From contig JAAILG010000096.1 of assembly GCA_012026655.1 (NCBI GenBank), positions 1 through 64,000 on the forward strand: a stretch of 64,000 bases of DNA. The letters are read 5' to 3'. The notes beneath the pieces were generated by a model. It saw nothing but the letters and a program-made list of their open reading frames with translations, was not told the DNA's origin and searched no databases. This document shows, piece after piece, positions 1-64,000 of the stretch (position 1 is the first letter of the stretch; the number at the start of each line of letters is the position of its first letter). The stretch is from Hydrolagus affinis. Taxonomy: Eukaryota. Both the position numbers and the translations under genes were made by a program.

Positions 1-144
1 CCCCCCACCCTTTGCATACCTGTATATTGTATTCGAGGACTATGAATACAATATGGTGGCTCTGCACCTCGGTCTGTGCATTGTGGATTGAGATGAGCAT
101 TCTGGGTCTTGTAGTTCAGTGTGCGCGCATCCCAATTTTTTCCC

Positions 145-255
145 TCGATATACTGATTTTTCGATATATCGATATTTTTGAAATGCCTATATCGGCATAT
201 CGATATGAAAATTATATCGGGTTTTAGCGATATATCGATATATCGCCGGACCCTA
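145..255. mobile_element. Terminus of a non-autonomous hAT-like element
   Basis: Multiple CGATAT/ATATCG subterminal repeats ending ...ATATCGCCGGACCCTA (TAGGG-type terminus); other end not found. Confidence 0.55.
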
Positions 256-418
256 CCACCTACACATGAAAATCTCAGAGATAGATTTTTGGAATAGAAT
301 ACACTGTCTCCCTGGACGGGAGCATCTTGCTTACCTAATTCTGGAAAGTAGTAGCCAAGGTTGATAAGAGGCAAGGCTCAGGGACCCCAGAATATACATT
401 GGGGCACTGCTGGATTCT

Positions 419-1040
419 AACAACAACAACAAAATTGCACTTATATAGCGCCTTTCAGGTCGGGAGGATGTCCCAAAGCGCTGAACAGTCAGGTCGGGAC
501 CCGAGCGGGGCTGGGGGGGGGGGAGAGGGTCGCGGTAGGGGAAGGAGAGTGGGAGAGGGGGAAGAGTTAGTGGGGGAGCTGAAGGTGCAATCGAAGAGGA
601 AGGTCTTGAGACCAGCCTTGAAAGAGGAAAGGGAGGAAGCAAGGCAGAGGGGCTGCGGGATGGAGTTCCACAATGTGGGAGCAGAGAGACTGAAAGCCCA
701 GCCGCCGATGGTTGGGTGGTTAGGGCGGTGGACACGGAGCAGGCCTGAGTCTGCTGAACGGAGGGGGCGGGCAGGCTGATAGGGAGAGCAGGTCAGAGAG
801 ATAGGTGGGGGCAAGGCCGTGAATAGCCTTGAAGGTGAGGACGAATTCGACCCTCTGGGGGATGGGGAGCCAGTGGAGACAGGCGAGGTGGGGAGTGATG
901 TAGCTGCGGAGCCTAGGGCGGGAGTATACGAGCTGCAGAATTCTGAATGTTCTGCAACCTGTGAAAGGAGGAGCTGGGAAGGCCAACAAGGAGAGAGTTC
1001 CCATAGTCGAGCCCAGATGTGACGAAGGCGTGTATAAGTG
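419..1040 (-). mobile_element. L2-clade LINE, 5'-truncated 3' end
   Basis: Frameshifted ORF2 C-terminus ([40 protein letters not shown]); 3' UTR and (TTG)n tail. Confidence 0.9.
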
Positions 1041-1274
1041 ACCAGCTAACCAGTGATTTAGCTAACCAGCTAACCCAGTGATTGGTCTGCCCTTCCAGGT
1101 CCTGCTGATGAGCCAGGCTGCCGGTGCCGTAATCAGCAGTGCTGTGGAATACTGTGGAACCCACAGAGAGCTGGCTCGATTCGAGGCATTTCGCCTTGGA
1201 GCCAGTTCAGCTCCAAGGAGACCTTGCTTACCTCTCCCTCCCCCAAGGAGGAATCGTCCCAAATCAAGTCACTG

Positions 1275-1405
1275 GAACATAAGAATAAGGAGCAGGAGTA
1301 GGCCATTCGGCCTCTTGAGCCTGCCCCACCATTCAATAAGATCATGGTTGATCTTATAATCTAACTCCACCTGCCCGCCTTATCCCCATATCCCTTCATC
1401 CATAA
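1275..1405 (-). mobile_element. CR1-type LINE 3' end fragment
   Basis: Minus strand ...gaatggcctactcctgctccttattcttatgttc, typical CR1 3' tail. Confidence 0.75.
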
Positions 1406-2026
1406 GAAATCTGTCACATCATATGTGCAGAATCATCTGCCTGTGGTGGACGGACATTTATAGGATAACTTGGGACACTCTAGCCTGCTTGATGCTCTTG
1501 CAGTCCAAGTCTAATGCTGTGTACCAGGCCTACTGAGCTGCTCAATCCAGGTCTTTGTGTGCGGGGTCTCAAGCCAATAGATGTGCTCGCTGTGAAGCCG
1601 CCTCCGCCCACGGGAAGCAGCTGCGGAAATGGGCTGAGGCTTACACTGACCTTGGTACAGGCCGGAGCTCTCCCTTTCCGCAACTGCTTCCCACGTTTGC
1701 AGCAAATCCACCTCACGGGTTGATCCGGGACTTTGTAAATAGTCGAAGGAAGCCTCTCCCCAGGAGCTCAGGTCCATAAAGGAGGGCTGTTTGCGCAGGG
1801 TCTTGTACACCGCAAGCTTGACCTGAGTGAGTGCTATGCGCTCAGGCTCGGGCACAGCTGGTGACTGACCGGTGTGACCAGATTGGGTTTATGCTTTTGT
1901 CCAACTCTCTTTTTTAAACAAAAAAAATGGCTGGGAGCTGGTTCCTCATTTTTTTAATTTAAACTTTTGTTGCAAAATATTTTTTTTCCCTTTGAAGACT
2001 TTTTCTTAGTTTCAAAAGCACTAAAA

Positions 2027-2180
2027 TGTTTGTGGGGACACTGTTGTGGGCAATCGGCTGCCGCGTTTCGCCCATAAAATATACACAGCCAATTCACTCT
2101 ACAGTATATTCTGTGATGCGCTCTGAGGTCTCAACAGCGTGATAAGGCACTAAATCAAATGGAGATTATTATTATTATTA
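2027..2180 (+). mobile_element. SINE 3' half
   Basis: Matches body and tail of the window's main SINE; (ATT)n end. Confidence 0.85.
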
Positions 2181-2216
2181 GCCAAAATCGGCCACTCCAC
2201 CCACATTGGGGTGACG

Positions 2217-2423
2217 TTGGGCTATTTGGAGGCTGGGGTGGGCTATTTGGGGGCTAGAGTTGGGCTATTTGGGGGCTGGGGTTGGGCTATTTGGGGGCTG
2301 GGGTTGGGCTATTTGGAGGCTAGGGTTGGGCTATTTGGGGGCTGGGGTTGGGCTATTTGGGGGCTGGGGTTGGGCAATATTGGGCGGGTGCCGGACTATT
2401 CTGGGCGGGTGTTGGGCTATTTT
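2217..2423. repeat. 22-bp G-rich minisatellite (TTGGGCTATTTGGGGGCTGGGG), ~7 units plus degenerate copies
   Basis: Read directly from the sequence. Confidence 0.92.
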
Positions 2424-2439
2424 GTGTTATATTGTAATC

Positions 2440-2960
2440 TCTGGCCATGCTGTTCAGTGTCGCTGCTGAGCCGGAACCACACACACACACACACTGACTG
2501 ACTGACTGACTCCCCCTCTCTCTCTCTGAGCTTTAATTTGGCGGGATTCCTGATGGCTGAAGAGACAAGGCAGAGTCGGAGGATCAAGTGAAGCCTCCCT
2601 CCCTCCTCCACCGCGGGGCGAGGGTCCTGAGTACAGCTCAGGGCGCGGGTAGGTTCTGCACATGGTTTGCGCTGATCTATACAACCCCTCCCCACCCCAC
2701 ACACACACACACACCAGGGAGGGGGGGGAGGGGGCGACACTCGGTACACTAACCTCAGCTCACCGCCGGCCCAGCCTCTCCTCGCCGTCCACAGCCACTG
2801 GCGGGTCACGTGAGTGCGGCTCACACCACAACGGCGACGGTGTGACCTCACTGTGACGTCACCGAGTGACTAACGGCTCGCTGTGATGTCACTGAGTGAC
2901 TGTAAGCCTGGCCTCCTGTGATGACACTGCAGTGCAGAGTGACCCCACCTGGAAGTGAGA
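2440..2960 (+). promoter_or_regulatory. CpG-rich putative MCM9 promoter / first non-coding exon
   Basis: GC/CpG-rich; E2F-like TTTGGCGGGA 2537-2546, E-box TCACGTGA 2806-2813, CRE TGACGTCA 2854-2861 with degenerate repeats; possible donor GG|gtaggt at 2649. The acceptor just 5' of the ATG requires an upstream non-coding exon. Confidence 0.65.
2478..2527. repeat. Compound microsatellite (CA)n(CTGA)n(CT)n
   Basis: Read directly from the sequence. Confidence 0.9.
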
Positions 2961-3611
2961 CATTTTGTAACGTGTGAGGTCCAGTTGCCATGTTAAACTG
3001 CCCCCCAGTGTTGTCAAAGGGCATTGCTCCTTTATATGTAATGCAGGTTGGGTTTTTGTGGACCTACCGATTGCTGTATGAAACAGTTCCTTGTCAGAAA
3101 TACAGGATGACCGTGCTGTAAGACACCTTGCAAGGTTTCCTTTTAATGGGACCGTCTTGCCGGCACTGTGACGTTGGGCACAGCGGGAAGCCAGCCGGCC
3201 AGCGGGTCAGACACAAACACTGTTTCCTCGCAATGGAAACGCTTGCCAGAGGAGACCCAGCTGACATGTCACTGGAGGAGGTCAACCCCAATGGTTGACT
3301 GGAGGAAGCAGGACCAATTTTTTTGCACATTGGTTGAAACAGGATATCTAATTTTATGAACAGAAGACGTGGTGTTGTGGTGGGGTTAACTTGAAGCTAC
3401 CAACGGTGACGGTGACTTCTTAATCTTAGATGCTTACTATTTTAAAGTATTTCTTGAAAAGGGTGAGGTTAGGAAAATGTTTTTGTTGCGCATGTTAGGC
3501 TAGGGTTGTTAGGCTGAGGAATTCCCCGCCCGGAACCGTAGGTGAGGAACAATCCATAATAACGCTTTTAGGGAATTCGTAAAAGGAAACTAAAAGGAAA
3601 AATATAGGGTA

Positions 3612-3940
3612 ACAATAATACAATCCTAGCATTTGATATAGCATCTGATCATGTTATTGAAACGTCTCCAAGCTCTTCACAGAATATGCTGTAAAGTGAG
3701 CTCTGATGAACGATCATAGACCTGAAACGTTAACTCATTTTTCTCTCTTCATAGACGCTGCTTGATCTGCTGCGTGTTCCCAGCGTCTTCTGTGTCTATA
3801 CCAGATTTCTAGTATCTGCAGTACTTTGCCTTTTGTTATGCTGTAAAGTGAATTGACTTTATATTTTCTGGGCGATACACAGCAGCCAATTGTACACGCC
3901 GTGTTCCACAAACAGTTATGGATTGAGTGACCAAATTATT
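3612..3940 (-). mobile_element. SINE 3' half interrupted by insert 3700-3836
   Basis: SINE consensus resumes after a duplicated TATGCTGTAAAGTGA. Confidence 0.85.
3700..3836 (+). mobile_element. Short Penelope-like element with minimal hammerhead core; 15-bp TSD
   Basis: CTGATGA 3703-3709, stem-loop, GAAACGTT 3724-3731, AACTC; perfect TSD 3685-3699 / 3837-3851. Confidence 0.75.
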
Positions 3941-4256
3941 ATAGAGGGGGTGGTAGGGGAAAAGAAGGATAATAGGATTAATTGGATAGTCCTATCAGAG
4001 CCAGAACAGGCACGATGGCTCACTGTGCCAGACGTTTATATGGTTTTATGGATGTAGATGGTGGTTTTTGATGCAGAACAGTCTAACCAAATACTCTTAT
4101 GAATTGGGTTCCTATCTGAAAACCAACCCAAAGGATTTCTGTGACTCTGGGTTTGATGTATGAACTGTGTATTGTTTTACCGTTGCTGTCCATTGCCAGG
4201 TGATTAATGTGTCACTCAAAAGCCTCTTTACCTTTTTTGTTTTCCCAACAGGAAGA

Positions 4257-4566
4257 ATGTTCTTGAATAAAGAACAGATTGCCCTGATCGGGCAAGTATT
4301 TGAGTCTTATGTCCAGGAACACCACAAAAATGACATTGTCAGCATTCTGCAGGGACCTGACAGCGGAGCTCATTATCCCATTGTGGTGAATGCACTGACC
4401 CTGTTCGAAATCAATATGGAGATCGGTGAATACCTAAATGCATTTCCTAATGAAATCCTTCCTATATTTGACAATGCACTGAGAAGAGCATCAATGACAA
4501 TTCTGCAGGCTTACCCGGAGCAGAATAATTTGGTCATGAAACACAATCTTCACGCCAGAATTTCAG
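4257..4566 (+). CDS. MCM9: MCM9 coding exon 1 ([18 protein letters not shown]...NLHARIS)
   Basis: Acceptor tttcccaacag ends at 4251, ATG at 4257, donor TCAG|gtcagt at 4567; MCM9 N-terminal domain. Confidence 0.95.
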
Positions 4567-4810
4567 GTCAGTAGGTTAAACCTAAAAAAAATTCTTATGA
4601 AGGTTGTAATCTTTTCTGACTTTGGTTATGAAAACTGTAGATTGACTTATTTTGGTATATTCCAGATTTTGCATGGGAGCAAGTCCAGAATTAATACCAC
4701 TTCAGTTTATGCTAAAATCTCGAATCAATTTTCCTCCTAAATGAAGGAAATGGGAAGAGTTGATATTAGGTGGAGAATTAAGGTTTGGATCGATGAACTC
4801 ATAAAACGTG

Positions 4811-5129
4811 TGAAGTCCTGTACCTTAATGGTTAGAGCATTTGCCTTACAAACGAGTAACAAGAGAGACCTGGGTTCGATTTCAGGCAGGATGAAATCTT
4901 GGGCAAGTTTCCTTACTCTACATACCTAATAATAATCCCTAATTAAAATTAATAATTTGTTTTTTAATCCAAGACTGTTTGTGGGACCCACCTGTGCACA
5001 ATTGGCTGCCGTGTTTCGCCCACAAATATACAGTCAATTCACTTTACAGTATATTTTGTGAAGTGCTTTGAGACATCTGGAAGATGTGAAAAGCGCGATA
5101 TCAAATGCAATCAAAGTTAATTATTATTA
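4811..5129 (+). mobile_element. Full-length tRNA-derived SINE
   Basis: A box TGGTTAGAGC, B box GGTTCGATT, body and ATT tail. Confidence 0.9.
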
Positions 5130-5933
5130 ACTTTTGCACTTTATATAGCTAATCACAAACTAATTAGCAAAAAGTGCAGCAAAAATTGCAGGTTGTCAGT
5201 AATCTTCATTCTGATGATAACAGTTAATAGTGTAGTTTTTTAAAAAAGGTATTGAATGAGATACCAACAGTGTTCATGGTGCCTCACGGCAGAGAAAGCA
5301 CTTTGAGAAAGTACTTTGAGATCTCCCATAGAGAGCCTCATGTGAGTTGTATGAACCTGCAAGAGCTCAGCTCAAGGGGTATTTTATGTTCAAGCTGAGT
5401 TCTCACAAGTTGATTCTCATTTTCGTGCTGTGTTAAGATGGTTAACCAGTCATTGAACTATTTTCTTATTCATCCTCTGACAATGCAGAGCTCGCTCCCC
5501 CAGCACTATATTGGAGCATTAGCCTAGAACTATTTCATGGTTGTAAATAATTGCTGGATTTTAAGTTTAGTGTATAAGATGGTGCAGCTGCTCTTTAAAA
5601 CAGTATCTGCAGGGATGGTTAACTTTAAATTTTGTTTTGGACTGTTCAAATTTTGGACTGAGATTTCACTTGTGAGAACTCAACTTGAACACAAAATAAC
5701 CCTCGAGCTGAGCTCTTGCGGGTTATTCTGATGTATGATCATTTTTAGGCTACAGGACACAGGATGCACTTTGCAGTAAATCCTGTGAAGTTCGTTGAGA
5801 CATTTTTCCCCTCCTCCCCAGTTAAAAGATTCCAAAATAAATGCTAGGGTTGTTGTTATATTATTATTATTATTAGTCACCCAGACCAATAACACTGCCA
5901 TTACCATATTATTGGATGTTACTTTTCTTGGTA

Positions 5934-6846
5934 CAGGTATCCCCCACTTAACGAAAGGTTTAGGGACTTCAAAACCCCTCGTTAAGCGAAAATTGCGTTA
6001 AGCGGGCGGGAGGAAGGTCCCTACAGTGTTTCCGTATAGGAAAAAATTTGTTCTCAGTAATGCCATGCACCTAGCCTAGCGCTAACATTTACAGTGTATC
6101 AGCGACAGCATAAGGTAGGTAGCACTGCTATTGAAGGCAGGAAGAGAGAGTTAAAGAGACAGAGAGAGACTGTGAGTGAGACTGTGACAGCCAGAGACTC
6201 AAACAGAGAGAGAAAGAGACACACAGAGAGAGAGAGAGATACAGAGAGGGACAGAGAGAGAGAAAAAGAGAGCGCGACCCAGACAGACAGAGAGAGAGAC
6301 AGAGAGAGACAGGAAAGAGACACAGAGAGCGAGAGACAGAGAGAGGGAAAGAGACACGGAGAGAGAGACAGTGAGANNNNNNNNNNNNNNNNNNNNNNNN
6401 NNNNNNNNNNNNNNNNNNNNNNNNNNNNNNNNNNNNNNNNNNNNNNNNNNNNNNNNNNNNNNNNNNNNNNNNNNNNNNNNNNNNNNNNNNNNNNNNNNNN
6501 NNNNNNNNNNNNNNNNNNNNNNNNNNNNNNGACAGAGGGAGACTGAGACAGAGACAGAGAGAGAGAGACTGAGAAAGAGAGAGACAGAGAGAAGGAGAGA
6601 CAGACAGAGCATCCTATCGCTTAAGCTCCTCCCATACTGCAGCTTTCTCTTGGATTAGGTGGCTCAGCAGTAAGTGTGTGTATGTATGTGCGCTTGTGTC
6701 GCGGAGGCTGCCGGGAGACGAGCACGAGATTTAAACTTTCGTTATAGCGAGCGCAGCCTTCGCTAAGCGTATAGTGGGGTACAAATAGAAACCCTCGTTA
6801 TAGTGAAGTTTCGTTAACAGGGCGTTCGGTAAGCGGGGGCTACCTG
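5934..6846. mobile_element. Tigger/pogo-like MITE with internal GA-rich tract
   Basis: TIRs CAGGTATCCCCCACTTAACGAA / TTCGGTAAGCGGGGGCTACCTG flanked by TA on both sides. Confidence 0.85.
6143..6610. repeat. (GA/GACA)n low-complexity tract containing assembly gap 6377-6530
   Basis: Read directly from the sequence; run of N. Confidence 0.95.
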
Positions 6847-7743
6847 TATGTTCTTAGAACTTCCTAAAATAGCTACTTTTCGTAGCCAGTTTACATTTTA
6901 TTCACCAGATATGTTGACAAACATTCTGAACAGACCCAGTTGCACCGACGATTATATGAACTATGTTTGTGTTATACTGTCACATATATCTGCATTTCAA
7001 TTTGTAAATCAACATATTTCCTGATCTTCTCTAGTTCCTCATTTCTTACATTTTAATGACTTGGGAATAGCCACATCAATAATACTCCATGTATAGTCTA
7101 TTTGGTTATTTATGAAATATCTGGTTTGTTGCAATTTTTTTTAATCTGTATGTACTTGTGAGTCCCAAATTATTGTGAATGTTAATCTTTGATGTCACAG
7201 CCTTTATTGTTGTTAAATGTGATGCCAAATATTTTTCATACCAGAAATCCCATTGCTTTTGTTTTATGAATGTTGTTAAAAAGAACTACTGCATTTTTAT
7301 TTTACTGCAGAATATTCATTGGGGTTTATCTTGCAGTCATATTTAGAAAGTATGGAACATGACTTACTCAGATGTGCCATACCTCCCACCCCATCATACA
7401 CACTATTCCCAATGCTGAGCTGGAAGCTGTGTGATGTATTTGGCTTACAGATCAGGGCTTTTACTAAACAAAATAATCAGAGTAAAGCCATAACACAGAA
7501 GCTGAACACTCGACATCGCAGCTATCAGCATTGACAACATTGACAAGAGACTGGTATGGATCCACCTGCAGAGTTTAGTATCTGAATAATTCATTTCCAA
7601 TACATAAAGTGTCTCTAAATTGACACCGCACATTGAGACTCCACTGGTGCATGTGAAGCATTGTACGTGTTGCTAATTACTTGATGGTAATGGTATTCAA
7701 GAGATCAATGTAATAACCTGAATTTTCTCTTTTCATACTTCAG

Positions 7744-8060
7744 GTTTACCACTTTGTCCTGAACTGACAAGGGATCATATTCCAAAAACGAGAGACGTGG
7801 GTCATTTCCTTTCAGTCATGGGGACTGTCATACGCACTGGGATAGTGAAGGTACTCGAGTTCGAGCATGAATACATGTGCAACAAGTGCCGACATGTCTT
7901 CCCGGTATCTGTAGACTTTGAGCAGTTTTATACTTTCTGCCGTCCTACCTCCTGTCCCAATGAAGAAGGCTGCAACTCAACCAAATTCACATGTCTGTCG
8001 GGATCTTCATCAGCCCTTTCGAGATGTAAAGATTACCAAGAAATAAAAATTCAGGAACAG
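7744..8060 (+). CDS. MCM9: MCM9 coding exon 2 ([15 protein letters not shown]...CNKC...CPNEEGC...QEIKIQEQ), OB fold/Zn finger
   Basis: cttcag|GTTTA acceptor, CAG|gtgatt donor; MCM zinc-finger cysteines. Confidence 0.96.
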
Positions 8061-8188
8061 GTGATTGATTATAAAGATATTGCGCTTTAGTTTTATTGTA
8101 TTGTACGTCTCTTGAATCATAACCATGACAAAATGTGAATATTCGAAATTTTTACTAAATTGCAGTAATGATCTTCTCAGGCTTTTTG

Positions 8189-8527
8189 TGGAGTCCTGTA
8201 GCTCAGTGGTTAGAGCACTCGCCTTACATGCGAGAGACCTGGGTTCAATTCCAGGCAGGCCGAAACCCTGGGCAAGTTTCCTTACTCCACACGCCTAATA
8301 ATCCCTCCCCAAAAAAATAATGAATTGGTTATTTCAAATTGGTTATTTAATTGGTTATTTTTATTGGTTATTTCATGACTGTTGTAGTACACTGCTGTGT
8401 GCAATTGGCTGCTGCGTTTCACCCACATATATACAGTCAATTCACTTAACAGTATATTCTGTGAAATACTTTGAAACGTATAGAAGACGTGAAAAGCACT
8501 ATATCAAATGCAAGGATTATTATTATT
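8189..8527 (+). mobile_element. Full-length tRNA-derived SINE
   Basis: GGAGTCCTGTAGCTCAGTGGTTAGAGC head; internal 4x ATTGGTTATTT. Confidence 0.9.
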
Positions 8528-9381
8528 TTCTCTTCTGATGGGATTACCCGCTACCTGGGGTGAATTCCAGATGTTGTTTCTTCCCTAATCTGAGGCCAAT
8601 TATATCATATAATTACAAAACAATTTGCATTTGTATAGCAGCTTTCATGTCAGGAGGTACTCTCAATGCACTTGAATTATGTATAGCACTTCTGGTGCAA
8701 CGCTGGACCACTTAACATAAATGTGGACAGAAAATGTTCCTGTTCTGCATTGCTCTGCTCCACACACATTGAATTATCAGGGAGAAGATAAACAAATTTG
8801 GATCGACAGTTAATTTGAAGCCAATATTTCTGGGATTAGAATGAAGCCGCGATGGGAAATTCCATTATAAACAAGGAACTAAAAGAGATCTATAGTATTA
8901 AAGAGTTTCTGCCGAGATACAAAGAGGTGACAGTGAGACTGCTGGAGTGGTACGTCAATGCATTGAGCCAATGGAATGGTAGGGTGTGGCTTTACAACTG
9001 ATCCCCATATCTAGTTCTAAGCAAGATGTTCAGGAGGAAGTGCTGAACACAGGTTTGGTGTTTCTCTACAGAGGTGAATTACCTTGTCGGCTCTTGCACC
9101 TCTCTCGCAGCTGGTAATAATATAATGATAATCCTTCCATTTGATATAGCGCTTTTCACGTCTCAAAGACGTCTGGTACTAGCAATGCTGTGGTGACTCC
9201 GAGAATAGGTTGCCTGCCAGTCATAGAGTGACGTGGGAGTTGTTCGACTAGGGGAGGGATACATGTGCTGGAAGCTGTTTATTCATTCAGAGCACAATTT
9301 CTTCCTTCCGCTTCAGATAAAGTTATCCCTTATACTCACATTTCACTTGCACATCACTGCATGTATTCAGCTTTCCAGGAC

Positions 9382-9768
9382 AATAATAATCCTTGTATTT
9401 GACATAGGGCTTCTTCTAGACATCTCAAAGTGAATAATGCTTCACAGAGTTTGCATTATTCACATGTAAAGTGAATTGACTGTATATATGTGGGTGAAAC
9501 GCTGCAGCCAATTGCTCACAGCAGTGTCCCACAAACAGTCAATTTGAAATTGAAATCCAATTTCAAATTGGATTGAAATGACCAATTTATTATATATATT
9601 TTTATATATTATATATATTTTATATTAATACATTATATATATTTTTGAGGGATTATTATTAGGCATATGGAGTAAGGAAACTTGTCTAAGGTTTCACCCT
9701 GCCTGGAATTGAAACCAGGTCTCTCGCTTGTGAGGAGACTGCTCTAACCACTGAGCTACACGACTCCA
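9382..9768 (-). mobile_element. Full-length tRNA-derived SINE
   Basis: Reverse-complement match to consensus; expanded AT tract. Confidence 0.9.
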
Positions 9769-10394
9769 ACATTATTTCAACATTTGCATCAAGCATTTCT
9801 TGGTTACGAGTACAGTGTGGGGAAAGCTCCCTCTGAGTGCTTGGAAAAAGTGTGCCTTCTCTCCTAACCTCACTGGTTCTGTAAATTTCATTTCACCAGC
9901 AACTGGGTTTAGAGTGCTCTAACATATTTGCTTATGCTTAGGAGAAACGTTTTCACTCTTTGAGATGTGAAATGTATGTCCTGTCAAGTAAGATGATAAA
10001 GACAAGCGTTTATTGTGGTTTCAAGAGGGAAGTGGACAAGGATAGAGGCTGAAGGCGATTGCTTATAAGGCAGGCAGTGGGATTGAATGAACATGTTTCT
10101 CTGAGAGCTGTGCAGACTTGATGGCCCACATGACCTCCTTAAGTACTGTAAATTTCTATGACTTTATCATTCTATGATCTTCGAAACATTGAGGGGCTTG
10201 GGGAGGGAGAGAATTTAGTTTCATCCATTTAGTCTAGATAAGTATTAGAGATAAGAGGAGAGGAGAGAATTTCAACTCATTGTGCTAACCAGCCTCCCGA
10301 ATGCTTAGGGACAATGAGAAACAACAAGAACACATTCTTTATATTATAGCATCCTTCACAAGAGTAACACCTCAGAGCTTAGAAAGACAACATA

Positions 10395-10719
10395 TAATAA
10401 TATAATCCTTGCATTTTGATATAGCGCTTTTCACATCTTATTGATGTCTCAAAGCCCTTCACAGAATGTACTGAAAAGTGAATTGACTGTACATATAATT
10501 GTGGGCGAAACATGGCATCCAATTGCGCACAGCAGTGACCCACAAGCAGTCGTGGATTGAAATGACCAATTTATTATTGTGTTTTTTTTGGAGGGATTAT
10601 TATTAGGCGTGTGGAGTTAGGAAACTTGCCCAAGGTTTCGCCCTGACCTGCCTGGATTTGAACACAGGTCTCACGTAGGTAAGGCGAGTGCTCTAACCAC
10701 TGAGCTACAGGAGCTCCAC
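10395..10719 (-). mobile_element. Full-length tRNA-derived SINE
   Basis: Reverse-complement match to consensus. Confidence 0.9.
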
Positions 10720-10807
10720 ATACAGTTAATGTTCAGAATTTTCTTCTTGTTATGCAAAATAGCCATTTGCAATATTGCTTACGTACTATTCATGCTTCAA
10801 TCTCTAG

Positions 10808-10889
10808 GTTCAGAGACTGTCAGTGGGAAGCATACCTCGATCTTTATTAGTTATACTAGAAGATGACCTTGTGGATACCTGCAAGTCTG
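10808..10889 (+). CDS. MCM9: MCM9 coding exon 3 ([27 protein letters not shown])
   Basis: tctctag|GTT acceptor, TG|gtaatt donor; conserved MCM IPRS..LEDDLVD motif; too short for the ORF track. Confidence 0.95.
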
Positions 10890-11580
10890 GTAATTTATGA
10901 AAATTTATTACATATACATCGATAGTATATCCTGAGATAGCACTTTAACAAAAAATCCACATGACTTTCTGCCTTCACCCCATAGGCACGTCTCACAGAG
11001 AGTGTTGTAGAACATGGCTAAAGTACAGGATTGCTTATCTTCAAATTCAAAATCTTGATACTGTGAAACACTACATAAATACTGTAAATCTAGATTTGGG
11101 AAATTTCTCCCCGTATTTCATCAGTCATTAGAGTCTACATGAATAAATATATTTCGCTTTTTTTTTGCTAAGGTTGAATTCCCCTATTTCCAAAAATGTC
11201 ACATTTCATGTTGTTAATGTCAAAATGCTAGGAAATATAACAAAAAAATCTACAAGAAAGACCCATAATTAAAGGTAATTATTTAAGTTGAAATCTTGTG
11301 ACATTCAGCAATTATATGAAATGTCGTAGGATATATAATTGCTGAGACCCAAATTTAGATTTTTAAATTCACTTGTCAAGAAAACAATTTGCTGGTTTAA
11401 CATAGTCTAACATGCACCATATTGGTATCACACGTTTCAAGGCTTGCTGTTGATAGCTTTAATGCAGTAGAGAATTTTTTTGCCCAAATCTGAGAGTTTA
11501 CAGCACAGAATAAGGCAATTTTGTCCATTGTGTGTGCAGTTCTATATTCTCCACTATGTTACTGTGCCCTATGATATATG

Positions 11581-11867
11581 AATAATAATCCTTCCATTTG
11601 ATATAACGCTTTTCACATCTTCTAGTCATCCCAAAGCGCTTCAAGAATATACTGTAAAGTGAATCAACTGTATATATGTGGGCGAAACGCGGCACCCAAT
11701 TGTACACAGCAGTGTCCCACAATCTGTCGTGGATTGAAATGCCCAATTTTTTTTGAGGAGTATTGTTAGGCATGGAAACTTGCCCAAGGTTTCACCCTGC
11801 CTGGAATTGAAGCCAGGTTTCTTGCTTGTAAGGCGAGTGCTCTAACCACTGAGCTCCAGGACTCCAC
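11581..11867 (-). mobile_element. Full-length tRNA-derived SINE
   Basis: Reverse-complement match to consensus. Confidence 0.9.
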
Positions 11868-11975
11868 TGAGCTCCATCTGAACAAGTTTCTGTGCATAGT
11901 TTCTTATTGTTCCCAGGTGAATGACCAGATGCCAAATGCTTGGAAATAATATCTGAGGGCTTTGTTTTACAACAG

Positions 11976-12176
11976 GCGACGATGTTACTGTGTATGGTGT
12001 GGTGATGCAGAGATGGAAACCTCTCTCTCCGGATGTCCGTTGTGACCTCGAACTTGTTCTAAAGGCCAATTACCTGGTGGTCGACAATGAACAGTCAACT
12101 GGAGTTATTATCGATGATGATGTCCGCAGGGAATTTGAAGATTTCTGGGAGAAGCACAAAGATGATACTTTAGCAG
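11976..12176 (+). CDS. MCM9: MCM9 coding exon 4 ([16 protein letters not shown]...DDTLA)
   Basis: caacag|GC acceptor, CAG|gtgtgg donor; frame continuous. Confidence 0.95.
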
Positions 12177-12396
12177 GTGTGGAAAGGTCTGCTCTATAAA
12201 CCTTCTAACTTTTCATTTTACAGAGGTACATTTTCAATTTACATGCAATTTACAACCAAAGTATCATTCTTTGTACTGCATTATAACTGTGTTCAACTGT
12301 TGTTGAATTACATATGTGTCCATTAGGCTTCACAGTCAGTTAATAACATGCTGCTTCTTGTCATCACAAAAACCCTTTAATGTTCTTATTTTTAAG

Positions 12397-12522
12397 GGAG
12401 AAATGAAATTCTGGCCAGCATCTGTCCTCAAGTATTTGGCTTGTATCTAGTGAAGCTGGCTGTGGCTATGGTGTTAGCTGGAGGAGTGCAGAAAATTGAT
12501 GCATCAGGAACTAAGGTTAGAG
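12397..12522 (+). CDS. MCM9: MCM9 coding exon 5 ([33 protein letters not shown]...KVR)
   Basis: tttttaag|GG acceptor, AG|gtaagt donor; start of AAA+ domain. Confidence 0.95.
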
Positions 12523-12984
12523 GTAAGTAGTGTAGTAATCTATGTTGTATATAATTATTTTAATAATAATTATAGCATTTAATATATTGTCTTTATACAT
12601 CTCAAAATGTTCATAGGATTTTATTGTAACTATAGTGACTGTACATTTGGAGGTGTCACATAAACAAATATAAAACATATGACAAATTTCATCTTGGACC
12701 TCAATTTCCATGTGCGGGAGCCACTTCCAGTAATGCAGTGCTCAACGATCATTGAATTGGATTGTCAGGCAAAACTATGCGGTCTTACTTCCTAAGAATG
12801 TATAGTTTGGGACACAACATGTCAAGCGGGTGTCAAAATGATGAGTGTTAGAGTGACAGGTGAACTAGATGGATCTTGGTCTTCTTTCACCTGGCAAATT
12901 CTTATATTTTTATGAATGATGATACAAGGAACATCTCGTAAAGCATTTCTTGAATTGATGGGAGTAAACCAATGTTGGTTTTAC

Positions 12985-13220
12985 TTCGGTCAACATTGTT
13001 TCGTTATTACTGTGCTGATACATAAGGGAACATATTTTCATTTAATGTCGCAACTTCAGCTATTACGTTGTTCGCACGTGCGGAAACAAACTACTTTGGG
13101 TAGCGTAGGTGTACATGGACGCTGAACATCCAGTATTTTTGCGCGGGTTCGCTTAACGTCGTTTCGCTTAAAGTCACACTTTTTGCGAATACAACTGCGA
13201 CGTTAAGCGAGGACTAAGTG
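12985..13220. mobile_element. Tigger-like MITE remnant
   Basis: Right end ...CGTTAAGCGAGGACTAAGTG followed by TA; CGCTTAA subterminal repeats; left end degenerate. Confidence 0.55.
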
Positions 13221-13946
13221 TACTAGACAACCTAGTTGTAGATTTGCAGTGTAGATATATTTCAGAGGCTGTGTCATAAGCCAAACATGAAAAAAATTTC
13301 AACTTCCTGGTTATTAGGTTGATTACTTCATATGCAGGAAGTATTACATCCCGACATGAAAGGCGCTCTCTAAATGTCATTTTGTTGTTGTTGCACTTGT
13401 TACTTTTTCAGCTGCTGATGTTATCAGCATTTCCTGGGCATAGGAAGTGACCACTGCAATGTTTCCTGCTTATCATGTTCATGCTCTCAATGCGCAGGAC
13501 ATGACATCACCAATGACCTGGCTATCTGGAAGTCAGCAATTTGCTTGTGCTGGAAGCCAGCTAGTTAGCGCTGAAACCGGGTACATCAAACTTTGGTTAG
13601 CACAGATCTACAGAACACCAGCGCTGGTGGTGGTGGGTGGGAGGAGTGGGTTGTGTGGGGGGTGGGTGGGGGTGGTAGGGATATTGTAATGAGGTTACCC
13701 TGTAATTACCTGCAGTACCTTTTGAGACTTATCAACATGATAAAGCGATATATAAAAAAAGCAAGATCTTATACTGAACTATTTTTACAATTTGTATTTT
13801 GATATAGCTGTACATATTTTTGCTCAAGGTTTACAGAAGTATTGTTACATGAATTTTTCCTTGTCCCAACAGTTTCATCTTTCATCAGCTGATGGTACAG
13901 TATTGGCGTGTGTTACGTAACAGTAATATTTTACTTTATTCTGCAG

Positions 13947-14066
13947 GAGAATCCCACCTATTGCTGGTAGGAGATCCTGGTACTGGGAAGTCTCAGTTTC
14001 TGAAGTATGCTGCAAAAATCATCCCTCGCTCAGTATTGACGGCTGGAATAGGATCCACCAGTGCAG
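13947..14066 (+). CDS. MCM9: MCM9 coding exon 6 ([21 protein letters not shown]...GSTSA), Walker A
   Basis: ttctgcag|GA acceptor, CAG|gtacac donor; P-loop. Confidence 0.96.
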
Positions 14067-14487
14067 GTACACAATATGGTTTATTGCAATTATTGTAATG
14101 TAACTCGGGAAGTTAGTTAAACTCAAGAAATTAAGTCAACCAGTGAACATAGTGGGTTAGTGTAGTGAGCCGTCGATGGTGGAACAGAGGGACTTAAGTG
14201 AAGGAAGCATTTAGAGGAGTAGGATGTGAGCACGACAGAGAGGTACGGAGGTGCCAGGGCATGAAGTAACTTGTAAGCGAGCGTGAGGACCTTGAAATCG
14301 GTGTGTAATTATCTAAAAACAAAAGTAAAATGTTTGGTGATAGTTAGGAGTTCATTGGTAGATTTTAAGTAGAGCTCATTGAGTTCTGTGCTCATAGTAC
14401 AAGGTACATATAATCTGCACATGTGCAGAATGTTGTCCTTCATTCAGTGCAAATAAGTTCAGTTTGTTGGTTTCTTTTCATAAACCT

Positions 14488-14630
14488 TAGCCGGGGCAAA
14501 ACTTTAGGCAAGTTTCCTTACTCCACACATCTCTGTTTACTTAGCAGTGGATAGGAACACAGTTGTTAGTCGATTGGCAGATCACTTTCTAGTGAACCGA
14601 TAAAATTCCAAATAATAATACCTTCAAAAA

Positions 14631-14665
<35 letters not shown>

Positions 14666-14820
14666 CAGTCACTCGATCCATGGCTGTTTGTGGGACGCTG
14701 CTGTGCACAATTAGCTGCCACGTTTCACCCACAAAATATACAGTTAATTCACTTTGCAGTATAATCTGTGAATCGCTTTGGAATAAGGCGCTTTATCAAA
14801 TGCAACAAGGATTATTAAAT
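14488..14820 (+). mobile_element. SINE, long central-domain variant, 5'-truncated
   Basis: Extra segment CTCTGTTTACTTAGCAGTGGATAGGAAC...; internal (GT)n(AT)n. Confidence 0.8.
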
Positions 14821-15428
14821 TCAAACCCTAAATTCTTTTGAACTCTCCCCAACACAATAATGTTATTTCTAGAATATAAGGGCCAACCTTGTGATTTTTA
14901 TGGTGAGAATGCTCTGAAGATGTTCTCAAGATGCATCCTTTATTGCTCCTTTTACTTTGGTTGATAGCCGGTTCACTTTCACTCAAGACTTTTACTGTAC
15001 AATCAATAATTCCTACAGATTCTTTCCCTGTTCCATTTTTCAATGGATCCACTTGAAGCGACACCCTACATTTATATGCTGGATAATCTGGTTTCCACTT
15101 ACCTCCAACACATTGAGTTTAGAAAGTGAAGTCAGTTCAGCAAGAATCTATAATTGTGCATACAATTATGTGCAGCATACAGTATGTGCATGGATACTTT
15201 CAGCCAGCAGGGGGGGATATTTTTCCTAAGTATGCACTGTTTATTCACGTGGATGGTTAAGTGAGAGATCAATATGGTTATACTACAAAATAACAGAGTT
15301 TAAGTCGTGATGTGGACTATGTATGGGTGAGAGAGAAACTTTGGGGAAACCTGGGAGAAAGGTCAGTAAATATAATGTTTAATGGCAAAACAGACTTGCA
15401 CTTGACAATGAGTTGCTGTGTGGACTTG

Positions 15429-15750
15429 TGGAGTCCTGTATCTCAGTGGTTAGAGCACTCGCCTCACGAGCGAGAGACCTGGATTTGATTCCCGGCCAGG
15501 GCAAAACTTTGGGCAAATTCCCTTACTGATGCCTGATAATAATCCCTTAAGAAAAATACAATAATAACTTCAATCCACGACTGTTTGTGGGACATTGCCA
15601 TATGCAGTTGGCTGCCATGTTTGCCCACAAATGTATAGTCAGTTCACTTTACAGAATACAGTATTCAGTATATACACAGTATATTCTGTGAAGTGCTTTG
15701 AGATGTCTAGAAGACAAGTGAAAAGCAGTTTATCAAATGCAAGGATTGTT
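15429..15750 (+). mobile_element. Full-length tRNA-derived SINE
   Basis: Consensus match; local duplications at 15652-15680. Confidence 0.88.
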
Positions 15751-16136
15751 CTTAAATTTATTGACAATTGGAGCAGCACTTAATCAATTCTTTGCATCGT
15801 TTTCTGTTCTCTTTGACTGTCTATATATTAAAAATATTGTTGTTATCCATTTCTGAAACCATGATCTGAAACTTGTCCACATTTTTACAATAATGTGAAG
15901 CATTCACTGGATACATTGGTCAAATGTAAATGCGAAGATTACTTTATTACAATGCAGCACACTTTACATTTATATGTACTTGCAAATTTCTTTCAATATG
16001 TCTTTCCATATGTTTTTCATAGCTTGATGTTTATTTTGACCTTGTCAATTGGCAACCGCGTTTCACCCACAAAATACACAATTCACTTGGCAATGACATG
16101 ATCTCGCGCTATATCAAATTCAAGGACTATTGTTAT

Positions 16137-16305
16137 TATCCTCATCCACACCTTCATTACATTCCTCTCCTCTTTGATGAACCCATCGCCAACTCCCCAC
16201 TCTCCATTGTCCTCAGCTCGGGTCTGAAGCAGTAGCTGTCCAGCACCTTGGGATGTCCTCCTGATGTGAAATGCGCTATACAAATGTAATTTTGTTGTTG
16301 TTGTT
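16137..16305 (+). mobile_element. L2 3' end fragment
   Basis: 3' UTR and (TTG)n tail similar to the 419-1040 element. Confidence 0.7.
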
Positions 16306-17654
16306 ATCATTATCACCCATGGCGTCAAGATCATTTATTGGAAGGACCAAAGTTGATTGACTGAGTAGACTTGTGACCTGAGGCTTTTAAAGTAAACTGA
16401 ACAGTAACATTTTACATTAAAGAAAATGTAAAATGTCTCAAAGAAAAGAGCTTTGTCTGAATCACCACCAGTGAATGCACCTCTGATAGTCATGGGTGAA
16501 ACTCTTGTAAATTACATTGGTTTGCCTTGAGAATATTCGAACAATGCCTGTGTACATCAAAGAGCCTTTTGTTGGCAGACACACAGCAGAGACAATGGTG
16601 GAGTACTTTTAAAAAACCCCACAATCTCATTTTCCACGGGGAATATCGATGTAAGTATTTTTTTAGAAAAACGTAATCATTTATAACAGGTTAAATAAAA
16701 TGGAAACAAAAGTGTTAATAGGTAAAGCAAAGCTCCTTTAAACTTGATACCAATTTTTTTGAACTATTTTTGCTTAAGACTCTCACCACAGGACAGCATA
16801 GAAAATGTGATATCTAACTGCAGATTCTGTAGCACAGTTTTATAAATAACTGCACTTCTAGTTTTTAAATTTTACATACAGTATTAGGTTTAAGGCTCAC
16901 TTAGAGAGCTGTCTTATCCAGGTGCCTCTAATTTGTATAAGCAACAATTCCACCCAATTCCAGCAGATGGCTGAGGTTACATAACATTTTCATGTTAACT
17001 CATTCACACCTACATATTCCACTGCATGTCTTCGAGGCTTGATATTTGTCAAATTATTAGCCTGGTGATCATTAACTGCATATTTTTCCTACAAAATGTA
17101 CGGTCAATGCACTTTACATTATGTTCTGTGAAATACTTTGAGACGTCTTAAAGATGTGATAAAATGCAAGGTTGGATGTCTATAATTATTGTCGCCTGAT
17201 TGAGCAGAATTTTGGAAAAATTTGGTAGCCAGTTTTCAGTTTTTTTTTCAAATAAAATCTGTCTTTCAAAATAAAGTAAAATACAAAAGAGAAATTACAA
17301 GTTAGGAGGAAGACTCAAGGTGTTTAACAGTTCTGGGCTGGGGTGGACGGGGGGTTCAGGATAAGGTCTGGTCAAAGAGATAGGTTTTGAGATGGACCTT
17401 GTCAAAAACAAAAACAAAATTACATTTGTAGAGTGCCTTCCTTTAGTGAGTGAGTTGTGGGGACTCCAGGATAGTATTCCAGATAGTGGGGCAGAAAGGC
17501 TGAAAGTACTCTTGGAAACACATCAAGCACCATTCCATATCAAATGGTCCATTACATTCACATGTATTTTAGTGAATTAACTCATTTGGTGTCTCACCTC
17601 TACCAATAACAACCATAATACTAGAAAATTACAGTGAATTTGAATGACTTGTGA

Positions 17655-17855
<201 letters not shown>

Positions 17856-18614
17856 TAAGATGTTTATACAAATTCTTTATGTTAGTTTTACAGGACTCTT
17901 AAGCATAGTGAGGAACTATTATTATGTTTGGCATCAGACAAGATTTCCATGATGGTCAGGCAGTCACAATGTTTTCTTGCAGAAAAATAGTTCATATAAT
18001 TTTAAATGAAATCTTAAAGGTACAAGGTGCTTAAGGTGCTTAAAAACCTTAAGGTGCTATAAAGTGGTAGAACAGTCTTGATGGGCTGAATGGTTTATTC
18101 TATTCCTAGGTACGAATCATGTACAGTGTGTGATCATGTATAGTGATACATTAGTTAAATTGTTTTGATACCAATAAAATTATTTTAAAAAGCGAACACA
18201 TGTAGGATGTCCAAAATACACTCTGCTGGTCTGATAAGTTGTATGTTTTTTTTATCAAAACGTTGTGCATGTTCCTACATTAACACAATGAATACAATTA
18301 CATCAAATAATTATTCCTTAAAACTTCATGTTGGCTAGTTTGGTACAGTTTATGGCAGGCAATTGAGACATAAATTTGCATATGAGCCACAGGACGTCAC
18401 AGAATACCCAAATAGGTTTGTGTGCATAGTTTCTTGTTGTTCTAAAATTCTCTGGTTTACTGGATAGAGTTGAGCTTCATTATAAGGTGGCTCTTGAGAT
18501 CCATAAATTCCCAACCCGCCTTACAAGGAGGTCCGATAGCTGGTATAACTATACATGCACACAGATGGCATGGCTCCCTGCGCACTGGACAGTTCCCGCT
18601 CTGAACAAAAAGGT

Positions 18615-18724
18615 CAACTTCCAGGTCATCATGTAGCTGTAGATGTCACTTCCTATGTGCTGCTCGAGTACGGGTGCAGTGTGGAGGAAGTGACATTAGC
18701 AGTGATCTAATGACCTGGAAGTTG
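18615..18724. repeat. Inverted repeat / hairpin (probable palindromic MITE core)
   Basis: CAACTTCCAGGTCAT/ATGACCTGGAAGTTG and ATGTCACTTCCT/AGGAAGTGACAT arms. Confidence 0.85.
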
Positions 18725-19110
18725 GCATCTTTTAGCCCTGTAATCAGCTGGTTTGCGGGATATATGTTATCTGGTAGGGCACAAATATAGTAAATAATAG
18801 TAAATTTATGACATTCCATTATGTTATAAATTTCAGCGCCTTGGGACGTCCTCCCGACGTGAATGGTGCTCTAGATGTGTAATTTTGTTGTTGTTATTGT
18901 AAGCAACACTGCATGAAATGCTGCGATAATGGGACAGAACTATAATTTGAATATTTTGGTATTATTGGTTTTAGTATAGGAACATAAGAGTTGGACAAAC
19001 TGCTCTTTAGAACTGCATCTTATAAGAATATTATTTTCCTGTCAATAGATTGAACAAAATATTGCATCACCAGTTAACCCACATCTATAAATGTCGCCCT
19101 GTATTTTTAG

Positions 19111-19313
19111 CCTTGTATGCCAGTTGAACACAAGGACCACTATACTGGCAGCTACAAATCCAAAAGGTCACTATGACGTTCATGAATCCATTGCTGTGAA
19201 CACAACCCTGGCCAGTCCATTGCTGAGCAGATTTGACCTTGTGATAGTACTCTTGGATACCAAAAACGAAGAATGGGACAAAGTCATAGCTTCTTTTATC
19301 CTAGAAAACAAAG
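19111..19313 (+). CDS. MCM9: MCM9 coding exon 8 ([19 protein letters not shown]...LLSRFDL...ENK), sensor 1/arginine finger
   Basis: atttttag|C acceptor, AAG|gtttgc donor; SRFD motif. Confidence 0.96.
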
Positions 19314-19491
19314 GTTTGCCCTAAGAATTGAAACATTATTTCCTCCCTTGGATTTGCATTCCATGTACTGTACTTCAGAAACATTTAAATATTTTTTTTC
19401 AAGTTGTTCACAAATGAAATAGAAAAGTTTTTTTTGTTCAAATGAATGGTTGGTGATGTTATAAATAATTTGTTTCCCTGAAAATCTGCAG

Positions 19492-19695
19492 CCTGCCCGA
19501 CCACAAGTGAAAAATTGTGGAGCATGGAGAAACTGAAAACTTACTTCTGTCTCATCAAGACTTTGCAACCTAAAATTTCTAGTGGAGCAGATAAAATCCT
19601 AGTAAAATATTATCAATTGCAGCGTCAGAGCGGGTTCAGGAACGCTGCGAGAACCACGATCCGCATGCTGGAGAGCCTGGTCCGCTTGGCTGAAG
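19492..19695 (+). CDS. MCM9: MCM9 coding exon 9 ([17 protein letters not shown]...[15 protein letters not shown]), sensor 2
   Basis: atctgcag|CC acceptor, AAG|gtgaga donor. Confidence 0.95.
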
Positions 19696-19794
19696 GTGAG
19701 AATCCTCACATCTAATGATCAGATCAGTCTCCGTGCATCTAAATACGCTTTCTGAATGGAGTGAAAACTACAGTTTCAGTAAAGACATAGTCGC

Positions 19795-20030
19795 AGGCAC
19801 CATCCTTCAGATGAGACGCTGAATCGAGGTCTCGTCTACCTGTGCTACTTGAAAAGAGAAGAGTTTCTCCCAGTGTCCTGCTTAACAACCTTCCAACCAA
19901 AAAATGGTCATTCACTTCATTTGTGGGCCCTCACTGTGTGCATATTGGTTGCCAGATTTCCCTACAAATGAACAGCCACTTTGACATAATAAGGCACTAT
20001 AGATATGTCAAATGCGAGGATTGTTATTGA
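19795..20030 (+). mobile_element. Old Deu-type SINE fragment
   Basis: cttcagatgagacgctgaatcgaggtctcgtct...tttctcccagtgtcctg...tttgtggg Deu-domain-like sequence. Confidence 0.6.
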
Positions 20031-20056
20031 ATAGAGGGACCAGATTGTGGTTAGGA

Positions 20057-20640
20057 ACTACAACAACAAAATTACATTTGTCTTTCACAGCCAGAGGATG
20101 TCCCGTGGTGCAGGACAGAGAGTCAGTGTTTGGAACCCGAGCTGAGGTCGGGATCAGGGAGGGGAATTGAAGGTGGGGGGTAGGTCTGATGACACCGTCT
20201 TGCCGCAGGACTTAAAGGAGGCTAGGGAAAGGGGGTAGGCGGAGGGATTGTGGAATGGAAATCGAAACGTTGGTGGCAGAGTGGCTGAAGGCTCTACCAA
20301 TGGTGAGGCGGATGGGTCTATAGTGGAGGGAGCAGACAGGTTGGTAGCGGGTTAGGAGGTCACAAAGGTAGGGTAAGGCAAGGCCATGGAGGGCTTTAAA
20401 GGTGAGGAACAGGATCTTGGATTGAATCCTCTGGGTGATGGGAAGCCAGTGGGGTCGGGCGAGAGTGGGGGTAAAGGGGTCATCAATCTTGGTGCCGGAG
20501 AGGATACGGGCTGCAGAGTTCTGGGTGATCTGCAGCCTATGGAGGGAGGAGCTGGGGAGGCCTACAAGCAGGGCTTTGGCATACTGGAGCCTGGACGTGG
20601 TGAAGGCACGAATGAAAGTTTCAGCGGCCTGAGGGGTGTG
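20057..20640 (-). mobile_element. L2 LINE 3' fragment
   Basis: Degenerate ORF2 C-terminus and (TTG)n tail. Confidence 0.85.
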
Positions 20641-20649
20641 GTCGTAAGC

Positions 20650-20950
20650 ACTTGCAAGTAATTGCTGTAAAGTGAATGTGTATCTGTAGGCAAATGTGAC
20701 AGCAGTGTCCCACTAACAGTCAGGAAGAGAATGAACAATTTATTTTTAGAAAGATTGTTGGCCAGTACACTGGAAAAACTCCCCTTTCTGTATAGAGCCA
20801 TGGAGTCTTTAATGTTCACTTGATCAAGTAAACAGAATCGTATTTTAATATCTATCTCAATAAAGGATGGCAATTTCAACAATGCTGAGCTCCCCCGGCA
20901 CTCAACTGTACGGGAGTGTCAGGCTAGATTGTAAGCTCAGAGGTCTCACA
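20650..20950 (-). mobile_element. Old Deu-type SINE fragment
   Basis: Reverse-complement similarity to 60655-61100. Confidence 0.55.
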
Positions 20951-20977
20951 TGGAGTTTCTTCTGGTGTTCTGACCAA

Positions 20978-21453
20978 CAATAACAATAATAATCTTTGCA
21001 TTTACATCTTCTAGATGTCTCAAAGCGCTTCACAGAATATACTATAGGGGGAATTGACTATATTTGTGGGAAAAATGCAGCAGCCAATTGCGCACAGCAG
21101 CAAACAGTCGTGGATTGAAATAACCAATTTATTATTATTATTTTTCCGAGGGATGTGGAGTAAGGAAACTTGCCCAAGTTTTCCCCCTGCCTGGAAATGA
21201 ACCCAGGTCTCTCGCTTGCAAGGCGAGTGCTACAACAACAACTTGCATTTATACAGCGCCCCCATGCCAGATAGTGTCTCAGAGTGCTTCACAATAGCGG
21301 GGCCCAGGACTGAGCCAGGGGGAGGGGGAAGGTGATCCTAGGTGCGGTTGAATAGAAAGATCTTTAGGCGCAACCTGAAAATGGAAAAAGAGTGGGTGAG
21401 GTGGAGGGATTGAGGGAGGGTCTGAGAGTATTCTAACCACTGAGCTACCTCCA
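20978..21453 (-). mobile_element. tRNA-derived SINE split by an L2 tail inserted in its head
   Basis: SINE breaks at ...GGCGAGTGCT (21231) and resumes ...TCTAACCACTGAGCTAC (~21432). Confidence 0.85.
21232..21430 (-). mobile_element. L2 3' end (second L2 family)
   Basis: (TTG)n tail; similar to 35493-35770. Confidence 0.75.
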
Positions 21454-21990
21454 CATCTTGTGTCTGGCCTTCGTGATAGGTTGCTCAAACATACAAATGA
21501 AATGCTGCCTGTCTGTCTGTCTCCCTCCCTCCCTCCCATACTGCTGATGAAATACAGACTGACTGTTGGGAGAGGGAACACTCTGAGTCTCCTGTACTGT
21601 TAAAGGGTTTTAAGAGAAGGTTACTGAAGAGGCTTCTCATTGGTTCTCATTTTACTGTGACTGGTGTGAAGGAAACTGATTCACACTTGAAAGCTGAGGC
21701 TGACCGGTGCAATGTTCTGCTGCTCTTTTGACGTCAGCAGAATGAAGATCTTAACATGCATTGGCACCAACAACAGCTAAAGATAGTACCATGCCCCAGC
21801 AGCTCAGAACACACCATAAAAGGCAAACGCCAGATTTAGGAGGTAACATCTAAGCAATACTGTTCGACACCAATTATTACTATAGAAAAGCAAGGTTCAA
21901 ACTGAGCTCTGCAGAGAGTTGGAAATCACTTCATATATTGGCACTGTTAAGTGTAGGTTGTACAGACCTGGGTTGTATAAACCAATGTAG

Positions 21991-22350
21991 ATAATAATAA
22001 CAATAATAATCGTTCCATTTGATATAGCACCTCATCACATCTTCTAGATGTCTCAAAGTACCTCACAGTACATACTGTAAAGTGAATTCACTATTTTGTG
22101 AGCAAATTTTGGTAGCCAATTGCACACAGCAGTGTCCCACAAACAGTCGTGGATTGAGCAATTTTTTTTCGAAGGGATTATAAGATGTGGAAAAGCAATC
22201 TGCTAATCAACTAACAATCAGGTTCCTAATTACTGCTAGGTAAACAGGCATGTGGAGTAAGGAAACTAAGGTTTTGCACTGCTAGGAATCAAATTCAGGT
22301 TCTCTTGCTTGCAAGGCGAGTGGTCTAAGAACAAAGCTACAGGACACCAC
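21991..22350 (-). mobile_element. Full-length SINE, long central-domain variant
   Basis: tRNA head plus CTGTTTACCTAGCAGTAATTAGGAACC segment on the minus strand. Confidence 0.85.
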
Positions 22351-22942
22351 AATAGTAGAAATGCCACCATATTAGATTTGGGGTGAAAACTTGCATAAGT
22401 TAATCATGGCAAGTCACCAGTGGAATGAATTTAAATCCTGCTTAAGCCCATACCCTCTATTAAATGGTCACCGAATATTTGTCCTTTGAATCTGAAATAT
22501 ACCATTGCTCCAGTGTCATTACTTCTGAATAGATAGTTTTAGTATTGCCTACTAAAGACCAGGTTATTTCTACAAAATGAGGATTACTTTTAAAGAGAAT
22601 TTGATTAACGACATTACTGCATTTTGTGTTTACCAAGGTAAACTGTCTTGAGCTGTTAATATTTATATGCTAATTTCTGAGATTTCTTTTAAGGAACATT
22701 ATCAGTGCAGGCCTGCCTGCCAATGGCAATAATGTTTTTGCACTAAAGTGATTGATTATGTATGCTTCCCTTCATTACTAGTATTGTACGAGTACTAGCA
22801 CCAGAAAAGTAATTCGAACCTTGTTCTCTTACTCAATCGTTATCTATTTTTAATTATTGTTTGTGCCTCTCGAATTCTCTAAATGCAAGTTGTTGTTGAA
22901 ATTGTCACCAATGTTGTGTTTACATTTTATATTATTTTGCAG

Positions 22943-23025
22943 CTCACGCCAGACTGATGTTTCGAGATACTGTAACCATTGAAGATGCCATCACAGTGGT
23001 CTCTGTAATGGAGTCTTCCATGCAG
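22943..23025 (+). CDS. MCM9: MCM9 coding exon 10 ([28 protein letters not shown])
   Basis: ttttgcag|CT acceptor, CAG|gtgcgc donor; continues LAEAHARL. Confidence 0.95.
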
Positions 23026-23663
23026 GTGCGCATTGTCATAAATTGTTAAGATTACCACCAATTTGCCAGATAAAATTGATCATTAAATTCACAACTCTTT
23101 GGGGACATTACTGAGTACAAATTGGCTGCCGAGTTCGCCTACATAACACGCAGTCACCACATTTTACACTAAAATCCTGTAACGCAGTGTGAAACGTACT
23201 TTTTGCATGAATGGCTCTTTATTAAACACAAAGATTATTCTTAGTATTATTAAGATATTTTGACTAAGAATGTTCTTCCCCAAGAAGGATTTAAAACCAC
23301 AGACTCAATTTACTGTTCACAATGCATAGTTAAAAATCAAAATTGGCTTCATTTTGATAAAGCAAAGTCTGTAGCAATTTATTTTCTTTTTCATTTTTAA
23401 TTTTTCATTCTAACATTAGGACACAAGGATGTTGATATCAGACTGGGCAGCTTTTTTGAGTATGGAAGAGGCAGAAATTTCTTGTTTGAAGTCACATGTT
23501 AATGGAAAGATTGAAAAGACTGTATCAAGCACCTAATTGCTCAAAGAATGTTTTACAGTAAATAGCTATTGAAGCTGTGACCATAGCAAGATTTTAAAGC
23601 AGGAATTTAATAAAATTCGAATGGGAACAATATAAGTGTACGGAAGCAGTAAAGAACTGGGAT

Positions 23664-24250
23664 TAAAACAAAAACAGCAACAAACTTACATTTGTATAGT
23701 GCCTTTCACATCAGGAGGACGTCCCAAGGCGCTGGACAGTTACTGCTTTGGACCTGAGCAGGGGGCGGAGGGAAGGGGAAGATTAGGAGATGGATTCATC
23801 AAAGAGGAGAGTCTTGAGATGAGACCTGAAGAAGGTCAGGGAGGGGGCGAGGCGGAGGGACTGCGGGATGGAGTTCCAGAGGTTGGGGGCAGAGTGGCTG
23901 AAAGATCACGCACCAATGGTGGGGCGGGGGACGTGAAGCAGGTCAGAGCCTGATTAGCGGAGAAGGCGGGCAGGTTGGTAAGGGGATAGGAGGTCACGGA
24001 TGTGGGGTGCGGCGAGGTTGTGGAGGGGTTTAAATGTGAGGATCAGAATCTTGAATTGGATCCTCTGGATGATGGGGAGCCGAGTCAGGGGAGGATGGGG
24101 GAGATGGGATCACAGAGTTTGGAATGGTAGCGGACACGGGCCGCAGAGTTTGAATTATCTGCAGCCTATGGAGGGAGGAATTGGGAAGGCCGACCAGCAG
24201 GGTGTTTGCATGATCTAGCCAGGATGTAATGAAGGTGTGGATGTGGCTGT
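23664..24250 (-). mobile_element. L2 LINE 3' fragment
   Basis: IHTFITSWLDHANTLLVGLPNSSLHRLQIIQ; tail. Confidence 0.85.
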
Positions 24251-24628
24251 CAGGATAGCGATAAAATAGAAGATCTGGCACAAGAATGAAAGCTTGATGA
24301 GTCTTTTGTGCAGTACAGTTCAGTACAGTACAATACAACAAGAGGATGTCCCAAAGCACTTTTCTATGCACATTTAGATGCAGCAACATGCAATATATTG
24401 CAATCCTCTTGAGATGTTACTTAAAAAATTGATATCCCAATGTTCACAGCACTTTACTGATAGGGGGCTTGTATTCTGCTTATTGGCAAATTTATCAAAT
24501 TTTGAAAGCAAGAATAATTATTCACTACTTAACCTTTTGTAAACGTACCCCCACCCCCCCTCCCAAATGTTTATAATTGCCGCACTTTATTTTCTATAAA
24601 TCTAGTTGACGATGTACTCTGTTTCCAG

Positions 24629-24774
24629 GGAGGGGCTCTACTTGGTGGTGTGAATGCATTGCACACATCCTTTCCAGAAAACCCAACAGAGCAGTACAGA
24701 ATGCAGTGTGAGCTTCTGCTGGAAAGACTGGGTCTCCACAATCTTCTCCAGAAAGAACTAGAAAAGCTTGACAG
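24629..24774 (+). CDS. MCM9: MCM9 coding exon 11 ([23 protein letters not shown]...LEKLD)
   Basis: tttccag|GGA acceptor, CAG|gtaaaa donor; MCM9-specific sequence. Confidence 0.94.
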
Positions 24775-24899
24775 GTAAAATGGATACTCAGCTCCAGATT
24801 AAACTGAGGAAACAATACTATGGTTAACAATATGATTTCCTTTATTTTATTGCTTTAATCCTTCACTGAGATACAAAACATATTTGGAATGTTTAGTTG

Positions 24900-25170
24900 G
24901 GGAAGGAATAGAGGGGTAGACTTTGTAGTTTTAATTGTACTTTGAGACAGGAGAATGGAACTAAATGGATAGCCAAGAAATTCCCAAGTGTAAATGGTAT
25001 GCATATGTGGAGCTTAAATTGGTTAGGATACTCTTATGCATGGTGATGGGTGTCCACTTGCGTTAGACACCTGGCTGATCAAAACAACTGGGAGAGGCAT
25101 CACAAACTTGTTTGACCGAATGGCCTCCTTGTTGTAAATGCTGTAAATTTCAATGGTTCTAGTTCTATGT
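24900..25170 (+). mobile_element. Degraded CR1 3' end fragment(s)
   Basis: ...gaccgaatggcctccttg...aatttcaatggttcta, CR1-like tail. Confidence 0.5.
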
Positions 25171-25224
25171 ATAAATGAATGTTTTAGTTATCGTTGTAAA
25201 CTAGCTGTAATATTTTCTTTACAG

Positions 25225-26695
25225 AATTCATGGTGAAAAAGAACAGGGGTCAGCTTCTGAAGGGAGAAAGTTAAATGAGCAGACTGACCTGTTTCCTGAC
25301 AATTCCACTGATTGTTCAAAGAATGAGAGGAATCACAGTGATTTCCTGGACAACAATCAAAGCGAAAATGGTTTGAACTGGTTTATTGGTTTTCAAAGTG
25401 AATTTGAACCCAAAATAGGTGGCATTGTACAGATTGGCTCTCCTATACTAAAGGATTCTTTCCTACCTGTAGTGGCTGAACCAAGTGTCTGTCCAGAGAC
25501 AGCAATAAATGCAGAGGGTGTTGCAAAAAACCTAGATCCTTCCAACAGGACTTTAGAACCTGAAACCTGTTGTGGTCCAAGTCACATGAGCTCAACCGGT
25601 TCAACCATCAAGACCATGAGAATTGATCAAACAGTCTGCACTGAAGGACAGATAAATGATGGAGCTTGTGCTTCTTCAAACACATTGAGGCCTGTGATAG
25701 AAACCCATGGATCGAAACAGCTACACTCAAGAAGAGTTGCACAAAGTAAAATCTTGTTTGGAAACACCCCAAATTTGAAAGCAAGTCACCTGTCTGAAAG
25801 TAAGGAAACTAGTGCAATTAATGTGAATGACTTCTCATCCACACCAAATGGTGGCAGCTTAGACCAAGGTCCATTGCATAGTACACCTGCTGCAGCACCT
25901 CAGTGCGTACCCTTGCTTAGACCAAGTAATACAATGCACGAGGCTTGCTTGCCTCCCGCAGCCCCTGATGCCAATGAGAATTCTAATCTTCTACTGGCTA
26001 AATTAAAAGCATTTGAATTCAAACAAAAGCCCAAACTAAGTCATTCGGTTTCCGGCTCTTTGACACCTAGTATCAAAACTGCTGAACTTGGGGTACTGAA
26101 TGCTGAACTCTCCTGTGCTTCGCAGCCTCCTGTACAAAGCAGTGATGCTGGAGAAAAGCAGCAGAGAACATTTGCATGCCCCTCTAAAACTAGGTTTCCG
26201 CATAAGACACCAGGCAAAGATGTACATGTTGAAGTCAGTGGTGGAACTGAGCTGCCGTTAGAAGCTCCCCTTGCTGTGCCAAAGTGTTCTAATGCTGTAC
26301 AGGGGCATGTAGTGATGGATGCACTAAAACATCCAATCTGTACAAAACCAAATGTGGATCAACAAAACCCACAAAATTCAACTACTACAAATCAGGGAAA
26401 AGTATCCTCCAATATATTAGCGAAACTTAGCAAATTCTCCTTCAGGCCACCTCCTGAAAAGGGAATTGACAATGTGACTGGGAAAACTTGTGACGGTAAG
26501 AACGTGGTAGTTGGGAAACCTAATAATTTGCCTGCATCAACAACCAAGAAAAGGAAGACTTTTGGGTTTGCACAAACTCACAAAGTAGAATCCATTGCAA
26601 AGAAGTATCTTTTTACTACTGATGAGTTGGATGATGATGATGGTATGCTGGATTTTGACTGGAATGAGGAATCGAAGAAAAACCCCACATCATAA
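25225..26695 (+). CDS. MCM9: MCM9 terminal coding exon, long largely disordered C-terminal extension ending ...LDFDWNEESKKNPTS*
   Basis: tttacag|A acceptor, phase matches exon 11, in frame with ORF 25373..26695; KKRK basic motif and acidic-aromatic end. Confidence 0.93.
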
Positions 26696-28030
26696 TGGAT
26701 TTTGAGTAGTGCTTTTGAATAGTTATCCTTAATTTAATTGTAGTTGATGCATTGGATCCTACAATATTATGAGATTTTGAAGAATCAGAATAATGAAAGC
26801 AAAGTTTACAAATAAGAGAATAAGGGAAAGAGGAAAATAGTCTGAACCATAAAGAATCTCATTTGACCTGTGAAAAGACTATTGTATATGAAGCCAATGT
26901 TGTGTACCTAACAGTTGAGGCTAAAGAGGTAACATGTGTGTTGTAAATATAACAGGATATTTTTCGATCCTGGACATTAACACTTGTTATAAGAAAAGAA
27001 AGGAAGGACCATGCATTGGGATTGCACAACTCTCCACATCCAAGAGAATAGCAGGGGGGTATCAGCCGCCATCATCGAGACTGAAAACTGCAGGCTGTTG
27101 CTGAGGTCAACAAGGACCAAATCTGTTTTTTTGTGGGGTGGGTGGGGGTTGGTAGGGAGACGTTTGCTTGATATCACATGTTGGTCACATTGAATGTATT
27201 TCCACTTGTCATTGCTTCAGCTATGTTTGAATAGCTAATAAGGGAAAACAGGCTTTTTTTTGTTACATTTGATGACAGCACAGAATCCAGGGAAAATGCA
27301 TTTAAGGGAAACTTAAATCTAGCAGTGAATTGATTCCTTTCATTGACTATCATCTTCTATCTACTTATTGAGTTTCATCTTCTATCATCTTCTGTCTACT
27401 TGAAGAGCCAAACATGATTTTCTCCTGTTACTGATTCTTCTGGGTAGTACAATGACACTGAATTAAATTCAAGCAATAAAAAGGTAAGTGGATGGCATGA
27501 CTTGACCTTGCTGTGAAATCTGGGTCAATTAGACCCTGGTCTCCTACCCCCTCTCCATATGGTCACAGGTGGAATAATAACTATTAAAAGGCTTCCTGAA
27601 GGAACTAAGGTTGCAGTGACATAACTCACCTACATTTCTTGACAGGAGTTAAATTGTCAATTCGTGTTGCTTAATAGGCAAATCCAAACAAAGTGTGTAG
27701 ACAAACTATGGAAATTGATCAGCATAAATAAGTGATGAGATATGGTAGTCTTGTGGTATTAAGAATGCTTTTGCCTAAAGGATTTGGTTTTGCATATACA
27801 GTACTGGGTGATATGCACATTGTTTTTTTTTAACAGCACAATGTACAATATTGATGTGTGGAGTTTCTGTCTTATACTACAAGAAGAATTTATTGCAGAA
27901 TATAGTTATTATTGAAAGAGCTAATGTGCATTACACTATGCTATTGTAAATACCATAGTCTTTCCATCAGTCAGAATTATGATATTTTAATAAGATAATT
28001 TCTTATTAAATAGTTTTATTGTAAAATTAA
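26696..28030 (+). other. MCM9: Probable MCM9 3' UTR (end uncertain)
   Basis: Repeat-poor AT-rich sequence after the stop; AATAAA 27475-27480 and ATTAAA 28005-28010. Confidence 0.4.
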
Positions 28031-29727
28031 TGGTATGGAATTTGTTCAGTTTCTTGCTCTCTAATCTCTTGTCCCTCCCTGAGGGGGGCCTTGACTCCTT
28101 TTCCTGGTCTAGTCCTCACCTGACCCCACAAAAATGTATATTTTCCAGCAGGGCCTTTTAACAGTTTTTCAGCGGTGGGAACCCTTACTGATGTCCCCTG
28201 TCCTAAAATCAGTTGCAGACATCATTTATAATTACTAACCTGGCTGTGATTAACTAATTAATACATGCAAACCCTTAAACTGACATTCCATTAAACCAAC
28301 ACCTATTTGGCCTTTGGGGGAGCTATTGCAACATTTAAATAGAAGTTCAGAAATCATTTCTGAAGTAATTCTCCAGTGGTATACAACATGGGCAAAGCTT
28401 GTCAATGAACATATGATGAAACAGACATATAAGTTCTGACCAGCTACAAAACAAATATGCAAGCTAATATTGCCGATGTAAACTTCAGATAATTCTTACA
28501 GACATCAAATATCAGGATCTCTTATTTAAAACAATATATTAGATGTAACTGATTGTTTCCAATTCTGTTTTTCAAAATCGATTTGTTTTAAAGTGTGGTA
28601 TAATTGGATATAATTGGAATTATTAATTCCAATCAATTATTAAGGCTAATTATGAGTAGAATCATTCGGTTGTGTTCTTGAAACATTGAGGAGCCCCATA
28701 TAATAATTCTCGCATTTCATATAGGGCCTTTCACACAATGAGGATGTCTCAAAATACTTCACAGGATTAACTGTAAAGTCCAAGTACAGTGTACTGTAAC
28801 TATTGTGTACTGTAAGTCCTCTGTTATTATAGTAGGTGAACACAACATCCAATTTAGTGTTATTGTATTACTCGGGATACCAGCATCAGTGATTATTTTA
28901 GCAATTGAACAATACCTGAAGAAATTCATTTCAATTGAACAGCTCATAATCAAAATATATTCTACAATAAATTATTATCCCATAACTACTTGGATAATTG
29001 TAGTGAATTTGTTGTGGGCCTATTCTCCATTTGCTGAATTTTGTGTCTACAATTTATAAATGATTTTTTAAAACAGTTTAATTACAGTTCTTTGAAAACT
29101 GCAAGGAAACTAATTAGTTAAACAGACAGCACAGTATTAAACAGCCCAGAGTACTTGGACAAATTCACTGAAGCTAGGAACTAAAGCAGCTAACTTTCAA
29201 CCGCATGTTCAAAAGAAACACAATAAAGAGTGGGAAACACATGGTGAACATGCTTAATCAAATGACTTGAACTGAAGGGTTATTGTCCTGTCATAACAAA
29301 AACTTTGCTGGAGTTAGCAAACAGAACAAGGTATTCCCACTGAGATTTAGTTATTGAACTCAGTAGGGGAATATCATTCTATGGATATATTTCAGGATGT
29401 TAACAAGCCTGCTGCAGGAACTGATGTAGCCAGCTAATTCTGAATAGACTGCTTCTCAACAGTCATCTGTTTTTGATTTACTTCTTCTGGTGCATAGCAT
29501 AAATGAGGGATTAGAACAGTTATGGTTAACATAATTCTTGTCAGGCTTTCTGTTGTTTTAGTTTGAAGCAGAGAAGGAAACAGTTGTTGCCAAGCCTCTA
29601 GAACAACTAATCTCATAAGAGTTCATCAATACAACAACAAAATTACATTTATAAAGTGCCTTTCACGTCGGGAGGACGTCCCAATGTGCTGGAAATACAG
29701 ATATGTCTTTCGTATGTAAGATACTAC

Positions 29728-30024
29728 TACTAATAATATTAATCCTTGAATTTAATATAGCACTTTTCATGTCTTCTAGATGTCTCAATGCACTTCACAG
29801 AATATACTGTAAAGTGAATTGACTTCATATTTGTAGGAGAAACGCGGCAGCCAATTGTGCACAGCAGTATTCCACAAATAGGCGTGGATTGAGTGACCAA
29901 ATTATTATTGTTTTTTTTGAGGGATGATTATTAGGTGTTTGAAGTAAGGAAATTTGCCCAAGGATTCCCCCTGCCTGGAATTGAACCCGGGTCTCTCACT
30001 TGCAAGGTGAGTGCTCTAACCACT
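29728..30024 (-). mobile_element. Near full-length tRNA-derived SINE
   Basis: Consensus match. Confidence 0.9.
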
Positions 30025-30879
30025 AATGATCATGATCAGGCACTGATGTCCATTACATAGTCTCTGCTTACAGTTGGTGTACTCCTATTTTTGTTTCATT
30101 TCACAAAATGCACATAAAAGTAATGTGATCCTGATTTTGTGCGCTATGTAATGAAGTCTGATCAATCCAGAACCAGTGTATTTTTACTATGGGACAGATC
30201 GGCTTGAAATCTCAAATTCGTCACTATCTATAGATAAAGAATCCAGATTTTTTTAGATGCATTATAAAATAAATATATTTAGGTTTTCTAACAGCTCAGG
30301 GGTTACTTCTGATTCAGCACGTTGTGTTCAACCATACGTTGGGACTTGAGCTCACTGTCTTGGTTGAGAGTAACACAGCCTTGGGATGATAATCCTCCAT
30401 CTAAATGTCATTCATTTAATGTGTGACCTGGCCTCGCACAAATTGGGTTTCTGTTTGGCTACAAAAAAAAATTTAAATTGAAAATAATAACTGAAGCACT
30501 TCAAGACATTATGATGTATAAGGCTTGATAAAATACAAGCTCTTTCTAATAAAAGTCAATTTGATTTATCATGCCAACTTCAGGCTGGATGTAAAACCAA
30601 GTTAATAACCTCTCTTTGTTAATAACAAAGACACTACTATATTTATGGCTGACTTTTGGCTCTGTGAAGCTCTTTGTTGTATAAAAACAATAGATAGCCT
30701 TTTAACTTTCATATTTTTAGAAAGGATGACTAGCTATGACGTTAAGTGTAATGTGTACTAGATTTATCTAGTAAAATATTGTCATTGACATTGACAATGT
30801 ATGATTATTGTTCATTGCCTATGTTATTGCATCAATGTTTTATCTAGGCTCCTTTATGATTCACAGGAAACATGCAATA

Positions 30880-31243
30880 CAGTAGAACCTTCGTTATCCG
30901 GCACTCTCGGGACCTGCCCATTGCCGGTTAATCAAATATGCCGGATATTCGAGCTGCAAGTTGCCGAAAATCCTACACAAAAAATGAACTTATTTTAAAA
31001 CATACCATATTAATAACAGACTAAATAATAACAGAATATTGTATGGATACCAATAAAGCATTCCAGCATACTCGGTTAAATAATCGGTTAAAAAAGCATT
31101 CCAGTGTTCAGTAATAAGTGCATGCGCCACGCAAGCGCAAAGTGAGCATACCGCGAGTATCCCGGATCTCTCAATACAATTGGGAGATACTGGTTGGTTG
31201 AGTACGCTGGTTGGTTGGGTACCCGATAAACAAGGTTTTACTG
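30880..31243. mobile_element. Tigger/pogo-like MITE
   Basis: TIRs CAGTAGAACCTTCGTTATCCGGCAC / GTACCCGATAAACAAGGTTTTACTG; TA on the left, CA on the right. Confidence 0.75.
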
Positions 31244-31707
31244 CAACTGCATAAATAAGGACAGAACCATTGTAAAAATCATTGTGGTTATCAGATCATC
31301 TCTTGAATTCCAATGTACAATATGTATATACCTTGACCAAAAGTAGTCATACACCACCATAGCAGTCTTGATCATTGCTCTGCCATATTTTTCTTCATAT
31401 GATTCAATACTTAAATAACTACAGATTAAAGCTCCGCACATTCTCCCCCCCATTTAACAATCAGCTCATTCTTACAATTTTCATCGTGATTAGATTCATC
31501 GCAATCTAAACCTGTTAGTCAACCAACCTCATAACATAACAGCAGAGAAAATATTCATCAATAGAACGGTGGATGACTGATTTTCCTTGAGTAGATTTGT
31601 AGCCACACTAGCTAGCACAAGAGAGTGACAATACTGTAGTGTGGCACAAGTGGCAGGCAAAAGCAATCGGGGAAGCTGGAATAGACTGTGTTGCAGCTAA
31701 ACAAATA

Positions 31708-32014
31708 TAATAATAATCCTTGCATTTGATATAGCACTTTTCACATCTTATCAATGTCTCAAAGCGCTTCACAGAATATACTGTAAAGTGAATTGACTCT
31801 ATATTTGTGGGCGAAAAGCAGCAGCCAATTGCACACAGCAGTGTCCCACAAACACTCATGGATTGAAATGACCAATTTTATTATTGTGGTTTTTTGGGGG
31901 ACAGATTATTATTAGGCATGTGGAGAAAGGAAAGTTGCCCAAGGTTTCGCTGCCTGGATTCGAACACAGGTCTCACGCTTGTAAGGCGAGTGCTCTAACC
32001 ACTGAGCTACAGGA
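31708..32014 (-). mobile_element. Full-length tRNA-derived SINE
   Basis: Consensus match. Confidence 0.9.
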
Positions 32015-32634
32015 TCTGTTGCGCATTATTCCTGGAGCCAGTTTTCAGGATAGATTGAAAATAAATGTTGATAATTTAAGAATTTTTAGGTGTCGGAAGA
32101 TTGTCTCACATGCAGAAACCCATTAAGATTATCCAAACCAAGCTGAGAGTTCCACATATTTGTGCCATCGACCTATGGCAATGTCCTTTTCTCAGGAATG
32201 GAATGCGTACAGTCTTCCTGGTGCCACACACCCTAATTCGCTAATTCCAGAGTGCAGAGGTTGCAGTATTGCAGAGTTGAGTGGGAACAATCCCTGCTTG
32301 CAGTGACCAATGAGCCCAGCTGGCTGGTCTGTCACCAGCAGTGCCCTGGAGTCCTTTGGACCTGCCTGGGACCAGACAAAGACCACCACAGAGAGTTCAC
32401 TTAATTATAATATTTTGTTACCATGCATGTTACTTTCGAGTCAGCTCAACTCCAAGGATAATGCGCTTACCTCTCCAAGAATAACCAACAAGCGCATATT
32501 TGAGCCTTCACTGGGTCGGTGGCAGATACCAGAAACTCTGTTTGATTCTGATGATCTGTTTCCAAGATAAGATAAGATTCTGTAGCCAAGATTTAAGATA
32601 AATAAACGATTACATTTAGGAATACATGACCAGA

Positions 32635-32840
32635 AGGCAGCCCCTCCCCATCCAGCTTCTGGTCACTCAGCTCCCTCTCCTCTCCAAACAATTAATCAGT
32701 CTCTCTCCTCATGCTCTATCCCACTTCCCCTCAAAACCACTGTCATCATTCCTTTTCTTAAAAAACCTACCCTCAATTCCTCCCAACCTCACAAACCTCA
32801 TATTCATCTCTAACCTGCCCATTCTGGCCAGTTTTGCAAT
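32635..32840 (+). mobile_element. L2 ORF2 internal fragment
   Basis: Degenerate KTTVIIPFLKKPTL...ISNLPILA, just N-terminal of RT. Confidence 0.65.
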
Positions 32841-32874
32841 GTGTCATTGTGACTTTGCTCACCTCTCCCTCCAC

Positions 32875-33186
32875 TCTCAGTGGTTAGAACGCTCGCCTTA
32901 CATGTGTGAGACCTGTGTTTGAATCCAGGCAGGTCAGAGTGAAACCTTGGGCAAGTTTCCTTACTCCACACGCCTAATAATAATCCCCCCCCAAAAAAAC
33001 TCACAATAATAAAATTGGTCATTTCAATCCATGACTGCTTGTGGGACACTGCTGTGCGCAATTGGCTGTCACTTTTCTCCCACAAATATACAGTCAATTC
33101 ACTTTACAGTATATTCTGTGAAGCGCTTTGAGACGTCGATAAGGTGAAAAGCGCTATATCAAATGCAAGGATTATTATTATTATTA
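32875..33186 (+). mobile_element. Near full-length tRNA-derived SINE
   Basis: Consensus match. Confidence 0.9.
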
Positions 33187-34124
33187 CTGTATTATTATTA
33201 TTGCCTCACAGTGTACCTCACAGTACCTTGAACTTTAATATGAAGGTGTCTGCCTGCCTCAGTTTGTAGCACCCTCACCTAGGTCAGAAGGTTGTGGGTC
33301 CAAGCCTCTCATCTCCGGGCTTTGAACTCAGTATAGGCTGACGCTCAAAATACAATGCTGGAGGAAAACTCCATTGAGGGTGATGCTGATCTATTATGCC
33401 GAGACATGAAACCATGCTCTATCTATCTGCCTGTTTAGGTTGAAATACTATGTGTGCGTTGTGCAACATTTGTACTAACATAATGGCCCCATTGAAAGCT
33501 GGTAGCATGTTAACATATTCTTGTTTTCTATCATGTGTTAAATCATCATGTGATTTAAGTTACTGAAAACAACTATAATTCCTGAACAGACTTCAGAATT
33601 GGAATTTCATGCATGGGATTAGTCAAGTTTGAGCTTAGTTGAACTTTTCACTTCAGTAGCACAGCAATGTTGATATTTGTGGATGAATGAATTGCCAGAT
33701 GGTAATCAACTTATTTTTATTTTGGATGCTGTTTTCTACAATTTTTACTTCAGGCATTAGATACACATATTTCTTTAATACCGCTGAAACAATTGTGCGT
33801 ATTGTTGTCTTGAGATTTGTTGGCTCCTGCTGACGATGGAGTTGGGAAGAATTCATGAAAGAGAAAATTATCCCTGCAAGAGTACAACAGGAAAATTGGC
33901 TGAGCCCAAATGAAACAATAAATAATACAAGGTAACTTTTGTGGTAGTTTTAGAACATTCCTTATGTTATTTAACAAGTGTTTGATATCAGGTGGTACAC
34001 CAGTCAACCAGATAAATTAAATGAACATTTTCCAGCTCATCCAACCCCTTTTCTAAAAGTACTCCAAGATGCTATCTTGTATGATCACTGATCCCAGACG
34101 TTGACAATTGTAATATTTCTAAAT

Positions 34125-35400
34125 GGAATCCTCTGGTGATGGGAAGCCAGTGGAGTCGGGCAAGAATGGGGATGATAGGGTCGCAGAGCCTGGTGTGGGA
34201 GGGGACACGGGCTGCAGAAGTTGGTAGGGATAAGGAGGTCACAAAGGTAGGGTGGGGCAAGGCCATGGAGGGCTTTAAAGATGAGGACCAGGACCGTTCA
34301 TTGAATCTTTTGGGTGATGGGGAGCCAATGGTCATGCTAGAAAGGGGGGAGATGGGGTCATGGAGCTTGGTGCGGTAGCGGACAGGGGCTGCAGAGTTCT
34401 GGATGATCTGCAGACTATGGAGGGAGGAGTTGGGGAGGCCAACAAGCAGGGCATTGGCATACCTGAGTCTGGACATGACGAAGGCATGAATGAGAGTTTC
34501 AGCATCCTGAGGGGTGAGGTAGTGCCAGAGTCAGGCAATATTGCGGTAGTGATGGAAGGCAGAGTGGGTCATGGCTTGGATGTGGGGGAGGAAAGACAGT
34601 TGAGGATCAAACAAGAGACCTAGGTTCCTGACTGTCTTGGTGAGGTTGATACTGCCTGCCTGAGGTGTGAAAGCATTGGCGTGAACCAATCAGAGGGCCT
34701 CGCTCTTGTTGACATTGAACTGTAGAAAGTTAGCTCTCATCTAGGACTTGATGTCTCACAGGCAGTCCGTCAGGATAGCAGTGGTCTTGGAGTCGAGGGT
34801 AGAGGCAAAAAAATATTGGGTGTCATCCGCATACATATGGAAGTTGACCCCATGTCTGCGGATGATGTCACCAAGTGGGAGTATGCAGATATTGAAAAGT
34901 AGGGGGCCAAGGACAGAGCACTGGGGGAATGCCACAGCTGACTGCGGAGGCTGGAGGAAAAGCCATTGGTGGCGAAAAAGTAGAGACGGTGAGAGAGGTA
35001 AGAATTGAACCAGGCAAGGGCAAGATCGTAAAGATTAAACAGGGAGGAGAGGCGGTATAGGAGGATGTAGTGGTCGATGGTGTCAAAGGCAGCAGAGAGG
35101 TCAAGGGATGACTTTGGGGGACAATAGACAAGGGGGATTTTGAGGGAGAGACTGGAGGGGTGGTAGAGAGTAAGATGCTCAAAAGAAGAGAAGGTTCCAG
35201 AGGAGTAAAGGGAACCGGGAGATGAGAGCCACACTGCCACCATGGCGGTTAGGCCATGGGGATTTGTGAAATGTGTAGCTTGAACAGGGTTAAGGTGTCA
35301 CCTAGGGTAAATCACGTTTTGGTGGGAGCGAGGATGTCGATGTTTTCATTGATAGTGAGGTTGTGGATTGTGAGTGACTTATTGGAGAGAGCATGGACAT
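34125..35400 (-). mobile_element. Internally deleted, degenerate L2 ORF2 (endonuclease, RT and C-terminal pieces)
   Basis: SFEHL..VYCPPK (EN), LDLSAAFDTIDH, HMYADDT (RT), LHWLPI; frameshifts and stops. Confidence 0.88.
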
Positions 35401-35492
35401 TTTGACTTATTGGAGAGAGAGAGAGAACATTTTGCAGACCTAGAAAAATGTATCAAAATTCAATGAAGGATTTCGAGACAGGCAGATTGGTA

Positions 35493-35770
35493 AACAACAA
35501 CGGCTTTCATTGATATAGCGCCCTCCATGTCAGTTGGCGTCTCAGAGCGCTTCACAATAGCATAGCCCTAGGCCAAGCCAGTGGGAGGAGGAGGTGACCA
35601 TAGGTGCAGTCGAACAGAAAGGTCTTCAGGTGGGTCCTGAAAATGGAAAAGGAGGGGGTGAGTCATGGAAATTGAGGGAGGGAGTTTCAGAGTTTTGGGG
35701 CATAGTGACTGAAAGCACGGCCACCGATGGTGGAGTGGAAGGTTCAAAGGACAAGGAGGAGGCCAGACCT
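35493..35770 (-). mobile_element. L2 3' end (second family)
   Basis: Similar to 21232-21430 and 44999-45255. Confidence 0.75.
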
Positions 35771-36155
35771 CGTAGAGAAAGTAGAAAAATAGTCTGCTTT
35801 AGAATTCCTTTGGAGGTTGTTCTTTAAATCTTGACCTTTGCATTCCTCATTCTCTCTGGATTGTGATCTGGAGAGAATTTGTACCTTTGTTTTCTCATTT
35901 CAGCCGTGCAATACTATTGTTAAAGCTCTTGGAAGCTTATCAATCTGACTGTTAATATTTTAGTTCATATAAGAATTGGGGTGAAATTAGTGACCCAGAC
36001 CACATTATTTAAGGAATAACTTCCAAGAATGAGAAATTCCAAAGTGGACTAATCTGCCTTTCCTGATATCCTAAACACATTCAATGTGACAGGTATGATA
36101 AATGTTGAAAGAGACAAATATTACATCATACATTTTCCATTAAATACTGTATTAC

Positions 36156-36457
36156 GTGGAGTCCTGTGCTCAATGGTTAGAGCACTCGCCTTACAAGCAT
36201 GAGACCGGTGTTCGATTCCAGACATGGCACAACATTGGGCAAGATTCCTTACTCCACATGCCTAATAATAATCCATCCAAAAAATGGTAAATTTGTCATT
36301 TCAATCCACGACTGTTTGTGGGACAACACTGTGCGCAATTGGCTGCTGCGTTTCACCCACAAATATACAACCAATTCACTTTACAGTATATTCTGTAAAG
36401 CGCTTTGAGATGTCTAGAAGATTTGAAAAGTGCTATATCAAATGCAAAGATTATTAT
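36156..36457 (+). mobile_element. Full-length tRNA-derived SINE
   Basis: Consensus match. Confidence 0.9.
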
Positions 36458-36851
36458 TTTTATTGTACAGATGATGAAATATTGCTAATGTTTTTTTAAA
36501 AGCAGACAAACAATAAGCCATCATTAATTTAGCTTACAAAATATTTTCTCTGAGTGGAAAGCAGTTAAAAGTAATGATTAAGAATGCTCCAAATTCTGTG
36601 AGGTCTTCATTTTTAAAACAACATGATCTTACAGCCTAAGATTAGTTGGAATTTAGAGCTCCGGCAGAAAGAAAGAAAATCTACACTGCTACATGGCACA
36701 CGTGAAAAGAACAAATTATTCCAGGGAAGCAATTGCCTCAAAGGCACAAGTGATTTCCTCAGTTTGTTGTCCAAAAAGAATAACGTAATTTGAAGAATTC
36801 AACATACCTCAACTGAGATATTGTAGGCTAATTCTATCCCTGATCGTTCAA

Positions 36852-37110
36852 GATAATAATAATACAGTACTTGCATTAGATTTAGCATCTTATGTTTTTG
36901 AGATATGTCTAAACGCTTCACAGAATATATTGTAAAGTGAATTGACTTTTTTTGTGGATGAAATCCATTTGTAATTGTGATACTCTTGGAAATTTCACTC
37001 ACAAAATAGAGTCAATTCACTTTACAATGTATTTTGTGAAGTGCTTTGTGATGTCTCAATGATGTAATAAAGCAATATATCAAATGCAAGAATTATTATT
37101 GTATATTATT
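36852..37110. repeat. Two SINE tails in inverted orientation (fold-back)
   Basis: Minus tail 36852-36967 and plus tail 36989-37110. Confidence 0.8.
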
Positions 37111-39009
37111 ATGAAAGGCCTGTGTGGCTTGAGCACAAAAGAAGTGGTATGACTTACATCAGTGAGATCATAGCGTTCTGAAAATTTCAGAACTATTCTA
37201 TGTAGTTTAATGGAAAAATGCAAGAGTATGGCTCATTTAACATTTTGTTTCCTAAACTTCAGCTGGGTAATGTGTAATGAAGATTAAATGGGTTCAGCTT
37301 GTTTAATAGTCAATAATTAGCAATGATGTCAAGCTTCATGCTTATCGCAAAGTAATTTAGTGTCACCTCATTAATTCTGAACATAGGTACGATACATTCA
37401 GTATATGCAATCCACATTTTATGGCAGGAATATTTTTCAAAGAATGCCAGATTTACAGCGGCTTTTAAAAAGACAATAAATAAGATACAGGGCGACAGAA
37501 ATATTTCAACTGTGTTTAAAATTGTTGACGCAAGCCCTTTATTGTAAATAAGTGCTCATACTACTTAAAATTTGAATTAGCCATGAGGGAACACATTACT
37601 GTTCTAATTATGCTGATTATACCTTTGCAAGGCACATTTTATTGGAACTAACTAGATTATTTAGGCTCTAATGAATAAAACAACTCAGCCTCTCTAAGCG
37701 GTTACCTCCACTGGAAATTATTTTCATGAGTTACTCTACTGTATTACTGTATGATGGCCACTGTATTTTAAGCAATGACTGTGGATAAACTAAATTTGCA
37801 TTTGGATTTGGATCAGGAAGCAATATTAGCCAGGACAACTGGGAGAAACTCCCCCTTGGCAATCAGTGGTCTGTTAATGTCATGGGAATCACAAGCCAGA
37901 CGGGACCTCAATTTAATGACTCATTAGGCAAAGGGATGATCTGGAATAATAAATAACACTTGTTTTAAATACAATTAATCATACCCATCATTAACATCCC
38001 ACTCATAATTTTCAGAGGTAGAGCTTAACACTGCTGTGCATTAGGGACAACCTAGTATATAAATACATAGATAGGACATGATGTACAGACACTTCAACAA
38101 CACCACATACAAAAAGATATCTAACACATTATATACATTTCAATGAATTTGCATTATGAGTGTGAGCAAAGTCAATGGAATCATTTTTGCTGAGATTGTA
38201 AAAGTGCCTACCATATTTTACTGCAGTTTGTGAGATAATAATACTAATAATGATAAATCCTTGCATTTGATATAGGGTCATCACATCTTCAAGATCAAAG
38301 TGCTTCACAGAACATATTGTAATGTGAATTGACTATATTTTGTGGACGATATCATGTGATGTAGCTCCCCACTGCTTTTTAGCTGACACTGTGGACTTTC
38401 CCTAAGGGAGTTAAGAAACAAATCCACAACAACCTCACAGCCCCAAATAGACAGAACTGAGTCACGGAATAGGGCATGGCTACATCCAAACACCACCCCT
38501 ACCCACCACCCCCAAACAGGTCTAAACTAGAAGCTTAGACATTGCCCTTAATTGAAATCTAGCATTTTATTGCAGCAGCAAATTAATTGAATTATTCACC
38601 TACCCTATGGGATTTGCCAAGATATAGACCCACTTACGTTAGAGCAATGTAGTATTTAGGAATACTGTGCAAAATTATCCACCAAGCTTGTACTGCTGCT
38701 GTAATAATAAATGTAAATGTTTTTCACTGAAATAAATGAATGACACATCTATGGCTCATTGTGACACTGTGTAGAGTACTGCGGAATACCACAGCTCATT
38801 GAAGAAATTCTTAATGGATTAATTCATAAATGATCACATGTTCATTGTTCACAGAAAGCAATGTGCATCTCACTCATATCCTCTAAATGTATCACCCTCT
38901 ATGCAATCAGTATTAAGTTTCAACTGGTACAATAGGGTGTTTATGTATGCCCTTGATATGAAGTCCAAATGAGAGAATCTGCAAGATTTACAATTTGATA
39001 TTTCATCTT

Positions 39010-39315
39010 GTAATAATAATGATAATCCTTGCATTTGACATTGAACCTTATCACGTCTACGAGATGTCTTAAACCACTTTACAGAATGTACAGTAAAGTC
39101 AATTGATTCATATTTTATGGGTGAAATGCGGCAGTCAATTGCGCACAGCGTTGTCTCACAAACAGTTGAGGATTGAGTGACCATATTATTACTATATTAG
39201 AAATAAAATACTCACTGCTTAAATAGAGACATACGGAGTAAGGAAACTAACATTTCACCCTGTCTGGAAATCGAACCCAGGACCTCTCACTTGCTCTAAC
39301 CAATATGCTACAGGA
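39010..39315 (-). mobile_element. tRNA-derived SINE (diverged)
   Basis: Consensus match. Confidence 0.85.
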
Positions 39316-40446
39316 TGCATGGACCAAGATCATTTTGTATTAAAATTTAAGAAGCAGATATTTGAAGCAGATATATCTGGGCCTACTCTAATTTGCATTT
39401 TCCTCTCCATAACGCTGAATGCAGACATATTATGTTCTGTACAGTAAAGTCTTGCATTATTTTCAAAATATCTAATTCAGTTTTATAACTACTGTATGTT
39501 TGATTTTAACTAGTTTAAAATCTGTTAAACTGTTTCTTCCTCACCCATGCAAGTTTCTGCATTTTTATACATTCATTTCTTGAACTATAAGAAAGTCCCT
39601 GCAATTGCAGTCTTAATCCTAGAAAAAAACCCGTAGTTTTAACCTAAAGTCTGAAATAACTTAGACGTACTGTAATATAATTGCCCGATCTGATTTCCGT
39701 TGAACTATCGTATGCCAAAAAGCTTTGTGCACAATCTTTCCACAATATTGTGCTATATTTACAATTTGCAAATTAATTCTGTTTATCTGAGTGCAACAAT
39801 CTGCAACTCAAGATAGAATTTTTATGTGTCAGTGAAACCGTCAGATTTCACATCTATTGCAGTTATAGACAATGATCTTTGCCTAGCCTCAGGCCCACTG
39901 ACCTTATTGAAGTACATTGCTGTGACCTAGTTTGCCTGTTACAACTGAATTGGCAGTCATGTGCATGTTGGAATTCAATCCAAATTTTCAATTCTAATTA
40001 TAATGATAGCCTATGTCTGCTCATGTACACATTTTAGGAATTGCTTTGTAATGCCATCTGATTGTAACATAATACGGTTGTAAAATATAGATTGTAACAA
40101 ATGATTTATCTTAGTTTTTAATTAACAAGAAAGCCTGAATGAATGTGTCATGTGGTTGACCCCTTATCAGGTTGGAGTTGAAAATATGGTATTCAGTACC
40201 TAGATTTGCTAAATAACAATTACAAGTACATTGTATCAACCTACAAGAACTCTGCGCTGATGCAAAATACCTGAAGAGCAGCTCTGATGTGATGTATATA
40301 TCCATTTGGCTTGTCACACATATCCAGTATACCCGGGGATGTCTACATTTGCTTTTCTGAGTTCCTAGTGATTCCTGTATTCTCAACCTTATTGCAACAA
40401 CAACAAAATTACATTATATACCAGCTGATAGCTGCTAAAATAATAG

Positions 40447-40795
40447 CAACAACAACAACAAAATTACACTTGTATAGAGCCTTTCACGTCAGGAGAATGT
40501 CCCAAGGCATTGGACAGTCATTGTTTCAGACCCGAGCTGGGGTCAGGGATGTGGAAGTTGGAGGGAAATGGGGGATTTGGGGTGACCGATGGGACCGTCG
40601 AAGAGGAGAGTCTTGAGGCCGGATGTGAAGGAGGTTAGGAAGGAAACGAGGCGGAGAGACTGCAGGATGGAGTTCCAGAGGTTAGGGGCAGAGTGACTAT
40701 AGGTTCGTCCGCTAATGGTGGGGCGGGTGAGTCGGGGGCATGGAGCAGGCCGGAGCCTGCTGAGCAGAGTGGGCGGGCAGGTTGGTCGGGGCAAG
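40447..40795 (-). mobile_element. L2 3' end
   Basis: APNLWNSILQSLR...GLKTLLFD; (TTG)n tail. Confidence 0.85.
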
Positions 40796-42139
40796 AGTAA
40801 ATCTAACAAAAAAGTCACCTTCAATTAATTGCTCTGAATTTGTCATTTGAATTTGGATTTTCTTACAATATGGCTTTTAAAAGAACTTCAGTTGACCTTG
40901 AAAAAGTCAGGCAAAAAGGTCCAAATGCATCTAACTGCATCCACAATTGTAAAAAAAAATCTGAAGAGAATGCGCAGCGAAAGAAATGTTTCTAGAAACC
41001 ATAAGGCAATCTCTTTACCTATGTATTTAAAGAAAAGCAAATACAGTATTAACCATTTTAATCTAGTCTGTTCGCCAGCAGCTCAGGGTGATCACGGAGC
41101 TATTTTGATTGTTAACTGCAGTGCATGACTCAAGAGAATTGTGGAGTGAAAGCTCAGTTCTTTCTCTTCCTAACGTAAATCAATCTGCAATAACAGCATA
41201 CTAACAAATTTCACCTTAAGGTGTCCATGATCAGCCCGAATACAGTCAGATATTTTAAGGGTTGATTAAAGTATTAAAAATATTTAGGAAAGAGTCAGGT
41301 GTTGTATTAGCAGATCTCTAAATACCCCTGTGCTCAATCGGTGGAGACTCAGTGACACAGCCATAATAACTAGACTCACAAGGATTGCATGTCCCTGCAG
41401 GCAACCAGGTCATAAAAAAAAATTACAAGTTGCAAGGAAAGCTTGGCTCGAAACTCAAGACGGTATCTGGCAGATAGTTTTTTTTTAACAATACAACTCG
41501 GTAGAAATGAAGTAACGTTTTAAATGAAATAAATGACAGGTCAAAGAAATGAAGAAAGCAACAAAAGTTGCTGATAGTGAACTCCATCTCAATGTGATGT
41601 TCTTGAACCTCGCCTCATCGGATAGTATTGTATACAAAATATATTGTATAAAAGTATGGTATAAAAATAATCTGTACATTTTTATAGCGCTTTCCACATC
41701 TTATCGACGTCTCTAAGCGCTTCACAGAATATAACAACGTCCCAAGGTAGGAACCAGAGCAGGAGGGAGGGGTCGAGGTAGGGAGAAGGAAAAAAGGAAG
41801 AAAAGGGGGAAAGAGGTAGGGACCAGACCAGGGAGAGGTCGAGGTAGGCGGAAGGAGAGCAGGAAAACCGACTGTATATTTGTTTAATAGCGATGCTGTG
41901 TTCCCTGCTCCCTGATAAGCTGTAAATTTTACAAGAGGCATAGACATCCAGAGATTGATTGTTCCTCCAGCCAAAATAATTATTTCAAAAGTTTAATCAA
42001 GTGAGGCATTCTGCACAGGCAGAGATTAAGTGCTTTACAACTGGAGGCAGTGATGTCCATTAATGTGTGAGACACATTCTTTTGGAAGCTAAAGTGCAGA
42101 AGACTTGTGAGATTTTGCTGGTGTATAGGCATGACTATA

Positions 42140-42390
42140 AAATAGCCGGTAGTGTATCCAGAAGGTAGTTTAGAAGGAACTTATTTATACACAGGCTGCT
42201 AAGAATGTGGATCTCACTGCTTGAAGCTGTAGTTTAAGTGAAAATCAACATATTTAAGAAGCAACATGATACTACATGAGGGTGAAGGGAATGGGAGAGA
42301 ATTATGAGGGATGGGGGTCACTTGGATTATAAATAGCGGCATGGACTAATTGGGCTGAATGACCTGCACATTGATAAAATGTTCTATACA
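42140..42390 (+). mobile_element. CR1 3' end fragment
   Basis: agaaggaacttatttatacacagg...agaatgtgg...gggctgaatgacctg. Confidence 0.6.
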
Positions 42391-44419
42391 ACTCTTTGCT
42401 GGGTTATTGTTTCACCTAAGTGTTACACAGTGTGGCTACACAGATTATGTTAATTCTTAGGCAGTGATTCAACTGAGCCATTGCAGAGCTCAAATGTTGA
42501 TTTTTAAAGCAGACTTGTGGTGAAATAACAGCAACCGGATTTTTTGAATCTTGTTATAAAGCAACACCATTATTAATTGTATAAGACTTTTGGTTTGTGA
42601 CGTGAGAGCAAAGTTGAGCATTTCACTATGAAAATGATGAACGGAGGAGGTGTCAGACTGACAAGTGGGATTCATCCAAGTGGAAGTGGGATTCAATACT
42701 GTTTATAACAGCAAACCTCACCATTGTTCTGCTCAGAACATGCCATTCCGGGAGTAAACGTGGGACATTTCAGAGCAGATTCAATGCAATAACTATCATA
42801 TGATCACATTGAATCTGTTAAACATACCAAATTGCATTCCAATGTCTTTTAATGACTTTCCTAACGACTTTATGCTGAGTCGCAAAGTACAGGTGGAAAA
42901 ACACTCAAATTACGTGGTCATCATTTTTTTGTCTTGGTCTTTCGATCATAATGAAATCTAACCAGATGGTAAATCTTGGGTCCAGTTTGAAATGATCAGA
43001 AAATGTAAGTCTGACATTACATGACCTACTCCGAACGATTCAATCAATTGGTATTTTTGGTTGATGAGTGGCAAGTGATCACTGCTGTAGTCAATCTACA
43101 TTGAAAAATAGCAAGTGTCTAATACACATTAAAAAGGCACTTAAAATACCTCCTTACCATCTGCACTATTATTTTCTACTACCTGGTAAAAATGTACTAA
43201 AATTGCTGATAGTCTGGAAATTCTTATCTTTCAATTTTCCCTCTCCTCCCCTCATTCTCCTCCCCCTACTTTCTCCCCTCTCACCACTGTTTAATGTTGC
43301 CTTGATGGTTTGGATGTGACTTGTTTCTTCGTGTCAGCCCCAGATTTGCATGGACTGATTTAACCTGAGCTGTGAACCGAATCACTGAGTTGTCCTTTCC
43401 TGTGGGTCAGTACCTAGTATTTCATAATTTCCTCAAAAACATTTTCAAATTATGCTTTTTTAATCAATATTTGATGCTCGGAGCCTGGGGAAACCATCTC
43501 TGCATTCACATTTCCAGATGAATGCACAGCTTGGATTAGATTTCTGATTTAAGTTCACAGTGATGTATGAATTGTAAATCAGAGTACAAAAACACCATTG
43601 TCCTAGCCCAGCTGAAAGTTTCCATGAACTGTCCACATTAACACAGGGTGCAAAGAAATTTACTTTCACAAAGTGGACCTGTTAATATACAGAACTGACC
43701 CTGTTTTTCACAGCCATTAAAATTGATCAAGAAGGTGAAACTCCTAAAATTCACAGAATAGTTTCAACACAGAAGTTGTTCAACCCCTCAAAACCACAGT
43801 GTGATTTCTCTGCATACATAAACCTAATTCCACTCTCTGCTCTTTCCACATTCCCTTAAATACTTCTCCTCTTCAGGCATTTATCTAACTATTACCTCAA
43901 TTCTGGTTTCCAACTGATCTAACATGATCCTCAAAAATTATATGGCAAGCTTCCTTCCTAATTGATAGGTACATGTACTGTAGTTCACATCAGTACCTAA
44001 AACTAATCGACAGCTGGGATTTTGAATAAAATAAATCTCGTTCATGCAAGCAACAGTCAGTAAGGCTCGTTTAGCCATCAGATCTGAAATGGCTTTGTCA
44101 GACTAGCTTGTGTGATAAATGAAAAGATGAGGATAACAGCTTATGATGTCTGGTAAAGCTCAGAATCTTGGTACATGTGATGCAAGAAGGGGAATGAGTT
44201 TAGAAATTACCTGACCTAGGCTATTCTCTGATGTATAATTTGGCTCAGTCAACAAATTGGGGAACCATTTAAGAGACAGTAAAAAAAAGTTACAGCAGAT
44301 AGGAGTCAAGGGAGAATTCAACAGAGATGACAGGAACAGTAGGCACACAGCAATACAATTCTAAAAACATGCAGTTAATCTAACAATTTCATGGTTAACA
44401 AAGTGCTATCAATTCTCTG

Positions 44420-44670
44420 TGCCTGAACCGCCCTACCATCGGTGGCTGGGCTTTCAGCCTCTCTGCCCCCACACTCTGGAATTCCATACCACAATCCCTT
44501 TGCCTCGCTTCCTCCCTTTCCTCCTTCAAGGCCGGTCTCAAGACTTTCCTCTTCCACCATGCCTTCTGCTCCCCTCCTAACTCTCTCCCCTTTCCTACTC
44601 TCCTTCCCCTCGCTCCTACCCTGACCCATCCACCACATGCTCTATAAATGTAATTTGGTTGTTGTTGTGT
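44420..44670 (+). mobile_element. L2 3' end
   Basis: Close match to the reverse complement of 419-720. Confidence 0.85.
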
Positions 44671-44998
44671 ACCTTGATTAAATACCACGTTGAACTCCAA
44701 AGCACAAACTACTTAGTATGCTACACACACGTCCTCCCGATGTGAAAGGCGCTATTAAAATGTAATTTTGTTGTATTTTATTATTGTACTTGTCAATAGA
44801 TCACAGGGTGTCCGAAACTAACTGATGCCTTGTTTAAGACTAAATTAGAGTGCAGAATTTTACTTTTTATTGTAAGAAGGCACAACTTGTCCTGGCCACA
44901 ATGCTCCAGATTAATTGATCATGTCTGATTGTGTAACTTTGTTGGTACTAAATGCCTTGCTTCCAAATAGAATCACTGCAATTAACAGTACTTTGACA

Positions 44999-45255
44999 TA
45001 CAATATAGAGCCTTTCACTTCAGGAGGACATCTCACTGTCAAAGAGGAAGGTTTTCAGGTGGGATTTGAAAAGGGGGAGTTAGGGGGCAAGGTAGGGGGA
45101 TTGAGGGAGAGGGTTCCTGAGTTTTGGGGCGTAGTGGCTGAAAGCACGACCTCCAAAGGTGGGGCGGAGGGTGTGAGGGATGAAAGGAGGCTAAATCCAG
45201 TCGATGTGGAGATGCCGGGTGGTGGATTGGGGAGTGAAGAGGTCGGAGAGTGCCA
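44999..45255 (-). mobile_element. L2 3' end (second family)
   Basis: Similar to 35493-35770. Confidence 0.7.
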
Positions 45256-45934
45256 GAGACTCAATTGATTTGAGCATGAAAACAAAAGCTGAGTTTGCAA
45301 TCAATAGAGCAAAGAAGTAGTTTTATAAACCTGAATCTGAAATCACTTCTTGCCTTTGATGAATGATGTGTTTCTGCACAGTCTCCATGGGGATTGTGAC
45401 CCAGCTGATCACAATTAATCCAACGTTTAATTGCAAAAAGCAAATTTCTATCCAACCACTTAGTTTTGCAAAATAACTTCAATGAATATACAGTATAATA
45501 TTCCAAGAGAGAGTACATGAATGAAACATACTGTGTTTATTAATTCATCAATTGTGCTACTCTTGAGCAGTGTTGTTTATGCATAAAACAACCTGCATAT
45601 AATAGTACTTATCAAGGATCAGCAGTCAGATGAAAACAGAAATTAGGCAAAACAAACAACAATTTTGAGTTCCAGCTTTCAAGCCAATGCGATACAAATT
45701 TGCATTTATTTAGTGCCTTTCACATTGTGAGAACCTTCTAGGTGCTTTACAGTTCAGGGTTTGCACATGAGTTTGGGATGGGGTAGGCGGGTGAGGTGAA
45801 GGAGGAAAGATGACCGAAAGCATGAATATTTGCATTTGAAACATCAAAACATTTCAAAGCCCTTCATAGAGATTTCATGTAAGTTGTAGTGACTTTGTAG
45901 ATACAAGCAATAGATAATTTGTACACCACAATAA

Positions 45935-46270
45935 TAATACTGTAATAATAATTCTTGCATTTGATATAGCACTTTTTAAGGCTTCTAGATATCTCAAAGC
46001 GCTTCATATAGTACAGTATGCTGTAAATTGAATTGACTGTATACATGTGGGTGAAATGCAGCAGCCAAATTATGCACAGCAGTGTCCCACAAACAGTCAT
46101 GAAAGGAATGACCAATATTATCTGGACTATTGTTCGACAGCACACGAATAGAACTCACTTATCTTTCGAATAGTGTCATGACATCTTTAATATACACCTG
46201 AACAGGCAGAAAGGACCTTGGAGTAACAATATTTTCAAGCCCATTGAGTGGAGTATTGGTTCATCCCCAC
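45935..46270 (-). mobile_element. Deu-type SINE (3' tail plus Deu domain)
   Basis: Tail consensus followed by cgaatagtgtcatgacatcttt...cacctgaacaggcag. Confidence 0.7.
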
Positions 46271-49200
46271 ATAGAAGATGAGAACATATTATTAGGCAAG
46301 GCAGGCATCCTAGGATCATTCTTGTACACTTCCTGGAATATGGTAACACTGTGGCCCAAAAGCAGATTACATGTACTGGCGTTTGGCTGGAGAACATTGT
46401 GTGGGATAAGACATTTGAAGTTATAAAAGTCCTCAATAAATCTAAATAAATAATAGATATTCATTGCCGTAGTGTTGTCATGGTTGTGGAAACACAGAAC
46501 AGCTGGCCAAACCATCTGACATGATGTTGGACAGTTCACAGTAGGATATGGAAAACAGCCAAATGTATGTTCCCAAGCATCCCTCAGTAACATTTTACAG
46601 CATTTATTTGCAACATAGAAAGGAAAGTTCTATTCATTGATGGGGGATCTTAATCTTGAATGAATTGGAATGAACAAATCTATTATTTCAAATAAACCCC
46701 AAATGTATCAGCTTGGTCTAGGGTATAGTTTGAGCGCTCATTCCCTTTAATTGGCTTGCTGAAAAAAAATGTTTTTAGACAATTAAAAGGGTTGTTTCAG
46801 TGTTGTTTTGTTAAGGAGAGTTCACTATATTTCCAGACCATTTATAGTCAATGGTGACTAAAACTAAACAGATGGCAGATCCAAAGTGCAGAATATGGAC
46901 CACTGTGTTAGAACATGCTCTATTCAACATTAACTATTGGGTTGAAAGGTCTTTCTTTTAGTTGTCTTCCATAAGCATTCCACAATTAAATGATTTCAGT
47001 CATACTCCTAGTCATAGTGAGTAAAAGCATCTACCACAAACTGCCTGTAATTCATGTTTAAGCTGGCAGTTTCACTCTAGACGCTGTAAAGTTGTTGAAA
47101 GATGAAAATTGGCAATTCAAGTTTTTCTAAAAATCATTTTTGTTTATCATTTGATGTAGAGCTTTATCACATCGATGAGAGGTAGGGCTTCAAAGGGCTT
47201 CGTAAAGTATACTGTAAAGTGAATTCACTGTAGTTTGGGGAGTCAGAAAACAGATAAATAGATCAGATGTGAAACCATATAGGGAAATTCAAACTGGAGT
47301 AATACCATACTTATAGATATGATGAGATAGCAAGACAAGAGTTCACAGGTTCAGGCTTGTGAAGGGCAATTTGGGACATACATCAACAACAACAACTTGC
47401 ATTTATATTGCACCCTTCACACTGGACGGTGACAAACAGCAGAAAGTATTTTTTTTTACACAGAAGTGATCTGTATCAGGTTGAATGGTTGAGTTTAGGG
47501 TACTGGATTTTTTTTAAATAGTTTTCTGCTTTGCCTGTAATTATCAAAAGAACAAAAAGAGAGGGCAGGACTTTTTTTTCACAAATGGTTAGGAAATGTG
47601 GTTAAAGTGAATGTGTTTGTATATGTGTTTTCCTTAAGGAACAGAATATCAAAGGTGATTAGGGAAGAATTCATATTTTTATTTAAGAGAGAATTAGCTG
47701 AACATTTGAAATGGAGAAATAATATAGTAATGAGAAGAGACAGGAGAATGAGACAGAAGGGGCTCTGACAGAGAGCCAGCACGGGCACAGTGGACTGAAT
47801 AAGCTCTTTGTGTGCTGTAAATGTTTATGGCTCTATGGGAAGACAGTACACTAAGTATTCTGCAAAGATTAAATCGAACAGGCTGACTAACTCTGAAAAA
47901 AGCAAACTTATCTAACTCCAGACTTATATCCTGCATTTTAATGAACAGGCACAGACAGACCAACAGACAATTAATAAAGTCAAGAGCAGGTTTGACAAAT
48001 CTACCAAGAAGCGACCAACAGACAGACAGACTGATTTACTTGAACTGTATTTTTTTCACATAATATCAGATTCTGTAATGACCATCTGTTCCAATTATTT
48101 CAAAATGTTTTTCAAAATTGTAATTCACAATTGAAATCGAACCACTCAACTCAATCCAAAAAGGACAGATGAGCACTGATGTGAATTATCATAATGAAAT
48201 CAAATATTTTTGTTTAATGGCTTTTGACAATTTATTAGTGCAATCATTGGCTTACAGGTTACTTAGTCCAAGCTGTTGGTGTGAATATATTACTGGCCTC
48301 TGCTTTGTTGGCAGATTGTTCAAACCTGTTCTTGACTTTATTAATATTGAATAAATGTGCTTATTGCAGAAGGAAACAATAACCAGATTGGTTTCCTGCT
48401 TCCTGTTGCTTCTCAAGAGTGCTATTCGTTAAACTAGAGGAAAGTGAAACCTAGGAGGTGAAGTTATTCATTTTGTGACTTTAACACATTCTCTTCATTT
48501 AATTATGTACCATGGACTTCCCCTTAAGATTCAGTTCACTAAATTGTGTTCACTAAACTATGAAGCTGAGTGATATAGACCTAAATGTTTCAAGATTTTA
48601 AGTACTTGGTCTGTGCTGAAAAAGGAAGCTGATTCAGGTGGGTGATAGAGACGCTGCAAGTTATTGGCCTATGCACCAATGGCTATTTAGGAAACTAAAT
48701 CAGTCAGTTTACCTATTGCTAATCACTATCAAGGATGCCTGGTTTGCGATCTGGTTTGCGATTTTGTTTATGGCTAATTGTGGAACATTACTATACGCAG
48801 GTGGGCAGCTGGGTAACAAATGCAGTCTTTCCATTTCACAGTCACATCCTATTTGTCTCCTGACGTGAAAGGTACAATAACAAATGTAAGGATTAATATT
48901 GATTTCAATAATTTGTTTGGAAGAAGCTGTTCAAAAACAAGAACCAAAGATCAAGAGGTAAAATGCTGGCAGCAAAGTATTGTTTAGGATTGGGATTTGA
49001 TCCCAACAGTTACTAAATTCATAAATCCTACTGCTTCATTCACACATTGAAAAATTGCAATAACACAGCAATTTCTGGTAACCAAATATTGTTATCGTAC
49101 AAATGTCATTCGAAATAAGGGAACACTGCAAAGTTTGATAAGAGGCAAGTGAAGCTGCTGATAAACATTCACATGAATTAAACTAAACACAGAAACAAGT

Positions 49201-50224
49201 GTGCAATGTAATGAGAATAATTATTTCTCACAGAGACCAACTGATATTCAATATTTTCACCAATAAGCGCTTTGAGATGTCGATAAGATGTGAAAAGCGC
49301 TATATTAAATTGTAAGGATTATTATTATTATCTTTAGTGGAAAATGCTTACTGGTCATGAATGACTGTGATTCCATACTGAACAGGTAAAGATCACATTG
49401 AATTGCTTGCTTTGATTCATATTGTAACATTAAAGTTCTGATTGAATGGTAAAAGAATTAAACTTGAATCATCGCAGTTATTGACTTCAAGGCTGTTTCC
49501 CAGGAAAAAAACTTCCTACAAAATCCTCTGTCAAACAGCCAAAATGGCTGCGACTTTGTGGGGAAAAAAAATGATGGAACTTCCTAAAATTTCCAAATGG
49601 AAGAGAGGACAAGAGTTTAATACAGTGCATGTAAATATTTAGACTTATTTGCCAATCCATGTCTGAGTGCTGGAGTTGGAATAAACCAGGATTGCGCTAC
49701 TATTTGAAATGAACACTGACATCAAATGGAATTTAGCTGACATTTCCATTTGTACAAATGGCCCTTAACCTCATTTAACCGATTGCCATCGGGCACTTTA
49801 TTTCTCTCCTGTTGATGACAGTTCAGCACAAAACACGTGGGGAAAATAGAATTGCCTGTGAAGTTCAGGTGCTAAAATAATGAAACACTGAAAGTGCAAA
49901 TGCTAGTTTCCAGCCTGCATGCAAATGGAAAACAGTTTTGTGCTGCATTTTTCTAATCTCACTTCAGTCCAGTCAGAAATCGAGACCCTTGCTCAGCTGA
50001 ATCTTTAGTTAATTTTGATTTGATCCCAGCATTTACAACTTAGCAGGGGAGTCCAAGAGCCTGTTTTTAATTTATTAGCATCATTGGATTGGAAATGTTT
50101 GCGTTGTTTTATGCCTCATACTTTATCGGAATTATTTTACATTATATCAAATGCCTGTTCATTGGATGAGTGAACTGAGATACAGTACTGTACTGTACTA
50201 CCCCTCACCCCAGTACACCACACT

Positions 50225-50730
50225 ACCTGCCTCGCCACTTTCTTCCCCACCCCCCTCTCCTGCAGGTGCTGTCTCAGGCTTTGGTACATTTTCGTGGTGT
50301 TCTGGGGCAGAGCATTGGGACGTCCTCCTGATGTGAAAGGAGCTACACAAATGTAATATTGTTGTTGTATTATGTTATTGTTGAGCATTCCACATTTATT
50401 ATTATTGTTGTATATTTTCACAACAGATGGCATTTTACAATCTTCTTTGGAAGAAGTCACCTGATCTCACTTCCAACCGGCTTTGCTCTGGTTTTAAGAT
50501 TGCAACAAAACTTTTCTTTTCATAACAGCCTTCGCACAGAGCAGCATCCCGGAGTGCTTGACTGTCTGACCCCGAGCCAGAGGGAGAACGAGGCGGAGGT
50601 TACGCAAAGCAGGATCAACCAGGAAGGTCTTTAGACCAGGTTCGAAAGTGGGGAGGGAGGCGAAGAGATTGAGGGAGACAGTTCCAGAGTTTCGGGCTTA
50701 ATGACTGAAGGCATGGCCACTGATGGTAGA
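50225..50730. mobile_element. Two L2 3' fragments in opposite orientation (50225-50370 +, 50490-50730 -)
   Basis: Tail and 3' UTR similarity to other L2 copies in the window. Confidence 0.6.
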
Positions 50731-51494
50731 GATTACATTTGTATTTAGGGTTAAAGTTTGCCAAGTTTAGACCATTACCACGAGATAGCAGAGTATCTCT
50801 CCCAGCAACAGGACTCTTCAGATCAGATAGCCACCATTTGTGTTTTTATTGAAGCAAAGAAATGTTTTAGTGTGATTTCTTTTCAGTTTATTTTTTACTT
50901 TATTCTGGAGAGTAATAAGCAATTACAAGTTGAGTTATTAAACTGAAGAGCTCAAAATAAAATCTAATTTACCCACAAAACACACAGTCACTACACTTTA
51001 CAATAAATCCTTTCAAATTGCTTCGAAAGACCCCCTGATGGTGCAATGTCAAATGCAAGGATTATTATAATTAAATCAAAATGACTGGTGAGATTAATAT
51101 AGTCTTTGAGTTTCTTTATAAAATAATTTCCCCCTTTGGGTCTCCTGAGCCAGAATTGCATATGGAAAATTGGTATTAAGGAAACAGGTGCATGTTATCA
51201 GGTGCTTCATGTCAACCCCAGCTGCTACATAGTGTGTAATTAAGCAGATACAAATTTACATTTATATAGAGCTTTTCATGTCAGAAACACATTCCAAAGT
51301 GCTTGACATTGCTGGCTCGGCACCGGTGTTCATATATCCATTATTTGGAACCCACTTTTGTGGTTTGCAGAGAGGTACGCAGCTGCTGCTGAAGCTCTGC
51401 ACCTCCATCTGGGAGAACCTTTGCTTATTGGAAGGGATGTGTGTCCACTCTGTGGTAGGGAGATTGTGGCAAAGCTCCCTCATAGTGAGGGCTT

Positions 51495-51686
51495 AAATAA
51501 TAATAACAACATCAATAATAATAATCCTAGTATTTTATATAGTGCTTGTCATGTTTTCTCGATGTCTCAAAGTGCTTCATAGTATATACTGTAAAGTGAA
51601 TTGACTGTATATTTCTGGGCGAAACTCAGCAGCTAATTGCGCACAGCAATGTCCCACAAACAGTCATAGATTGAAGTGACCAATTT
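51495..51686 (-). mobile_element. SINE 3' half
   Basis: Consensus match. Confidence 0.85.
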
Positions 51687-52619
51687 AGAGACCAGAACTC
51701 TCGAAGGCGAATACAAATTACAGTGGACTTAGCTGGATAAGTAGCAGCAAATCTTGTCAGGTGCTGCTTTCAATGGCAAACTCTGTAGTATTTGCTGGTT
51801 AGACTCCAGCAGTACCTCAATGCACAACTCTTCGGTCCCCAAACCTCAGCTCTTGCCAACTTGCACTTAAAACTCTTCAAAATTAGATAATCAGGATGCA
51901 TCCCTCCTGGGAGAGAGTGCACATTCCATTCCTCACACAGGGAAATTTCCAAGTGTAGATGGCATACATATGTGGAACTCTCAGTGGTGGTGGGTTTCTG
52001 CGTGTGTTAAAACAACCGGCAAACCAAATAAATAAATCTAAAAGTAATATTTACTTGGGTTTGTCACTGTGATAAGAACTTTGTACCTCAAGAATTTAGG
52101 TTGCTTGAGGTTGCTCTGTGTGTTAATAATAGCAAAAATGGAGCCATGTCTGAATGAGGCTGGAGTGTCAGGAGATTGAATGCACAGTATTGGTAGGCTG
52201 TTCAGCACTACAGGGACTGAAATTTCTACTTGAGAATTGATGTAACATTCATTTGTAATAAAAAGAAAAAGGCAATTTGAGCTTGTCGAGGCCTCGCTGA
52301 AGGCTATTAATCAAAAACTTAGCAAAATTCTGCAATTGGAAAGGGAAATAAAGAAGTGAGCATTTAGGTCAGAGCCTGGAGTTAGTGAGAAATGAAAGAT
52401 GCTGAGTTGTATCTACTATGTGAGCCCTGAAAGGTATCAACTAAGCAGGTTGACACATTACATTATTAACTGATATTGTGCAGTTTTAGCAAGCAGAAGA
52501 ATTTCAGGTACATGCAGATGAATAATAAAGTAAATAATGCTTATAGTTATTATAGCATCTTTCATGTCGGGGGTGGGTGGGTTAGGGTTGTTGGTTTGGG
52601 GACCAGGAGAAATTCCCTT

Positions 52620-52850
52620 CACATTTTCAATTAATGCGGAAGATCTTTCACATCCACCTAAACAGGCAGACAGGACCTTGGTATTGTTCTAAAGGATGTA
52701 AACTCCAACAATACAGCACTTCACCTTCACCAGCCTAGGCTTCACTTGAGTGTCAGCTTGCACTATATGAGTTCCAACTCCCATTGTGGGTTTTGAACCC
52801 ATAAACATTTGATTCAGAGGCAACAACATCACCACCTGAACCATGCTGAT
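52620..52850 (-). mobile_element. Old Deu-type SINE 5' part
   Basis: Similar to 59070-59490. Confidence 0.6.
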
Positions 52851-52854
52851 TTTG

Positions 52855-53170
52855 CTCCTGTAGCTCAGTGGTTAGAGCACTCGCCTTACAAGTGTGAGAC
52901 CTGTAATCGAATCCAGGCACATCAGGTCAAACCCTTGGACAAGTTTCTTCACACCACACGCCTAATAATAATCCGTCAAAAAAAAACAATAATAAAATTG
53001 GTCATTTCAATCCACGAATGTTTGTGGGACACTGCTGTGCGCAATTGGCTGCCGCATTTCGCCCACAAATATACAGTCAATTCACTTTACGGTATATTCA
53101 GTGAAATGTTTTGAGACGTTGATAAGATGTGAAAAGTGCTCTATCAAATGCAAGGATTATTATTATTATT
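52855..53170 (+). mobile_element. Full-length tRNA-derived SINE
   Basis: Consensus match. Confidence 0.9.
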
Positions 53171-53639
53171 CTTTACGATAGATACTAATCATCATGTCTT
53201 ATTTGTTGAAGATGTGTGAAAATAAACCTTGGAATTTAAGGGTTACCATCTTAATGGTTGGGAACTTTCAGTTTTGTTCTACACACAGGGTGAGATTACA
53301 CAAATCAAACTGAAACCCACCATTTGACATGGAATGGGAATGAAGATGCCAGAATTGAAATTTGTCCACCGTTTGTTTCTGAAAGCTCTTGGGTCATCCA
53401 AGAGTAATCATCATCACTTTCAATCCACATCACTCATACAGCATAATATCAATTAAACGGCTCCTGGCAGCATTTCCTGCAAGTGGTGTCAAGATCAGAG
53501 CTCGTGTAATGGGTGTTTGGCTGAACCCCAATTTATACGGCACAATTTGCTTTCAATTCCTTTTTTTCCTACCTTTTTTTAATCAAACAGCTGGATGATT
53601 ATTATTAGGGTGTTATAATTAGACAGCGAGTTGTTCGGT

Positions 53640-53803
53640 TCCGGAATGTATCGCCTGAAAGGTTGGTGGAAGCCAATTTGAATAACAACTTTTAAGAGAG
53701 AAGTAGATAATTATTTGGGGAGGATGAGCTTGCAGGGCTATGGGGAGCTCTTCAATAGATACAATGAGTCAAATGGCTTCTTTCTGTGCTGTATAATTCT
53801 ATG
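53640..53803 (+). mobile_element. CR1 3' end fragment
   Basis: ggaat...cctgaaaggttggtggaagc...aatggcttctttctgtgctgtataattctatg. Confidence 0.7.
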
Positions 53804-55590
53804 AAGAGGGGAAAGAGGGGGTAAGGTGGAAGAATTGACAGAGAGAGTCCAAAAGCTTTGGCAGGTAGTGGCTGAAAGCGTACAGTGCTGTTGCCATTTC
53901 ATTTAATTGTGTTACACAACAGAGTACCACTGTAGCACCCCACAGCAAAGTGCTGTTTTATCTGGCCTTATTGCCATGTTTATGTTGTTAGCAATCTGTC
54001 TCTGAAATACCAGAGGGTGAAACAAGGAGGCAATTGCATTCCCTTGTAACTCATCTTAGATTTCCTTGTAACTCAACAGAAATAGCATGCTTTGCGCCAG
54101 TATAACGTACTTGTTGTGGTGCATGTTTTGGGTAGGTTCAAATTTGAAGTTCCTGTCTGAGAGTTTTGCAACAAAGTTGAAGCACCACAACTTCCTGATA
54201 TTACTAATGGTGTAGCTGTGAGGAGGCAATGAGAAAAGCAAGTAAGTCAACACTTCGCTGGATTTTCCTGAAGTTAAGTTCCAAATCTGAAACATAGGTA
54301 GTCAATGGGTGTGCAAAATATACATTTACCGCTTTTATAAATTTACATGGTGAAGGACACACATGTGGTTTGGTTCTTCTGTAAAGATCATGGCCTCTTT
54401 TAACAAGAGGAAATGGGTTGGTGGGGGGAAGGGTGAAAAATAATTCTGCTCTCAGATGCAAAGCATGTAACAGATGCTAGAAACTGATTTTTATGCTGTG
54501 ACTATGTTGCACATGCTCCAGTTTTCACAGGCAAATAGACAAATAGAAGGTACAGGGCAATGTCCACTTTGTGCATGATATCACTTGTTTTTTTTTTAGT
54601 GATTTATCACTGTGTTGGTTAAATGTTTATATAGATTTATTTTATTTTGAGCAGGTTACAACTCTTTAACATAATCATTAGATTCAGATAACATTGTAAA
54701 CCACAACGGTGACATTGCTTTCATGGATTCTATCTTGTTCTCTGCTATAACAGTTAAATATGTATTGCATTTATTATTTCTATGAAATCTCCAGAGATTT
54801 AAATACATAATTATAATCATTGTATTTGATTCACACCAGGAAGACGTCTCAAAGCGCTTTACGGGATTTACTAAAGTGTAGTGACCATGTATGTTGTTGG
54901 CATTTCTTGTCATTTTATGTAAAGTAACAGAACCTAGGACAGTACCAAATCAAACTTAACTTATGGGTAAATTTTCCTCCACCACCTTCCCTCACCCTGT
55001 GTTATCGTCTGTTGAAAGAGTTGAACTTATTTTACCTGCTGCCAGAATGCAATGATGTTCTAGTCTCACACTGTTCTAGTGTCTTGTGATGCCAGTGTAT
55101 CACGAAAGCTTGTTCAATGCGACTTCCTCCCAGTGACATATGGAAACCTTGAACTACTCCATTTTACGAATGATCAAATTCCAGGAACACAAATTTGGTT
55201 GAATTGAGATTTTACTTGTTTTATTTTCCTGATATTACAGAATATTTGTGATGTTTATCACTTAACTGAAGGAAATCAACAAGCAGCTTTAACTAATAAT
55301 AAGAATCCTCACATTTGAAATAGTGCTTTTCACATCGCAAGGAATCTTCACAGGATATACTGTAAAGTGTAATGAATGTATTCCGTAGGCGAATACACCT
55401 GATTGTTTTCAATTTAAGTTAACGGACTATGTTTAGTCAGTAAATTATCTTTCGAGTAGCTGTTATTATTTTCACACAGGTGTAAACAGTGTTATAATCA
55501 AAGCAATATGGCTGAAATTTGTTCCTTTGTTTTGAACAGCAGGTAAGAAGCATCTAATAGAATTCAGGACAATATTAGCAACATCTTATA

Positions 55591-55946
55591 TAATAATAAT
55601 AATCCTTGTACTTGATATAGCACTTTTCATGTCTTCGAGTCGTCGCAAAGGGCTTCACAGAATATACTGTAAAGTGAATTGACTGTTTATATGTGGGTGA
55701 AACTTGGCAACCAATTGCGCATAGCAGTGTCCCACAAACAGTCTGCAGTGTTGGTGGTTGGGAGATGGGATGGGTAGGGAGGCAGGTGGATTGGGTGACC
55801 AATTATTATTGTGTTTATTTGTGGGATTATTATCAGGCGTGGAACAAGGAAACTTGCCCAAGGTTTCGCCCTAACCTGCCTGGAATCGAACCCAGGTCAC
55901 CGGTTTGCAAGGCGAGTTCTCTAACCATTGAGCTACAGGACTCCAC
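55591..55946 (-). mobile_element. Full-length tRNA-derived SINE with 42-nt insert (55744-55785)
   Basis: Consensus match on both sides of the insert. Confidence 0.9.
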
Positions 55947-56374
55947 TATGTTCTGCTACTTGTCCTGATGTTCTGAAATATATTTATGGGATGTTTGGGT
56001 TGCTAAGCAGCTCCTGTCAGCACTCAGCTATTCCCCAATGATTAATGAATAAGAGTCTGTGGGATCATGACATCTATTGTTCTACATGACTAGCTGTACT
56101 CAAAGTACACTGGAAATAGTTCATGTTAATCTTTCTTCAGTGCCAAGTAGAAACCTACTCTTTGGGAGTTTTTCATTTGGCACTGATATGGATATTATAG
56201 ATTAACGTGTTTGTATTATTATATTGGGTTTGTCTTTAGTCTGCCTCCCTACCCATCCCATCTCTCATCCCATCTCCCAACCACCACCACTGTAGCTGAA
56301 ACCCTCATACATACTTTCATCACCTCCAGAGTTGGCTTCTCAGTGAATACTATTTCCATTTATACAGCATATTT

Positions 56375-56735
56375 ATAACAATAGTAATCTTTGCCTTAGA
56401 AAAAGCACCTTATCACAGCGTTGAGGCGTCTCAAATCGCTTAACAGAATATACTTCAAAGTGAACAAAAACGCAAAATATTGCTGATGCCGGGAATCTGA
56501 AACAAAAACAGAAATTGCTAGGAACACTCAGCAGGTAGGTCAGGCAGCATCTATGAAGAAAGGAAAAGTGAGTCAACCTTTCGGGTTCACGAGCCTTCGT
56601 CAGAATTATACTGTAAGTGAATTGGCTGTATTTTGTGAGCAAAGCACAGCAGCCAATTGCACACAGGAGTGTCCCACAAACAGTCGTGGATTGAGTGATG
56701 ACACTTTTAAAAAGAATTTCAAGGGATTATTACCC
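56375..56735 (-). mobile_element. SINE 3' half interrupted by insert 56465-56606
   Basis: Consensus resumes after a duplicated TATACTGTAA(A)GTGAA. Confidence 0.8.
56465..56606 (-). mobile_element. Short Penelope-like element with minimal hammerhead core
   Basis: Minus strand CTGACGA (56603-56597), stem-loop, GAAAGGTTGACTC; body homologous to 3700-3836; diverged TSD 56449-56464 / 56607-56621. Confidence 0.72.
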
Positions 56736-59069
56736 CGGGAAAAGCTCTTTATTGTAACCAGAGGTACATCACACTAATCGAGGTATCACCACTCAGATTC
56801 CATCTATTTCTAGAGTACAAATCTCAATTACCAGGATTTCTAATGGGATTCCTAACCTATTAGCACCTATTTGAATAATAATAATAATTCCTAACCCATT
56901 AATCCACTACGAAATGTGCCAAATTTAGAAGTAAATCTTTTTTTACTTGGAAAATTCCAATCCTCAACTTTGTTCATTTACAAAAAAAAATTGTGAATTT
57001 AGGAACAATATTTGAGAATTAAGATTCCTGAGATTTCTTTGAAATTTCTAAAAAGAATGCATTTGTTTTTTAACAAGAGGATTAAGGAAATTACTTGATT
57101 CATCTGAACACTGAAACCATGTGTTTCTAGGTCAAACAGCCACGTGTTTCAAGATCAAGTAGTGATCTTACCATGCCCTTAACACACAGAGGTGCTTCAG
57201 ACTTGCTGTCTGTGACTGTACAATATCTGCTGCTTCAGCAGGGCTCACTGAAACACGCTGTTTGTTTAACAATTATAACATCTCAACTTTGTGGAGCACC
57301 CGGCATTTATTTCAGTTTTGCAATCATAACACCGTCTAAACCAATCTTCCTGAGTTGTAGAGCAACTTGCACTTACAGTATATAGCACCTTTCTCATAGA
57401 ATAAACAGCTGAAGGTGTTTCAGAAAGACAATGCGGATCCTCCGAATATGGATGTGTATCTCATGTTACTTCAAAGGGTCTATCAAGACTTTAAAATGGC
57501 AATGTCCATTACATATTTTCTTGAGAAAAGATCGCTATTTCTAGCAATAGTTCACAAAGTGAATCAGTTCAGTGCTTTAGCTTTCAGAACACACAGCAAG
57601 CTCGGGACCCAGCATGACTATAGTCACTGCAAATGCGCAGGATTCAAAACTGAATCACTAGTTAAGATTTCATAGGACCCAAGGAAAGCTTGCACAGATG
57701 ATTATCGCCCCCACTGAATGCTGAGCGATAGCAGCAAGCTCAGCTCAGTGAGTAGTATCACATAATTTGATTTATTTTGCTATTACTTTCAGTTAATGAG
57801 ATCCTAAGAGTATAAAAGCAATGAGATGAGTTTAAAATGCATAACAGCATCAAAAATATAGATGGTGTGAGATTATGGTAAATTCCAGGGGGAAGCGCTT
57901 AATTGTAGGCCTAAATTGATGTTGTTCCTAACAAAGTAATGACTTGTAAGCCTAATTGAACACCTCTCTTTTGAAGACTTTTACATAGTCATCAGAGTAA
58001 TCTACCAGGATTTTACAGATTGTTGAGATGTTTGAAGGGAGCTGTCAAGGTAGTCACCTACAGCTAGAAAGTACAGTATATAGATTAATTGAGAAAGAGA
58101 TTGAGGAGTTTCTTGCAATTCTACTGAATTTAAGATAAAGCAGCTTGATTAAAGCAGGCAGCAGTGTTCAATCAGAAATCTTCAAAGTCTGGTATCCCAT
58201 TGGTATAATGTGGAAACTGATGGATGCTCTTATACTTTTATGAACTGACTCATAAAGTTTGATTTCCTAGTCTGAGATGCAAATGAGATGTGGTTTAATG
58301 AGGAATATATAGCTTAATGAATAACATATATGTGATTAGAAAGGAACCTTTTCAAAATTGGCAAAAGTTGGTGAGGCCAAAACAATGTAAATAAACATTT
58401 GCCACTTCTCTTAAATAAACTAAACTAAGTAATATTTCTAATTCCACATATAAATTCCACAGTTAACTACACTTTACAGCACCATATTGTGCTGATACGG
58501 TCACCGGATATCAAAGGTGCTATATCCAATGCAAGGATTATTATTAAATTGCAGGTGACTTGGCTCAGGTGGTAGCAGTCTTGTTTCTCAATCAGGTGAG
58601 TAGGTTCAAGATGCGCATCATGTAGTGAGTCATCAAGTAGACTCACAGTCTACTTGTTAAATTAAATTATAAGGAATGATACAGCACAGAAAAGAGTCCT
58701 TGCCAGTATTCAGATGCTCTTTTTCTTTTAACTTTTATTATTATTTTATTATTTTCTTCATATAATTTTTTTTTACAATCTGTGTCTTTATTGTTTTACT
58801 GTGAATTTGGTTGGAAATCAGATTTTAATGGGTTGTGACTGGCGTCACAGGCTGTTTTTTTATTGCCAATGAAAACCATTGACTCCAAAGATTAAGTTGG
58901 TCACGGAAATAGGAGCCAAGAAACCATAAATCTATCACTCATCCCTGCAGAAAGACTATAAGTGATCAGTCACCCCTACAGAGCGAACATAACTGGACAG
59001 TTGAATTGTCCTGTGACACTTTAAAGCCTCAATAAGTAAATAAATAATCATGGCATTTTGTGTAGAAGC

Positions 59070-59490
59070 TTTGATATTGGGGGAATGTTTCACCAGGGCA
59101 CCATAGGGTTTTAAAAATACTCAGTGTAGTGACTATGTATTTTTGAAAGTGAACGCAGTAGCCAATTTTCACATAGCAATGTCCCACAAGCCACCACCAG
59201 GAAGTGAGTGCCCAGTTTTATCAGGGGGATTGTTGGTCAGGCCACTGGGAGAAACTTCATTCTATCTTCGAGTAGTCCCATAGGATCTTTACTCTCCACC
59301 TAAACAGAAGACAGAACCTCAACTTGGCGTCTCATCTGATGAATGGCACCTCTGGCATGCAGCACTCTGCCAGTATTACATCGGTGTATCACTCAGAAGA
59401 CCATCTAAATTTAAAGTCTCAATGTGGGGGTTTAATCCACAGCCTTCTAACTCAGAGGGGAGAGTGCTACCACCTCAGCCAGGCTATTGC
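59070..59490 (-). mobile_element. Full-length old Deu-type SINE (SacSINE1/AmnSINE1-like architecture)
   Basis: tRNA-like head (ctggctgaggtggtagcactctcc), Deu-like centre, L2-type tail. Confidence 0.7.
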
Positions 59491-60654
59491 TTTGGCAGAC
59501 CTATTCCTGATTCCTGAATAGATTTTCTACTGCAGTATAACACTAGAATTTTTTCAACATTGTGCTGTAAGAGCTGTAAGTGCACAAAATGGACTGCCTT
59601 TAAGCCTGGAATTCCTTTCACTTAGCTGCGTCCAAAGAATTAATGCTATTCTCTGTATTTTTACTGTATTTGCTCCAGTGATTACAACTCGTCAAGTTTA
59701 TCTTGCTTTGTTGTTGAGAACCAGATAGCAAGCCAGAAAATAGAGCTGATAAACTCTGACCCATCATTGTCCACAGTTCCATTGCTGAAGGGAAGGCCGG
59801 GGGTTGGTTTGACTCTGCCAAGCAAAGGAAGTTTTGCTTTAACAATACAGAACAAAATCTTTACAATTTTAAAACTGTTACAAGCTTGCCAATCGATGGA
59901 TCTGAGGAAGTTGATGGAGCAGAAGCTGAAGCTAGACTAAGGTACCTTTTGTCAAAGAAAATCTATGAGAGTTTTGAGGAGCTGGTCTGAAGGTGGTAGG
60001 AGCTGGACTCTATTTGTGGTAGGCGAAAAGGTCGGTTGAATATGTTTTGTTTTGAAGTCAATGTGAGTTTAGCACACTTTTAGGATGTTTCAAAATTAAT
60101 AATCCTTGCCGAATTGTCTCAGAGCACTTCACAAGTCTTTTTATAAAGTGCAGTGACTATGTATTCGTAAGTGAAGAGAGCAGTTCACTACACAGCCATG
60201 TCCCACAAACAGAACCTCGATTTAACATTTCCTCAGATGAACAGTATGTGTGATACTCTCCCCCCACACTACCTTCGAGCCCCTGATTATATACAATGCC
60301 TTGGCCTTATAGCAAGTCTGAAGTTGCTTGTAGTCACGATTGTTATCATGAGTACAGTGTTTGGTGCTGAAACAACAACAACAACAACAAATTACATTTA
60401 TAGAGCGCCTTACTTAAGAGCCATGTGAGTGACTTCTACTGACAGATGAACAAAGCTCTAATTCCACTGAAAAAAAAATACAAAGCTTGAATCAATAACT
60501 TTATACCACAAGCAATCGCCCTTCCATGTTTGGATACTTCCAATAGTCTCTGGGGATGATTCACCTAATCACCAATACATTTACAGATTTGGGGTTGAGA
60601 ATGTGACTGATTTCCCATTCTGTCATAAATCTAAACATTCACTGTCCAATATGC

Positions 60655-61100
60655 GTCAGCCTGGCTCAGATGGTAGCACGCTTGCCTCTAAGTGAGATGT
60701 TTGTGGGTTGAAGCCCCACATCGAGACTTTGAATTTTATATAGTCTAGGCTGAGACTGCACACAATTCTGGGGTACCCTACATTGTTGGAGGTGCTGCCC
60801 TTTGGATGAAATATTAAACCAAGTCTTATCTACTTGTTCAGGATCCCATGGCACTATTCACAAAGGGAAGGGAGTATCACCCTATGTTCTGGCCAAAAAT
60901 GCCCCTGATTAAATTTGTTAATTGTTGTGTGGCTTGTGGGACATTGCTATGTACAAATTACCTGCCAAGTTCACCCTCAAATTATACAGTTAGTACATTT
61001 TACAGTCAATCCTGTGAAGCGCTTTGTAAAACTTTCCTAATGTGTTATGGTGCTATATCAAATGCAAGAATCATTAATATTATCGTCATCATTATTATTA
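60655..61100 (+). mobile_element. Full-length old Deu-type SINE
   Basis: Head tggctcagatggtagcac...gggttgaagcccc; centre ggaggtgctgccctttggatga...gatcccatggcactattc; tail gctatatcaaatgcaag. Confidence 0.75.
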
Positions 61101-62361
61101 TTGGGTGTGCAAGATCGAATCAAACCAAGACAGGGGAATTTGTTGTTACATGTAATGTATTTCCTGTTTAAGTGGCACAAAGCAGAGAAGTTTTGCTTCA
61201 AGAACTCAGGAAGCTCCATCCAGTCAATCACAGGAAAGGGGCTTGAGCAAAGGAAGTTACTAATGCTGCAGGTCAGAAGAGGTCAGTCTCCATCTGCAAG
61301 TGTGCCTCACTTAAAGGATAGCATCAATTGAATGTAACTGGAAAACTGAATTACAAAAGAGCTCGCTCCTTTCACCTCACAGCAATTAGCAATGCCTTAG
61401 AACGACAAGCTCATATTTCACATGGCTAATAGAGCTGCTCTGCTTCTCACCTTGGCGATCACTCAATGCCATTGTTACCTGTACAAAACAATCAGTGTTA
61501 CCTGGTCACACCAGGCGGGTAATTCACGAAAAGTAATATGAAATCTTCTAGATATAACACAATACTTTTTCTAGTTGTATTCAGGTACTGCAATCTTTAT
61601 TATTTTTTATTAATGGTTATTATTATAGAATGCTAAAAGATTACAGCAGGATATTTCAATATTTGAACAGACTCTGATCCTCTGTATTAAACGTTAAGTG
61701 TCCCATGGATTGAAACAGAATCACTAAACAATGGGCATGTTGATGTTGATTACAATATTGTGTTACCTACATGTCACAAGGATTTTTGTTTGTACGTGCA
61801 GATGTCGCGCCTTATGGTAAAGATCTCCGTGGGAATTCCATGCACAATATACTGCATTTTCAATTTATTTTTAGTAATTAAATTTGCCCCCCAAAATTCT
61901 GATGTGAAAACTGCTCTAAAAATGTAAGTTGTTGTTGTTGTTATTTTCCTCTCCTCTCTCTGTGGAGATTGTCAAACTCCTTTATCTTTCTACTGGGGAT
62001 GGAGTTCCATAACCCTCGACATCACTGGGGAAGTGAGAGAAAAACAGTCGATGATTCCTGCTGGAAAGTGTGTAGTTGACGGCATTTGGTGAGGACAAAG
62101 TCAAGATTTGCCATAATGACCCACTCCCTCGCCAATCACCCATGGTTGAATATCTATCGACAATCACTGTCCAGGCGCACACGGGAATATGATCACTTGG
62201 GTGAGGTATTGGAGAGTAGGATTCATTTAATTCCCCCAGGATTAGTCAATATGTTTAGGGGAGAGAAAATTAAGAGGGGAGAAATTAATAAGATTTTAAA
62301 AATCCGTTTTGCAAAAGGTTATGCTATTCCAGAGTGTGTTCAAGCCCCATAGTAGTGTCAC

Positions 62362-62610
62362 ACAATAATAATCCTTGCATTTAATATAGCACCTTATCAT
62401 CTCTTTGAGATGTCTCAAAGCACTTCACAGAATATGCTGTAAATTGTAGTGACTGTATATTTTGTGGACAAAACGTGGCCACCAATTTTGCACAGCATAA
62501 CATTAATAATTTTAGCATTTGATATATTACCTTTCATGTTAAGACAGTGTCTGTAAACATTTTACTGTATTTATTGTAAAGTGTACTGATTGTGTATTTT
62601 GCAGGCAAAC
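62362..62610 (-). mobile_element. Two tandem SINE tail fragments
   Basis: Consensus tail match twice. Confidence 0.7.
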
Positions 62611-62902
62611 ATAAGTCCATATGAAGTTTGTGATGGCAATTATGTTTGTTTGGTCACTGTTACTGGGTTATATGAAGGGACAAAAGGCCTCAGGTCATTA
62701 TCAACTTTCCTCAATGACAGTTAGGTTTGTGGTGTATAAGATGTGTGACCCAAACAGTTTTCCTTCTTGTTGCTGAGTTCCTGGGGATTAGTGGAGAGGT
62801 TTTCTCTGACTCACTTACAAAAGCTACAGTTAGGTGGATTTTGTGGTAAGATGGGGAGGAGGGTGCAGATGGGAAGCACTGTGGCCTATGCTGATCTCAA
62901 TT

Positions 62903-63138
62903 TACTGTAAAGTGAATTAACTGTATACTTGTGGGCGAAATGTGGCAGCCAATTGCACACAACAGTGTCCCACAAACTGTCGTAGATTGAAAATGATCAG
63001 TTAATAATTTTTTTTGAGGGATTATTATCAGGTGTGTGGAGTAAGGAAACTTGCCCAAAGTTTCATCCTGTTTGGAATCGAACCCAGGTCTCTCGCTTGT
63101 AAGGCGATTGCTCTAACCACTGAGTTACAGGACTCCAC
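62903..63138 (-). mobile_element. tRNA-derived SINE lacking its 3' tail
   Basis: Consensus match; truncated at the TACTGTAAAGTGAA site. Confidence 0.88.
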
Positions 63139-64000
63139 CTGCTAAGCATCCTTCACAGTGGGCTAGTCTATTTACCAAATCCCCTTATAGGAAGACCTAA
63201 AATAAGCAATAAGCCTTGTATGGAACATTAGTCTTAAACCATTAGAACATCATGGAGGCTGATACATCACAAGTTAGCCTGAAGAGATCCTGATCCTACC
63301 ACACTGAAGACAGATATCAATCGAATAGCTAATAGGAGTTGATGACAGCTCCTGGGAGGTATTCATGAGCAACATGTTCATATATCCAGAACTTTGAATG
63401 TACCCTGATTATTTGCAGAGATGTAAGCAGCTACTGCTCAAGCTTCGCACTTGCAACTGATGGAACCACTTTCAAACGGTAGAGATGGGTGTCCGGATTG
63501 AAGACAGAAGGATGGTGGTAGTTCTCTCATGGATTTCATGCTGATCCATGCAACTCACCAGGAAGCTTGCAGGGAGATTCTCCCGACTTCCAAAACTTTC
63601 ATCTAGCTCTGCACTGATTGATTTCTGTCTTAATATTACGTTCCACCTTGAAGATATCTTTATCTTCCACTCTACATGAACCCAGTAACAAAAAGCAGGA
63701 ATAGCTTCTCTTCATTTTACTTTGCCTTTTCAATCACAAGTACGAGTGAGTAAAATAACCTTTAAGCAACCAATATCAAAAGAAAGCAGCTGTGCTGTAC
63801 GAAGCATGTTCAGCTAAGCATCTGTCTACACTGAAGACGCCATATATAAGGTCATAAGCGAAGTGTAAGCAGTAGCTCATTTTGAAGGAAGGGAACAGCT
63901 GATTTTTTTTTGCAATTTGCACAATGGTGTTGAACATGCTGCTGTAATTCTAGATTGTGAGATACTGAGAAGTGAGCAGTGGCCTGTCAAAGGCTGTTTG

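Follow-up and report, generated by a model that had tools for sequence, protein, structure and literature searches.

Introduction

The mechanism of Penelope-like elements (PLEs) is poorly known. In vitro, the purified protein of an Anolis PLE nicks and extends both strands, and it prefers 5'-ATT-3' on each (PMC11167929). Reverse transcription of this element starts internally, at a fixed position 111-118 nt into the ORF; its hammerhead is located at the pLTR-ORF junction, and hammerhead cleavage is dispensable for insertion (PMC11167929). For PLEs, solo and inverted pLTRs are described in part of another report, along with a tail that takes in the beginning of the ORF and 5' junctions that show microhomology (PMC3846280). 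In the portion of PMC4209133 drawn on here, most minimal hammerheads of animal genomes are single motifs, described as "probably related to truncated PLEs"; opposite-strand pairs also occur.

Metazoan non-LTR retrozymes are also small, non-coding and hammerhead-associated and are thought to be mobilised by PLEs; in the part of PMC7229834 considered, they form tandem repeats (170-400 nt) that carry complete canonical type I hammerheads and are expressed as circRNAs. Recurrent insertion into the same position of an abundant repeat is known from nested transposable elements (TEs) of the human genome, for which sections of PMC2836564 report that most TE classes have insertion hotspots, that one hotspot in Alu is confined to a single nucleotide, and that hAT hotspots are used in either orientation. 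The human work concerns L1-driven Alu, MaLR, ERV1 and hAT, whereas the case presented here concerns a PLE fragment in a fish tRNA-SINE and two events only.

The DNA analysed, called the window, comprises positions 1-64,000 of the forward strand of Hydrolagus affinis contig JAAILG010000096.1 (GCA_012026655.1). Two inserts in this window interrupt separate copies of one SINE at the same position. They are most likely terminal fragments of PLEs that extend from the core of a minimal hammerhead as far as a fixed 3' end. The loci fit known PLE cutting, and an element living on the SINE is not shown. An earlier note on this DNA knew of no description of such a case; TE-in-TE hotspots and both-strand nicking by a PLE at ATT are already on record (PMC2836564, in part; PMC11167929), and a limited literature search found no description of PLEs inserted twice at one SINE position.

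Two related inserts split two SINE copies

The dominant SINE of the window is tRNA-derived and very abundant. It accounts for 14.9% of the window, and the insertion site is present in about 39 copies and yields the window's commonest 18-, 20- and 22-mers (8, 7 and 6 copies, respectively). Using a profile made from seven full-length window copies, both host SINEs were recovered on the minus strand as split nhmmer matches, running from 3701 to 3614 and from 3942 to 3837 at locus 1, and from 56465 to 56373 and from 56732 to 56596 at locus 2 (model segments in Table 1). The insertion point corresponds to SINE model positions 234-248 in both hosts. The likeness of the two host copies is limited to the SINE, and the flanks beyond it are unrelated.

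The insert at locus 1 (e1) and the insert at locus 2 (e2) share 73.2% identity over 138 nt (blastn, E 1.4e-17), with 101 of 142 alignment columns identical. When the window was searched by nhmmer with a two-copy profile and filters off, both inserts were matched (E 2.9e-44 and 1.7e-40) and no third copy was found, the next match having an E value of 3.7. The blastn and nhmmer results and the split SINE matches confirm what the earlier note had described, namely homologous inserts of ~140 bp, each splitting a minus-strand SINE and constituting the only two copies in 64 kb. The 3' ends of e1 and e2 fall at the same aligned position and both finish TTTTG(T), while their 5' starts lie within 2 nt of a common point just ahead of the CUGAUGA box. 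There is one arm at each locus, in neither a tandem nor an inverted head-to-head arrangement.

Table 1. Positions of the two inserts, their host SINE segments and the hammerhead remnants in the window.
Feature	Position	Strand	Evidence
Host SINE copy 1, 3' part (model 232-319); left TSD is the last 15 bases, 3685-3699	3614..3699	-	nhmmer split match, TSD identity
e1, probable Penelope-like terminal fragment of 137 bp, antisense to host SINE	3700..3836	+	blastn, nhmmer, contig-piece ends
Minimal type I hammerhead remnant in e1: CUGAUGA 3703-3709, weakened helix II, GAAA 3724-3727, ACGU palindrome, putative GUU triplet ending at 3731	3703..3731	+	pattern match
Host SINE copy 1, 5' part (model 143-248, 5'-truncated copy); right TSD is the first 15 bases, 3837-3851	3837..3942	-	nhmmer, TSD identity
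Host SINE copy 2, 3' part (model 232-323); decayed left TSD 56449-56463/4	56373..56464	-	nhmmer, TSD comparison
e2, probable Penelope-like terminal fragment of about 141 bp from another subfamily, in host-SINE sense, older insertion	56465..56606	-	blastn, nhmmer, TSD
Decayed hammerhead remnant in e2: CUGACGA box, GAAA, AGGU replacing the ACGU palindrome	56575..56603	-	pattern match
Host SINE copy 2, 5' part (model 120-258); decayed right TSD 56607-56620/1	56607..56732	-	nhmmer, TSD comparison

Target site duplications, orientation and nicks

The target site duplication (TSD) at locus 1 is identical at 15/15 positions and allows no extension on either side. The TSD at locus 2 is decayed, with about 12/15 positions matching and one A deleted; alternative readings make it 16 bp or as much as ~20 bp long, due to a TTCTG common to SINE and element at the 5' junction. 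The earlier description of a perfect 15-bp TSD and a decayed one was therefore borne out. Both TSD copies at locus 1 carry an A>G variant of the SINE; this variant had been called private to that copy, and the same G is found in two other SINE copies (46017 and 62433). Microhomology is present at both 5' junctions, consisting of GTGA in locus 1 and of TTCTG in locus 2. The inserts lie in opposite orientations relative to their hosts, as had been claimed, e1 being antisense and e2 sense. The two priming nicks are on opposite strands, 15-16 bp apart and each at ATT, with priming at TATA^TTC in locus 1 and at GTGA^ATT or GTGAA^TT in locus 2.

These data support two separate retroposition events into pre-existing SINE copies, and the independence proposed in the earlier note stands on the different hosts, their unrelated flanks, the host-variant TSD at locus 1 and the opposite orientations. 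Identity of both host family and position might instead reflect one event only, followed by copying of a SINE-plus-insert composite or by duplication or gene conversion between the loci. We consider this extremely improbable, as hosts of the same orientation hold inserts of opposite orientation, the hosts are no closer to each other than any two SINE copies, the locus 1 TSD carries the variant of its own host, and a junction of element and SINE was seen in no contig among the pieces listed.

Hammerhead remnants and relation to PLEs

The inserts had been described as hammerhead-bearing. CUGAUGA-type and GAAA boxes are indeed present in both; however, each element starts at the box and so lacks the 5' strand of helix I, and Rfam hammerhead families gave no match at either locus, even at E<=10. 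Fold stability was no better than that of shuffled sequences (z-scores of 0.15 for e1 and 0.26 for e2). At 3711 and 3713, in helix II, most contigs among the pieces listed have letters that differ from e1. A complete ribozyme is present in neither insert. The 5' end of the insert precedes the putative cleavage site by ~30 nt, and the 3' end, which is U/G-rich, lies about 105 nt beyond that site.

As to origin, the Penelope-like assignment is supported by the fixed 3' end and the ATT nicks, and the boxes of a partial hammerhead core are present. Solo-pLTR and truncated PLE copies, as far as they are covered in the parts of PMC4209133 and PMC3846280 drawn on and in PMC11167929, resemble the inserts in carrying, on their 5' side, CUGAUGA...GAAA boxes and a minimal helix III of the ACGU type, and likewise in a fixed 3' end, variable-length TSDs, microhomology at the 5' junction and single motifs. 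The Anolis PLE (PMC11167929) is alike in having ATT nicks usable on either strand, a comparison made at the level of the motif, and differs in its 3' end, which is an AC-rich stem-loop where the H. affinis inserts are U/G-rich. A pLTR and an RT/GIY-YIG ORF, known from PLEs, were not seen at the inserts. Among the 10 of 15 window ORFs of at least 110 aa that were scanned against Pfam, none encoded a PLE-like RT or GIY-YIG domain, which is expected for a 140-bp fragment; a partner element was therefore not seen among them, and this counts against the assignment.

The discrete 5' and 3' ends common to the window copies and several contigs, the high copy number and the presence of RNA reads on both strands of the element (X13) would also suit a separate non-autonomous lineage, that is, a retrozyme-type or SINE-like hammerhead element with a fixed size of about 135 nt, whose template was a small RNA and which a LINE may have mobilised. 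The RNA reads, however, may come from host transcripts that include copies. The metazoan retrozymes treated in part of PMC7229834 are tandem with complete canonical type I hammerheads, whereas the inserts are single with a partial minimal hammerhead, and a 5' end upstream of the putative cleavage site implies that the template was not ribozyme-cut RNA. On balance, such a lineage seems very unlikely, and the earlier label "retrozyme-like" does not suit single, non-tandem inserts in which the minimal hammerhead is incomplete.

Proposed mechanism

Taking the observations together, we regard it as probable that dead-on-arrival PLE fragments arose by target-primed reverse transcription (TPRT) at a shared nick pair, in a SINE site that was favoured rather than dedicated. 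The fragments would represent two subfamilies about 71-73% alike, each spanning the hammerhead core at the pLTR/ORF junction through to the fixed 3' end, about 135-140 nt, and each would have been made in a separate, pre-existing SINE copy. One staggered nick pair would have served both loci, with one nick on the SINE-sense strand at TATA^TTCTG, in the loop of the conserved SINE 3' hairpin, and the other 15-16 nt away on the antisense strand at GTGA^ATTG or GTGAA^TTG. At locus 1, cDNA would have been primed from the sense-strand nick to give an insert antisense to the SINE, and at locus 2 from the antisense-strand nick to give an insert in SINE sense. The same TSD and opposite orientations would thus arise because the same nick pair was used with the other nick priming at each locus. 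The site may recur because ATT, the motif preferred by PLEs, stands at both nicks and because this short sequence is very repeated in the genome. Homology, boundaries, TSDs, orientations, nick positions and the dispersal of other copies are observed, whereas the identity of the nicking enzyme and the size of any preference are inferred.

Copies elsewhere and strength of the site preference

Contig pieces were compared with the element, and the best 24 of 37,961 pieces, which are the longest ones, were considered; 20 of these 24 bear the element. Among the pieces listed, starts vary from 3697 to 3727, with five at 3702, and ends from 3809 to 3838, and the 3' end is fixed, since in 16 of the 20 element-bearing pieces the end falls at 3832-3838. 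No piece among those listed extends leftward past 3697 or rightward past 3838, and no contig among them joins the element to the SINE. All 16 of the listed contigs that run 58 to 2528 letters past the 3' end of the element enter non-SINE sequence, with the qualification that an opposite-orientation SINE flank would not show as a continuation. Element depth is at most 0.6-1.6% of SINE-site depth. No go-back joint was found among the 15 joints listed of 170. The suggestion that the element parasitises the SINE is not supported, given the non-SINE flanks of the listed contigs and the low depth; the SINE site would be a favoured landing place and not a dedicated home, with the bulk of family copies elsewhere.

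If insertion were uniform, the probability that a second insert falls at the same SINE-family position would be about 0.149 x 39/63846, or roughly 9e-5. Of the 82 AAT-N14-ATT motifs in the window, 10 lie at the SINE site (12%; two hits 1.5%), and AAT/ATT at spacings N10-18 is found at the SINE site in 19 of 668 cases (2.8%; two hits 0.08%). Two of two is improbable under a plain both-strand ATT rule. The preference would have to exceed what this rule provides, unless the case was selected post hoc from many windows. A milder insertion hotspot at the SINE site is plausible.

The pair was chosen after the fact among 685 windows, and a SINE with this share of the window and this many copies of the site per 64 kb is a large target; essentially random insertion with respect to the SINE site, noticed through the reading of many windows, might thus account for it. 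At about 9e-5 per pair, however, even a few hundred pairs over all the windows read would yield an expected number of no more than a few hundredths, and both nick positions agree, each at ATT, rather than the region alone. Pure coincidence is accordingly a distinctly unlikely explanation.

At the other extreme, an endonuclease might recognise the sequence or hairpin of the SINE 3' stem-loop, making SINE copies the main landing pads. Both window copies (2/2) lie at one position, at the chance given above under uniform insertion. The target takes in the 5' arm and the loop of a hairpin that is conserved: one copy folds at -13.2 kcal/mol, and across 27 copies pairing is kept in 303 of 351 cells. 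A further SINE copy is broken at 62899/62900, at the very edge of the same 15-mer. Against these stand the 16/16 listed contigs that leave the element into non-SINE sequence, the longest pieces listed, which cross neither junction, an element depth of at most 1.6% of that of the SINE site, and the single orientation normally expected of a sequence-specific enzyme. We therefore hold true targeting to be unlikely.

R2 in rDNA and Tx1L in Tx1D insert almost only at their own site and in one orientation. Recurrence at one position of a repeated host sequence is shared with them; unlike R2 and Tx1L, most copies here are elsewhere and both orientations occur. The 16/16 non-SINE contigs among the pieces listed and the opposite orientations do not match the pattern of a site-specific retrotransposon of a host repeat, in which by far most copies occupy one target position in one orientation.

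Implications for PLE insertion

The model of PMC11167929 predicts just such a genomic footprint, a pair of insertions that use the same two nicks but run in opposite directions. A genome-wide peak at this SINE position in both orientations, if confirmed, would give in vivo support and a defined natural bench target. As things stand, the window holds two truncated PLE copies of an ordinary kind, and their coincidence is suggestive. A strong preference of a dimeric Penelope enzyme for the conserved 3' hairpin of the dominant SINE, cutting one strand in the loop and the opposite strand at the base of the stem and having hundreds of thousands of SINE landing pads, is a speculative and rather unlikely possibility. 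If true, it would make the loci natural in vivo evidence that a PLE primes from either of the same two nicks, and it would explain both orientations as well as head-to-head foldbacks where both nicks prime.

Sequence context of the loci

Each locus was analysed separately, and no claim relies on continuity over a run of N at 6377-6530. This run lies ~2.5 kb away from locus 1 and ~50 kb away from locus 2, and it overlaps neither the inserts nor the host SINEs. The run is within a purine-rich (GA)n-like simple repeat that is present on both sides in the same strand. A search of the whole window against Rfam returned seven matches, all tRNA.

Two homologous inserts at one site of the host SINE

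The two inserts, e1 at locus 1 and e2 at locus 2, proved to be real and homologous, with a pairwise identity of 73.2% over 138 nt (E 1.4e-17) and 101 of 142 columns identical in a global alignment. A profile built from both, searched against the window with all filters off, matched only these two, the next match having an E value of 3.7, and there were no further copies in the window. The N run at 6377-6530 lies 2.5 kb from the nearer locus, and no claim on e1 or e2 relies on continuity across it.

The seven tRNA-like heads detected with Rfam in the window all derive from one tRNA-derived SINE, which in an alignment of seven full copies measures about 330 bp and carries an (ATT)n tail. The SINE profile has 50 matches that occupy 9,544 bases (14.9% of the window), and 37 of the 50 cover model positions (positions on this profile) 222-264. 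In both cases a minus-strand SINE copy is interrupted at model positions 234-248, which read TCACTTTACAGTATA in the SINE sense (the SINE site, or 15-mer), and at each locus the split SINE matches overlap exactly over these positions. The SINE site also supplies the window's commonest 18-, 20- and 22-mers.

The target site duplication (TSD) is perfect at locus 1 (15/15) and not extendable; at locus 2 it is decayed (about 12/15). The earlier note described a G in the locus 1 site as a private variant of its host. Both TSD copies carry it, as expected from duplication of a pre-existing site, but it is not private: two more SINE copies, at 46017 and 62433, have it too.

The claim that the two insertions were independent is supported. 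The outer flanks of the loci are unrelated, the resemblance between the hosts does not exceed that of any other two SINE copies, and the inserts have opposite orientations. A composite of SINE and insert, or a duplication between the loci, was rejected on account of the same comparisons of flanks and hosts, of the TSD copying the host's variant, and of the listed contigs, none of which joins the element to the SINE.

Table. Features at the two loci and elsewhere in the window
Feature	Position	Strand	Description
Insert e1	3700-3836	+	locus 1
Insert e2	56465-56606	-	locus 2
Open reading frame	4167-4574	+	weak match to MCM N-terminal domain (Pfam, E 0.0067, below cut-off)
Assembly gap (N run)	6377-6530		within long (GA)n-like purine-rich simple repeat on both sides, 6200-6620
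SINE copy	9377-9770	-	extra piece inside 15-mer
SINE copy	15423-15796	+	extra piece inside 15-mer
Decayed LINE ORF2 fragments	24030-24389, 34072-34476, 34770-35243	-	
440-codon open reading frame	25373-26695	+	
Hairpin (example)	33097-33118	+	SINE 3' region, model 237-244/251-258; conserved 8-bp stem, loop TATATT
Stop-free frame	56382-56720	-	113 codons through SINE, e2, SINE
SINE copy	62899-63142	-	full tRNA head; break at 62899/62900

A proposed nick pair and two orientations

Read in the SINE sense, locus 1 runs ...CAATTCACTTTACAGCATA, then the reverse complement of e1, then TCACTTTACAGCATATTCTG..., and locus 2 runs ...CAATTCACTTACAGTATA, then e2, then (T)TCACTTTGAAGTATATTCTG.... At locus 1 the cDNA would have been primed by the sense strand, cut TATA^TTC, and at locus 2 by the antisense strand, cut GTGA^ATTG or GTGAA^TTG, the placement of one base being ambiguous. 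These cuts lie on opposite strands, 15-16 bp apart, with an ATT at each. The purified protein of an Anolis Penelope-like element (PLE) cuts both strands at ATT and extends from each (PMC11167929). One nick pair, primed from either nick, would account for the shared TSD together with the opposite orientations; priming from both nicks would produce head-to-head foldbacks. Element and target share short identities at the 5' junctions (locus 1, GTGA; locus 2, TTCTG), and 5'-junction microhomology is described for PLEs and LINEs (PMC3846280).

The SINE site forms the 5' arm and loop of a conserved hairpin, which in one copy folds at -13.2 kcal/mol; pair counts over 27 SINE copies gave 303 paired cells out of 351. 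RNAalifold returned no consensus structure for 27 SINE copies, and covariation is minimal, with a two-sided change at only one pair, in 2 copies. The hairpin was derived from the single-copy fold and the pair counts, and it may serve as the recognition structure for the partner LINE. It lies within a 36-nt imperfect palindrome, which gives offset reverse-strand matches.

Three further SINE copies are irregular at the 15-mer. One, at 62899-63142, ends exactly at the 15-mer's left edge, where it is joined to about 290 bp that look like part of the window's LINE-like repeat (its interior or its 3' region); the break could be another event at the SINE site or a rearrangement. Two others, at 15423-15796 and 9377-9770, hold small extra pieces inside the 15-mer, 25 bp like stuttered ACAGTAT copies and 10 bp, which could reflect slippage or repair scars at an often-nicked site.

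Probable Penelope-like origin and the hammerhead remnant

Each insert starts 1-3 bases ahead of a CUGAUGA-type box, and after the box come a short helix II, GAAA, an ACGU-type tetranucleotide and UH, a layout described for PLEs in their minimal type I hammerhead (PMC4209133). The earlier note's description of the inserts as hammerhead-bearing is only partly right: the boxes are present, but neither copy holds a complete ribozyme. The 5' strand of helix I falls outside the element in both inserts, helix II is weakened in e1, and the palindrome is lost in e2. Rfam found no hammerhead family in the whole window or at either locus at E<=10, and single-strand folds of e1 and e2, with and without flanks, were no better than shuffles (z-scores 0.15, 0.26, 0.75 and -0.57), so the folds do not speak for a structured RNA. 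The GTGAGCT that flanks the insert at locus 1 is able to pair with a downstream AACTCAT, which we read as 5'-junction microhomology rather than function. At helix II positions 3711 and 3713, most contigs of other copies have letters that differ from those of e1, which suggests that the source of the element family had a better helix II.

Element ends were compared across pieces of contigs, rather than reads, of three DNA runs that may come from relatives. Among the 24 longest of 37,961 pieces, 20 bear the element and 4 only the SINE. The element's 3' end falls at 3832-3838 in 16 of the 20, and starts fall at 3697-3727, so the 3' end is fixed and the 5' end nearly so. A purified Anolis PLE carries its hammerhead at the pLTR/ORF junction, starts reverse transcription internally, at a set position 111-118 nt inside the ORF, and needs no hammerhead cleavage for insertion (PMC11167929). 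The fixed 3' end of the inserts agrees with that report, and a Penelope-like origin is supported. Because the putative cleavage site lies inside the inserts, about 30 nt downstream of where they begin, a ribozyme-cut RNA was rejected as their template. The label retrozyme-like is not supported: unlike metazoan retrozymes as defined in PMC7229834, e1 and e2 are single copies, not tandem.

The part of the 113-codon stop-free frame that lies in e2 may be a relic of the PLE ORF start. A protein search with the e2 part of this frame, a 47-residue query from a decayed copy meant to catch spurious ORFs over other copies, gave 0 matches among 1.84 billion representatives, and the same short query had no word-sharing candidate in a 5.8-billion protein set; with so short and decayed a query, neither result speaks for absence. 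Exact-pattern scans gave 0 matches for the element in metagenome contigs, and scans for the SINE site gave 0 in each of three contig sets (metagenome, genome and viral).

A possible preference for the SINE site

The idea that the element parasitises the SINE is not supported. Element depth was at most 0.6%, 1.6% and 1.1% of SINE-site depth in the three DNA runs (X1, X4 and X6). Among the 20 element-bearing pieces, the contigs of 16 extend 58 to 2,528 letters past the element's 3' end and none of the 16 enters the SINE, in a comparison that would miss, as a continuation, any SINE flank of opposite orientation; in the remaining 4 the sequence past the 3' end is too short to judge. None of the 24 longest pieces reaches beyond 3697 to the left or beyond 3838 to the right, though longer pieces rank first; the comparison covered 15 of 170 joints. 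One of these 4 contigs (X1, record 2) has 138 letters, of which 120 (3719-3838) are identical to e1, whereas the other 18 disagree with the TSD/SINE flank seen in the window. This contig could represent an allele, an assembly path, or another copy of the same sequence elsewhere.

Under uniform insertion, the arithmetic chance that a pair of inserts shares one position of a repeat family is about 9e-5; even over a few hundred pairs the expected count stays at a few in a hundred. Of 82 matches to the pattern AAT-N14-ATT in the window, 10 are at the SINE site, and AAT/ATT over spacings of 10-18 falls there in 19 of 668 cases. With the ATT rule alone, two of two at the SINE site would have a probability of 1.5% down to 0.08%. 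ATT alone makes this outcome unlikely, and a further preference, real but moderate, is plausible. In human nested repeats, hotspots of one transposable element within another, some in both orientations, are the rule (PMC2836564). A PLE hotspot in a SINE, if real, would be a new example rather than a new phenomenon.

Neighbouring genes and LINE fragments

The open reading frame beside locus 1 presumably resembles the start of MCM9, and both inserts are probably in or near introns of the gene to which it belongs. The 440-codon frame had no Pfam match. A search with a LINE reverse-transcriptase fragment gave 9 weak matches. The best, to a reverse-transcriptase protein of Callorhinchus milii (55% identity, E 8.6e-15), is in keeping with a cartilaginous fish and with a LINE as the SINE's partner.
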